NCBI GenBank assembly: GCA_964016885.1
Contig: OZ024757.1
Location: 43,648,001 to 43,712,000, forward strand
From: Eledone cirrhosa
Lineage: Eukaryota
Reading direction: 5' to 3'
DNA length: 64,000 bases
Part shown: positions 1 to 64,000 of the stretch, one piece after another
Position numbering within the stretch: position 1 is the stretch's first letter
Layout: each line of letters begins with the position of its first letter
The notes under the pieces: generated by a model
The model's database searches: none
The model's input: only the letters and a program-made list of their open reading frames with translations
Told to the model about the DNA's origin: nothing
Made by a program: the position numbers and the translations under genes

Positions 1-5
1 TAAGT

Positions 6-118
6 AAAAAGAGTAGGAGATAACTCGACAAGAGCGGAGAGGGTGAGATTCGAACCATGTAAAGTCGTTGGCTCCTGAACTTCGTAAGCGGGGCTGCTAC
101 TGACTGAGCAGCGCCGGC
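6..118 (-). ncRNA. tRNA-derived Pol III cassette (A box, B box, T5 terminator); not a canonical tRNA
   Basis: The minus strand reads GCCGGCGCTGCTCAGTCAGTAG (A-box-like) ... TTACGAA ... GGTTCGAATCT (B box) ... CTCTTTTT. Acceptor and T stems do not pair. Confidence 0.45.
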
Positions 119-423
119 AGCAAGGCAAATCGCGCATAAAATAACGCTTATATCGACAAAAAAAAAAAAAAAATTTCATTGTTGCACTCTTGTTTGTTGT
201 TCTTTTATTTTACGTAAACATTTCGCTGCTCTAGCCTCTTATTTCCTATTAGATTACACTTAATTCCATTAAACATTCATTCTTAGTCTCGTGGTAAACT
301 ATTTCATCTATATTTATATCGCTGTTACAGCCTTTTATTTCTACATCTATCACCTATAGCCACTGTTACGCCGGTAGTATAAGTAGCTTTATAACAAGAA
401 ACGATGATATAACTCCACAAAAT

Positions 424-472
424 GTCTTCTTCAGCAAGACACTTCACTTCATATTGCTCCAGTACACCGAGT
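424..472 (+). mobile_element. Short fragment of the CORE-like SINE body (present in every unit)
   Basis: CTT(C/G)AGCAAGACACTTCAC(T/C)TCATATTGCTCCAGT matches the reverse complement of the SINE body at ~3945-3982. Confidence 0.6.
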
Positions 473-899
473 TACACATAGACAGATACATACATACATA
501 CACAGATAGAAATGAGAGGTAGATAGAGTAAAAGATTTAAAGAGAGTGTGAGAAGTACGAGTTAGATAGTGTAAAAGATTTAAAGAGAGGGTGAGAGTGT
601 GACACACATTTATCTGTCTATCTCTCTCTATTTTAACACCGGTCGTTATAATTAGTTTTATAACACCGCTATATTACCGACATGAAAGAGGTAAATAATT
701 ATTTCTTAAATGTTTAGAACATGTTTCTCTTGTCTTCTTAAATGTATAGAACATGTTTCTTATTTATATTCTTAACATAGCTAGGACCTTATCTCATTTA
801 CTGGTCTCTACTTTTAGGGCTTTGCTGGTCCCATGTGCCCTCCATGAAGACACACTCGCCCCTTCTCTCTCAGTCTCCGTACTAATTACTACACATACG

Positions 900-3070
900 T
901 ATATATATTTATTTTAAGAAACCTTAATGACAAATAATATAAAGTGTTTGTAAAGTGGGGAAGAGTAGTTTTACGGTGGGGTTGTTATATAGATATCGTT
1001 TTTGCAGTGGGGTCGTGACTGGCGTATAATAATGAGTCACTGTTGATGTATATACAAATCATGTTTTGGATATAAGTGAAGTTATTTAAGAGATTTAGTT
1101 GTTTTGTATACATTCATAACGGTACGCGATGGGACCCACCCACAGCCCCGGCGGACAGAATGGAGAAGGCGTTTCCCCGGAGCACGGCAAGGGAGACGCG
1201 CTGGAAAAGCCACTCCAACTCGCGGGGCTCACACCTGCGGCTGGCCAGCTCAGCGCCTATGGTGGTGAGTAAGGAGGTAGCCCTGGGGCCGAGGACACCA
1301 GAAGTCTCCACTTCCAGGGGTACGACCGCAAACCTGTCGGAGAGTGAACGATATGTGAGGAGTTTGGCCCCCTCAGCCTGACGTGCAGCAGAACCTGGGC
1401 CAGTCGCAGACTGCACCAGGTTGCGGCTGCAGAAAGTGTCGGTGCAAGTGGCATCCCAGACGAGGGGTTTGCCACCGCGGAGCGGGAAGATGGTCATGCC
1501 ATCTAGCCTTTTGCCGTCCCCTCGAGCTGGGAAGGGAAGCCTGCAGCGTCCAAGCCATGCTTAATGACTTCGTTGAGGGCAGCATGGCGTGGATTGCAGG
1601 TGGAGGCCGAAAGAGTCCATGGTGGAACGGCAGCGACATTGGTGTGAGGCCGAGCCTCAGGGAAACGCCGATGCGCAAGCTATTGTTGTCTAGCTGCGTG
1701 CGAGTGGAGAAGGAGGGCAGGGCATGGAGCCAGGCCCCACTGTGGGGTTTGGAGGCTGCACGAAAACAAACAAGGCGGTGCTGGTCGAGCTGGCACGTGA
1801 GCCTGTCTGAGGCCAGGCTGCACTGGATGGCATCCCAAGTGTGTTGGGGGGGACTTGACGTCAACAGGGGGAGAAGGAGGAGGAACGTCTACTGGGCTAA
1901 GTCCCAGCCGGTCCCACGTCTCACAGGCGGCCACGCGTTCTCTGAACACAGAGGGTTCTGCTGAAGAGGACGTGGTACGAGGTTACCGACGAAAGATATG
2001 CCGGCAAAGCTAGTGAGATCGGGGACTGGAGGCGAAGGCCGCCATACCTGACAGGTAAAGTTGCATATCTCATCGGCTGCTGCTCGGATACAAGTTTAGG
2101 TGTAGCACAGAGTGTATAGAGGAGCTTCGGCATGGCGTAGCAGTTCCTCAGCAGAAAGAGAACTGGGTGGCCATCAATCAAGCCCAGTCGGCTCGTGAGA
2201 GTCTGGACTTGATGGAGGAGCGGATGGCCGGCGGGTGGATCGGTGAGGGCATCCTCTTTGGGGGGTCACCTGAACCTGGCGGAGAATGGACCGCACGTCC
2301 AAGACGGAGACTGCAAAGCTTGCAGCATCGAGGCTGACATTCACCACCTCCGACTTGGCTGAGTTGACCTGGAGGTCGATTCCCGCCAGGGCAGGAACCA
2401 CCGATTGAAGGTCATGGCAGAACGCCTGTACGGGCCCACCCAAAGTAGCATCATCCAGATACCAAACGTTGAGAGGGGCCGTTATACTCCAGGCGATGTG
2501 GTCAATACCAAGGGTGAACAGGAGGGGTCCCAAAGGGTTGCCCTGTTGGATCCCAGTAGCCAAGGGTATGACCGTATCAGCAGCATGGCGCATGCTTGGG
2601 GCTCCATATGACAGGTAGGCAGAGGGGGCTCGGCTGAGGCAGGCCTCGAGCAGATGATCCCAGCGTAAAGAGTTGAAGGCATTCCTCATGTCAAACTTGA
2701 CAATGAGGTGGCTGGAGGCCCTGGATGCCGGTTCCGAGTGTTACGGACTTGCAGATTACCTTGGCAGCCAGCCTCCGGAAGACATTGCCCACAGCAATGG
2801 GGCGTATGCCATCCTCTTTCTTCCTGAGAGCGGTGAGGCTGGCCGAAAAAAAGAGGCCTCGAGCATAAGAGTCCAGGGCGCCATGGATGAGCCTATTGGT
2901 GAGCGCCACAATTGCACTCAGAAGGCGGCGCCCGGCCTCAGCGGAGAGGGGAGATATCAACTCCTTGAGGAGGCCTGGTCAGAGACCATCAACATCTCCG
3001 CAGCTGCTAGCTGGGAAGGACCTGATGGCGGACATGATGTCTGCATCAGAAGCCACAAGGAGCAAGTGTG
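900..3070 (-). mobile_element. CRE-clade non-LTR retrotransposon, 5'-truncated and frameshifted (RT, zinc-knuckle remnant, restriction-like endonuclease)
   Basis: Motifs in order across several frames: SAIRSFP..S.G..DGL*P, IRPIAVGNVFRRL, DMRNAFNS, GIQQGNPLGPLLF, WYLDDATL, LPVRYGGL, SGAWLHALP, PFRGGKPLVWDATC, VPLEVETSG, LFQRVSLAVLRGNA. AT-rich 3' UTR ends at AATAAATATATA near 900. Confidence 0.9.
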
Positions 3071-3142
3071 GATTACAATACAAAACCTCTGAGAATGATT
3101 TCTAAGATATTTCACCATAATTAATTTTCATCAATATATATT

Positions 3143-3450
3143 AATATTATTATTGTTTATTAGGTCAGGTGGATTGGCCAGAACAATTCTACTCTTCTTT
3201 TTTAGATGTCACGATTTTTCATGGCATTCCTGAGATCATTAATCTCCAGCTGGAGATCCAGAGACATCTGATGTATGTAGGTGAACCTCAGTCATCCCAC
3301 TTGGCTCTTACTATGTTTAGGTATCCACCACAGGAGCCAGCTCATCAGGTCATCCTACCCTCAGCAGCAATGTCCAGCATCTATTGATTTCCGCTCCCTA
3401 GTTATTGTGGTAATCTTCGATATCTGGGAATATATTTCTTCTGCTTAAGG
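3143..3450 (-). mobile_element. Degenerate 3' end of an RTEX/RTE-like LINE (copies start near 9034, 14908, 24754, 34580, 44406, 54211)
   Basis: Minus-strand translation with stops: KITTITRERKSIDAGHCC*G*DDLMSWLLWWIPKHSKSQVG*LRFTYIHQMSLDLQLEINDLRNAMKNRDI*KRRV. This resembles the R.RR.R.AGH / LLW.P.HG.R..GRP..TY / AM.DR..W C-terminus and is followed by a (TAA)-rich tail. Confidence 0.65.
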
Positions 3451-3523
3451 GAGTAATAAATATATAGTTTTAAAAAAAACATATATATACACACACATAT
3501 ATATATGTTGTCATTTATAAGAG

Positions 3524-3662
3524 TTCTCTATCAAAAGCCTTCTCTATGTCCAAAGCTAAGTATAGTGGCTTATTTTTCTCTAAGAACCTCTTTTGTAGTT
3601 GTCTCACTAAGAAGAGGGCATCTGTTGCACTTTTCAGCGGCACAAAACCAAACTGCATCTCA
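3524..3662 (-). mobile_element. Internal RT fragment of an RTE LINE (in all units; cut at the 3641-equivalent position in type B)
   Basis: EMQFGFVPLKSATDALFLVRQLQKRFLEKNKPLYLALDIEKAFDR is homologous to the RTE ORF at 17215-18471. Confidence 0.85.
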
Positions 3663-3712
3663 TACACATACATACATATACATACATACATACATATACA
3701 CATACATACATA

Positions 3713-4067
3713 CATCATCATCATCATCATCATCATCATTTCGTTTTAAGTCCGCTTTTTCCCTGCTTGTAAGGGTGGGACGGGAACTGATTCTGGCTTG
3801 ATTTCTACAGCTGGATGCCCTTCCTAACACCAACCTCATTTACAGTGAGTGCTGAGTGCTTTTTTGCCGTGGCACCTCCACGACCACTTTGCAGTGGAAT
3901 GATATTGACCCCAGTCCCTATCATCTCATTTCTACAGCTGAGTAAACTGGAGCAATGTGAAATAAAGTGTCTTGCTCAAGGAAACAACACATCACCCGGT
4001 CTGAGAATTGAACTCACAACCTTTCGATTGCCAGGCCAATGCTCGAACCACTAAGCCATGTGCCTCC
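3713..4067 (-). mobile_element. tRNA-headed CORE-like SINE with RTE-derived tail and (ATG)n end
   Basis: Minus strand: GGAGGCACATGGCTTAGTGG (A box), GAGTTCAATTC (B box), CCTTGAGCAAGACACTTTATTTCACATTGCTCCAGTTTACTCAGCTGTAGAAATGAG (CORE-like), GGTGTTAGGAAGGGCATCCAGCTGTAG, CCCGTCCCACCCTTACAAGCAGGGAAAAAGCGGAC, then (ATG)n. Confidence 0.85.
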
Positions 4068-4543
4068 ATATACATATACATATACATACACATACATATA
4101 TATATACATACATACATATATACACATACATACATACACATACATACACATATACATACATATACATACATAGATATATATATATACATAATATAAATAT
4201 ATATACATACACATACATAAGCATATACACATAAGTATATATACATATACACACGTATATATACATATACATACATACATATATACACATACATACATAT
4301 ATACATACATACACACATATATACATATACACATACATACATATACATACATATACACATACATACATATATATATATACATACACACACATATATACAT
4401 ACACACACATATATACAAACACATACATATACACATATATACACATACATACACATACATATACATACATATACACATATACACTCATATATACATATAC
4501 ATACATACACACACATACATACATATATACATATACATACATA
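4068..4543. repeat. Compound (CA/TA/CATA)n microsatellite (copy at 9959-10434)
   Basis: ~475 bp of low-complexity alternating purine-pyrimidine sequence. Confidence 0.95.
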
Positions 4544-4544
4544 A

Positions 4545-5091
4545 AGACAAATCCACCTCATGGACGAGAATGCAAGGGCTCCTCCTCTTTGTTTCGGCCG
4601 CGGATGGCTAACCCTAACCCCATCCCCGCTCCCCACCGCTCCCAACCTCCAAACGCAATCCAAAACTTCAGAGTTGGTACCATTAATGTAGGCACCTTAT
4701 AGGGTGGCTCTAACGAGGTTGTAGAAATGCTTGAACGTAAGGAGGTCGATGTTTGTTGTATTCAAGAGACCAGGTGGAGGGGTGGGTCTGCTAGATTCAT
4801 CGTGGGTAAAGAACGATGCTATACGCTTTTCTGTGTGGCAAATGACAATGGGCTGGGTATACACATACCACCCCACCACCCCACCGCAAAGTGGTCGTGG
4901 AGGCGCCGCGGCAAAAAAGCACCCAGCCCACACTGTAAAGCTGACGTGGAGGTGCCACGGAAAAAAAAAAGCACCCAGCACTCACTGCAAACGGGGTTGG
5001 CGTCAGGAAGGGCACCCAGCTGTAGAAACCAATCCAGAATCAGCTCCCACCCCACCCTTGCAAGCATGGAAAAGCGGACGTATGATGAAGT

Positions 5092-5095
<4 letters not shown>
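4545..5095 (+). mobile_element. Internally deleted (bipartite) RTE: N-terminal APE endonuclease fragment fused to the 3' tail
   Basis: [43 protein letters not shown]...NDNGLG (APE N-terminus), then hairpin repeats, GGCGTCAGGAAGGGCACCCAGCTGTAG and CCCACCCTTGCAAGCATGGAAAAGCGGACGTATGATGA. Confidence 0.85.
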
Positions 5096-5144
<49 letters not shown>

Positions 5145-5653
5145 TATATATATACACATATATATATACACACATATATATCAGTGTACATATATATATA
5201 CATATATATATATATATAAATGAATATTTATTCAATTTAAAGCGCCAATTATCTATATATAACAAGATATGAATTTTTCTAGGGATGGGGAAATTTTCAG
5301 TTTGGTTTTTATATTTTCACTTCATTTTTTACTTTCTATTTAATACAGTCTTTGATCCAATATAATCCTGACAGTATTTGAACCAGTTTACCTCATATAT
5401 ATGTATGCACACACAACACTCAAGTTTCGCCATCTACTGCTATTTCATTCATATTTATTGTTTAATTAACTCTGGTCTAATTCATCAACTATTGTTAATT
5501 ATATTATTACGTAGATTTCTTATAAAATCTAGTGCATATATACGTGTATATATACAGGGAGACACTGTGTAATAGATGTAAAGAGAGTTATAGAAGTAAA
5601 GAGAGGGGGAGAAATAAGCGGTAGATAGAGTAATAGATGTAAAGAGAGGGTTA

Positions 5654-5830
5654 GAACGTTCAACTTGACAGTCAGTACAATGTTCAGCATGGTAGCCAGT
5701 ACATATGCCAACTACCCAACCGGCCAGCCAGCCGCATATGCGGTTGACTGGCCAGTTGGGCGGTTGGTATGTGGAACGTTCAACTACGCAGTCAGTACCA
5801 AAGTTCAACATTGTAGCCAGTGCATATGCC
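5654..5830. other. Direct repeat / 72-nt hairpin / direct repeat module (hairpin 5702-5773; hairpin copies at 11576, 21365, 31191, 41017, 50855, 62084)
   Basis: CATATGCCAACTACCCAACCGGCCAGCCAGCCGCAT|ATGCGGTTGACTGGCCAGTTGGGCGGTTGGTATGTG pairs at 33 of 36 positions, 4 of them G-T. It is flanked by two ~56-bp diverged repeats GAACGTTCAACT...GTAGCCAGT(A/G)CATATGCC. Confidence 0.9.
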
Positions 5831-5876
5831 GATCGCCGCGCCCTCTTTGCTCTATTTTAATGACCTGGAACTAAGT

Positions 5877-5989
5877 AAAAAGAGTAGGAGATAACTCGAC
5901 AAGAGCGGAGAGGGTGAGATTCGAACCATGTAAAGTCGTTGGCTCCTGAACTTCGTAAGCGGGGCTGCTACTGACTGAGGAGCGCCGGC
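5877..5989 (-). ncRNA. tRNA-derived Pol III cassette, copy 2
   Basis: As 6-118, with one substitution in the A box. Confidence 0.42.
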
Positions 5990-6770
5990 AGCAAGGCAAA
6001 TCGCGCATAAAATAACGCTTACATCGACAAAAAAAAAAAAAAAATTTCAATGTTGCACTCTTGTTTGTTGTTCTTTTATTTTACGTAAACATTTCGCTGC
6101 TCTAGCCTCTTATTTCCTATTAGATTACACTTAATTCCATTAAACATTCATTCTTAGTCTCGTGGTAAACTATTTCATCTATATTTATATCGCTGTTACA
6201 GCCTTTTATTTCTACATCTATCACCTATAGCCACTGTTACGCCGGTAGTATAAGTAGCTTTATAACAAGAAACGATGATATAACTCCACAAAATGTCTTC
6301 TTCAGCAAGACACTTCACTTCATATTGCTCCAGTACACCGAGTTACACATAGACAGATACATACATACATACACAGATAGAAATGAGAGGTAGATAGAGT
6401 AAAAGATTTAAAGAGAGTGTGAGAAGTACGAGTTAGATAGTGTAAAAGATTTAAAGAGAGGGTGAGAGTGTGACACACATTTATCTGTCTATCTCTCTCT
6501 ATTTTAACACCGGTCGTTATAATTAGTTTTATAACACCGCTATATTACCGACATGAAAGAGGTAAATAATTATTTCTTAAATGTTTAGAACATGTTTCTC
6601 TTGTCTTCTTAAATGTATAGAACATGTTTCTTATTTATATTCTTAACATAGCTACGACCTTATCTCATTTACTGGTCTCTACTTTTAGGGCTTTGCTGGT
6701 CCCATGTGCCCTCCATGAAGACACACTCGCCCCTTCTCTCTCAGTCTCCGTACTAATTACTACACATACG

Positions 6771-8961
6771 TATATATATTTATTTTAAGAAACCTTAATG
6801 ACAAATAATATAAGGTGTTTGTAAAGTGGGGAAGAGTAGTTTTACGGTGGGGTTGTTATATAGATATCGTTTTTGCAGTGGGGTCGTGACTGGCGTATAA
6901 TAATGAGTCACTGTTGATGTATATACAAATCATGTTTTGAATATAAGTGAAGTTATTTAAGAGATTTAGTTGTTTTGTATACATTCATAACGGTACGCGA
7001 TGGGACCCACCCACAGCCCCGGCGGACAGAATGGAGAAGGCGTTTCCCCGGAGCACGGCAAGGGAGACGCGCTGGAAAAGCCACTCCAACTCGCGGGGCT
7101 CACACCTGCGGCTGGCCAGCTCAGCGCCTATGGTGGTGAGTAAGGAGGTAGCCCTGGGGCCGAGGACACCAGAAGTCTCCACTTCCAGGGGTACGACCGC
7201 AAACCTGTCGGAGAGTGAACGATATGTGAGGAGTTTGGCCCCCTCAGCCTGACGTGCAGCAGAACCTGGGCCAGTCGCAGACTGCACCAGGTTGCGGCTG
7301 CAGAAAGTGTCGGTGCAAGTGGCATCCCAGACGAGGGGTTTGCCACCGCGGAACGGGAAGATGGTCATGCCATCTAGCCTTTTGCCGTCCCCTCGAGCTG
7401 GGAAGGGAAGCCTGCAGCGTCCAAGCCATGCTTAATGACTTCGTTGAGGGCAGCATGGCGTGGATTGCAGGTGGAGGCCGAAAGAGTCCATGGTGGAACG
7501 GCAGCGACATTGGTGTGAGGCCGAGCCTCAGGGAAACGCCGATGCGCAAGCTATTGTTGTCTAGCTGCGTGCGAGTGGAGAAGGAGGGCAGGGCATGGAG
7601 CCAGGCCCCACTGTGGGGTTTGGAGGCTGCACGAAAACAAACAAGGCGGTGCTGGTCGAGCTGGCACGTGAGCCTGTCTGAGGCCAGGCTGCACTGGATG
7701 GCATCCCAAGTGTGTTGGGGGGGACTTGACGTCAACAGGGGGAGAAGGAGGAGGAACGTCTACTGGGCTAAGTCCCAGCCGGTCCCACGTCTCACAGGCG
7801 GCCACGCGTTCTCTGAACACAGAGGGTTCTGTTGTGTTTTGAAGAACCCTGCTGAAGAGGACGTGGTACGAGGTTACCGACGAAAGATATGCCGGCAAAG
7901 CTAGTGAGATCGGGGACTGGAGGCGAAGGCCGCCATACCTGACAGGTAAAGTTGCATATCTCATCGGCTGCTGCTCGGATACAAGTTTAGGTGTAGCACA
8001 GAGTGTATAGAGGAGCTTCGGCATGGCGTAGCAGTTCCTCAGCAGAAAGAGAACTGGGTGGCCATCAATCAAGCCCAGTCGGCTCGTGAGAGTCTGGACT
8101 TGATGGAGGAGCGGATGGCCGGCGGGTGGATCGGTGAGGGCATCCTCTTTGGGGGGTCACCTGAACCTGGCGGAGAATGGACCGCACGTCCAAGACGGAG
8201 ACTGCAAAGCTTGCAGCATCGAGGCTGACATTCACCACCTCCGACTTGGCTGAGTTGACCTGGAGGTCGATTCCCGCCAGGGCAGGAACCACCGATTGAA
8301 GGTCATGGCAGAACGCCTGTACGGGCCCACCCAAAGTAGCATCATCCAGATACCAAACGTTGAGAGGGGCCGTTATACTCCAGGCGATGTGGTCAATACC
8401 AAGGGTGAACAGGAGGGGTCCCAAAGGGTTGCCCTGTTGGATCCCAGTAGCCAAGGGTATGACCGTATCAGCAGCATGGCGCATGCTTGGGGCTCCATAT
8501 GACAGGTAGGCAGAGGGGGCTCGGCTGAGGCAGGCCTCGAGCAGATGATCCCAGCGTAAAGAGTTGAAGGCATTCCTCATGTCAAACTTGACAATGAGGT
8601 GGCTGGAGGCCCTGGATGCCGGTTCCGAGTGTTACGGACTTGCAGATTACCTTGGCAGCCAGCCTCCGGAAGACATTGCCCACAGCAATGGGGCGTATGC
8701 CATCCTCTTTCTTCCTGAGAGCGGTGAGGCTGGCCGAAAAAAAGAGGCCTCGAGCATAAGAGTCCAGGGCGCCATGGATGAGCCTATTGGTGAGCGCCAC
8801 AATTGCACTCAGAAGGCGGCGCCCGGCCTCAGCGGAGAGGGGAGATATCAACTCCTTGAGGAGGCCTGGTCAGAGACCATCAACATCTCCGCAGCTGCTA
8901 GCTGGGAAGGACCTGATGGCGGACATGATGTCTGCATCAGAAGCCACAAGGAGCAAGTGTG
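6771..8961 (-). mobile_element. CRE-clade retrotransposon relic, copy 2 (type A)
   Basis: ORFs 6985-7368, 7244-7735, 7551-8072, 8065-8580 and 8582-8851 carry the same motifs. Confidence 0.9.
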
Positions 8962-9603
8962 GATTACAATACAAAACCTCTGAGAATGATTTCTAAGATA
9001 TTTCACCATAATTAATTTTCATCAATATATATTAATATTATTATTGTTTATTAGGTCAGGTGGATTGGCCAGAACAATTCTACTCTTCTTTTTTAGATGT
9101 CACGATTTTTCATGGCATTCCTGAGATCATTAATCTCCAGCTGGAGATCCAGAGACATCTGATGTATGTAGGTGAACCTCAGTCATCCCACTTGGCTCTT
9201 ACTATGTTTAGGTATCCACCACAGGAGCCAGCTCATCAGGTCATCCTACCCTCAGCAGCAATGTCCAGCATCTATTGATTTCCGCTCCCTAGTTATTGTG
9301 GTAATCTTCGATATCTGGGAATATATTTCTTCTGCTTAAGGGAGTAATAAATATATAGTTTTAAAAAAAACATATATATACACACACATATATATATGTT
9401 GTCATTTATAAGAGTTCTCTATCAAAAGCCTTCTCTATGTCCAAAGCTAAGTATAGTGGCTTATTTTTCTCTAAGAACCTCTTTTGTAGTTGTCTCACTA
9501 AGAAGAGGGCATCTGTTGCACTTTTCAGCGGCACAAAACCAAACTGCATCTCATACACATACATACATATACATACATACATACATATACACATACATAC
9601 ATA

Positions 9604-9958
9604 CATCATCATCATCATCATCATCATCATTTCGTTTTAAGTCCGCTTTTTCCCTGCTTGTAAGGGTGGGACGGGAACTGATTCTGGCTTGATTTCTACA
9701 GCTGGATGCCCTTCCTAACACCAACCTCATTTACAGTGAGTGCTGAGTGCTTTTTTGCCGTGGCACCTCCACGACCACTTTGCAGTGGAATGATATTGAC
9801 CCCAGTCCCTATCATCTCATTTCTACAGCTGAGTAAACTGGAGCAATGTGAAATAAAGTGTCTTGCTCAAGGAAACAACACATCACCCGGTCTGAGAATT
9901 GAACTCACAACCTTTCGATTGCCAGGCCAATGCTCGAACCACTAAGCCATGTGCCTGC
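9604..9958 (-). mobile_element. CORE-like SINE with RTE tail, copy in unit 2
   Basis: As 3713-4067. Confidence 0.85.
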
Positions 9959-10435
9959 ATATACATATACATATACATACACATACATATATATATACAT
10001 ACATACATATATACACATACATACATACACATACATACACATATACATACATATACATACATAGATATATATATATACATAATATAAATATACATACATA
10101 CACATACATAAGCATATACACATAAGTATATATACATATACACACGTATATATACATATACATACATACATATATACACATACATACATATATACATACA
10201 TACACACATATATACATATACACATACATACATATACATACATATACACATACATACATATATATATATACATACACACACATATATACATACACACACA
10301 TATATACAAACACATACATATACACATATATACACATACATACACATACATATACATACATATACACATATACACTCATATATACATATACATACATACA
10401 CACACATACATACATATATACATATACATACATAA

Positions 10436-10986
10436 AGACAAATCCACCTCATGGACGAGAATGCAAGGGCTCCTCCTCTTTGTTTCGGCCGCGGATGGCT
10501 AACCCTAACCCCATCCCCGCTCCCCACCGCTCCCAACCTCCAAACGCAATCCAAAACTTCAGAGTTGGTACCATTAATGTAGGCACCTTATAGGGTGGCT
10601 CTAACGAGGTTGTAGAAATGCTTGAACGTAAGGAGGTCGATGTTTGTTGTATTCAAGAGACCAGGTGGAGGGGTGGGTCTGCTAGATTCATCGTGGGTAA
10701 AGAACGATGCTATAAGCTTTTCTGTGTGGCAAATGACAATGGGCTGGGTATACACATACCACCCCACCACCCCACCGCAAAGTGGTCGTGGAGGCGCCGC
10801 GGCCAAAAAGCACCCAGCCCACACTGTAAAGCTGACGTGGAGGTGCCACGGAAAAAAAAAAGCACCCAGCACTCACTGCAAACGGGGTTGGCGTCAGGAA
10901 GGGCACCCAGCTGTAGAAACCAATCCAGAATCAGCTCCCACCCCACCCTTGCAAGCATGGAAAAGCGGACGTATGATGAAGTTGAT
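10436..10986 (+). mobile_element. Bipartite RTE, copy in unit 2
   Basis: As 4545-5095. Confidence 0.85.
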
Positions 10987-10988
10987 AT

Positions 10989-11033
<45 letters not shown>

Positions 11034-11750
11034 TATATATATACACACATATATATCAGTGTACATATATATATACATATATATATATATATAAATGAAT
11101 ATTTATTCAATTTAAAGCGCCAATTATCTATATATAACAAGATATGAATTTTTCTAGGGATGGGGAAATTTTCAGTTTGTTTTTATATTTTCACTTCATT
11201 TTTTACTTTCTATTTAATACAGTCTTTGATCCAATATAATCCTGACAGTATTTGAACCAGTTTACCTCATATATATGTATGCACACACAACACTCAAGTT
11301 TCGCCATCTACTGCTATTTCATTCATATTTATTGTTTAATTAACTCTGGTCTAATTCATCAACTATTGTTAATTATATTATTACGTAGATTTCTTATAAA
11401 ATCTAGTGCATATATACGTGTATATATACAGGGAGACACTGTGTAATAGATGTAAAGAGAGTTATAGAAGTAAAGAGAGGGGGAGAAATAAGCGGTAGAT
11501 AGAGTAATAGATGTAAAGAGAGGGTCAGAACGTTCAACTTGACAGTCAGTACAATGTTCAGCATGGTAGCCAGTACATATGCCAACTACCCAACCGGCCA
11601 GCCAGCCGCATATGCGGTTGACTGGCCAGTTGGGCGGTTGGTATGTGGAACGTTCAACTACGCAGTCAGTACCAAAGTTCAACATTGTAGCCAGTGCATA
11701 TGCCGATCGCCGCGCCCTCTTTGCTCTATTTTAATGACCTGGAACTAAGT

Positions 11751-11863
11751 AAAAAGAGTAGGAGATAACTCGACAAGAGCGGAGAGGGTGAGATTCGAAC
11801 CATGTAAAGTCGTTGGCTCCTGAACTTCGTAAGCGGGGCTGCTACTGACTGAGCAGCGCCGGC
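11751..11863 (-). ncRNA. tRNA-derived Pol III cassette, copy 3
   Basis: As 6-118. Confidence 0.45.
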
Positions 11864-12644
11864 AGCAAGGCAAATCGCGCATAAAATAACGCTTATATCG
11901 ACAAAAAAAAAAAAAAAATTTCAATGTTGCACTCTTGTTTGTTGTTCTTTTATTTTACGTAAACATTTCGCTGCTCTAGCCTCTTATTTCCTATTAGATT
12001 ACACTTAATTCCATTAAACATTCATTCTTAGTCTCGTGGTAAACTATTTCATCTATATTTATATCGCTGTTACAGCCTTTTATTTCTACATCTATCACCT
12101 ATAGCCACTGTTACGCCGGTAGTATAAGTAGCTTTATAACAAGAAACGATGATATAACTCCACAAAATGTCTTCTTCAGCAAGACACTTCACTTCATATT
12201 GCTCCAGTACACCGAGTTACACATAGACAGATACATACATACATACACAGATAGAAATGAGAGGTAGATAGAGTAAAAGATTTAAAGAGAGTGTGAAAAG
12301 TACGAGTTAGATAGTGTAAAAGATTTAAAGAGAGGGTGAGAGTGTGACACACATTTATCTGTCTATCTCTCTCTATTTTAACACCGGTCGTTATAATTAG
12401 TTTTATAACACCGCTATATTACCGACATGAAAGAGGTAAATAATTATTTCTTAAATGTTTAGAACATGTTTCTCTTGTCTTCTTAAATGTATAGAACATG
12501 TTTCTTATTTATATTCTTAACATAGCTAGGACCTTATCTCATTTACTGGTCTCTACTTTTAGGGCTTTGCTGGTCCCATGTGCCCTCCATGAAGACACAC
12601 TCGCCCCTTCTCTCTCAGTCTCCGTACTAATTACTACACATACG

Positions 12645-14835
12645 TATATATATTTATTTTAAGAAACCTTAATGACAAATAATATAAAGTGTTTGTAAAG
12701 TGGGGAAGAGTAGTTTTACGGTGGGGTTGTTATATAGATATCGTTTTTGCAGTGGGGTCGTGACTGGCGTATAATAATGAGTCACTGTTGATGTATATAC
12801 AAATCATGTTTTGGATATAAGTGAAGTTATTTAAGAGATTTAGTTGTTTTGTATACATTCATAACGGTACGCGATGGGACCCACCCACAGCCCCGGCGGA
12901 CAGAATGGAGAAGGCGTTTCCCCGGAGCACGGCAAGGGAGACGCGCTGGAAAAGCCACTCCAACTCGCGGGGCTCACACCTGCGGCTGGCCAGCTCAGCG
13001 CCTATGGTGGTGAGTAAGGAGGTAGCCCTGGGGCCGAGGACACCAGAAGTCTCCACTTCCAGGGGTACGACCGCAAACCTGTCGGAGAGTGAACGATATG
13101 TGAGGAGTTTGGCCCCCTCAGCCTGACGTGCAGCAGAACCTGGGCCAGTCGCAGACTGCACCAGGTTGCGGCTGCAGAAAGTGTCGGTGCAAGTGGCATC
13201 CCAGACGAGGGGTTTGCCACCGCGGAACGGGAAGATGGTCATGCCATCTAGCCTTTTGCCGTCCCCTCGAGCTGGGAAGGGAAGCCTGCAGCGTCCAAGC
13301 CATGCTTAATGACTTCGTTGAGGGCAGCATGGCGTGGATTGCGGGTGGAGGCCGAAAGAGTCCATGGTGGAACGGCAGCGACATTGGTGTGAGGCCGAGC
13401 CTCAGGGAAACGCCGATGCGCAAGCTATTGTTGTCTAGCTGCGTGCGAGTGGAGAAGGAGGGCAGGGCATGGAGCCAGGCCCCACTGTGGGGTTTGGAGG
13501 CTGCACGAAAACAAACAAGGCGGTGCTGGTCGAGCTGGCACGTGAGCCTGTCTGAGGCCAGGCTGCACTGGATGGCATCCCAAGTGTGTTGGGGGGGACT
13601 TGACGTCAACAGGGGGAGAAGGAGGAGGAACGTCTACTGGGCTAAGTCCCAGCCGGTCCCACGTCTCACAGGCGGCCACGCGTTCTCTGAACACAGAGGG
13701 TTCTGTTGTGTTTTGAAGAACCCTGCTGAAGAGGACGTGGTACGAGGTTACCGACGAAAGATATGCCGGCAAAGCTAGTGAGATCGGGGACTGGAGGCGA
13801 AGGCCGCCATACCTGACAGGTAAAGTTGCATATCTCATCGGCTGCTGCTCGGATACAAGTTTAGGTGTAGCACAGAGTGTATAGAGGAGCTTCGGCATGG
13901 CGTAGCAGTTCCTCAGCAGAAAGAGAACTGGGTGGCCATCAATCAAGCCCAGTCGGCTCGTGAGAGTCTGGACTTGATGGAGGAGCGGATGGCCGGCGGG
14001 TGGATCGGTGAGGGCATCCTCTTTGGGGGGTCACCTGAACCTGGCGGAGAATGGACCGCACGTCCAAGACGGAGACTGCAAAGCTTGCAGCATCGAGGCT
14101 GACATTCACCACCTCCGACTTGGCTGAGTTGACCTGGAGGTCGATTCCCGCCAGGGCAGGAACCACCGATTGAAGGTCATGGCAGACCGCCTGTACGGGC
14201 CCACCCAAAGTAGCATCATCCAGATACCAAACGTTGAGAGGGGCCGTTATACTCCAGGCGATGTGGTCAATACCAAGGGTGAACAGGAGGGGTCCCAAAG
14301 GGTTGCCCTGTTGGATCCCAGTAGCCAAGGGTATGACCGTATCAGCAGCATGGCGCATGCTTGGGGCTCCATATGACAGCTAGGCAGAGGGGGCTCGGCT
14401 GAGGCAGGCCTCGAGCAGATGATCCCAGCGTAAAGAGTTGAAGGCATTCCTCATGTCAAACTTGACAATGAGGTGGCTGGAGGCCCTGGATGCCGGTTCC
14501 GAGTGTTACGGACTTGCAGATTACCTTGGCAGCCAGCCTCCGGAAGACATTGCCCACAGCAATGGGGCGTATGCCATCCTCTTTCTTCCTGAGAGCGGTG
14601 AGGCTGGCCGAAAAAAAGAGGCCTCGAGCATAAGAGTCCAGGGCGCCATGGATGAGCCTATTGGTGAGCGCCACAATTGCACTCAGAAGGCGGCGCCCGG
14701 CCTCAGCGGAGAGGGGAGATATCAACTCCTTGAGGAGGCCTGGTCAGAGACCATCAACATCTCCGCAGCTGCTAGCTGGGAAGGACCTGATGGCGGACAT
14801 GATGTCTGCATCAGAAGCCACAAGGAGCAAGTGTG
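12645..14835 (-). mobile_element. CRE-clade retrotransposon relic, copy 3 (type-A deletions, extra stop)
   Basis: ORFs from 12859-13242 to 14456-14725. Confidence 0.9.
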
Positions 14836-15768
14836 GATTACAATACAAAACCTCTGAGAATGATTTCTAAGATATTTCACCATAATTAATTTTCATCAAT
14901 ATATATTAATATTATTATTGTTTATTAGGTCAGGTGGATTGGCCAGAACAATTCTACTCTTCTTTTTTAGATGTCACGATTTTTCATGGCATTCCTGAGA
15001 TCATTAATCTCCAGCTGGAGATCCAGAGACATCTGATGTATGTAGGTGAACCTCAGTCATCCCACTTGGCTCTTACTATGTTTAGGTATCCACCACAGGA
15101 GCCAGCTCATCAGGTCATCCTACTCTCAGCAGCAATGTCCAGCATCTATTGATTTCCGCTCCCTAGTTATTGTGGTAATCTTCGATATCTGGGAATATAT
15201 TTCTTCTGCTTAAGGGAGTAATAAATATATAGTTTAAAAAAAAACATATATATACACACACATATATATATGTTGTCATTTATAAGAGTTCTCTATCAAA
15301 AGCCTTCTCTATGTCCAAAGCTAAGTATAGTGGCTTATTTTTCTCTAAGAACCTCTTTTGTAGTTGTCTCACTAAGAAGAGGGCATCTGTTGCACTTTTC
15401 AGCGGCTTAATTAATTAATGAGGTTTAATTAATGAGGAATTTTGAGGTATTTATAACAATTATTAATTATTTCATTACTGAGATATCATTTGAAGGACTT
15501 ACTAATGTTTTTATTTATTAATTATTTTATTAGTAACTTAACATGTGGTTCTTGTATAAAATTATGTTGGAAGATTTTAGGAAGATGCTATGTAGCCGGT
15601 CGCGGTAAAATAGACGCCCAGGCTATGTAGCCGGTAAGAGTGTCAGACTCCATGTGTTGCGGCCCTTTATGGTCTGAGTTAAGACAATTTAAAATCTTTT
15701 CCACCATCAATTGTTAAAAAACAAGTTAAAATCATTTTGTCGTCCATTTGTAACGTACGTTACACTTT

Positions 15769-16505
15769 AGTTACATACACATATACTATGTTACATACAC
15801 ACATCTACTGTGTTACATACACACACATCAACTGGGTTATATACACACACATCTACTGCGTTACATACACATCTACTGTGTTACACACACATCTACTGTG
15901 TTACATACACACACATCTACTGAGTTACATACACACACATCTACTGTGTTACATACACACACATCTTCTGTGTTACATACACACATCTACTATGTTACAT
16001 ACACACATCTACTGTGTTACATACACACACCTGTGTTACATACACACACATCTACTGAGTTACATACACACAGATCTACTGTGTTACATACACACACATC
16101 TACTGTGTTACACACATCTTCTATGTTACATACACACAATCTACTGTGTTACATACACACATCTACTGAGTTACATACACACACATCTACTGAGTTACAT
16201 ACACACACATGTACTGTGTTACATACACACATCTACTGTGTTACATACATACACATCTACTGTGTTACATACATACACATCTACTGTTACATACACACAT
16301 CTACCGTGCTACACACACACATCTACCGTGTTACACACACACATCTACCGTGTTACACACACACATCTACCGTGTTACACACACACATCTACTGAGTTAC
16401 ATACACATATACTGAGTTACATGCAAACACACATCTACTCTGTTACATATACACATCTACTGTGTTACATACACATCTACTGTGATACACACACACACAT
16501 CTACT
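15769..16505. repeat. ~20-24-bp minisatellite CTACTGTGTTACATACACAC(AC)AT
   Basis: More than 30 tandem copies; source of the spurious HTH-rich ORFs. Confidence 0.95.
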
Positions 16506-17334
16506 CATACATATTCATAAATAGACACACATTATACAAATAATTATTACATACACACACATCTCTGTAATAATTCAGGAAGGAAGGGGCTGGTGAAACG
16601 CTATAGCAATGTGTGTGTGTTGTGTACCTTTCAGGTTTACCGGTTTCGTAGCCTATTTGAAGATTTTATTATAATTATGAACCTTATAATTCAATTAATT
16701 ATGAATAATTTTGAGCTATTTATCACAATTGTTAGTTAATTACTAACATAGTAACTTACCATATGGTTGTTATATAGAATTTTGTTGGAAGACTTTAATT
16801 TAGATAGGAACCATTTCCATAGTACGAGAACTAATTTTGGCTGGGTTTCTACCAAAAGGGTTAATGAAGAATTTTGAACAATTTACTAAAATTATTAATT
16901 ATTTCATTACTAAGATAATGTGTGAATACACAATTATATGTGTGTATATATATATAAACAGTATATATATATATAGTATATATATATATAAACAGTATAT
17001 ATATATATATAGTATATATATATATAAACAGTATATATATAGTATACAAAAGATGTAGTGGGATAGTGTGTAGTCTTAAGACAAGTCTGTCCAGATAGCT
17101 GCGCTGTAACTTACACTTATTGGGACTGTGTGTTGGCAAGCAGGCCTGTATTTTGGGATCTAGCTGGTCCATTATGAGGGAGGTCTGGTTAGTTGGCAGC
17201 ACCATGCCTTACTTGTGGTATATGTATGTATAGAAATAAGTTATTGTATATGCATAACTGTCCATCTATATGTATACATGTATGTTTACTTATATCTTTG
17301 CATACATATATACATTTTCAGATGTATACACGTA

Positions 17335-19254
17335 ATGGTCACCCGGATAGTAAACCAAGTCATACAGAATGGGGTTGTTCTGAAGGACTGGCGTAGCAGC
17401 ATCATCATTAACTGTTACAAGGGTAAAGGAGATGCCCTAGATAGGAGTAACTATAGAGGCATTAAATTAATCGACCAGGTCATGAAGGTCACGGAAAAAG
17501 TAATAGCGCAACTAATCAGAGAGAGAATTGATCTAGATGAAATGCAGTTCGGGTTTGTGTCAGGTAAAAGTACCACAGACGCTCTTTTCATTGTACGACA
17601 ACTACAGGAGAAGTACCTAGTTAAAAGTAAACCCCTATACTTAGCTTTTGTTCACTTGGAGAAAGCCTTCGACAGAGTCCCCCGTTCCATTATCTGGTGG
17701 GCTCTTAGAAAACTAGGTGTTGAGGAATGGCTTGTGAGAGCTATACGAGCCATGTATAAAGAAACAGTCAGCAAGGTTAGAATTAACAACGAATATAGTG
17801 AAGAGTTTAGCGTAAAAGTTGGTGTTCATCAGGGCTCCGTCCTTAGCCCCCTACTATTTATTATTGCCCTTCAGGCTATAACAGTGGAGTTCAAGACCGG
17901 CTGCCCATGGGAACTCCTATACGCAGATGATCTAACGCTCATAGCTGAATCAATGGCCGAGCTAGAGAAGAAATTCCAAACATGGAAGCAAGGCCTAGAA
18001 TCAGAAGGCCTTAAAATTAACCTGGCTAAGACTAAAGTTCTAGTTTGTAGGAAAGAAAATAAGGCGCCGGTCCCTTACGGGAAATGGCCATGCTCAGTGT
18101 GTAGGAAAGACGTAGGTAGAAACTCCATTTTATGTCCCAAATGCAAAGTATGGGTTCATAAAAGATGTAGTGGGATCACAGGTAAGCTAACTAAGAACAT
18201 AGATTTTACATGTGGCCGGTGCTCTGGTGCAATAAGTAGCAGCAAGTGCCCACAAAATACTAGCTCTTTCAATTGCGCAGAGGGTTCTATAGAAATAGTG
18301 GACAGCTTCCGTTACCTGGGTGACAAAATCAGCAGTGGGGGAGGGTGCTCTGAAAGTACAGTAGCTAGAGTCAGAACTGGATGGAAAAAGTTCAGAGAGC
18401 TTATACCACTATTAGCCGCTAAAGGGTTCTCCCTAAAAATGAAAGGCAGGTTGTATGATGCCTGCATATGAACAGCAATGTTGCATGGCAGTGAGACCTG
18501 GGCATTGTGTGCAGAGGATATACGCAGACTAGAGAGGAACGAAGCTTGCATGCTTCGCTGGATGTGTAATAGTAATATATGTGAACGGCAAAGCATAAAC
18601 GAACTAAGGGAAAAATTAGAAATAAGAGGGATCAGATGTTGTGTACTCGAGAGAAGACTACGTTGGTATGGTCCACGTGATGCGGATGAAAGACGACAGC
18701 TGTATAAAAAAAATGCAGGGCAATAAAGATAGACGGTAGCCACGGAGTAGGCAGACCCAGAAAAACCTGGGACGACTTGATAAATTCCGACCTCACACAC
18801 TTACACCTCTCCAAGACAATGTCACTGGACCGAGATCTTTGGCGGTACTCAGTAATAGAGAAGACCCGCCTTACCTAGATACAAAGTAAAACCTACTACA
18901 GTCAGTAGGCACCTCTAACAAAATACACCCCCACCCCATCCACACCGCCCCTTTCAATGTAAAGTTATGTTGGTGCCACAACATCCAGGCCGAAACAAAT
19001 GAGGTCGTGTAGGTGTCACGACAAAAAAAAAAAACACAGTCCACGCAGTAATGTGGCCGTGTAGGTAACACGGTAAAAACCTCTCAGTCCCACACTGTAA
19101 ATGCGGTTGGTGTTAGGAAGGGCATCCAGCTGTAGAAAACCCGCCAGACAGTCCTATGCGAGCAAGACAACCACTCTTGCCTCAAGTGGGAAAATTCCCG
19201 TCCAAACCCATGCAAGCGTGGAATATGGACGTTAAACGATGATGATGATGATGA

Positions 19255-19258
<4 letters not shown>
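17335..19258 (+). mobile_element. 5'-truncated RTE-clade LINE (RT with embedded PHD finger), decayed; long 3' UTR and (GAT)n tail
   Basis: YKGKGDALDRSNYRGIKL, QFGF, AFV(H)LEKAFDRVPR, GVHQGSVLSPLLF, YADD, FRYLG. Premature stop at 18469-18471 and a later frameshift; GRPRKTW near the end; (GAT)7 at 19238-19258. Confidence 0.95.
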
Positions 19259-19289
<31 letters not shown>

Positions 19290-19292
<3 letters not shown>

Positions 19293-20414
19293 CTTTGACA
19301 TTTCTTAGAAAAAAAATGAAAAAGTTTTGTGAGAACCCCAATGTTTATTTATTTTATTTTATTTTTAAATAAAATTAATAACATTAATTTTATTTTGAAA
19401 TTAGGTTTATAAATATTAATTATCAGCAGACCTTTGTAGCAGTCTTGGCGGCTTAGTGGGAAGTACCAGAGATGGTGAGGTCCTTGTCTGTAGGTTCAAT
19501 CCTGGTCTGGGAGTTCAATCATTGCTGTAATGTGTCCTGTTAATCTTTTTTTAAATTTTCCTCAGAAAAAACTGAAAATCTTTGGTGAGAACCCCAATGT
19601 CTATTTATCTAATATAATTTAATTTATTTTATTTTATTTTACTTTAGTTAAATTGTCAAAACCACTGGTGATCTAAAGTTAGAGGAGACAGATAAAATAG
19701 ACATATTGTCTCCTCAACCTTTAGATCTTCAGTGTTTTCGACAATTTAACTAAAATAAAAAATTAAATTCAATATAATTAAATAAATAGGGGTTCTCTTT
19801 TTCAAAGAGATATAGAAAGAAAATTATAAAAGATTAACATGACACCTTACATGTATCTCATGGACCAGGATTGAACCTGAGTCCCCAATTCAACCCTCAG
19901 ACCAGGATTGAACACCCAGAACAGGATCTCACCATCTCTGGTACTTCCCACTAAGCTACCGAGACTGATACAAAGATGTACTGAAATTTAATATTTATAA
20001 ACCTACTTTCAAAATAAAATTAAAAATAAAATATATATATATATATATTCCTTTGACATTTCTTAGAAAAAAGAACTGAAAAAGTTTTGTGAGAACGCCA
20101 ATGTCTATTTATTTTATTTTATTTTTAATTAAATTAGTTATATTTTGAAAGTAGGTTTATAAATATTAATTTTCAATAGACCTTTGTAGCAGTCTTGGTG
20201 GCTTAGTGGGAAGTACCAGAGATGGTGAGATCCTTGTCTGTAAGTTCAATTCTTGCTTGGAGACATGTCTAATGTGTCCTATTAATCTTTTTTTAATTTT
20301 CCTTTTACATCTCTTAGAAATAACTGAAAATCTTTGGTGAGAACCCCAATGTCTATTTATCTAATATAATTAATTTAATTTAATTTAATTTAATTTTTAT
20401 TTTAGTGAAACCAC
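19290..20414. mobile_element. AT-rich foldback element (inverted arms 19385-20022, each with a tRNA-like A/B box) plus a tandem partial arm at 20048-20414
   Basis: Centre TTTAGTTAAATTGTCAAAACCACTG..GATCTAAAG..GAGGAGACA / TGTCTCCTC..CTTTAGATC..CAGTGTTTTCGACAATTTAACTAAA. GCTTAGTGGGAAGTACCAGAGATGGTGAG is mirrored by CTCACCATCTCTGGTACTTCCCACTAAGC. Bounded by (TA)n. Confidence 0.8.
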
Positions 20415-20757
20415 TGTTGTATTCAAGAGACCAGGTGGAGGGGTGGGTCTGCTAGATTCATCGTGGGTAAAGAACGGTGCTATGAACTTTTCTGGGTGGG
20501 AAATGACAATGGGCTGGGTATACACATACCACCCCACCACCCCACCGTAAAGTGGTCGTGGAGGCGCCACGGCAAAAAAGCACCCAGCCCGCTCTGTAAA
20601 GCTGACGTGGAGGTGCCACGTAAAAAAGAAAAGCACCCAGCACTCACTGCAAACTGGGTTGGCGTCAGGAAGGGCACCCAGCTGTAGAAACCAATCCAGA
20701 ATCAGCTCCCACCCCACCCTTGCAAGCATGGAAAAGCGGACGTATGATGAAGTTGAT
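20415..20757 (+). mobile_element. Bipartite RTE, 5'-clipped in type-B units (copies start near 30255, 40081, 49907, 61136)
   Basis: Begins abruptly at TGTTGTATTCAAGAGACC (CCIQET), directly after the B-specific block. Confidence 0.85.
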
Positions 20758-20857
20758 ATATATATATATATATATTAGTATATATATACACATACATATG
20801 TACACATATACACATACATATATATATATATATACACACACATATATATCAGTGTAC

Positions 20858-20894
<37 letters not shown>

Positions 20895-21539
20895 AATGAA
20901 TATTTATTCAATTTAAAGCGCCAATTATCTATATATAACAAGATATGAATTTTTCTAGGGATGGGGAAATTTTCAGTTTGTTTTTATATTTTCACTTCAT
21001 TTTTTACTTTCTATTTAATACAGTCTTTGATCCAATATAATCCTGACAGTATTTGAACCAGTTTACCTCATATATATGTATGCACACACAACACTCAAGT
21101 TTCGCCATCTACTGCTATTTCATTCATATTTATTGTTTAATTAACTCTGGTCTAATTCATCAACTATTGTTAATTATATTATTACGTAGATTTCTTATAA
21201 AATCTAGTGCATATATACGTGTATATATACAGGGAGACACTGTGTAATAGATGTAAAGAGAGTGGGAGATAGAGTTATAGAAGTAAAGAGAGGGAGAGAA
21301 ATAAGCGGTAGATAGAGCAATAGATGTAAAGAGAGGGTTAGAACGTTCAACTTGACAGTCAGTACATATGCCAACTACCCAACCGGCCAGCCAGCCGTAT
21401 TTGCGGTTGACTGGCCAGTTGGGCGGTTGGTATGTGGAACGTTCAACTATGCAGTCAGTACCAAAGTTCAACATTGTAGCCAGTGCATATGCCGATCGCC
21501 GCGACCTCTTTGCTCTATTTAAATGACCTGGAACTAAGT

Positions 21540-21652
21540 AAAAAGAGTAGGAGATAACTCGACAAGAGCGGAGAGGGTGAGATTCGAACCATGTAAAGTC
21601 GTTGGCTCCTGAACTTCGTAAGCGGGGCTGCTACTGACTGAGCAACGCCGGC
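21540..21652 (-). ncRNA. tRNA-derived Pol III cassette, copy 4
   Basis: As 6-118; starts GCCGGCGTTGCTCAGTCAGTAG. Confidence 0.45.
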
Positions 21653-22432
21653 AGCAAGGAAAATCGCGCATAAAATAACGCTTATATCGAGAAAATAAAA
21701 CAAAAATTTCAATGTTGCACTTTTGTTTGTTGTTCTTTTATTTTACGTAAACATTTCGCTGCTCTAGCCTCTTATTTCCTATTAGATTACACTTAATTCC
21801 ATTAAACATTCATTCTTAGTCTCGTGGTAAACTATTTCATCTATATTTATATCGCTGTTACAGCCTTTTATTTCTACATCTATCACCTATAGCCACTGTT
21901 ACGCCGGTAGTATAAGTAGCTTTATAACAAGAAACGATGATATAACTCCACAAAATGTCTTCTTCAGCAAGACACTTCACTTCATATTGCTCCAGTACAC
22001 CGAGTTACACATAGACAGATACATACATACATACACAGATAGAAATGAGAGGTAGATAGAGTAAAAGATTTAAAGAGAGTGTGAGAAGTACGAGTTAGAT
22101 AGTGTAAAAGATTTAAAGAGAGGGTGAGAGTGTGACACACATTTATCTGTCTATCTCTCTCTATTTTAACACCGGTCGTTATAATTAGTTTTATAACACC
22201 GCTATATTACCGACATGAAAGAGGTAAATAATTATTTCTTAAATGTTTAGAACATGTTTCTCTTGTCTTCTTAAATGTATAGAACATGTTTCTTATTTAT
22301 ATTCTTAACATAGCTAGGACCTTATCTCATTTACTGGTCTCTACTTTTAGGGCTTTGCTGGTCCCATGTGCCCTCCATGAAGACACACTCGCCCCTTCTC
22401 TCTCAGTCTCCGTACTAATTACTACACATACG

Positions 22433-24681
22433 TATATATATTTATTTTAAGAAACCTTAATGACAAATAATATAAAGTGTTTGTAAAGTGGGGAAGAGTA
22501 GTTTTACGGTGGGGTTGTTATATAGATATCGTTTTTGCAGTGGGGTCGTGACTGGCGTATAATAATGAGTCACTGTTGATGTATATACAAATCATATTTT
22601 GGATATAAGTGAAGTTATTTAAGAGATTTAGTTGTTTTGTATACATTCCAGTTGTTGTCTCCCTGTTTCTTCTTCAACAACTATAACGGTACGCGATGGG
22701 GCCCACCCACAGCCCCGGCGGACAGAATGGAGAAGGCGTTTCCCCGGAGCACGGCAAGGGAGACGCGCTGGAAAAGCCACTCCAACTCGCGGGGCTCACA
22801 CCTGCGACTGGCCAGCTCAGCGCCTATGGTGGTGAGTAAGGAGGTAGCCCTGGGGTCGAGGACACCAGAAGTCTCCACTTCCAGGGGTACGACCGCAAAC
22901 CTGTCGGAGAGTGAACGATATGTGAGGAGTTTGGCCCTCTCAGCCTGACGTGCAGCAGAACCTGGGCCAGTCGCAGACTGCACCAGGTTGCGGCTGCAGA
23001 AAGTGTCGGTGCAAGTGGCATCCCAGACGAGGGGTTTGCCACCGCGGAACGGGAAGATGGTCATGCCATCTGGCCTTTTGCCGTCCCCTGGAGCTGGGAA
23101 GGGAAGCCTGCAGCGTCCAAGCCATGCTTAATGATTTCGTTGAGGGCAGCATGGCGTGGATTGCGGCTGGCACTGTGGCGACAGGAAAGCGGGTGGAGGC
23201 CGAAAGAGTCCATGGTGGAACGGCAGCGACATTGGTGTGAGGCCGAGCCTCAGGGAAACGCCGATGCGCAAGCTATGGTTGTCTAGCTGCGTGCGAGTGG
23301 AGAAGGAGGGCAGGGCATGGAGCCAGGCCCCACTGTGGGGTTTGGAGGCCGCACGAAAACAAACAAGGCGGTGCTGGTCGAGCTGGCACGTGAGCCTGTC
23401 TGAGGCCAGGCTGCACTGGATGGCATCCCAAGTGTGTTGGGGGGACTTGACGTCAACAGGGGGAGAAGGAGGAGGAACGTCTACTGGGCTAAGTCCCAGC
23501 CGGTGCCACGTCTCACAGGCGGCCACGCGTTCTCTGAACACAGAGGGTTCTGTTGTGTTTTGAAGAACCCTGCTGAGGTGGACGTGGTACGAGGTTACCG
23601 ACGAAAGATACGCCGGCAAAGCTAGTGAGATCGGGGACTGGAGGCGAAGGTCGCCATACCTGATAGGTAAAGTTGCATATCTCATCGGCTGCTGCTCGGA
23701 TACAAGTCTGGGTGTAGCACAGAGTGTATAGAGGAGCTTCGGCATGGCGTAGCAGTTCCTCAGCAGAAAGAGAACTGGGTGGCCATCAATCAAGCCCAGT
23801 CGGCTCGTGAGAGTCTGAACTTGATGGTGGAGCGGATGGCCGGCGGGTGGATCGGTGAGGGCATCCTCTTTGGGGGTCACCTGAACCTGGCGGAGAATGG
23901 ACCGCACGTCCAAGACGGAGACTGCAAAGCTTGCAGCATCGAGGCTGACATTCACCACCTCCGACTTGGCTGAGTTGACCTGGAGGTCGATTCCCGCCAG
24001 GGCAGGAACCACCGATTGAAGGTCATGGCAGACCGCCTGTACGGGCCCACCCAAAGTAGCATCATCCAGATACCAAACGTTGAGAGGGGCCGTTATACTC
24101 CGGGCGATGTGGTCAATACCAAGGGTGAACAGGAGGGGTCCCAAAGGGTTGCCCTGTTGGATCCCAGTAGCCAAGGGTATGACCGTATCAGCAGCATGGC
24201 GCATGCTTGGGGCTCCATATGACAGCTAGGCAGAGGGGGCTCGGCTGAGGCAGGCCTCGAGCAGATGATCCCAGCGTAAAGAGTTGAAGGCATTCCTCAT
24301 GTCAAACTTGACAATGAGGTGGCTGGAGTCCCTGGATGCCGGTTCCGAGTGTTACGGACTTGCAGGTTACTTTGGCAGCCAGCCTCCGGAAGACATTGCC
24401 CACAGCAATGGGGCGTATGCCACCCTCTTTCTTCCTGAGAGCGGTGAAGCTGGCCGAAAAAAAGAGGCCTCGAGCATAAGAGTCCAGGGCGCCATGGATG
24501 AGCCTATTGGTGAGCGCCACAATTGCACTCAGAAGGCGGCGCCCGGCCTCAGCGGAGAGGGGAGATATCAACTCCTTGAGGAGGCCTGGTCAGAGACCAT
24601 CAACATCTCCGCAGCTGCTAGCTGGGAAGGACCTGATGGCGGACATGATGTCTGCATCAGAAGCCACAAGGAGCAAGTGTG
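22433..24681 (-). mobile_element. CRE-clade retrotransposon relic, copy 4 (type B, less decayed)
   Basis: 358-aa RT ORF at 23128-24204; the CCHC knuckle (CRC..H...C) and RPDG motif are intact in alternate frames. Confidence 0.92.
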
Positions 24682-25614
24682 GATTACAATACAAAACCTC
24701 TGAGAATGATTTCTAAGATATTTCACCATAGTTAATTTTCATCAATATATATTAATATTATTATTGTTTATTAGGTCAGGTGGATTGGCCAGAACAATTC
24801 TACTCTTCTTTTTTAGATGTCACGATTTTTCATGGCATTCCTGAGATCATTAATCTCCAGCTGGAGATCCAGAGACATCTGATGTATGTAGGTGAACCTC
24901 AGTCATCCCACTTGGCTCTTACTATGTTTAGGTATCCACCACAGGAGCCAGCTCATCAGGTCATCCTACTCTCAGCAGCAATGTCCAGCATCTATTGATT
25001 TCCGCTCCCTAGTTATTGTGGTAATCTTCGATATCTGGGAATATATTTCTTCTGCTTAAGGGAGTAATAAATATATAGTTTAAAAAAAAACATATATATA
25101 CACACACATATATATATGTTGTCATTTATAAGAGTTCTCTATCAAAAGCCTTCTCTATGTCCAAAGCTAAGTATAGTGGCTTATTTTTCTCTAAGAACCT
25201 CTTTTGTAGTTGTCTCACTAAGAAGAGGGCATCTGTTGCACTTTTCAGCGGCTTAATTAATTAATGAGGTTTAATTAATGAGGAATTTTGAGGTATTTAT
25301 AACAATTATTAATTATTTCATTACTGAGATATCATTTGAAGGACTTACTAATGTTTTTATTTATTAATTATTTTATTAGTAACTTAACATGTGGTTCTTG
25401 TATAAAATTATGTTGGAAGATTTTAGGAAGATGCTATGTAGCCGGTCGCGGTAAAATAGACGCCCAGGCTATGTAGCCGGTAAGAGTGTCAGACTCCATG
25501 TGTTGCGGCCCTTTATGGTCTGAGTTAAGACAATTTAAAATCTTTTCCACCATCAATTGTTAAAAAACAAGTTAAAATCATTTTGTCGTCCATTTGTAAC
25601 GTACGTTACACTTT

Positions 25615-26351
25615 AGTTACATACACATATACTATGTTACATACACACATCTACTGTGTTACATACACACACATCAACTGGGTTATATACACACACATCT
25701 ACTGCGTTACATACACATCTACTGTGTTACACACACATCTACTGTGTTACATACACACACATCTACTGAGTTACATACACACACATCTACTGTGTTACAT
25801 ACACACACATCTTCTGTGTTACATACACACATCTACTATGTTACATACACACATCTACTGTGTTACATACACACACCTGTGTTACATACACACACATCTA
25901 CTGAGTTACATACACACAGATCTACTGTGTTACATACACACACATCTACTGTGTTACACACATCTTCTATGTTACATACACACAATCTACTGTGTTACAT
26001 ACACACATCTACTGAGTTACATACACACACATCTACTGAGTTACATACACACACATGTACTGTGTTACATACACACATCTACTGTGTTACATACATACAC
26101 ATCTACTGTGTTACATACATACACATCTACTGTTACATACACACATCTACCGTGCTACACACACACATCTACCGTGTTACACACACACATCTACCGTGTT
26201 ACACACACACATCTACCGTGTTACACACACACATCTACTGAGTTACATACACATATACTGAGTTACATGCAAACACACATCTACTCTGTTACATATACAC
26301 ATCTACTGTGTTACATACACATCTACTGTGATACACACACACACATCTACT
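25615..26351. repeat. Minisatellite, unit 4
   Basis: As 15769-16505. Confidence 0.95.
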
Positions 26352-27178
26352 CATACATATTCATAAATAGACACACATTATACAAATAATTATTACATAC
26401 ACACACATCTCTGTAATAATTCAGGAAGGAAGGGGCTGGTGAAACGCTATAGCAATGTGTGTGTGTTGTGTACCTTTCAGGTTTACCGGTTTCGTAGCCT
26501 ATTTGAAGATTTTATTATAATTATGAACCTTATAATTCAATTAATTATGAATAATTTTGAGCTATTTATCACAATTGTTAGTTAATTACTAACATAGTAA
26601 CTTACCATATGGTTGTTATATAGAATTTTGTTGGAAGACTTTAATTTAGATAGGAACCATTTCCATAGTACGAGAACTAATTTTGGCTGGGTTTCTACCA
26701 AAAGGGTTAATGAAGAATTTTGAACAATTTACTAAAATTATTAATTATTTCATTACTAAGATAATGTGTGAATACACAATTATATGTGTGTATATATATA
26801 TAAACAGTATATATATATATAGTATATATATATATAAACAGTATATATATATATAGTATATATATATATAAACAGTATATATATAGTATACAAAAGATGT
26901 AGTGGGATAGTGTGTAGTCTTAAGACAAGTCTGTCCAGATAGCTGCGCTGTAACTTACACTTATTGGGACTGTGTGTTGGCAAGCAGGCCTGTATTTTGG
27001 GATCTAGCTGGTCCATTATGAGGGAGGTCTGGTTAGTTGGCAGCACCATGCCTTACTTGTGGTATATGTATGTATAGAAATAAGTTATTGTATATGCATA
27101 ACTGTCCATCTATATGTATACATGTATGTTTACTTATATCTTTGCATACATATATACATTTTCAGATGTATACACGTA

Positions 27179-29098
27179 ATGGTCACCCGGATAGTAAACC
27201 AAGTCATACAGAATGGGGTTGTTCTGAAGGACTGGCGTAGCAGCATCATCATTAACTGTTACAAGGGTAAAGGAGATGCCCTAGATAGGAGTAACTATAG
27301 AGGCATTAAATTAATCGACCAGGTCATGAAGGTCACGGAAAAAGTAATAGCGCAACTAATCAGAGAGAGAATTGATCTAGATGAAATGCAGTTCGGGTTT
27401 GTGTCAGGTAAAAGTACCACAGACGCTCTTTTCATTGTACGACAACTACAGGAGAAGTACCTAGTTAAAAGTAAACCCCTATACTTAGCTTTTGTTGACT
27501 TGGAGAAAGCCTTCGACAGAGTCCCCCGTTCCATTATCTGGTGGGCTCTTAGAAAACTAGGTGTTGAGGAATGGCTTGTGAGAGCTATACAAGCCATGTA
27601 TAAAGAAACAGTCAGCAAGGTTAGAATTAACAACGAATATAGTGAAGAGTTTAGCGTAAAAGTTGGTGTTCATCAGGGCTCCGTCCTTAGCCCCCTACTA
27701 TTTATTATTGCCCTTCAGGCTATAACAGTGGAGTTCAAGACCGGCTGCCCATGGGAACTCCTATACGCAGATGATCTAACGCTCATAGCTGAATCAATGG
27801 CCGAGCTAGAGAAGAAATTCCAAACATGGAAGCAAGGCCTAGAATCAGAAGGCCTTAAAATTAACCTGGCTAAGACTAAAGTTCTAGTTTGTAGGAAAGA
27901 AAATAAGGCGCCGGTCCCTTACGGGAAATGGCCATGCTCAGTGTGTAGGAAAGGCGTAGGTAGAAACTCCATTTTATGTCCCAAATGCAAAGTATGGGTT
28001 CATAAAAGATGTAGTGGGATCACAGGTAAGCTAACTAAGAACATAGATTTTACATGTGGCCGGTGCTCTGGTGCAATAAGTAGCAGCAAGTGCCCACAAA
28101 ATACTAGCTCTTTCAATTGCGCAGAGGGTTCTATAGAAATAGTGGACAGCTTCCGTTACCTGGGTGACAAAATCAGCAGTGGGGGAGGGTGCTCTGAAAG
28201 TACAGTAGCTAGAGTCAGAACTGGATGGAAAAAGTTCAGAGAGCTTATACCACTATTAGCCGCTAAAGGGTTCTCCCTAAAAATGAAAGGCAGGTTGTAT
28301 GATGCCTGCATATGAACAGCAATGTTGCATGGCAGTGAGACCTGGGCATTGTGTGCAGAGGATATACGCAGACTAGAGAGGAACGAAGCTTGCATGCTTC
28401 GCTGGATGTGTAATAGTAATATATGTGAACGGCAAAGCATAAACGAACTAAGGGAAAAATTAGAAATAAGAGGGATCAGATGTTGTGTACTCGAGAGAAG
28501 ACTACGTTGGTATGGTCCACGTGATGCGGATGAAAGACGACAGCTGTATAAAAAAAATGCAGGGCAATAAAGATAGACGGTAGCCACGGAGTAGGCAGAC
28601 CCAGAAAAACCTGGGACGACTTGATAAATTCCGACCTCACACACTTACACCTCTCCAAGACAATGTCACTGGACCGAGATCTTTGGCGGTACTCAGTAAT
28701 AGAGAAGACCCGCCTTACCTAGATACAAAGTAAAACCTACTACAGTCAGTAGGCACCTCTAACAAAATACACCCCCACCCCATCCACACCGCCCCTTTCA
28801 ATGTAAAGTTATGTTGGTGCCACAACATCCAGGCCGAAACAAATGAGGTCGTGTAGGTGTCACGACAAAAAAAAAAAACACAGTCCACGCAGTAATGTGG
28901 CCGTGTAGGTAACACGGTAAAAACCTCTCAGTCCCACACTGTAAATGCGGTTGGTGTTAGGAAGGGCATCCAGCTGTAGAAAACCCGCCAGACAGTCCTA
29001 TGCGAGCAAGACAACCACTCTTGCCTCAAGTGGGAAAATTCCCGTCCAAACCCATGCAAGCGTGGAATATGGACGTTAAACGATGATGATGATGATGA

Positions 29099-29102
<4 letters not shown>
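27179..29102 (+). mobile_element. Truncated RTE LINE, unit 4
   Basis: ORF 27059-28315; retains AFVDLEK. Confidence 0.95.
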
Positions 29103-29129
<27 letters not shown>

Positions 29130-29132
<3 letters not shown>

Positions 29133-30254
29133 CTTTGACATTTCTTAGAAAAAAAATGAAAAAGTTTTGTGAGAACCCCAATGTTTATTTATTTTATTTT
29201 ATTTTTAAATAAAATTAATAACATTAATTTTATTTTGAAATTAGGTTTATAAATATTAATTATCAGCAGACCTTTGTAGCAGTCTTGGCGGCTTAGTGGG
29301 AAGTACCAGAGATGGTGAGGTCCTTGTCTGTAGGTTCAATCCTGGTCTGGGAGTTCGATCATTGCTGTAATGTGTCCTGTTAATCTTTTTTTAAATTTTC
29401 CTCAGAAAAAACTGAAAATCTTTGGTGAGAACCCCAATGTCTATTTATCTAATATAATTTAATTTATTTTATTTTATTTTACTTTAGTTAAATTGTCAAA
29501 ACCACTGGTGATCTAAAGTTAGAGGAGACAGATAAAATAGACATATTGTCTCCTCAACCTTTAGATCTTCAGTGTTTTCGACAATTTAACTAAAATAAAA
29601 AATTAAATTCAATATAATTAAATAAATAGGGGTTCTCTTTTTCAAAGAGATATAGAAAGAAAATTATAAAAGATTAACATGACACCTTACATGTATCTCA
29701 TGGACCAGGATTGAACCTGAGTCCCCAATTCAACCCTCAGACCAGGATTGAACACCCAGAACAGGATCTCACCATCTCTGGTACTTCCCACTAAGCTACC
29801 GAGACTGATACAAAGATGTACTGAAATTTAATATTTATAAACCTACTTTCAAAATAAAATTAAAAATAAAATATATATATATATATATTCCTTTGACATT
29901 TCTTAGAAAAAAGAACTGAAAAAGTTTTGTGAGAACGCCAATGTCTATTTATTTTATTTTATTTTTAATTAAATTAGTTATATTTTGAAAGTAGGTTTAT
30001 AAATATTAATTTTCAATAGACCTTTGTAGCAGTCTTGGTGGCTTAGTGGGAAGTACCAGAGATGGTGAGATCCTTGTCTGTAAGTTCAATTCTTGCTTGG
30101 AGACATGTCTAATGTGTCCTATTAATCTTTTTTTAATTTTCCTTTTACATCTCTTAGAAATAACTGAAAATCTTTGGTGAGAACCCCAATGTCTATTTAT
30201 CTAATATAATTAATTTAATTTAATTTAATTTAATTTTTATTTTAGTGAAACCAC
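29130..30254. mobile_element. Foldback element, unit 4
   Basis: As 19290-20414. Confidence 0.8.
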
Positions 30255-30697
30255 TGTTGTATTCAAGAGACCAGGTGGAGGGGTGGGTCTGCTAGATTCA
30301 TCGTGGGTAAAGAACGGTGCTATGAACTTTTCTGGGTGGGAAATGACAATGGGCTGGGTATACACATACCACCCCACCACCCCACCGTAAAGTGGTCGTG
30401 GAGGCGCCACGGCAAAAAAGCACCCAGCCCGCTCTGTAAAGCTGACGTGGAGGTGCCACGTAAAAAAGAAAAGCACCCAGCACTCACTGCAAACTGGGTT
30501 GGCGTCAGGAAGGGCACCCAGCTGTAGAAACCAATCCAGAATCAGCTCCCACCCCACCCTTGCAAGCATGGAAAAGCGGACGTATGATGAAGTTGATATA
30601 TATATATATATATATTAGTATATATATACACATACATATGTACACATATACACATACATATATATATATATATACACACACATATATATCAGTGTAC

Positions 30698-30732
<35 letters not shown>

Positions 30733-31365
30733 AATGAATATTTATTCAATTTAAAGCGCCAATTATCTATATATAACAAGATATGAATTTTTCTAGGGAT
30801 GGGGAAATTTTCAGTTTGTTTTTATATTTTCACTTCATTTTTTACTTTCTATTTAATACAGTCTTTGATCCAATATAATCCTGACAGTATTTGAACCAGT
30901 TTACCTCATATATATGTATGCACACACAACACTCAAGTTTCGCCATCTACTGCTATTTCATTCATATTTATTGTTTAATTAACTCTGGTCTAATTCATCA
31001 ACTATTGTTAATTATATTATTACGTAGATTTCTTATAAAATCTAGTGCATATATACGTGTATATATACAGGGAGACACTGTGTAATAGATGTAAAGAGAG
31101 TTATAGAAGTAAAGAGAGGGGGAGAAATAAGCGGTAGATAGAGCAATAGATGTAAAGAGAGGGTTAGAACGTTCAACTTGACAGTCAGTACATATGCCAA
31201 CTACCCAACCGGCCAGCCAGCCGTATTTGCGGTTGACTGGCCAGTTGGGCGGTTGGTATGTGGAACGTTCAACTATGCAGTCAGTACCAAAGTTCAACAT
31301 TGTAGCCAGTGCATATGCCGATCGCCGCGACCTCTTTGCTCTATTTAAATGACCTGGAACTAAGT

Positions 31366-31478
31366 AAAAAGAGTAGGAGATAACTCGACAAGAGCGGAGA
31401 GGGTGAGATTCGAACCATGTAAAGTCGTTGGCTCCTGAACTTCGTAAGCGGGGCTGCTACTGACTGAGCAACGCCGGC
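31366..31478 (-). ncRNA. tRNA-derived Pol III cassette, copy 5
   Basis: As copy 4. Confidence 0.45.
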
Positions 31479-32258
31479 AGCAAGGCAAATCGCGCATAAA
31501 ATAACGCTTATATCGAGAAAATAAAACAAAAATTTCAATGTTGCACTTTTGTTTGTTGTTCTTTTATTTTACGTAAACATTTCGCTGCTCTAGCCTCTTA
31601 TTTCCTATTAGATTACACTTAATTCCATTAAACATTCATTCTTAGTCTCGTGGTAAACTATTTCATCTATATTTATATCGCTGTTACAGCCTTTTATTTC
31701 TACATCTATCACCTATAGCCACTGTTACGCCGGTAGTATAAGTAGCTTTATAACAAGAAACGATGATATAACTCCACAAAATGTCTTCTTCAGCAAGACA
31801 CTTCACTTCATATTGCTCCAGTACACCGAGTTACACATAGACAGATACATACATACATACACAGATAGAAATGAGAGGTAGATAGAGTAAAAGATTTAAA
31901 GAGAGTGTGAGAAGTACGAGTTAGATAGTGTAAAAGATTTAAAGAGAGGGTGAGAGTGTGACACACATTTATCTGTCTATCTCTCTCTATTTTAACACCG
32001 GTCGTTATAATTAGTTTTATAACACCGCTATATTACCGACATGAAAGAGGTAAATAATTATTTCTTAAATGTTTAGAACATGTTTCTCTTGTCTTCTTAA
32101 ATGTATAGAACATGTTTCTTATTTATATTCTTAACATAGCTAGGACCTTATCTCATTTACTGGTCTCTACTTTTAGGGCTTTGCTGGTCCCATGTGCCCT
32201 CCATGAAGACACACTCGCCCCTTCTCTCTCAGTCTCCGTACTAATTACTACACATACG

Positions 32259-34507
32259 TATATATATTTATTTTAAGAAACCTTAATGACAAATAATATA
32301 AAGTGTTTGTAAAGTGGGGAAGAGTAGTTTTACGGTGGGGTTGTTATATAGATATCGTTTTTGCAGTGGGGTCGTGACTGGCGTATAATAATGAGTCACT
32401 GTTGATGTATATACAAATCATATTTTGGATATAAGTGAAGTTATTTAAGAGATTTAGTTGTTTTGTATACATTCCAGTTGTTGTCTCCCTGTTTCTTCTT
32501 CAACAACTATAACGGTACGCGATGGGGCCCACCCACAGCCCCGGCGGACAGAATGGAGAAGGCGTTTCCCCGGAGCACGGCAAGGGAGACGCGCTGGAAA
32601 AGCCACTCCAACTCGCGGGGCTCACACCTGCGACTGGCCAGCTCAGCGCCTATGGTGGTGAGTAAGGAGGTAGCCCTGGGGTCGAGGACACCAGAAGTCT
32701 CCACTTCCAGGGGTACGACCGCAAACCTGTCGGAGAGTGAACGATATGTGAGGAGTTTGGCCCTCTCAGCCTGACGTGCAGCAGAACCTGGGCCAGTCGC
32801 AGACTGCACCAGGTTGCGGCTGCAGAAAGTGTCGGTGCAAGTGGCATCCCAGACGAGGGGTTTGCCACCGCGGAACGGGAAGATGGTCATGCCATCTGGC
32901 CTTTTGCCGTCCCCTGGAGCTGGGAAGGGAAGCCTGCAGCGTCCAAGCCATGCTTAATGATTTCGTTGAGGGCAGCATGGCGTGGATTGCGGCTGGCACT
33001 GTGGCGACAGGAAAGCGGGTGGAGGCCGAAAGAGTCCATGGTGGAACGGCAGCGACATTGGTGTGAGGCCGAGCCTCAGGGAAACGCCGATGCGCAAGCT
33101 ATGGTTGTCTAGCTGCGTGCGAGTGGAGAAGGAGGGCAGGGCATGGAGCCAGGCCCCACTGTGGGGTTTGGAGGCCGCACGAAAACAAACAAGGCGGTGC
33201 TGGTCGAGCTGGCACGTGAGCCTGTCTGAGGCCAGGCTGCACTGGATGGCATCCCAAGTGTGTTGGGGGGACTTGACGTCAACAGGGGGAGAAGGAGGAG
33301 GAACGTCTACTGGGCTAAGTCCCAGCCGGTGCCACGTCTCACAGGCGGCCACGCGTTCTCTGAACACAGAGGGTTCTGTTGTGTTTTGAAGAACCCTGCT
33401 GAGGTGGACGTGGTACGAGGTTACCGACGAAAGATACGCCGGCAAAGCTAGTGAGATCGGGGACTGGAGGCGAAGGTCGCCATACCTGATAGGTAAAGTT
33501 GCATATCTCATCGGCTGCTGCTCGGATACAAGTCTGGGTGTAGCACAGAGTGTATAGAGGAGCTTCGGCATGGCGTAGCAGTTCCTCAGCAGAAAGAGAA
33601 CTGGGTGGCCATCAATCAAGCCCAGTCGGCTCGTGAGAGTCTGAACTTGATGGTGGAGCGGATGGCCGGCGGGTGGATCGGTGAGGGCATCCTCTTTGGG
33701 GGTCACCTGAACCTGGCGGAGAATGGACCGCACGTCCAAGACGGAGACTGCAAAGCTTGCAGCATCGAGGCTGACATTCACCACCTCCGACTTGGCTGAG
33801 TTGACCTGGAGGTCGATTCCCGCCAGGGCAGGAACCACCGATTGAAGGTCATGGCAGACCGCCTGTACGGGCCCACCCAAAGTAGCATCATCCAGATACC
33901 AAACGTTGAGAGGGGCCGTTATACTCCGGGCGATGTGGTCAATACCAAGGGTGAACAGGAGGGGTCCCAAAGGGTTGCCCTGTTGGATCCCAGTAGCCAA
34001 GGGTATGACCGTATCAGCAGCATGGCGCATGCTTGGGGCTCCATATGACAGGTAGGCAGAGGGGGCTCGGCTGAGGCAGGCCTCGAGCAGATGATCCCAG
34101 CGTAAAGAGTTGAAGGCATTCCTCATGTCAAACTTGACAATGAGGTGGCTGGAGTCCCTGGATGCCGGTTCCGAGTGTTACGGACTTGCAGGTTACTTTG
34201 GCAGCCAGCCTCCGGAAGACATTGCCCACAGCAATGGGGCGTATGCCACCCTCTTTCTTCCTGAGAGCGGTGAAGCTGGCCGAAAAAAAGAGGCCTCGAG
34301 CATAAGAGTCCAGGGCGCCATGGATGAGCCTATTGGTGAGCGCCACAATTGCACTCAGAAGGCGGCGCCCGGCCTCAGCGGAGAGGGGAGATATCAACTC
34401 CTTGAGGAGGCCTGGTCAGAGACCATCAACATCTCCGCAGCTGCTAGCTGGGAAGGACCTGATGGCGGACATGATGTCTGCATCAGAAGCCACAAGGAGC
34501 AAGTGTG
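32259..34507 (-). mobile_element. CRE-clade retrotransposon relic, copy 5
   Basis: 390-aa RT ORF at 32954-34126; endonuclease ORF at 32507-32890. Confidence 0.92.
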
Positions 34508-35440
34508 GATTACAATACAAAACCTCTGAGAATGATTTCTAAGATATTTCACCATAGTTAATTTTCATCAATATATATTAATATTATTATTGTTTATTAG
34601 GTCAGGTGGATTGGCCAGAACAATTCTACTCTTCTTTTTTAGATGTCACGATTTTTCATGGCATTCCTGAGATCATTAATCTCCAGCTGGAGATCCAGAG
34701 ACATCTGATGTATGTAGGTGAACCTCAGTCATCCCACTTGGCTCTTACTATGTTTAGGTATCCACCACAGGAGCCAGCTCATCAGGTCATCCTACTCTCA
34801 GCAGCAATGTCCAGCATCTATTGATTTCCGCTCCCTAGTTATTGTGGTAATCTTCGATATCTGGGAATATATTTCTTCTGCTTAAGGGAGTAATAAATAT
34901 ATAGTTTAAAAAAAAACATATATATACACACACATATATATATGTTGTCATTTATAAGAGTTCTCTATCAAAAGCCTTCTCTATGTCCAAAGCTAAGTAT
35001 AGTGGCTTATTTTTCTCTAAGAACCTCTTTTGTAGTTGTCTCACTAAGAAGAGGGCATCTGTTGCACTTTTCAGCGGCTTAATTAATTAATGAGGTTTAA
35101 TTAATGAGGAATTTTGAGGTATTTATAACAATTATTAATTATTTCATTACTGAGATATCATTTGAAGGACTTACTAATGTTTTTATTTATTAATTATTTT
35201 ATTAGTAACTTAACATGTGGTTCTTGTATAAAATTATGTTGGAAGATTTTAGGAAGATGCTATGTAGCCGGTCGCGGTAAAATAGACGCCCAGGCTATGT
35301 AGCCGGTAAGAGTGTCAGACTCCATGTGTTGCGGCCCTTTATGGTCTGAGTTAAGACAATTTAAAATCTTTTCCACCATCAATTGTTAAAAAACAAGTTA
35401 AAATCATTTTGTCGTCCATTTGTAACGTACGTTACACTTT

Positions 35441-36177
35441 AGTTACATACACATATACTATGTTACATACACACATCTACTGTGTTACATACACACACAT
35501 CAACTGGGTTATATACACACACATCTACTGCGTTACATACACATCTACTGTGTTACACACACATCTACTGTGTTACATACACACACATCTACTGAGTTAC
35601 ATACACACACATCTACTGTGTTACATACACACACATCTTCTGTGTTACATACACACATCTACTATGTTACATACACACATCTACTGTGTTACATACACAC
35701 ACCTGTGTTACATACACACACATCTACTGAGTTACATACACACAGATCTACTGTGTTACATACACACACATCTACTGTGTTACACACATCTTCTATGTTA
35801 CATACACACAATCTACTGTGTTACATACACACATCTACTGAGTTACATACACACACATCTACTGAGTTACATACACACACATGTACTGTGTTACATACAC
35901 ACATCTACTGTGTTACATACATACACATCTACTGTGTTACATACATACACATCTACTGTTACATACACACATCTACCGTGCTACACACACACATCTACCG
36001 TGTTACACACACACATCTACCGTGTTACACACACACATCTACCGTGTTACACACACACATCTACTGAGTTACATACACATATACTGAGTTACATGCAAAC
36101 ACACATCTACTCTGTTACATATACACATCTACTGTGTTACATACACATCTACTGTGATACACACACACACATCTACT
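35441..36177. repeat. Minisatellite, unit 5
   Basis: As 15769-16505. Confidence 0.95.
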
Positions 36178-37004
36178 CATACATATTCATAAATAGACAC
36201 ACATTATACAAATAATTATTACATACACACACATCTCTGTAATAATTCAGGAAGGAAGGGGCTGGTGAAACGCTATAGCAATGTGTGTGTGTTGTGTACC
36301 TTTCAGGTTTACCGGTTTCGTAGCCTATTTGAAGATTTTATTATAATTATGAACCTTATAATTCAATTAATTATGAATAATTTTGAGCTATTTATCACAA
36401 TTGTTAGTTAATTACTAACATAGTAACTTACCATATGGTTGTTATATAGAATTTTGTTGGAAGACTTTAATTTAGATAGGAACCATTTCCATAGTACGAG
36501 AACTAATTTTGGCTGGGTTTCTACCAAAAGGGTTAATGAAGAATTTTGAACAATTTACTAAAATTATTAATTATTTCATTACTAAGATAATGTGTGAATA
36601 CACAATTATATGTGTGTATATATATATAAACAGTATATATATATATAGTATATATATATATAAACAGTATATATATATATAGTATATATATATATAAACA
36701 GTATATATATAGTATACAAAAGATGTAGTGGGATAGTGTGTAGTCTTAAGACAAGTCTGTCCAGATAGCTGCGCTGTAACTTACACTTATTGGGACTGTG
36801 TGTTGGCAAGCAGGCCTGTATTTTGGGATCTAGCTGGTCCATTATGAGGGAGGTCTGGTTAGTTGGCAGCACCATGCCTTACTTGTGGTATATGTATGTA
36901 TAGAAATAAGTTATTGTATATGCATAACTGTCCATCTATATGTATACATGTATGTTTACTTATATCTTTGCATACATATATACATTTTCAGATGTATACA
37001 CGTA

Positions 37005-38924
37005 ATGGTCACCCGGATAGTAAACCAAGTCATACAGAATGGGGTTGTTCTGAAGGACTGGCGTAGCAGCATCATCATTAACTGTTACAAGGGTAAAGGA
37101 GATGCCCTAGATAGGAGTAACTATAGAGGCATTAAATTAATCGACCAGGTCATGAAGGTCACGGAAAAAGTAATAGCGCAACTAATCAGAGAGAGAATTG
37201 ATCTAGATGAAATGCAGTTCGGGTTTGTGTCAGGTAAAAGTACCACAGACGCTCTTTTCATTGTACGACAACTACAGGAGAAGTACCTAGTTAAAAGTAA
37301 ACCCCTATACTTAGCTTTTGTTCACTTGGAGAAAGCCTTCGACAGAGTCCCCCGTTCCATTATCTGGTGGGCTCTTAGAAAACTAGGTGTTGAGGAATGG
37401 CTTGTGAGAGCTATACGAGCCATGTATAAAGAAACAGTCAGCAAGGTTAGAATTAACAACGAATATAGTGAAGAGTTTAGCGTAAAAGTTGGTGTTCATC
37501 AGGGCTCCGTCCTTAGCCCCCTACTATTTATTATTGCCCTTCAGGCTATAACAGTGGAGTTCAAGACCGGCTGCCCATGGGAACTCCTATACGCAGATGA
37601 TCTAACGCTCATAGCTGAATCAATGGCCGAGCTAGAGAAGAAATTCCAAACATGGAAGCAAGGCCTAGAATCAGAAGGCCTTAAAATTAACCTGGCTAAG
37701 ACTAAAGTTCTAGTTTGTAGGAAAGAAAATAAGGCGCCGGTCCCTTACGGGAAATGGCCATGCTCAGTGTGTAGGAAAGGCGTAGGTAGAAACTCCATTT
37801 TATGTCCCAAATGCAAAGTATGGGTTCATAAAAGATGTAGTGGGATCACAGGTAAGCTAACTAAGAACATAGATTTTACATGTGGCCGGTGCTCTGGTGC
37901 AATAAGTAGCAGCAAGTGCCCACAAAATACTAGCTCTTTCAATTGCGCAGAGGGTTCTATAGAAATAGTGGACAGCTTCCGTTACCTGGGTGACAAAATC
38001 AGCAGTGGGGGAGGGTGCTCTGAAAGTACAGTAGCTAGAGTCAGAACTGGATGGAAAAAGTTCAGAGAGCTTATACCACTATTAGCCGCTAAAGGGTTCT
38101 CCCTAAAAATGAAAGGCAGGTTGTATGATGCCTGCATATGAACAGCAATGTTGCATGGCAGTGAGACCTGGGCATTGTGTGCAGAGGATATACGCAGACT
38201 AGAGAGGAACGAAGCTTGCATGCTTCGCTGGATGTGTAATAGTAATATATGTGAACGGCAAAGCATAAACGAACTAAGGGAAAAATTAGAAATAAGAGGG
38301 ATCAGATGTTGTGTACTCGAGAGAAGACTACGTTGGTATGGTCCACGTGATGCGGATGAAAGACGACAGCTGTATAAAAAAAATGCAGGGCAATAAAGAT
38401 AGACGGTAGCCACGGAGTAGGCAGACCCAGAAAAACCTGGGACGACTTGATAAATTCCGACCTCACACACTTACACCTCTCCAAGACAATGTCACTGGAC
38501 CGAGATCTTTGGCGGTACTCAGTAATAGAGAAGACCCGCCTTACCTAGATACAAAGTAAAACCTACTACAGTCAGTAGGCACCTCTAACAAAATACACCC
38601 CCACCCCATCCACACCGCCCCTTTCAATGTAAAGTTATGTTGGTGCCACAACATCCAGGCCGAAACAAATGAGGTCGTGTAGGTGTCACGACAAAAAAAA
38701 AAAACACAGTCCACGCAGTAATGTGGCCGTGTAGGTAACACGGTAAAAACCTCTCAGTCCCACACTGTAAATGCGGTTGGTGTTAGGAAGGGCATCCAGC
38801 TGTAGAAAACCCGCCAGACAGTCCTATGCGAGCAAGACAACCACTCTTGCCTCAAGTGGGAAAATTCCCGTCCAAACCCATGCAAGCGTGGAATATGGAC
38901 GTTAAACGATGATGATGATGATGA

Positions 38925-38928
<4 letters not shown>
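37005..38928 (+). mobile_element. Truncated RTE LINE, unit 5
   Basis: ORF 36885-38141. Confidence 0.95.
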
Positions 38929-38955
<27 letters not shown>

Positions 38956-38958
<3 letters not shown>

Positions 38959-40080
38959 CTTTGACATTTCTTAGAAAAAAAATGAAAAAGTTTTGTGAGA
39001 ACCCCAATGTTTATTTATTTTATTTTATTTTTAAATAAAATTAATAACATTAATTTTATTTTGAAATTAGGTTTATAAATATTAATTATCAGCAGACCTT
39101 TGTAGCAGTCTTGGCGGCTTAGTGGGAAGTACCAGAGATGGTGAGGTCCTTGTCTGTAGGTTCAATCCTGGTCTGGGAGTTCGATCATTGCTGTAATGTG
39201 TCCTGTTAATCTTTTTTTAAATTTTCCTCAGAAAAAACTGAAAATCTTTGGTGAGAACCCCAATGTCTATTTATCTAATATAATTTAATTTATTTTATTT
39301 TATTTTACTTTAGTTAAATTGTCAAAACCACTGGTGATCTAAAGTTAGAGGAGACAGATAAAATAGACATATTGTCTCCTCAACCTTTAGATCTTCAGTG
39401 TTTTCGACAATTTAACTAAAATAAAAAATTAAATTCAATATAATTAAATAAATAGGGGTTCTCTTTTTCAAAGAGATATAGAAAGAAAATTATAAAAGAT
39501 TAACATGACACCTTACATGTATCTCATGGACCAGGATTGAACCTGAGTCCCCAATTCAACCCTCAGACCAGGATTGAACACCCAGAACAGGATCTCACCA
39601 TCTCTGGTACTTCCCACTAAGCTACCGAGACTGATACAAAGATGTACTGAAATTTAATATTTATAAACCTACTTTCAAAATAAAATTAAAAATAAAATAT
39701 ATATATATATATATTCCTTTGACATTTCTTAGAAAAAAGAACTGAAAAAGTTTTGTGAGAACGCCAATGTCTATTTATTTTATTTTATTTTTAATTAAAT
39801 TAGTTATATTTTGAAAGTAGGTTTATAAATATTAATTTTCAATAGACCTTTGTAGCAGTCTTGGTGGCTTAGTGGGAAGTACCAGAGATGGTGAGATCCT
39901 TGTCTGTAAGTTCAATTCTTGCTTGGAGACATGTCTAATGTGTCCTATTAATCTTTTTTTAATTTTCCTTTTACATCTCTTAGAAATAACTGAAAATCTT
40001 TGGTGAGAACCCCAATGTCTATTTATCTAATATAATTAATTTAATTTAATTTAATTTAATTTTTATTTTAGTGAAACCAC
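38956..40080. mobile_element. Foldback element, unit 5
   Basis: As 19290-20414. Confidence 0.8.
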
Positions 40081-40523
40081 TGTTGTATTCAAGAGACCAG
40101 GTGGAGGGGTGGGTCTGCTAGATTCATCGTGGGTAAAGAACGGTGCTATGAACTTTTCTGGGTGGGAAATGACAATGGGCTGGGTATACACATACCACCC
40201 CACCACCCCACCGTAAAGTGGTCGTGGAGGCGCCACGGCAAAAAAGCACCCAGCCCGCTCTGTAAAGCTGACGTGGAGGTGCCACGTAAAAAAGAAAAGC
40301 ACCCAGCACTCACTGCAAACTGGGTTGGCGTCAGGAAGGGCACCCAGCTGTAGAAACCAATCCAGAATCAGCTCCCACCCCACCCTTGCAAGCATGGAAA
40401 AGCGGACGTATGATGAAGTTGATATATATATATATATATATTAGTATATATATACACATACATATGTACACATATACACATACATATATATATATATATA
40501 CACACACATATATATCAGTGTAC

Positions 40524-40558
<35 letters not shown>

Positions 40559-41191
40559 AATGAATATTTATTCAATTTAAAGCGCCAATTATCTATATAT
40601 AACAAGATATGAATTTTTCTAGGGATGGGGAAATTTTCAGTTTGTTTTTATATTTTCACTTCATTTTTTACTTTCTATTTAATACAGTCTTTGATCCAAT
40701 ATAATCCTGACAGTATTTGAACCAGTTTACCTCATATATATGTATGCACACACAACACTCAAGTTTCGCCATCTACTGCTATTTCATTCATATTTATTGT
40801 TTAATTAACTCTGGTCTAATTCATCAACTATTGTTAATTATATTATTACGTAGATTTCTTATAAAATCTAGTGCATATATACGTGTATATATACAGGGAG
40901 ACACTGTGTAATAGATGTAAAGAGAGTTATAGAAGTAAAGAGAGGGGGAGAAATAAGCGGTAGATAGAGCAATAGATGTAAAGAGAGGGTTAGAACGTTC
41001 AACTTGACAGTCAGTACATATGCCAACTACCCAACCGGCCAGCCAGCCGTATTTGCGGTTGACTGGCCAGTTGGGCGGTTGGTATGTGGAACGTTCAACT
41101 ATGCAGTCAGTACCAAAGTTCAACATTGTAGCCAGTGCATATGCCGATCGCCGCGACCTCTTTGCTCTATTTAAATGACCTGGAACTAAGT

Positions 41192-41304
41192 AAAAAGAGT
41201 AGGAGATAACTCGACAAGAGCGGAGAGGGTGAGATTCGAACCATGTAAAGTCGTTGGCTCCTGAACTTCGTAAGCGGGGCTGCTACTGACTGAGCAACGC
41301 CGGC
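41192..41304 (-). ncRNA. tRNA-derived Pol III cassette, copy 6
   Basis: As copy 4. Confidence 0.45.
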
Positions 41305-42084
41305 AGCAAGGCAAATCGCGCATAAAATAACGCTTATATCGAGAAAATAAAACAAAAATTTCAATGTTGCACTTTTGTTTGTTGTTCTTTTATTTTACGT
41401 AAACATTTCGCTGCTCTAGCCTCTTATTTCCTATTAGATTACACTTAATTCCATTAAACATTCATTCTTAGTCTCGTGGTAAACTATTTCATCTATATTT
41501 ATATCGCTGTTACAGCCTTTTATTTCTACATCTATCACCTATAGCCACTGTTACGCCGGTAGTATAAGTAGCTTTATAACAAGAAACGATGATATAACTC
41601 CACAAAATGTCTTCTTCAGCAAGACACTTCACTTCATATTGCTCCAGTACACCGAGTTACACATAGACAGATACATACATACATACACAGATAGAAATGA
41701 GAGGTAGATAGAGTAAAAGATTTAAAGAGAGTGTGAGAAGTACGAGTTAGATAGTGTAAAAGATTTAAAGAGAGGGTGAGAGTGTGACACACATTTATCT
41801 GTCTATCTCTCTCTATTTTAACACCGGTCGTTATAATTAGTTTTATAACACCGCTATATTACCGACATGAAAGAGGTAAATAATTATTTCTTAAATGTTT
41901 AGAACATGTTTCTCTTGTCTTCTTAAATGTATAGAACATGTTTCTTATTTATATTCTTAACATAGCTAGGACCTTATCTCATTTACTGGTCTCTACTTTT
42001 AGGGCTTTGCTGGTCCCATGTGCCCTCCATGAAGACACACTCGCCCCTTCTCTCTCAGTCTCCGTACTAATTACTACACATACG

Positions 42085-44333
42085 TATATATATTTATTTT
42101 AAGAAACCTTAATGACAAATAATATAAAGTGTTTGTAAAGTGGGGAAGAGTAGTTTTACGGTGGGGTTGTTATATAGATATCGTTTTTGCAGTGGGGTCG
42201 TGACTGGCGTATAATAATGAGTCACTGTTGATGTATATACAAATCATATTTTGGATATAAGTGAAGTTATTTAAGAGATTTAGTTGTTTTGTATACATTC
42301 CAGTTGTTGTCTCCCTGTTTCTTCTTCAACAACTATAACGGTACGCGATGGGGCCCACCCACAGCCCCGGCGGACAGAATGGAGAAGGCGTTTCCCCGGA
42401 GCACGGCAAGGGAGACGCGCTGGAAAAGCCACTCCAACTCGCGGGGCTCACACCTGCGACTGGCCAGCTCAGCGCCTATGGTGGTGAGTAAGGAGGTAGC
42501 CCTGGGGTCGAGGACACCAGAAGTCTCCACTTCCAGGGGTACGACCGCAAACCTGTCGGAGAGTGAACGATATGTGAGGAGTTTGGCCCTCTCAGCCTGA
42601 CGTGCAGCAGAACCTGGGCCAGTCGCAGACTGCACCAGGTTGCGGCTGCAGAAAGTGTCGGTGCAAGTGGCATCCCAGACGAGGGGTTTGCCACCGCGGA
42701 ACGGGAAGATGGTCATGCCATCTGGCCTTTTGCCGTCCCCTGGAGCTGGGAAGGGAAGCCTGCAGCGTCCAAGCCATGCTTAATGATTTCGTTGAGGGCA
42801 GCATGGCGTGGATTGCGGCTGGCACTGTGGCGACAGGAAAGCGGGTGGAGGCCGAAAGAGTCCATGGTGGAACGGCAGCGACATTGGTGTGAGGCCGAGC
42901 CTCAGGGAAACGCCGATGCGCAAGCTATGGTTGTCTAGCTGCGTGCGAGTGGAGAAGGAGGGCAGGGCATGGAGCCAGGCCCCACTGTGGGGTTTGGAGG
43001 CCGCACGAAAACAAACAAGGCGGTGCTGGTCGAGCTGGCACGTGAGCCTGTCTGAGGCCAGGCTGCACTGGATGGCATCCCAAGTGTGTTGGGGGGACTT
43101 GACGTCAACAGGGGGAGAAGGAGGAGGAACGTCTACTGGGCTAAGTCCCAGCCGGTGCCACGTCTCACAGGCGGCCACGCGTTCTCTGAACACAGAGGGT
43201 TCTGTTGTGTTTTGAAGAACCCTGCTGAGGTGGACGTGGTACGAGGTTACCGACGAAAGATACGCCGGCAAAGCTAGTGAGATCGGGGACTGGAGGCGAA
43301 GGTCGCCATACCTGATAGGTAAAGTTGCATATCTCATCGGCTGCTGCTCGGATACAAGTCTGGGTGTAGCACAGAGTGTATAGAGGAGCTTCGGCATGGC
43401 GTAGCAGTTCCTCAGCAGAAAGAGAACTGGGTGGCCATCAATCAAGCCCAGTCGGCTCGTGAGAGTCTGAACTTGATGGTGGAGCGGATGGCCGGCGGGT
43501 GGATCGGTGAGGGCATCCTCTTTGGGGGTCACCTGAACCTGGCGGAGAATGGACCGCACGTCCAAGACGGAGACTGCAAAGCTTGCAGCATCGAGGCTGA
43601 CATTCACCACCTCCGACTTGGCTGAGTTGACCTGGAGGTCGATTCCCGCCAGGGCAGGAACCACCGATTGAAGGTCATGGCAGACCGCCTGTACGGGCCC
43701 ACCCAAAGTAGCATCATCCAGATACCAAACGTTGAGAGGGGCCGTTATACTCCGGGCGATGTGGTCAATACCAAGGGTGAACAGGAGGGGTCCCAAAGGG
43801 TTGCCCTGTTGGATCCCAGTAGCCAAGGGTATGACCGTATCAGCAGCATGGCGCATGCTTGGGGCTCCATATGACAGGTAGGCAGAGGGGGCTCGGCTGA
43901 GGCAGGCCTCGAGCAGATGATCCCAGCGTAAAGAGTTGAAGGCATTCCTCATGTCAAACTTGACAATGAGGTGGCTGGAGTCCCTGGATGCCGGTTCCGA
44001 GTGTTACGGACTTGCAGGTTACTTTGGCAGCCAGCCTCCGGAAGACATTGCCCACAGCAATGGGGCGTATGCCACCCTCTTTCTTCCTGAGAGCGGTGAA
44101 GCTGGCCGAAAAAAAGAGGCCTCGAGCATAAGAGTCCAGGGCGCCATGGATGAGCCTATTGGTGAGCGCCACAATTGCACTCAGAAGGCGGCGCCCGGCC
44201 TCAGCGGAGAGGGGAGATATCAACTCCTTGAGGAGGCCTGGTCAGAGACCATCAACATCTCCGCAGCTGCTAGCTGGGAAGGACCTGATGGCGGACATGA
44301 TGTCTGCATCAGAAGCCACAAGGAGCAAGTGTG
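42085..44333 (-). mobile_element. CRE-clade retrotransposon relic, copy 6
   Basis: 390-aa RT ORF at 42780-43952; endonuclease ORF at 42333-42716. Confidence 0.92.
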
Positions 44334-45266
44334 GATTACAATACAAAACCTCTGAGAATGATTTCTAAGATATTTCACCATAGTTAATTTTCATCAATAT
44401 ATATTAATATTATTATTGTTTATTAGGTCAGGTGGATTGGCCAGAACAATTCTACTCTTCTTTTTTAGATGTCACGATTTTTCATGGCATTCCTGAGATC
44501 ATTAATCTCCAGCTGGAGATCCAGAGACATCTGATGTATGTAGGTGAACCTCAGTCATCCCACTTGGCTCTTACTATGTTTAGGTATCCACCACAGGAGC
44601 CAGCTCATCAGGTCATCCTACTCTCAGCAGCAATGTCCAGCATCTATTGATTTCCGCTCCCTAGTTATTGTGGTAATCTTCGATATCTGGGAATATATTT
44701 CTTCTGCTTAAGGGAGTAATAAATATATAGTTTAAAAAAAAACATATATATACACACACATATATATATGTTGTCATTTATAAGAGTTCTCTATCAAAAG
44801 CCTTCTCTATGTCCAAAGCTAAGTATAGTGGCTTATTTTTCTCTAAGAACCTCTTTTGTAGTTGTCTCACTAAGAAGAGGGCATCTGTTGCACTTTTCAG
44901 CGGCTTAATTAATTAATGAGGTTTAATTAATGAGGAATTTTGAGGTATTTATAACAATTATTAATTATTTCATTACTGAGATATCATTTGAAGGACTTAC
45001 TAATGTTTTTATTTATTAATTATTTTATTAGTAACTTAACATGTGGTTCTTGTATAAAATTATGTTGGAAGATTTTAGGAAGATGCTATGTAGCCGGTCG
45101 CGGTAAAATAGACGCCCAGGCTATGTAGCCGGTAAGAGTGTCAGACTCCATGTGTTGCGGCCCTTTATGGTCTGAGTTAAGACAATTTAAAATCTTTTCC
45201 ACCATCAATTGTTAAAAAACAAGTTAAAATCATTTTGTCGTCCATTTGTAACGTACGTTACACTTT

Positions 45267-46003
45267 AGTTACATACACATATACTATGTTACATACACAC
45301 ATCTACTGTGTTACATACACACACATCAACTGGGTTATATACACACACATCTACTGCGTTACATACACATCTACTGTGTTACACACACATCTACTGTGTT
45401 ACATACACACACATCTACTGAGTTACATACACACACATCTACTGTGTTACATACACACACATCTTCTGTGTTACATACACACATCTACTATGTTACATAC
45501 ACACATCTACTGTGTTACATACACACACCTGTGTTACATACACACACATCTACTGAGTTACATACACACAGATCTACTGTGTTACATACACACACATCTA
45601 CTGTGTTACACACATCTTCTATGTTACATACACACAATCTACTGTGTTACATACACACATCTACTGAGTTACATACACACACATCTACTGAGTTACATAC
45701 ACACACATGTACTGTGTTACATACACACATCTACTGTGTTACATACATACACATCTACTGTGTTACATACATACACATCTACTGTTACATACACACATCT
45801 ACCGTGCTACACACACACATCTACCGTGTTACACACACACATCTACCGTGTTACACACACACATCTACCGTGTTACACACACACATCTACTGAGTTACAT
45901 ACACATATACTGAGTTACATGCAAACACACATCTACTCTGTTACATATACACATCTACTGTGTTACATACACATCTACTGTGATACACACACACACATCT
46001 ACT
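45267..46003. repeat. Minisatellite, unit 6
   Basis: As 15769-16505. Confidence 0.95.
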
Positions 46004-46830
46004 CATACATATTCATAAATAGACACACATTATACAAATAATTATTACATACACACACATCTCTGTAATAATTCAGGAAGGAAGGGGCTGGTGAAACGCT
46101 ATAGCAATGTGTGTGTGTTGTGTACCTTTCAGGTTTACCGGTTTCGTAGCCTATTTGAAGATTTTATTATAATTATGAACCTTATAATTCAATTAATTAT
46201 GAATAATTTTGAGCTATTTATCACAATTGTTAGTTAATTACTAACATAGTAACTTACCATATGGTTGTTATATAGAATTTTGTTGGAAGACTTTAATTTA
46301 GATAGGAACCATTTCCATAGTACGAGAACTAATTTTGGCTGGGTTTCTACCAAAAGGGTTAATGAAGAATTTTGAACAATTTACTAAAATTATTAATTAT
46401 TTCATTACTAAGATAATGTGTGAATACACAATTATATGTGTGTATATATATATAAACAGTATATATATATATAGTATATATATATATAAACAGTATATAT
46501 ATATATAGTATATATATATATAAACAGTATATATATAGTATACAAAAGATGTAGTGGGATAGTGTGTAGTCTTAAGACAAGTCTGTCCAGATAGCTGCGC
46601 TGTAACTTACACTTATTGGGACTGTGTGTTGGCAAGCAGGCCTGTATTTTGGGATCTAGCTGGTCCATTATGAGGGAGGTCTGGTTAGTTGGCAGCACCA
46701 TGCCTTACTTGTGGTATATGTATGTATAGAAATAAGTTATTGTATATGCATAACTGTCCATCTATATGTATACATGTATGTTTACTTATATCTTTGCATA
46801 CATATATACATTTTCAGATGTATACACGTA

Positions 46831-48750
46831 ATGGTCACCCGGATAGTAAACCAAGTCATACAGAATGGGGTTGTTCTGAAGGACTGGCGTAGCAGCATCA
46901 TCATTAACTGTTACAAGGGTAAAGGAGATGCCCTAGATAGGAGTAACTATAGAGGCATTAAATTAATCGACCAGGTCATGAAGGTCACGGAAAAAGTAAT
47001 AGCGCAACTAATCAGAGAGAGAATTGATCTAGATGAAATGCAGTTCGGGTTTGTGTCAGGTAAAAGTACCACAGACGCTCTTTTCATTGTACGACAACTA
47101 CAGGAGAAGTACCTAGTTAAAAGTAAACCCCTATACTTAGCTTTTGTTCACTTGGAGAAAGCCTTCGACAGAGTCCCCCGTTCCATTATCTGGTGGGCTC
47201 TTAGAAAACTAGGTGTTGAGGAATGGCTTGTGAGAGCTATACGAGCCATGTATAAAGAAACAGTCAGCAAGGTTAGAATTAACAACGAATATAGTGAAGA
47301 GTTTAGCGTAAAAGTTGGTGTTCATCAGGGCTCCGTCCTTAGCCCCCTACTATTTATTATTGCCCTTCAGGCTATAACAGTGGAGTTCAAGACCGGCTGC
47401 CCATGGGAACTCCTATACGCAGATGATCTAACGCTCATAGCTGAATCAATGGCCGAGCTAGAGAAGAAATTCCAAACATGGAAGCAAGGCCTAGAATCAG
47501 AAGGCCTTAAAATTAACCTGGCTAAGACTAAAGTTCTAGTTTGTAGGAAAGAAAATAAGGCGCCGGTCCCTTACGGGAAATGGCCATGCTCAGTGTGTAG
47601 GAAAGGCGTAGGTAGAAACTCCATTTTATGTCCCAAATGCAAAGTATGGGTTCATAAAAGATGTAGTGGGATCACAGGTAAGCTAACTAAGAACATAGAT
47701 TTTACATGTGGCCGGTGCTCTGGTGCAATAAGTAGCAGCAAGTGCCCACAAAATACTAGCTCTTTCAATTGCGCAGAGGGTTCTATAGAAATAGTGGACA
47801 GCTTCCGTTACCTGGGTGACAAAATCAGCAGTGGGGGAGGGTGCTCTGAAAGTACAGTAGCTAGAGTCAGAACTGGATGGAAAAAGTTCAGAGAGCTTAT
47901 ACCACTATTAGCCGCTAAAGGGTTCTCCCTAAAAATGAAAGGCAGGTTGTATGATGCCTGCATATGAACAGCAATGTTGCATGGCAGTGAGACCTGGGCA
48001 TTGTGTGCAGAGGATATACGCAGACTAGAGAGGAACGAAGCTTGCATGCTTCGCTGGATGTGTAATAGTAATATATGTGAACGGCAAAGCATAAACGAAC
48101 TAAGGGAAAAATTAGAAATAAGAGGGATCAGATGTTGTGTACTCGAGAGAAGACTACGTTGGTATGGTCCACGTGATGCGGATGAAAGACGACAGCTGTA
48201 TAAAAAAAATGCAGGGCAATAAAGATAGACGGTAGCCACGGAGTAGGCAGACCCAGAAAAACCTGGGACGACTTGATAAATTCCGACCTCACACACTTAC
48301 ACCTCTCCAAGACAATGTCACTGGACCGAGATCTTTGGCGGTACTCAGTAATAGAGAAGACCCGCCTTACCTAGATACAAAGTAAAACCTACTACAGTCA
48401 GTAGGCACCTCTAACAAAATACACCCCCACCCCATCCACACCGCCCCTTTCAATGTAAAGTTATGTTGGTGCCACAACATCCAGGCCGAAACAAATGAGG
48501 TCGTGTAGGTGTCACGACAAAAAAAAAAAACACAGTCCACGCAGTAATGTGGCCGTGTAGGTAACACGGTAAAAACCTCTCAGTCCCACACTGTAAATGC
48601 GGTTGGTGTTAGGAAGGGCATCCAGCTGTAGAAAACCCGCCAGACAGTCCTATGCGAGCAAGACAACCACTCTTGCCTCAAGTGGGAAAATTCCCGTCCA
48701 AACCCATGCAAGCGTGGAATATGGACGTTAAACGATGATGATGATGATGA

Positions 48751-48754
<4 letters not shown>
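46831..48754 (+). mobile_element. Truncated RTE LINE, unit 6
   Basis: ORF 46711-47967. Confidence 0.95.
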
Positions 48755-48781
<27 letters not shown>

Positions 48782-48784
<3 letters not shown>

Positions 48785-49906
48785 CTTTGACATTTCTTAG
48801 AAAAAAAATGAAAAAGTTTTGTGAGAACCCCAATGTTTATTTATTTTATTTTATTTTTAAATAAAATTAATAACATTAATTTTATTTTGAAATTAGGTTT
48901 ATAAATATTAATTATCAGCAGACCTTTGTAGCAGTCTTGGCGGCTTAGTGGGAAGTACCAGAGATGGTGAGGTCCTTGTCTGTAGGTTCAATCCTGGTCT
49001 GGGAGTTCGATCATTGCTGTAATGTGTCCTGTTAATCTTTTTTTAAATTTTCCTCAGAAAAAACTGAAAATCTTTGGTGAGAACCCCAATGTCTATTTAT
49101 CTAATATAATTTAATTTATTTTATTTTATTTTACTTTAGTTAAATTGTCAAAACCACTGGTGATCTAAAGTTAGAGGAGACAGATAAAATAGACATATTG
49201 TCTCCTCAACCTTTAGATCTTCAGTGTTTTCGACAATTTAACTAAAATAAAAAATTAAATTCAATATAATTAAATAAATAGGGGTTCTCTTTTTCAAAGA
49301 GATATAGAAAGAAAATTATAAAAGATTAACATGACACCTTACATGTATCTCATGGACCAGGATTGAACCTGAGTCCCCAATTCAACCCTCAGACCAGGAT
49401 TGAACACCCAGAACAGGATCTCACCATCTCTGGTACTTCCCACTAAGCTACCGAGACTGATACAAAGATGTACTGAAATTTAATATTTATAAACCTACTT
49501 TCAAAATAAAATTAAAAATAAAATATATATATATATATATTCCTTTGACATTTCTTAGAAAAAAGAACTGAAAAAGTTTTGTGAGAACGCCAATGTCTAT
49601 TTATTTTATTTTATTTTTAATTAAATTAGTTATATTTTGAAAGTAGGTTTATAAATATTAATTTTCAATAGACCTTTGTAGCAGTCTTGGTGGCTTAGTG
49701 GGAAGTACCAGAGATGGTGAGATCCTTGTCTGTAAGTTCAATTCTTGCTTGGAGACATGTCTAATGTGTCCTATTAATCTTTTTTTAATTTTCCTTTTAC
49801 ATCTCTTAGAAATAACTGAAAATCTTTGGTGAGAACCCCAATGTCTATTTATCTAATATAATTAATTTAATTTAATTTAATTTAATTTTTATTTTAGTGA
49901 AACCAC
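48782..49906. mobile_element. Foldback element, unit 6
   Basis: As 19290-20414. Confidence 0.8.
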
Positions 49907-50349
49907 TGTTGTATTCAAGAGACCAGGTGGAGGGGTGGGTCTGCTAGATTCATCGTGGGTAAAGAACGGTGCTATGAACTTTTCTGGGTGGGAAATGACA
50001 ATGGGCTGGGTATACACATACCACCCCACCACCCCACCGTAAAGTGGTCGTGGAGGCGCCACGGCAAAAAAGCACCCAGCCCGCTCTGTAAAGCTGACGT
50101 GGAGGTGCCACGTAAAAAAGAAAAGCACCCAGCACTCACTGCAAACTGGGTTGGCGTCAGGAAGGGCACCCAGCTGTAGAAACCAATCCAGAATCAGCTC
50201 CCACCCCACCCTTGCAAGCATGGAAAAGCGGACGTATGATGAAGTTGATATATATATATATATATATTAGTATATATATACACATACATATGTACACATA
50301 TACACATACATATATATATATATATACACACACATATATATCAGTGTAC

Positions 50350-50384
<35 letters not shown>

Positions 50385-51029
50385 AATGAATATTTATTCA
50401 ATTTAAAGCGCCAATTATCTATATATAACAAGATATGAATTTTTCTAGGGATGGGGAAATTTTCAGTTTGTTTTTATATTTTCACTTCATTTTTTACTTT
50501 CTATTTAATACAGTCTTTGATCCAATATAATCCTGACAGTATTTGAACCAGTTTACCTCATATATATGTATGCACACACAACACTCAAGTTTCGCCATCT
50601 ACTGCTATTTCATTCATATTTATTGTTTAATTAACTCTGGTCTAATTCATCAACTATTGTTAATTATATTATTACGTAGATTTCTTATAAAATCTAGTGC
50701 ATATATACGTGTATATATACAGGGAGACACTGTGTAATAGATGTAAAGAGAGTGGGAGATAGAGTTATAGAAGTAAAGAGAGGGAGAGAAATAAGCGGTA
50801 GATAGAGCAATAGATGTAAAGAGAGGGTTAGAACGTTCAACTTGACAGTCAGTACATATGCCAACTACCCAACCGGCCAGCCAGCCGTATTTGCGGTTGA
50901 CTGGCCAGTTGGGCGGTTGGTATGTGGAACGTTCAACTATGCAGTCAGTACCAAAGTTCAACATTGTAGCCAGTGCATATGCCGATCGCCGCGACCTCTT
51001 TGCTCTATTTAAATGACCTGGAACTAAGT

Positions 51030-51142
51030 AAAAAGAGTAGGAGATAACTCGACAAGAGCGGAGAGGGTGAGATTCGAACCATGTAAAGTCGTTGGCTCCT
51101 GAACTTCGTAAGCGGGGCTGCTACTGACTGAGCAACGCCGGC
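51030..51142 (-). ncRNA. tRNA-derived Pol III cassette, copy 7
   Basis: As copy 4. Confidence 0.45.
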
Positions 51143-51889
51143 AGCAAGGCAAATCGCGCATAAAATAACGCTTATATCGAGAAAATAAAACAAAAATTTC
51201 AATGTTGCACTTTTGTTTGTTGTTCTTTTATTTTACGTAAACATTTCGCTGCTCTAGCCTCTTATTTCCTATTAGATTACACTTAATTCCATTAAACATT
51301 CATTCTTAGTCTCGTGGTAAACTATTTCATCTATATTTATATCGCTGTTACAGCCTTTTATTTCTACATCTATCACCTATAGCCACTGTTACGCCGGTAG
51401 TATAAGTAGCTTTATAACAAGAAACGATGATATAACTCCACAAAATGTCTTCTTGAGCAAGACACTTCACCTCATATTGCTCCAGTACACCGAGTTACAC
51501 ATAGACAGATACATACATACACATATATATGTACACAGATAGAAATAAGAGGGAGATAGAGTAAAAGATGTAAAGAGAGGGTGAGAGTGTGACACACATT
51601 TATCTGTCTATCTCTCTCTATTTTAACACCGGTCGTTATAATTAGTTTTATAACACCGCTATATTACCGACATGAAAGAGGTAAATAATTATTTCTTAAA
51701 TGTTTAGAACATGTTTCTCTTGTCTTCTTAAATGTATAGAACATGTTTCTTATTTATATTCTTAACATAGCTAGGACCTTATCTCATTTACTGGTCTCTA
51801 CTTTTAGGGCTTTGCTGGTCCCATGTGCCCTCCATGAAGACACACTCGCCCCTTCTCTCTCAGTCTCCGTACTAATTACTACACATACG

Positions 51890-54138
51890 TATATATATTT
51901 ATTTTAAGAAACCTTAATGACAAATAATATAAAGTGTTTGTAAAGTGGGGAAGAGTAGTTTTACGGTGGGGTTGTTATATAGATATCGTTTTTGCAGTGG
52001 GGTCGTGACTGGCGTATAATAATGAGTCACTGTTGATGTATATACAAATCATATTTTGGATATAAGTGAAGTTATTTAAGAGATTTAGTTGTTTTGTATA
52101 CATTCCAGTTGTTGTCTCCCTGTTTCTTCTTCAACAACTATAACGGTACGCGATGGGGCCCACCCACAGCCCCGGCGGACAGAATGGAGAAGGCGTTTCC
52201 CCGGAGCACGGCAAGGGAGACGCGCTGGAAAAGCCACTCCAACTCGCGGGGCTCACACCTGCGACTGGCCAGCTCAGCGCCTATGGTGGTGAGTAAGGAG
52301 GTAGCCCTGGGGTCGAGGACACCAGAAGTCTCCACTTCCAGGGGTACGACCGCAAACCTGTCGGAGAGTGAACGATATGTGAGGAGTTTGGCCCTCTCAG
52401 CCTGACGTGCAGCAGAACCTGGGCCAGTCGCAGACTGCACCAGGTTGCGGCTGCAGAAAGTGTCGGTGCAAGTGGCATCCCAGACGAGGGGTTTGCCACC
52501 GCGGAACGGGAAGATGGTCATGCCATCTGGCCTTTTGCCGTCCCCTGGAGCTGGGAAGGGAAGCCTGCAGCGTCCAAGCCATGCTTAATGATTTCGTTGA
52601 GGGCAGCATGGCGTGGATTGCGGCTGGCACTGTGGCGACAGGAAAGCGGGTGGAGGCCGAAAGAGTCCATGGTGGAACGGCAGCGACATTGGTGTGAGGC
52701 CGAGCCTCAGGGAAACGCCGATGCGCAAGCTATGGTTGTCTAGCTGCGTGCGAGTGGAGAAGGAGGGCAGGGCATGGAGCCAGGCCCCACTGTGGGGTTT
52801 GGAGGCCGCACGAAAACAAACAAGGCGGTGCTGGTCGAGCTGGCACGTGAGCCTGTCTGAGGCCAGGCTGCACTGGATGGCATCCCAAGTGTGTTGGGGG
52901 GACTTGACGTCAACAGGGGGAGAAGGAGGAGGAACGTCTACTGGGCTAAGTCCCAGCCGGTGCCACGTCTCACAGGCGGCCACACGTTCTCTGAACACAG
53001 AGGGTTCTGTTGTGTTTTGAAGAACCCTGCTGAGGTGGACGTGGTACGAGGTTACCGACGAAAGATACGCCGGCAAAGCTAGTGAGATCGGGGACTGGAG
53101 GCGAAGGTCGCCATACCTGATAGGTGAAGTTGCATATCTCATCGGCTGCTGCTCGGATACAAGTCTCGGTGTAGCACAGAGTGTATAGAGGAGCTTCGGC
53201 ATGGCGTAGCAGTTCCTCAGCAGAAAGAGAACTGGGTGGCCATCAATCAAGCCCAGTCGGCTCGTGAGAGTCTGAACTTGATGGTGGAGCGGATGGCCGG
53301 CGGGTGGATCGGTGAGGGCATCCTCTTTGGGGGTCACCTGAACCTGGCGGAGAATGGACCGCACGTCCAAGACGGAGACTGCAAAGCTTGCAGCATCGAG
53401 GCTGACATTCACCTCCTCCGACTTGGCTGAGTTGACCTGGAGGTCGATTCCCGCCAGGGCAGGAACCACCGATTGAAGGTCATGGCAGACCGCCTGTACG
53501 GGCCCACCCAAAGTAGCATCATCCAGATACCAAACGTTGAGAGGGGCCGTTATACTCCGGGCGATGTGGTCAATACCAAGGGTGAACAGGAGGGGTCCCA
53601 AAGGGTTGCCCTGTTGGATCCCAGTAGCCAAGGGTATGACCGTATCAGCAGCATGTCGCATGCTCGGGGCTCCATATGACAGCTAGGCAGAGGGGGCTCG
53701 GCTGAGGCAGGCCTCGAGCAGATGATCCCAGCGTAAAGAGTTGAAGGCATTCCTCATGTCAAACTTGACAATGAGGTGGCTGGAGTCCCTGGATGCCGGT
53801 TCCGAGTGTTACGGACTTGCAGGTTACCTTGGCAGCCAGCCTCCGGAAGACATTGCCCACAGCAATGGGGCGTATGCCATCCTCTTTCTTCCTGAGAGCG
53901 GTGAGGCTGGCCGAAAAAAAGAGGCCTCGAGCATAAGAGTCCAGGGCGCCATGGATGAGCCTATTGGTGAGCGCCACAATTGCACTCAGAAGGCGGCGCC
54001 CGGCCTCAGCGGAGAGGGGAGATATCAACTCCTTGAGGAGGCCTGGTCAGAGACCATCAACATCTCCGCAGCTGCTAGCTGGGAAGGACCTGATGGCGGA
54101 CATGATGTCTGCATCAGAAGCCACAAGGAGCAAGTGTG
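51890..54138 (-). mobile_element. CRE-clade retrotransposon relic, copy 7
   Basis: 358-aa RT ORF at 52585-53661; endonuclease ORF at 52138-52521. Confidence 0.92.
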
Positions 54139-55071
54139 GATTACAATACAAAACCTCTGAGAATGATTTCTAAGATATTTCACCATAATTAATTTTCATC
54201 AATATATATTAATATTATTATTGTTTATTAGGTCAGGTGGATTGGCCAGAACAATTCTACTCTTCTTTTTTAGATGTCACGATTTTTCATGGCATTCCTG
54301 AGATCATTAATCTCCAGCTGGAGATCCAGAGACATCTGATGTATGTAGGTGAACCTCAGTCATCCCACTTGGGTCTTACTATGTTTAGGTATCCACCACA
54401 GGAGCCAGCTCATCAGGTCATCCTACCCTCAGCAGCAATGTCCAGCATCTATTGATTTCCGCTCCCTAGTTATTGTGGTAATCTTCGATATCTGGGAATA
54501 TATTTCTTCTGCTTAAGGGAGTAATAAATATATAGTTTTAAAAAAAACATATATATACACACACATATATATATGTTGTCATTTATAAGAGTTCTCTATC
54601 AAAAGCCTTCTCTATGTCCAAAGCTAAGTATAGTGGCTTATTTTTCTCTAAGAACCTCTTTTGTAGTTGTCTCACTAAGAAGAGGGCATCTGTTGCACTT
54701 TTCAGCGGCTTAATTAATTAATGAGGTTTAATTAATGAGGAATTTTGAGGTATTTATAACAATTATTAATTATTTCATTACTGAGATATCATTTGAAGGA
54801 CTTACTAATGTTTTTATTTATTAATTATTTTATTAGTAACTTAACATGTGGTTCTTGTATAAAATTATGTTGGAAGATTTTAGGAAGATGCTATGTAGCC
54901 GGTCGCGGTAAAATAGACGCCCAGGCTATGTAGCCGGTAAGAGTGTCAGACTCCATGTGTTGCGGCCCTTTATGGTCTGAGTTAAGACAATTTAAAATCT
55001 TTTCCACCATCAATTGTTAAAAAACAAGTTAAAATCATTTTGTCGTCCATTTGTAACGTACGTTACACTTT

Positions 55072-55943
55072 AGTTACATACACATATACTATGTTACATA
55101 CACACATCTACTGTGTTACATACACACACATCAATTGGGTTACATACACACACATCTACTGCGTTACATACACATCTACTGTGTTACACACACATCTACT
55201 GTGTTACATACACACACATCTACTGAGTTACATACACACACATCTACTGTGTTACATACACACACATCTTCTGTGTTACATACACACATCTACTATGTTA
55301 CATACACACATCTACTGTGTTACATACACACACCTGTGTTACATACACACACATCTACTGAGTTACATACACACAGATCTACTGTGTTACATACACACAC
55401 ATCTACTGTGTTACACACATCTTCTATGTTACATACACACAATCTACTGTGTTACATACACACATCTACTGAGTTACATACACACACATCTTCTGTGTTA
55501 CATACACACATCTACTATGTTACATACACACATCTACTGTGTTACATACACACACCTGTGTTACATACACACACATCTACTGAGTTACATACACACAGAT
55601 CTACTGTGTTACATACACACACATCTACTGAGTTACATACACACACATGTATTGTGTTACATACACACATCTACTGTGTTACATACATACACATCTACTG
55701 TGTTACATACATACACATCTACTGTTACATACACACATCTACCGTGTTACACACACACATCTACCGTGTTACACACACACATCTACCGTGTTACACACAC
55801 ACATCTACCGTGTTACACACACACATCTACTGAGTTACATACACATATACTGAGTTACATGCAAACACACATCTACTCTGTTACATATACACATCTACTG
55901 TGTTACATACACATCTACTGTGATACACACACACACATCTACT
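55072..55943. repeat. Minisatellite, unit 7 (135 bp longer)
   Basis: The spanning ORF is 313 aa versus 268 aa in the other units. Confidence 0.95.
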
Positions 55944-56770
55944 CATACATATTCATAAATAGACACACATTATACAAATAATTATTACATACACACACAT
56001 CTCTGTAATAATTCAGGAAGGAAGGCGCTGGTGAAACGCTATAGCAATGTGTGTGTGTTGTGTACCTTTCAGGTTTACCGGTTTCGTAGCCTATTTGAAG
56101 ATTTTATTATAATTATGAACCTTATAATTCAATTAATTATGAATAATTTTGAGCTATTTATCACAATTGTTAGTTAATTACTAACATAGTAACTTACCAT
56201 ATGGTTGTTATATAGAATTTTGTTGGAAGACTTTAATTTAGATAGGAACCATTTCCATAGTACGAGAACTAATTTTGGCTGGGTTTCTACCAAAAGGGTT
56301 AATGAAGAATTTTGAACAATTTACTAAAATTATTAATTATTTCATTACTAAGATAATGTGTGAATACACAATTATATGTGTGTATATATATATAAACAGT
56401 ATATATATATATAGTATATATATATATAAACAGTATATATATATATAGTATATATATATATAAACAGTATATATATAGTATACAAAAGATGTAGTGGGAT
56501 AGTGTGTAGTCTTAAGACAAGTCTGTCCAGATAGCTGCACTGTAACTTACACTTATTGGGACTGTGTGTTGGCAAGCAGGCCTGTATTTTGGGATCTAGC
56601 TGGTCCATTATGAGGGAGGTCTGGTTAGTTGGCAGCACCATGCCTTACTTGTGGTATATGTATGTATAGAAATAAGTTATTGTATATGCACAACTGTCCA
56701 TCTATATGTATACATGTATGTTTACTTATATCTTTGCATACATATATACATTTTCAGATGTATACACGTA

Positions 56771-58690
56771 ATGGTCACCCGGATAGTAAACCAAGTCATA
56801 CAGAATGGGGTTGTTCTGAAGGACTGGCATAGCAGCATCATCATTAACTGTTACAAGGGTAAAGGAGATGCCCTAGATAGGAGTAACTATAGAGGCATTA
56901 AATTAATCGACCAGGTCATGAAGGTCACGGAAAAAGTAATAGCGCAACTAATCAGAGAGAGAATTGATCTAGATGAAATGCAGTTCGGGTTTGTGTCAGG
57001 TAAAAGTACCACAGACGCTCTTTTCATTGTACGACAACTACAGGAGAAGTACCTAGTTAAAAGTAAACCCCTATACTTAGCTTTTGTTGACTTGGAGAAA
57101 GCCTTCGACAGAGTCCCCCGTTCCATTATCTGGTGGGCTCTTAGAAAACTAGGTGTTGAGGAATGGCTTGTGAGAGCTATACGAGCCATGTATAAAGAAA
57201 CAGTCAGCAAGGTTAGAATTAACAACGAATATAGTGAAGAGTTTAGCGTAAAAGTTGGTGTTCATCAGGGCTCCGTCTTTAGCCCCCTACTATTTATTAT
57301 TGCCCTTCAGGCTATAACAGTGGAGTTCAAGACCGGCTGCCCATGGGAACTCCTATACGCAGATGATCTAACGCTCATAGCTGAATCAATGGCCGAGCTA
57401 GAGAAGAAATTCCAAACATGGAAGCAAGGCCTAGAATCAGAAGGCCTTAAAATTAACCTGGCTAAGACTAAAGTTCTAGTTTGTAGGAAAGAAAATAAGG
57501 CGCCGGTCCCTTCCGGGAAATGGCCATGCTCAGTGTGTAGGAAAGGCGTAGGTAGAAACTCCATTTTATGTCCCAAATGCAAAGTATGGGTTCATAAAAG
57601 ATGTAGTGGGATCACAGGTAAGCTAACTAAGAACATAGATTTTACATGTGGCCGGTGCTCTGGTGCAATAAGTAGCAGCAAGTGCCCACAAAATACTAGC
57701 TCTTTCAATTGCGCAGAGGGTTCTATAGAAATAGTGGACAGCTTCCGTTACCTGGGTGACAAAATCAGCAGTGGGGGAGGGTGCTCTGAAAGTACAGTAG
57801 CTAGAGTCAGAACTGGATGGAAAAAGTTCAGAGAGCTTATACCACTATTAGCCGCTAAAGGGTTCTCCCTAAAAATGAAAGGCAGGTTGTATGATGCCTG
57901 CATATGAACAGCAATGTTGCATGGCAGTGAGACCTGGGCATTGTGTGCAGAGGATATACGCAGACTAGAGAGGAACGAAGCTTGCATGCTTCGCTGGATG
58001 TGTAATAGTAATATATGTGAACGGCAAAGCATAAACGAACTAAGGGAAAAATTAGAAATAAGAGGGATCAGATGTTGTGTACTCGAGAGAAGACTACGTT
58101 GGTATGGTCCACGTGATGCGGATGAAAGACGACAGCTGTATAAAAAAAATGCAGGGCAATAAAGATAGACGGTAGCCACGGAGTAGGCAGACCCAGAAAA
58201 ACCTGGGACGACTTGATAAATTCCGACCTCACACACTTACACCTCTCCAAGACAATGTCACTGGACCGAGATCTTTGGCGGTACTCAGTAATAGAGAAGA
58301 CCCGCCTTACCTAGATACAAAGTAAAACCTACTACAGTCAGTAGGCACCTCTAACAAAATACACCCCCACCCCATCCACACCGCCCCTTTCAATGTAAAG
58401 TTATGTTGGTGCCACAACATCCAGGCCGAAACAAATGAGGTCGTGTAGGTGTCACGACAAAAAAAAAAAACACAGTCCACGCAGTAATGTGGCCGTGTAG
58501 GTAACACGGTAAAAACCTCTCAGTCCCACACTGTAAATGCGGTTGGTGTTAGGAAGGGCATCCAGCTGTAGAAAACCCGCCAGACAGTCCTATGCGAGCA
58601 AGACAACCACTCTTGCCTCAAGTGGGAAAATTCCCGTCCAAACCCATGCAAGCGTGGAAAATGGACGTTAAACGATGATGATGATGATGA

Positions 58691-58694
<4 letters not shown>
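56771..58694 (+). mobile_element. Truncated RTE LINE, unit 7
   Basis: ORF 56651-57907; retains AFVDLEK. Confidence 0.95.
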
Positions 58695-58728
<34 letters not shown>

Positions 58729-59247
58729 CTTTGACATTTCTTAGAAAAAAAATGAAAAAGTTTTGTGAGAACCCCAATGTTTATTTATTTTATTTTATTT
58801 TTAAATAAAATTAATAACATTAATTTTATTTTGAAATTAGGTTTATAAATATTAATTATCAGCAGACCTTTGTAGCAGTCTTGGCGGCTTAGTGGGAAGT
58901 ACCAGAGATGGTGAGGTCCTTGTCTGTAGGTTCAATCCTGGTCTGGGAGTTCAATCATTGCTGTAATGTGTCCTGTTAATCTTTTTTTAAATTTTCCTCA
59001 GAAAAAACTGAAAATCTTTGGTGAGAACCCCAATGTCTATTTATCTAATATAATTTAATTTATTTTATTTTATTTTACTTTAGTTAAATTGTCAAAACCA
59101 CTGGTGATCTAAAGTTAGAGGAGACAGATAAAATAGACATATTGTCTCCTCAACCTTTAGATCTTCAGTGTTTTCGACAATTTAACTAAAATAAAAAATT
59201 AAATTCAATATAATTAAATAAATAGGGGTTCTCTTTTTCAAAGAGAT

Positions 59248-60528
59248 CATCATCATCATCATCATCATCATTTTACGTCCGCTTTTCCCTGCTTGCAAGG
59301 GTGGGACGGGTCTTATTCAGCACAGCATCTCTCCACTCGTCACGGTCCCTCGTCATCTCCACCGTGAGCTTCAATGATCTGAGGTCTGTTCTCACCACCT
59401 CCGCCCATGTTTTTCGTGGTCTACCTCTACCACGTCTTCCTTCAACTGGCATTTCCTGGCACTTCTTCACCCATCGGTCATCCTCCATGCGCATCACATG
59501 TCCATACCACCTCAGTCTCCTCTCCCGTACACTACATTCTATCCCTCTCAGACACAGTTTCTCTCTCAACACATTTATGCTGGGTCGTTCACGCACATTT
59601 ACACTGCACATCCAACGGAGCATGCTTGCCTCATTTCTCTCCAGCCGTCGCATATCTTCTGCGGTAGCTGCCCATGTCTCACTACCATGCAGCATCGCGC
59701 TCCTCACACAGGCATCATACAACCGGCCTTTCGTACGCAGGGAGAAACCCTTCTTCGTCAACAGAGGAAGCAGCTCCCTAAACTTCTTCCAACCCGTCCT
59801 TATTCTAGATACTATGGCCTCGGAACACCCTCCTCCCATGCTAATCTGATCTCCTAGGTACCGGAAGCTATCCACCACTTCTATAGCGCCCTCTCGCATT
59901 TGAAAAATGTGTCTATCAGTGCGACTTCTACTGTCTAATTTCCCTGTACATCTACTGCATACATATTTCTCCCTACCTGTTAGTTTGCCTGCTATCCCGC
60001 TACATCTCTTGTGTACCCAGGACCTACATTGTGTGCATTTTATAGAATTTATGCCAGTTCCTTTTCTGCATATCGAACATGGCCATTTCCCTGACGGAAT
60101 CAGGGTTTTGTCCTCTTTTCTACTCATCAACACTTTTGTCTTAGCGAGGTTCACTCTCAGTCCTCTTGCTTCCAACTGCTGTTTCCATAGCCGGAATTTA
60201 TTCTCTAGCTCCTCTACTGATTCTGCCATAAGAGCCAGATCGTCAGCATAGAGAAGTTCCCATGGACAGCCAGTCTTAAACTCCTCTGTTATGGCTTGGA
60301 GGACTATAATGAACAAGAGCGGGCTGAGGACCGAACCCTGATGTACTCCTACTTGTATCTGGAATTCCTCACTAAACTCCATTCCTACCCTGACTTTACT
60401 GAGAGTACCTCTGTACAAAGTTTGCACTGTCCTTACAAGCCATTCCTCAACACCCAGCTTCCTTAGGGACCACCAGATGACAGATCGGGGTACCCTATCA
60501 AAGGCCTTCTCTAGGTCAACAAAGGCTA
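59248..60528 (-). mobile_element. Young 5'-truncated RTE LINE insertion unique to unit 7 (second RTE family)
   Basis: Uninterrupted frame from LAFVDLEKAFDRVPR to ...KTRPTLASREKRT*, followed at once by (TGA)n. AGAT occurs at both junctions (59244-59247 and 60529-60532). The empty site is present in units 3-6. Confidence 0.96.
59273..60528 (-). CDS. RTE reverse transcriptase C-terminal half with PHD finger (open frame, 5'-truncated)
   Basis: ORF-track 384-aa ORF at 59273-60427, still open upstream to the truncation point; GVHQGSVLSPLLF, YADD, CSIC..CTQC..HKRC..CSRC, FRYLG, RLRWYGHVMR, RGRGRPRKTW. Confidence 0.85.
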
Positions 60529-61578
60529 AGATATAGAAAGAAAATTATAAAAGATTAACATGACACCTTACATGTATCTCATGGACCAGGATTGAACCTG
60601 AGTCCCCAATTCAACCCTCAGACCAGGATTGAACACCCAGAACAGGATCTCACCATCTCTGGTACTTCCCACTAAGCTACCGAGACTGATACAAAGATGT
60701 ACTGAAATTTAATATTTATAAACCTACTTTCAAAATAAAATTAAAAATAAAATATATATATATATATATTCCTTTGACATTTCTTAGAAAAAAGAACTGA
60801 AAAAGTTTTGTGAGAACGCCAATGTCTATTTATTTTATTTTATTTTTAATTAAATTAGTTATATTTTGAAAGTAGGTTTATAAATATTAATTTTCAATAG
60901 ACCTTTGTAGCAGTCTTGGTGGCTTAGTGGGAAGTACCAGAGATGGTGAGATCCTTGTCTGTAAGTTCAATTCTTGCTTGGAGACATGTCTAATGTGTCC
61001 TATTAATCTTTTTTTAATTTTCCTTTTACATCTCTTAGAAATAACTGAAAATCTTTGGTGAGAACCCCAATGTCTATTTATCTAATATAATTAATTTAAT
61101 TTAATTTAATTTAATTTTTATTTTAGTGAAACCACTGTTGTATTCAAGAGACCAGGTGGAGGGGTGGGTCTGCTAGATTCATCGTGGGTAAAGAACGGTG
61201 CTATGAACTTTTCTGGGTGGGAAATGACAATGGGCTGGGTATACACATACCACCCCACCACCCCACCGTAAAGTGGTCGTGGAGGCGCCACGGCAAAAAA
61301 GCACCCAGCCCGCTCTGTAAAGCTGACGTGGAGGTGCCACGTAAAAAAGAAAAGCACCCAGCACTCACTGCAAACTGGGTTGGCGTCAGGAAGGGCACCC
61401 AGCTGTAGAAACCAATCCAGAATCAGCTCCCACCCCACCCTTGCAAGCATGGAAAAGCGGACGTATGATGAAGTTGATATATATATATATATATATTAGT
61501 ATATATATACACATACATATGTACACATATACACATACATATATATATATATATACACACACATATATATCAGTGTAC

Positions 61579-61613
<35 letters not shown>

Positions 61614-62258
61614 AATGAATATTTATTCAATTTAAAGCGCCAATTATCTATATATAACAAGATATGAATTTTTCTAGGGATGGGGAAATTTTCAGTTTGT
61701 TTTTATATTTTCACTTCATTTTTTACTTTCTATTTAATACAGTCTTTGATCCAATATAATCCTGACAGTATTTGAACCAGTTTACCTCATATATATGTAT
61801 GCACACACAACACTCAAGTTTCGCCATCTACTGCTATTTCATTCATATTTATTGTTTAATTAACTCTGGTCTAATTCATCAACTATTGTTAATTATATTA
61901 TTACGTAGATTTCTTATAAAATCTAGTGCATATATACGTGTATATATACAGGGAGACACTGTGTAATAGATGTAAAGAGAGTGGGAGATAGAGTTATAGA
62001 AGTAAAGAGAGGGAGAGAAATAAGCGGTAGATAGAGCAATAGATGTAAAGAGAGGGTTAGAACGTTCAACTTGACAGTCAGTACATATGCCAACTACCCA
62101 ACCGGCCAGCCAGCCGTATTTGCGGTTGACTGGCCAGTTGGGCGGTTGGTATGTGGAACGTTCAACTATGCAGTCAGTACCAAAGTTCAACATTGTAGCC
62201 AGTGCATATGCCGATCGCCGCGACCTCTTTGCTCTATTTAAATGACCTGGAACTAAGT

Positions 62259-62371
62259 AAAAAGAGTAGGAGATAACTCGACAAGAGCGGAGAGGGTGAG
62301 ATTCGAACCATGTAAAGTCGTTGGCTCCTGAACTTCGTAAGCGGGGCTGCTACTGACTGAGCAACGCCGGC
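62259..62371 (-). ncRNA. tRNA-derived Pol III cassette, copy 8
   Basis: As copy 4. Confidence 0.45.
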
Positions 62372-63161
62372 AGCAAGGCAAATCGCGCATAAAATAACGC
62401 TTATATCGAGAAAATAAAACAAAAATTTCAATGTTGCACTCTTGTTTGTTGTTCTTTTATTTTACGTAAACATTTCGCTGCTCTAGCCTCTTATTTCCTA
62501 TTAGATTACACTTAATTCCATTAAACATTCATTCTTAGTCTCGTGGTAAACTATTTCATCTATATTTATATCGCTGTTACAGCCTTTTATTTCTACATCT
62601 ATCACCTATAGCCACTGTTACGCCGGTAGTATAAGTAGCTTTATAACAAGAAACGATGATATAACTCCACAAAATGTCTTCTTGAGCAAGACACTTCACC
62701 TCATATTGCTCCAGTACACCGAGTTACACATAGACAGATACATACATACACATATATATGTACACAGATAGAAATAAGAGGGAGATAGAGTAAAAGATGT
62801 AAAGAGAGGGTGAGAAGTACGAGTTAGATAGTGTAAAAGATTTAAAGAGAGGGTGAGAGTGTGACACACATTTATCTGTCTATCTCTCTCTATTTTAACA
62901 CCGGTCGTTATAATTAGTTTTATAACACCGCTATATTACCGACATGAAAGAGGTAAATAATTATTTCTTAAATGTTTAGAACATGTTTCTCTTGTCTTCT
63001 TAAATGTATAGAACATGTTTCTTATTTATATTCTTAACATAGCTAGGACCTTATCTCATTTACTGGTCTCTACTTTTAGGGCTTTGCTGGTCCCATGTGC
63101 CCTCCATGAAGACACACTCGCCCCTTCTCTCTCAGTCTCCGTACTAATTACTACACATACG

Positions 63162-64000
63162 TATATATATTTATTTTAAGAAACCTTAATGACAAATAAT
63201 ATAAAGTGTTTGTAAAGTGGGGAAGAGTAGTTTTACGGTGGGGTTGTTATATAGATATCGTTTTTGCAGTGGGGTCGTGACTGGCGTATAATAATGAGTC
63301 ACTGTTGATGTATATACAAATCATATTTTGGATATAAGTGAAGTTATTTAAGAGATTTAGTTGTTTTGTATACATTCCAGTTGTTGTCTCCCTGTTTCTT
63401 CTTCAACAACTATAACGGTACGCGATGGGGCCCACCCACAGCCCCGGCGGACAGAATGGAGAAGGCGTTTCCCCGGAGCACGGCAAGGGAGACGCGCTGG
63501 AAAAGCCACTCCAACTCGCGGGGCTCACACCTGCGACTGGCCAGCTCAGCGCCTATGGTGGTGAGTAAGGAGGTAGCCCTGGGGTCGAGGACACCAGAAG
63601 TCTCCACTTCCAGGGGTACGACCGCAAACCTGTCGGAGAGTGAACGATATGTGAGGAGTTTGGCCCTCTCAGCCTGACGTGCAGCAGAACCTGGGCCAGT
63701 CGCAGACTGCACCAGGTTGCGGCTGCAGAAAGTGTCGGTGCAAGTGGCATCCCAGACGAGGGGTTTGCCACCGCGGAACGGGAAGATGGTCATGCCATCT
63801 GGCCTTTTGCCGTCCCCTGGAGCTGGGAAGGGAAGCCTGCAGCGTCCAAGCCATGCTTAATGATTTCGTTGAGGGCAGCATGGCGTGGATTGCGGCTGGC
63901 ACTGTGGCGACAGGAAAGCGGGTGGAGGCCGAAAGAGTCCATGGTGGAACGGCAGCGACATTGGTGTGAGGCCGAGCCTCAGGGAAACGCCGATGCGCAA
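63162..64000 (-). mobile_element. CRE-clade retrotransposon relic, copy 8 (3' part)
   Basis: Endonuclease ORF at 63410-63793. Confidence 0.9.

What the first reader, a model, noticed from the sequence alone, without database searches (positions are those of the whole stretch)
1..64000. A macrosatellite made entirely of dead retrotransposons, caught switching from a 5.9-kb to a 9.8-kb monomer
Seen: eight near-identical head-to-tail units (5871, 5874, 9789, 9826, 9826, 9838, 11229 bp and a partial one) with no host gene. All CRE copies share one 5' truncation point, and the + strand RTE copies share the same truncation and the same stop. They were therefore amplified as a block rather than by independent retrotransposition. 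Known: kb-scale tandem arrays usually carry a functional gene (rDNA, 5S, snRNA, histone) or act as centromeric, subtelomeric or piRNA loci. Inference: a young array under concerted evolution. It holds pieces of several retroelement families on both strands, so it could be an amplified small-RNA trap locus or a nascent centromeric satellite.
Basis: partly seen in the sequence, partly recalled or inferred. Interest (0 to 1): 0.75.

Follow-up and report, generated by a model that had tools for sequence, protein, structure and literature searches.

The report
Young gene-less repeat near chromosome ends
This is a slice of a real 6-10 kb tandem repeat, built from broken jumping-gene pieces and a scrap of a host gene, that sits in the same orientation 60-120 kb inside many chromosome ends of this animal and likely spread as a passenger when chromosome ends copied one another.

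Summary
The array is real and the unit lengths are exact. It is not a lone locus caught switching. The window is part of a 185-kb array lying 93 kb from the telomere. About 326 cores exist genome-wide, in 11 multi-unit arrays plus 4 chromosome ends with 1-3 copies. All point the same way and run into one shared distal block; their inner boundaries differ. Short (181) and long (84) junctions are mixed in every array and sometimes form 15.7- or 21.6-kb higher-order repeats. The short unit is ancestral. Only about half of it is retroelement; 0.5 kb is the non-coding 3' part of host zinc-finger genes into which the CRE inserted. Arrays on two chromosomes differ by 0.87% with no fixed difference. 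Contig depths suggest roughly 100-fold more copies than in two related organisms (uncontrolled). Best reading: a young, neutral subtelomeric macrosatellite spread by end-to-end exchange. A small-RNA role is untested; a centromere is unlikely. The scan had not noted this repeat on other DNA.

The parts
1..64000 (+). Slice of a subtelomeric macrosatellite array that runs from about -11.7 kb to +174.1 kb in window coordinates (23 cores), followed by a 93-kb shared distal block and about 16 kb of telomere repeat
3642..9532 (+). Short (S) unit, 5.9 kb: S-specific 1.1 kb plus 4.8-kb core; ancestral form
25253..35078 (+). Long (L) unit, 9.8 kb: L-specific 5.0 kb plus the same core; derived form
15407..20414 (+). 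L-specific block (also 25253-30254, 35079-40080, 44905-49906, 54710-61135); matches DNA that flanks the core on its inner side at the C18 right end and C5 right end
6987..8957 (-). 5'-truncated, frameshifted CRE-clade non-LTR retrotransposon (RT plus C-terminal endonuclease-type region), same junction in every complete copy in the window
8958..9414 (-). Non-coding segment found just 3' of host C2H2 zinc-finger reading frames elsewhere; with 6787-6811 it forms the site into which the CRE inserted; no zinc-finger exon is in the unit
9415..9554 (-). RTE reverse-transcriptase fragment, continuous across the S junction and cut at the L junction
3716..4061 (-). RTE 3'-tail / SINE-like high-copy pieces
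4070..4543 (.). ATAC-type microsatellite, likely crossover site of the first tandem duplication (inferred)
4544..4894 (+). RTE 5' endonuclease fragment, continuous in S units, cut at 4754 in L units
5219..6786 (.). Unassigned core sequence found only in this repeat family; holds the hairpin and a degenerate tRNA-like stretch (about 5890-6010, minus strand, not called by ARAGORN or Rfam)
5700..5775 (+). Strong imperfect hairpin (z -7.5, picked by eye; 4-nt loop) between two short direct repeats
15770..16505 (.). 22-24-bp minisatellite inside the L-specific block
27158..29100 (+). 5'-truncated RTE (RT plus PHD finger) with one shared in-frame stop in all five window copies
59248..60528 (-). Later, independent 5'-truncated RTE insertion with 4-bp target duplication; makes the 11.2-kb unit; 98-100% identical copies lie elsewhere

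Best explanation
This is a young macrosatellite that forms the inner edge of a block shared by many chromosome ends, and it likely expanded and spread as a neutral passenger of recombination between those ends. Shown: a CRE inserted into a scrap of a zinc-finger gene; that stretch became a 5.9-kb tandem unit; a 9.8-kb variant arose by swapping 1.1 kb for 5 kb of inner flank; all arrays join the same distal block at the same base but start at different points; variants are shared between chromosomes. Inferred: the first duplication came by unequal crossover between microsatellites; broken or eroded ends were rebuilt by copying another end from a point inside the array out to its telomere (break-induced replication or ectopic crossover); unequal exchange and gene conversion then changed copy number, mixed S and L units and built higher-order repeats.
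For: Position and polarity: (telomere seen for 8 of 11 multi-unit arrays and 4 of 4 low-copy ends; 2 arrays reach a contig end inside the distal block; 1 is on an unplaced contig that starts with telomere-like sequence). Same distal junction at 22 places, read directly at C2, C6, C8, C9, C10, C11 (twice), C18 and C24. Different inner break-in points at C6, C8, C9, C10, C11, C13 (both), C15, C18 and C1499. 86 cores: 0.76% within C18, 0.81% within C8, 0.87% between them, 2.1% against low-copy copies; 52 shared polymorphisms and 0 fixed differences; 1017 of 2346 site pairs show all four gametes. Nearest neighbour on the same chromosome for 44 of 48 units, so local duplication is the most recent step. 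CRE frame pN/pS about 1.06 with stops (rough). Ends with 1-3 copies exist. Contig depths imply about 3-4 copies in two related organisms, so large arrays look dispensable.
Against: No RNA or chromatin data, so neutrality rests on absence of a gene and on variable copy number. An expansion from a few to about 326 copies on 11 ends is large for drift alone. CpG transitions are 2.9-fold enriched (39 of 256 against 73 of 1398), which fits germline methylation and possibly a silencing role. Copying versus reciprocal exchange cannot be told apart from one haploid assembly. The cross-organism depth ratio has no single-copy control, and run X2 may be the assembly's own sample.
Confidence: 0.66

Rival explanations
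1. Same history, but the arrays act as a subtelomeric piRNA cluster (like Drosophila TAS) that silences CRE and RTE families, and perhaps zinc-finger transcripts through the captured 3' segment; this role would have favoured the expansion.
For: Subtelomeric, retroelement-rich tandem repeat with pieces on both strands. New RTE copies have landed in it (59248-60528 and +165.6 kb). CpG transitions enriched. TAS precedent (PMC5737368, abstract and introduction read).
Against: No small-RNA data. RT-coding pieces lie on both strands in the flanks as well, as anywhere in this repeat-rich genome. Related organisms seem to have only a few copies. The CRE and RTE pieces are a small sample of families with very many dispersed copies (depths).
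Confidence: 0.2
2. The arrays are a structural buffer: heterochromatic spacers or recombination templates that help heal or pair chromosome ends (like yeast Y' elements as a telomerase back-up).
For: Fixed polarity and a fixed place next to the shared distal block at every end; each new end begins inside the array.
Against: Ends with 1-3 copies still carry normal telomeres; telomere tracts of 5-16 kb are present. In yeast, removing X and Y' had little effect (PMC11042809, abstract).
Confidence: 0.08
3. A nascent centromeric satellite on telocentric chromosomes.
For: Long homogeneous monomers with higher-order repeats; mouse telocentric ends carry shared satellites next to the centromere (PMC10880262, passages).
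Against: Arrays at both ends of C13; ends with one copy; no large satellite in 28 inner-flank stretches (largest tandem runs 2-5 kb); few copies in relatives.
Confidence: 0.04
4. Assembly artefact: a few real copies multiplied by the assembler.
For: Five copies of the end block are scaffolded inside chromosomes next to 200-N gaps, so placement errors exist.
Against: No N in the C18 array; units carry distinct, tree-like variants; unit-specific depth in run X2 is about 4,700-7,000 against 7-11 for diverged single CRE pieces in the same run.
Confidence: 0.02

Closest known systems
Human D4Z4 macrosatellite and subtelomeric shared blocks (PMC11062572 abstract; bioRxiv 10.64898/2026.07.10.737660 abstract and opening paragraphs)
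   Same: Multi-kb tandem unit inside a subtelomeric block about 99% identical between non-homologous ends; variable copy number; exchange between ends.
   Different: No intact gene found here (D4Z4 carries DUX4); 11 arrays rather than two; two monomer sizes (5.9 and 9.8 kb) with higher-order repeats.
Sobo satellite of wild potato and other retrotransposon-derived satellites (PMC3648361 passages)
   Same: Long monomer (4.7 kb in Sobo) mixing retrotransposon, satellite and genomic DNA; amplified as a block.
   Different: Sobo is one pericentromeric locus of about 360 kb made from LTR-element pieces; this one is subtelomeric, on many chromosomes, from non-LTR CRE and RTE pieces and a host gene scrap.
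Drosophila TAS-R/TAS-L subtelomeric repeats (PMC5737368 abstract and introduction)
   Same: Non-coding tandem repeats with retroelement pieces, shared by several ends, gained and lost quickly.
   Different: TAS units are 1.8 kb or less, adjoin the telomere and are shown piRNA clusters; here units are 6-10 kb, 60-120 kb from the telomere, and piRNA output is untested.
Yeast Y' elements (PMC11042809 abstract) and rye subtelomeric arrays (PMC4857426 abstract)
   Same: Subtelomeric repeats at a subset of ends, spread by recombination, largely dispensable or co-amplified with transposon pieces.
   Different: Y' adjoins telomeric repeats and (recalled, not checked) encodes a helicase; rye monomers are short. 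This unit has no telomeric repeats inside and no intact frame.

Membership tests
Macrosatellite | Head-to-tail units of several kb over tens to hundreds of kb | tested here: met
   23 cores over 185 kb on C18, 25 on C8
Macrosatellite | High identity between units with concerted evolution | tested here: met
Macrosatellite | Copy number varies between individuals | not tested
   Varies between ends (1 to more than 25); no second individual was laid on the core
Subtelomeric shared block (pseudo-homologous ends) | Near-identical sequence at non-homologous ends, same polarity to the telomere | tested here: met
   95-99% identity over the distal stretches read
Subtelomeric shared block (pseudo-homologous ends) | Ongoing exchange between ends | tested here: inconclusive
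   Shared variants, no fixed differences and four-gamete pairs fit exchange, but also recent common origin plus exchange within arrays
D4Z4-type gene-bearing macrosatellite | Intact gene in each unit | tested here: not met
   a novel non-coding RNA cannot be excluded
Site-specific CRE retrotransposon array (active elements inserting into a tandem target) | Independent insertions with differing 5' ends and intact copies; empty sites inside the array | tested here: not met
   One shared junction; empty sites lie at 65 dispersed places outside the arrays; stops and frameshifts
Subtelomeric piRNA cluster (TAS-like) | Subtelomeric tandem repeat rich in transposon pieces | tested here: met
Subtelomeric piRNA cluster (TAS-like) | Produces 23-31-nt PIWI-bound RNAs in gonads | not testable with these tools
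   no small-RNA data on hand
Centromeric satellite | One array per chromosome, on all or most chromosomes | tested here: not met
   two arrays on C13, single copies at other ends, no L junction on C1-C5; scaffolding errors weaken this test
Centromeric satellite | CENP-A chromatin | not testable with these tools
   needs ChIP or CUT&Tag

The most novel reading that the evidence does not exclude
A subtelomeric small-RNA locus caught at birth: a 6-kb mosaic of CRE, RTE and zinc-finger-gene 3' sequence was amplified about 100-fold since the split from very close relatives and swept over at least 11 chromosome ends because its RNAs silence active retrotransposons and tune a large zinc-finger gene family in trans.
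Probability: 0.13. Interest if true: 0.72.

Novelty: new variant of a known kind. Interest (0 to 1): 0.4.

Why it matters
One genome holds the whole series: the empty target, old dispersed copies, ends with one unit, arrays of tens of units, two monomer sizes and budding higher-order repeats. That makes the birth and spread of a macrosatellite traceable step by step, and lets the neutral, piRNA and end-repair models be compared between ends that have the array and ends that do not. It also flags five real chromosome ends scaffolded inside chromosomes in this assembly. The processes themselves are known, so the interest is moderate unless small RNAs or special chromatin are found.

Tried and rejected
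Hidden RNA gene: Rfam at gathering score found 0 in the window; at E up to 5 on one long unit only weak matches, the best to TA-rich microRNA models over microsatellites; ARAGORN 0. The tRNA-like stretch does not fold better than shuffles (z +0.6) and a 30-mer from it has 326 matches at up to 3 mismatches against 271 exact, so it is not a large dispersed family at that stringency. The hairpin has a 4-nt loop and no family match; no function assigned. Bacterial promoter scan is not meaningful for an animal and showed fewer sites than shuffles. Strand bias of retroelement pieces: both strands in flanks and distal block, no clear signal. Active site-specific CRE: rejected. Interstitial arrays as fusion scars: C11 (two), C2 0.76 Mb, C4 and C24 copies end in telomere plus a 200-N gap, so they are read as misplaced ends; for C2 412.4 Mb, C3 and C18 10.5 Mb no telomere was seen in the 30 kb sampled at the expected place. 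Sequencing runs: no RNA holder listed. A single-copy depth control was not obtained, so the copy ratios between organisms remain uncontrolled. Literature searches for such an array in octopus or cephalopods returned none that describes it; only listings were seen and the library lacks most subscription papers. No supplements were read.
Full report
Observation. Each unit has a 4.8-kb core joined to either a 1.1-kb S block or a 5.0-kb L block. The 7 complete CRE copies share one 5' junction and the 5 plus-strand RTE copies share one stop. The 11.2-kb unit is an L unit with a later 1.28-kb RTE insertion flanked by a 4-bp duplication.

Place. The window is G000:C18:43,648,001-43,712,000 on a 43.93-Mb contig of a 3.0-Gb genome. 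Reading 90 kb upstream and on to the contig end shows a gap-free array from about -11.7 kb to +174.1 kb, then 93 kb of other DNA, then about 16 kb of telomere repeat. A core 30-mer has 271 exact and 326 near-exact matches, with 0 for the reversed control; this is about 2.3 Mb or 0.08% of the genome. Multi-unit arrays lie at C6 right, C8 left, C9 left, C10 right, C13 both ends, C18 right, C19 left, twice on C11 and on unplaced C1499; C15 starts inside an array. Telomere repeats were seen beyond 8 of these 11; C8 and C10 end inside the shared block; C1499 starts with telomere-like sequence. For C6, C9, C13 and C19 I read the junction or the terminal 10 kb, not the whole stretch between. The two C11 arrays, and low-copy copies on C2 (0.76 Mb), C4 and C24, run into telomere repeats followed by a 200-N gap, so they are most simply real ends scaffolded inward. 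C5 right is a true contig end with one unit. In all 15 cases the unit points the same way towards the telomere, 60-120 kb away where measured.

Boundaries. The last unit joins the distal block at one junction, found 22 times in the genome; the distal block is 95-99% identical over the stretches read. Inner boundaries differ: each chromosome enters the array at a different point in the unit. A fixed outer edge with scattered inner edges is what copying or swapping of whole ends from a point inside the array would leave (inference; break-induced replication as a source of shared subtelomere blocks is discussed in PMC10760449, passages).

No switch. Exact junction counts are 181 S and 84 L. Along C18 the order is SSLLLLLLSSSSLLSSLSSSSSS and along C8 SLLSLSSLLSSSLSLSSSSSLLSSS. 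On C13 right, 7 of 14 L-to-L spacings are 21.6 kb (SSL; binomial p 0.002, tested after seeing the pattern) and on C10 right 6 of 12 are 15.7 kb (SL; p 0.03), so higher-order repeats are forming. S is ancestral: two RTE fragments run unbroken across the S junctions and are cut at both L junctions, and older dispersed copies on C2, C3, C19 and C20 are S type. The L block matches the inner flank of the core at C18 right and C5 right, and an older, longer form survives on C2, so L captured flank DNA.

Contents. The minus-strand element matches RT proteins with a C-terminal endonuclease-type region, one annotated as SLACS-like, over residues 243-979 of a 984-residue relative; the CRE label rests on that and on recalled clade features. 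About half of the S unit is retroelement-derived. Contigs of run X2 showed a form that skips the CRE; a gapped pattern found that empty site at 65 places, 30 of them between 5.6 and 12.8 Mb on C18. In 6 of 6 such loci examined, window 8958 onward matches at 79-93% over 78-460 bp, and in 4 of 6 a C2H2 zinc-finger frame lies just upstream on the same strand; 3 of 3 frames scanned hit Pfam zf-C2H2. So the CRE landed in a scrap of a host zinc-finger gene. About 1.6 kb of core is unassigned and specific to this family; it holds a strong hairpin (z -7.5, chosen by eye).

Evolution. I aligned 86 cores for which both anchors were found (23 from C18, 25 from C8, 26 from parts of other arrays, 12 low-copy); truncated copies were left out. 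Mean divergence is 0.76% within C18, 0.81% within C8, 0.87% between them and 2.1% against low-copy copies; 44 of 48 units have their nearest relative on the same chromosome. C18 and C8 share 52 polymorphisms with 0 fixed differences; 1017 of 2346 site pairs show four gametes. The longest CRE frame has pN/pS about 1.06 with stops (rough: variants counted against one copy, alignment noise included). CpG transitions are enriched 2.9-fold in arrays, which suggests methylation but not a function.

Other organisms. The core is held by runs of three coded organisms. Unit-specific contig depth is about 6,300 in X2, 15 in X1 and 5 in X5, while a high-copy SINE-like piece differs only 5- and 11-fold; the ratio implies 78- and 119-fold more copies in X2, or about 3-4 copies in the others. 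The X1 contig differs by 7 substitutions in 1790 bases, so the expansion would be very recent. The tool warns that such depths are not copy numbers, X2 may be the source sample, and no single-copy control was obtained; treat this as a lead.

Mechanism. Shown: CRE into zinc-finger scrap; S tandem; L by flank capture; shared outer junction; mixed arrays; shared variants. Inferred: first duplication at microsatellites, spread by end-to-end copying or ectopic crossover, turnover by unequal exchange and conversion, no selected function (0.66). Rivals: TAS-like piRNA locus (0.20), end-repair buffer (0.08), centromere (0.04), artefact (0.02).

Comparison. It works like the D4Z4-bearing shared subtelomeres of humans but has no gene; its make-up resembles the Sobo satellite; its setting resembles Drosophila TAS. 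It meets the tested features of a macrosatellite and of a shared subtelomeric block, fails those of a gene-bearing array, an active site-specific CRE array and a one-per-chromosome centromeric satellite, and cannot be tested as a piRNA cluster. Papers seen: PMC5737368 abstract and introduction; bioRxiv 10.64898/2026.07.10.737660 abstract and opening paragraphs; PMC11062572, PMC4857426, PMC11042809 abstracts; PMC3648361, PMC10760449, PMC10880262, PMC10547256 passages. Searches listed no description of such an array in octopus or cephalopods.

Verdict. A real, young, gene-less subtelomeric macrosatellite family; a new variant of a known kind; interest 0.4.

Noticed in passing
G000:C11 32.85 Mb and 35.21 Mb; C2 0.83 Mb; C4 1.885 Mb; C24 9.11 Mb: Telomere tracts of several kb next to 200-N gaps inside scaffolds: real chromosome ends probably scaffolded inward.
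   Followed up: partly
window +196,000 to +217,400 (L024-L026): A second tandem array with a 3.35-kb unit of RTE fragments inside the shared distal block; copy number differs between ends.
   Followed up: partly
window +165,635 to +168,682 (L021): Near-full-length RTE with a 933-codon open frame and a short target duplication, inserted in the same place in the C18 and one C11 array: a shared insertion that links these two ends.
   Followed up: partly
G000:C18 5.6-12.8 Mb, C27, C28, C8, C9, C12, C23: Clusters of zinc-finger loci that share a conserved non-coding 3' segment; 65 exact pattern matches.
   Followed up: partly
L040 (G000:C1499:1-10000): Contig starts with G-strand telomere repeats, then degraded low-complexity sequence, then C-strand repeats; either a fold-back read artefact or an end-to-end junction.
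   Followed up: no
window +266,930 to +267,350: Variant telomeric repeats (extra G or T) at the inner edge of the telomere tract.
   Followed up: no
G000:C58 136-167 kb: The distal junction itself is repeated at 10-kb spacing on an unplaced contig, a third monomer type.
   Followed up: no
window 5656-5835: Two direct repeats of about 60 bp enclosing a 37-bp-stem hairpin, possibly a template-switch scar.
   Followed up: partly
window +237,445 to +243,483: 6-kb array of an 11-bp repeat in the distal block.
   Followed up: no

What the first reader, a model, noticed from the sequence alone, without database searches (positions are those of the whole stretch)
5654..5989. Invariant non-TE core of the array: Pol III cassette followed by a direct-repeat-flanked 72-nt hairpin (candidate tandem ncRNA gene)
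Seen: this part of the unit is not explained by LINE or SINE debris and is kept in both unit types. On the minus strand it reads: a TATA-like GATATAAG about 35 nt upstream (most units), a tRNA-like A box, B box GGTTCGAATCT, TTTTT, and about 100 nt further a 36-bp near-perfect hairpin. Known: Pol III genes (5S, tRNA, vault RNA) often form tandem arrays. tRNA-like-promoter plus hairpin cassettes make miRNAs in murine gammaherpesvirus 68. RLE-type retrotransposons such as CRE and R2 prefer multicopy RNA-gene arrays. Inference: the amplified payload may be an undescribed ~113-nt Pol III RNA, with or without a read-through hairpin RNA.
Basis: partly seen in the sequence, partly recalled or inferred. 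Interest (0 to 1): 0.7.

Follow-up and report, generated by a model that had tools for sequence, protein, structure and literature searches.

The report
Decayed tRNA-like cassette in chromosome-end repeat
A worn tRNA-like start signal and a DNA palindrome sit inside a 6-10 kb repeat copied about 330 times, mainly in arrays near chromosome ends; they are no better conserved than the broken jumping-gene pieces beside them, so they are likely passengers rather than a new RNA gene, though whether they make RNA is untested.

Summary
The motifs are real: A box, B box and T5 occur together in 0 of 2000 shuffles, and the hairpin has z -9.3. The cassette is not a dispersed SINE: 306-332 copies genome-wide, and all copies inspected lie in a 5.9/9.8-kb tandem unit. 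Arrays sit within 0.5 Mb of nine chromosome ends, all facing inward, with some interstitial copies.

The 'invariant core' reading fails. In nine diverged copies the cassette (pi 0.025) and hairpin (0.022) vary as much as the dead LINE (0.019-0.020). 187 copies lack the A-box T8. The hairpin shows no compensatory change and no strand preference. The 113-nt RNA folds no better than shuffles and matches no Rfam family; the genome's vault-like and tRNA-Sec genes lie elsewhere. T5 precedes the hairpin, unlike herpesvirus TMERs.

Best reading: a tRNA-derived promoter relic carried in a subtelomeric macrosatellite, akin to amphibian tRNA-like tandem repeats (OAX, PolIII/TAN). Expression could not be tested.

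The parts
5877..5989 (-). tRNA-like cassette (putative 113-nt Pol III unit); the cloverleaf is lost, only a D-arm-like stem remains in most copies
   Evidence: no ARAGORN or Rfam tRNA hit
5971..5982 (-). A-box-like 12-mer; 1 mismatch to the recalled consensus in T8 copies, 2 in C8 copies, 3 in this copy
5918..5927 (-). B box, consensus match
5877..5881 (-). T5 run, candidate Pol III terminator; lies in a stretch resembling the local purine-rich repeat
   Evidence: family D2 (84% over 19 nt; the longer alignment was not significant)
6018..6025 (-). TATA-like word, mutated in this copy; not beyond chance
5702..5773 (.). 72-nt imperfect palindrome (29 of 36 Watson-Crick; all 7 differences between the arms are transitions)
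5654..5709 (.). left direct repeat (two ~25-nt subrepeats; one is deleted in long units)
5774..5830 (.). right direct repeat (two 25-nt subrepeats)
5574..5655 (+). purine-rich degenerate repeat block, 79% like 6386-6467
6386..6467 (+). second purine-rich repeat block
5052..6877 (.). array-specific segment shared by the 5.9-kb, 9.8-kb and C4/C7 4.7-kb arrangements; contains the cassette
6985..8983 (-). broken non-LTR retrotransposon (RT in split frames; RLE/CRE-like by a recalled motif, clade not tested); boundaries approximate
3642..9532 (.). one short macrosatellite unit (5.9 kb)
15407..25252 (.). one long macrosatellite unit (9.8 kb) with an extra RT+PHD LINE fragment and a 22-nt minisatellite
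6..118 (-). cassette copy
11751..11863 (-). cassette copy
21540..21652 (-). cassette copy (long unit, T8)
31366..31478 (-). cassette copy (long unit, T8)
41192..41304 (-). cassette copy (long unit, T8)
51030..51142 (-). cassette copy (long unit, T8)
62259..62371 (-). cassette copy (long unit, T8)

Best explanation
The cassette is a decayed, likely tRNA-derived Pol III promoter and the hairpin an imperfect DNA palindrome; both lie in a 5.9/9.8-kb tandem unit of about 330 copies and are likely carried along as unselected passengers. Shown: motifs, copy number, array positions and polarity, and lack of extra conservation. Inferred: a patchwork of transposon debris and unique AT-rich DNA was duplicated as a block, spread between chromosome ends by ectopic recombination (which keeps polarity), and expanded and homogenised by unequal exchange. 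Inferred: copies with an intact B box may bind TFIIIC or give some 113-nt transcript, without a selected RNA function.
For: Whole unit, not the cassette, is what is copied: all 10 outlying positions fetched on C1-C5 and C7 lie in unit-length or multi-kb copies; both unit types share 4.8 kb including the dead LINE. Arrays lie within 0.5 Mb of 9 chromosome ends (C5R, C6R, C8L, C9L, C10R, C13L, C13R, C18R, C19L), 9 of 9 facing away from the end; telomeric repeats end C5R, C6R, C9L and C18R. Nine diverged copies: pi 0.025 tRNA-like part, 0.022 hairpin, 0.019-0.020 LINE, 0.010 AT-rich flank. A box variable at 6 of 12 sites in 59 copies, against 8 of 43 between the boxes. All nine diverged copies have T8, yet 187 copies carry C8. 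Hairpin stem changes in 59 copies: 5 break a pair, 1 makes one, 1 neutral, 0 compensatory; one copy lost half the hairpin (L033). 113-nt fold z +0.26 (this copy) and -0.58 (long-unit copy). tRNA ancestry: colinear similarity to a native tRNA-like gene family, score 30-34.5 vs 16+-3, 0-1 of 500 shuffles for 7 of 10 such loci.
Against: Copies are young (about 2% diverged), so the conservation test has little power: B box variable at 1 of 10 sites and the 36 nt after it at 2 of 36, the tail at pi 0.008. The B box and T5 are intact although the cloverleaf is long gone, which may mean they were kept before the amplification. The smallest segment shared by three arrangements is the 1.8-kb non-TE piece holding the cassette (C4 and C7 look like one event). 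No dispersed parent SINE was found. The T8-to-C change turns a G-U pair of the 5' stem into G-C (seen in sequence; one change). Functional arrays also carry decayed copies (own knowledge).
Confidence: 0.68

Rival explanations
1. An undescribed lineage-specific Pol III RNA gene of 113 nt is the selected payload, amplified for dosage like 5S or OAX arrays.
For: A box, B box and T5 beyond chance; B box 21-mer exact in 306 of about 332 copies; no dispersed parent family; cassette lies in the segment common to all arrangements; amphibian tRNA-like tandem repeats can be transcribed in vitro (PMC10702118, passages).
Against: No excess conservation; A-box decay has spread; no significant fold; no Rfam family; units of 6-10 kb are mostly debris.
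Confidence: 0.12
2. The B box acts as DNA: a TFIIIC-bound (ETC-like) boundary or nuclear-positioning element repeated along subtelomeres, with the A box dispensable.
For: B box better kept (1 of 10 sites variable) than A box (6 of 12); uniform polarity at 9 ends; ETC sites bind TFIIIC without polymerase and act as boundaries in yeast (PMC3395662, abstract start in listing only).
Against: The difference rests on few sites; long units hold other B-box matches from SINE debris; polarity is explained by recombination alone.
Confidence: 0.08
3. The array works like Drosophila TAS: a subtelomeric source of piRNAs or endo-siRNAs, with the palindrome feeding Dicer and the LINE fragments supplying anti-transposon guides.
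For: Subtelomeric complex repeat with fragments of abundant LINEs; TAS yield dual-strand piRNAs (PMC6043984, passages); 33-bp stem on either strand.
Against: No small-RNA data; stem changes mostly break pairs; this reading gives the Pol III cassette no role.
Confidence: 0.09
4. A TMER-like tRNA-miRNA gene: Pol III reads through, RNase Z cuts off the tRNA-like part and Dicer releases a miRNA from the hairpin.
For: Order promoter-then-hairpin; hairpin of pre-miRNA size; weak Rfam miRNA matches at 28 bits against cut-offs of 90, on both strands.
Against: T5 lies 104 nt before the hairpin; in TMER1 a terminator placed before the first stem-loop prevents its expression (PMC4337559, passages). No cloverleaf for RNase Z. 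Loop of 4-6 nt.
Confidence: 0.03

Closest known systems
Amphibian tRNA-like tandem repeats: newt PolIII/TAN, Xenopus OAX (satellite I), Rana/polIII (as reviewed in PMC10702118; abstract and passages read)
   Same: Tandem repeat holding a tRNA-related Pol III promoter-like segment with no matching dispersed SINE.
   Different: PolIII/TAN and Rana/polIII units are about 250-360 nt and PolIII/TAN is transcribed in vitro; here units are 5.9-9.8 kb, mostly LINE/SINE debris, carry a palindrome, and transcription is untested. No sequence homology was tested.
SINE-derived satellites of squamates (PMC10702118)
   Same: Pol III box-bearing tandem repeats with subtelomeric location.
   Different: They derive from an identifiable SINE family and have 67-150 nt units; no parent SINE was found here.
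Drosophila telomere-associated sequences (PMC6043984, passages read); human D4Z4 (recalled)
   Same: Complex satellite-like repeats proximal to telomeres, shared between chromosome ends.
   Different: No piRNA or chromatin data here; no intact protein gene like DUX4 (the ORFs scanned are TE fragments).
MHV68 TMERs (PMC4337559, passages read)
   Same: tRNA-like internal promoter upstream of a hairpin.
   Different: TMER stem-loops follow the tRNA-like part directly and are lost when a terminator precedes them; here T5 comes first and the cloverleaf is gone.
Vault RNA (RF00006) and tRNA-Sec (RF01852)
   Same: About 100-nt Pol III units with TATA and T-run.
   Different: The genome's own matches lie elsewhere and are not significantly similar to the cassette; no 5'/3' panhandle.

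Membership tests
tRNA gene | cloverleaf with paired acceptor, anticodon and T stems | tested here: not met
   ARAGORN 0; no RF00005 match at E<=10; folds
tRNA gene | A box, B box and downstream T-run | tested here: met
   (A box with 1 mismatch in T8 copies; 2-3 in C8 copies)
SINE / MITE | many dispersed, variably decayed copies with independent flanks | tested here: not met
   306-332 matches; outliers fetched are unit copies; only the first 100 places of each list were visible
SINE / MITE | target-site duplication and LINE-like tail or terminal inverted repeats | tested here: inconclusive
   no independent insertion to compare; none evident
vault RNA | Rfam RF00006 match and 5'/3' panhandle | tested here: not met
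tRNA-Sec | RF01852 match, UCA anticodon, 9/4 fold | tested here: not met
   (similarity reached by 50 of 500 shuffles)
TMER-type tRNA-miRNA | hairpin inside the Pol III transcript, before the terminator | tested here: not met
   T5 at 5881-5877 precedes hairpin 5773-5702
miRNA gene | ~22-nt reads from both arms with precise ends | not testable with these tools
   no RNA holder listed
miRNA gene | stem preserved by compensatory change, strand-specific fold | tested here: not met
   0 compensatory changes, 5 pair-breaking, in 59 copies (low divergence); plus strand folds as well
subtelomeric macrosatellite | head-to-tail multi-kb units, homogenised | tested here: met
subtelomeric macrosatellite | shared between chromosome ends with common polarity | tested here: met
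   9 of 9 ends with arrays within 0.5 Mb; interstitial arrays also exist on C11, copies on C3 and C7
tRNA-like Pol III tandem repeat (OAX, PolIII/TAN kind) | tRNA-related segment in a tandem unit without a dispersed SINE | tested here: met
tRNA-like Pol III tandem repeat (OAX, PolIII/TAN kind) | transcribed by Pol III | not testable with these tools
   inconclusive
ETC / TFIIIC boundary | TFIIIC binding and barrier activity | not testable with these tools
   needs ChIP and reporter assays

The most novel reading that the evidence does not exclude
A young, lineage-specific Pol III RNA gene, born from a decayed tRNA, has been amplified to about 330 copies at chromosome ends, all transcribing away from the telomere, where its RNA or its TFIIIC occupancy sets subtelomeric chromatin and occasional read-through makes a hairpin small RNA.
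Probability: 0.12. Interest if true: 0.65.

Novelty: new member of a known kind. Interest (0 to 1): 0.27.

Why it matters
As a passenger it is a modest addition: an undescribed multi-chromosome subtelomeric macrosatellite in a 3-Gb animal genome, useful as a marker of chromosome ends and perhaps of old fusion sites, and a caution that invariance inside a young array is not evidence of selection. If it were transcribed and conserved it would be a new Pol III RNA class tied to chromosome ends, and an invertebrate counterpart of the amphibian tRNA-like tandem repeats.

Tried and rejected
Expression: the look-up of sequencing runs listed 4 holders from 1 study, none on record as RNA: no RNA holder listed, no evidence either way. 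Run X2 (88 Mb of contigs) has one 1052-nt contig over 5235-6240 and almost no cover at 6352-6783. To learn whether X2 is RNA I laid it on a multi-exon actin-family gene; it showed no splice joint, but conserved genes may be filtered out, so its kind is unresolved and nothing is drawn from it. The contig runs through T5 and 250 nt upstream, so it is not the 113-nt RNA in any case.

Vault RNA and tRNA-Sec: rejected. Bacterial tRNA-Ser origin: the 21-mer at the cassette's 3' end matches 120+ prokaryotic loci, with ARAGORN calling tRNA-Ser in 27 of its hits, but upstream similarity is weak (mean z 0.45, best 3.5 among 118 loci chosen for that match); left as a lead only. One search used a pattern shifted by one base and its alignment part covered 5 loci only; redone. 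A search for a native tRNA with a similar 3' end found 0.

Long-range pairing of the A-box region with the direct repeats: appears in the MFE but z -0.26, and 131 of 1000 shuffles match as well. Cassette as a duplicate of 5571-5710: 64 of 1000 shuffles. Viral or metagenome copies: 0 exact matches. Octopus miRNA paper PMC9699675: 0 hits for six 12-mers in the supplements held, but its data archive is cut and the PDF was not searched, so this says nothing; main text not read. PF01775 search found nothing. PMC10886601 (Helenus/Ajax; abstract only): no LTR pair around the cassette, not pursued. One search's pair counts were inflated by misaligned L033 and were redone without it. Sampling 38 7-kb stretches about 150 kb from contig ends found the array in 3; a single sample can miss an array. 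Literature searches showed no paper on this repeat in their listings.

Full report
Setting. The window is C18:43.648-43.712 Mb of a 43.93-Mb contig in a 3.0-Gb animal genome whose contig ends carry TTAGGG repeats. The repeats look octopus-like to me; that is recalled and was not tested. The whole window is a tandem array of 5.9-kb and 9.8-kb units, 95-99% alike. Units are made of SINE pieces, microsatellites, a broken minus-strand non-LTR element (RVT_1; CRE-like by a recalled endonuclease motif), in long units a second RT+PHD LINE fragment, and about 1.8 kb specific to the array.

Observation. The minus strand shows a tRNA-like start at 5989, an A-box-like 12-mer, a consensus B box and T5. 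This arrangement appears in 0 of 2000 dinucleotide shuffles; the B box alone in 97; the TATA-like word is common (25% of random windows). The hairpin 5702-5773 is far beyond chance (z -9.3), has 29 of 36 Watson-Crick pairs and folds equally on both strands. The flanking direct repeats are four ~25-nt subrepeats. The region is not invariant: five of seven complete window copies lack 24 nt of the left repeat and have another loop, and the copy named in the finding has the weakest A box of the eight.

Known families. ARAGORN found 0 genes; Rfam found 0 at gathering and at E<=10 only generic hairpin matches far below cut-off. The genome has 14 over-cut-off vault RNA matches clustered on C3 and two tRNA-Sec genes on C23; the cassette is not significantly like either. 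Among the 16 native tRNA-like loci returned (only 63 candidates were scored), the closest are tRNA-like genes carried by a dispersed 1.7-kb element: 7 of those 10 loci score 30-34.5 against 16+-3, 0-1 of 500 shuffles. Their flanks share nothing with the array unit but simple repeats. So tRNA ancestry is likely, the donor unknown. The 113-nt RNA folds no better than shuffles (z +0.26; -0.58).

Copy number and place. A B-box 21-mer has 306 exact matches; an A-box 27-mer and a hairpin-arm 26-mer with up to 3 mismatches have 332 and 327, controls 0-1. By hand, a family 20% diverged would still show 18% of its copies in such a search, so more than about 150 such dispersed copies are unlikely; older families are not excluded. 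Only the first 100 places of each list were shown. All 10 outlying places fetched on C1-C5 and C7 are multi-kb copies of the unit. Arrays lie within 0.5 Mb of nine contig ends (C5R, C6R, C8L, C9L, C10R, C13L, C13R, C18R, C19L), with the cassette facing inward in 9 of 9. Older or more distant copies vary in direction (C1, C2, C4), and C11 has interstitial arrays at 32.7 and 35.0 of 53.9 Mb. Contig depth in run X1 is 3,300-4,900 on array-specific pieces against 9-15 on single-copy DNA. The tool warns that this is no copy number, but it fits a real array of some hundreds. Depth on the LINE's 3' part is 200,000-390,000, so that family is far more abundant than the array and gives no sign of being specific to it.

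Selection. In nine diverged copies, pairwise difference is 0.025 for the tRNA-like part, 0.008 for the tail, 0.022 for the hairpin, 0.012-0.053 for the direct repeats, 0.019-0.020 for the dead LINE and 0.007-0.010 for plain flanks. In 59 copies (28 of them picked as best matches, which biases towards sameness; L033 and three duplicates dropped; 20 copies fetched for their mismatches counted apart) variable sites are A box 6 of 12, B box 1 of 10, T5 2 of 5, between boxes 8 of 43, hairpin arms 7 of 66. Stem changes: 5 break a pair, 1 makes one, none is compensatory. All nine diverged copies have T at A-box position 8, but 187 copies now have C, at least 56% of about 332. One copy on C2 has lost half the hairpin and the left repeat. 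The test is weak because copies are young.

Mechanism. Shown: block duplication of the whole unit, shared polarity at ends, drift of variants through arrays. Inferred: ectopic recombination between ends and unequal exchange amplify and homogenise the unit, and the cassette and palindrome ride along. The change from an open loop in diverged copies to a perfectly palindromic centre in short units fits DNA-level palindrome correction (inference). Copies with T8 could still be weak Pol III templates ending at T5. The hairpin lies 104 nt beyond T5; in MHV68 TMER1 a terminator put before the first stem-loop prevents its expression (PMC4337559, passages), so a TMER-like route is unlikely.

Expression. 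No RNA holder was listed, and the kind of run X2 stayed unresolved. Transcription is untested.

Comparison and novelty. The closest kind is the amphibian tRNA-like tandem repeats without a parent SINE (PolIII/TAN, OAX, Rana/polIII) and subtelomeric SINE-derived satellites (PMC10702118, abstract and passages); by position, Drosophila TAS (PMC6043984, passages). It differs in its multi-kb, debris-filled unit and palindrome. Ten literature searches showed no description of this repeat in their listings, and the scan's index had no look-alike; the eight same-genome notes concern other repeats and did not change the reading. Verdict: a real, previously unnoted subtelomeric macrosatellite with a tRNA-derived promoter relic; passenger 0.68, functional Pol III RNA 0.12; interest 0.27.

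Noticed in passing
L260, L262-L270 (e.g. L264:158-1880; G000 C1-C5, C28): A dispersed ~1.73-kb element, 94-98% alike between copies, with ~175-bp inverted repeats, carries an intact-looking 73-nt tRNA gene whose anticodon varies between copies (GGC, AGC, GAC, GTC, GGT). Looks like a non-autonomous DNA transposon spreading a tRNA gene.
   Followed up: partly
L051-L060 (G000:C3:221.18-221.25 Mb): Cluster of 14 Rfam vault RNA matches over cut-off, two types, with upstream TATA, paired ends and T-run but no canonical B box. Possibly of interest for vault RNA evolution in invertebrates; one literature search showed nothing specific.
   Followed up: partly
L063-L065 (C4, C1, C17): Dispersed, partly decayed copies of tRNA-Sec besides the two intact genes on C23.
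   Followed up: no
L066-L072 (G000:C1:441.19-441.23 Mb): Tandem array of tRNA-Ser(TGA) genes with a 1.68-kb period near the end of C1.
   Followed up: no
L089, L097 (C11:32.7 and 35.0 Mb), L035 (C3:361.6 Mb), L039 (C7:65.8 Mb): Interstitial copies or arrays of the otherwise end-associated unit; they may mark former chromosome ends, as the genome has four contigs of 379-443 Mb beside many of 22-136 Mb.
   Followed up: no
window 59247-60529: A 1.28-kb LINE piece inserted in one unit only, in reverse to and about 69% like the resident RT+PHD fragment: a recent insertion into the array.
   Followed up: no
window 6208-6351: Short stretch with about five times the depth of the rest of the array-specific segment, so a separate dispersed repeat; 6170-6300 resembles 6480-6570 (1 of 1000 shuffles).
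   Followed up: partly
window 5648-5655: An 8-nt telomere-like word at the junction of the purine tract and the left direct repeat; mutated in one copy; may be chance.
   Followed up: no
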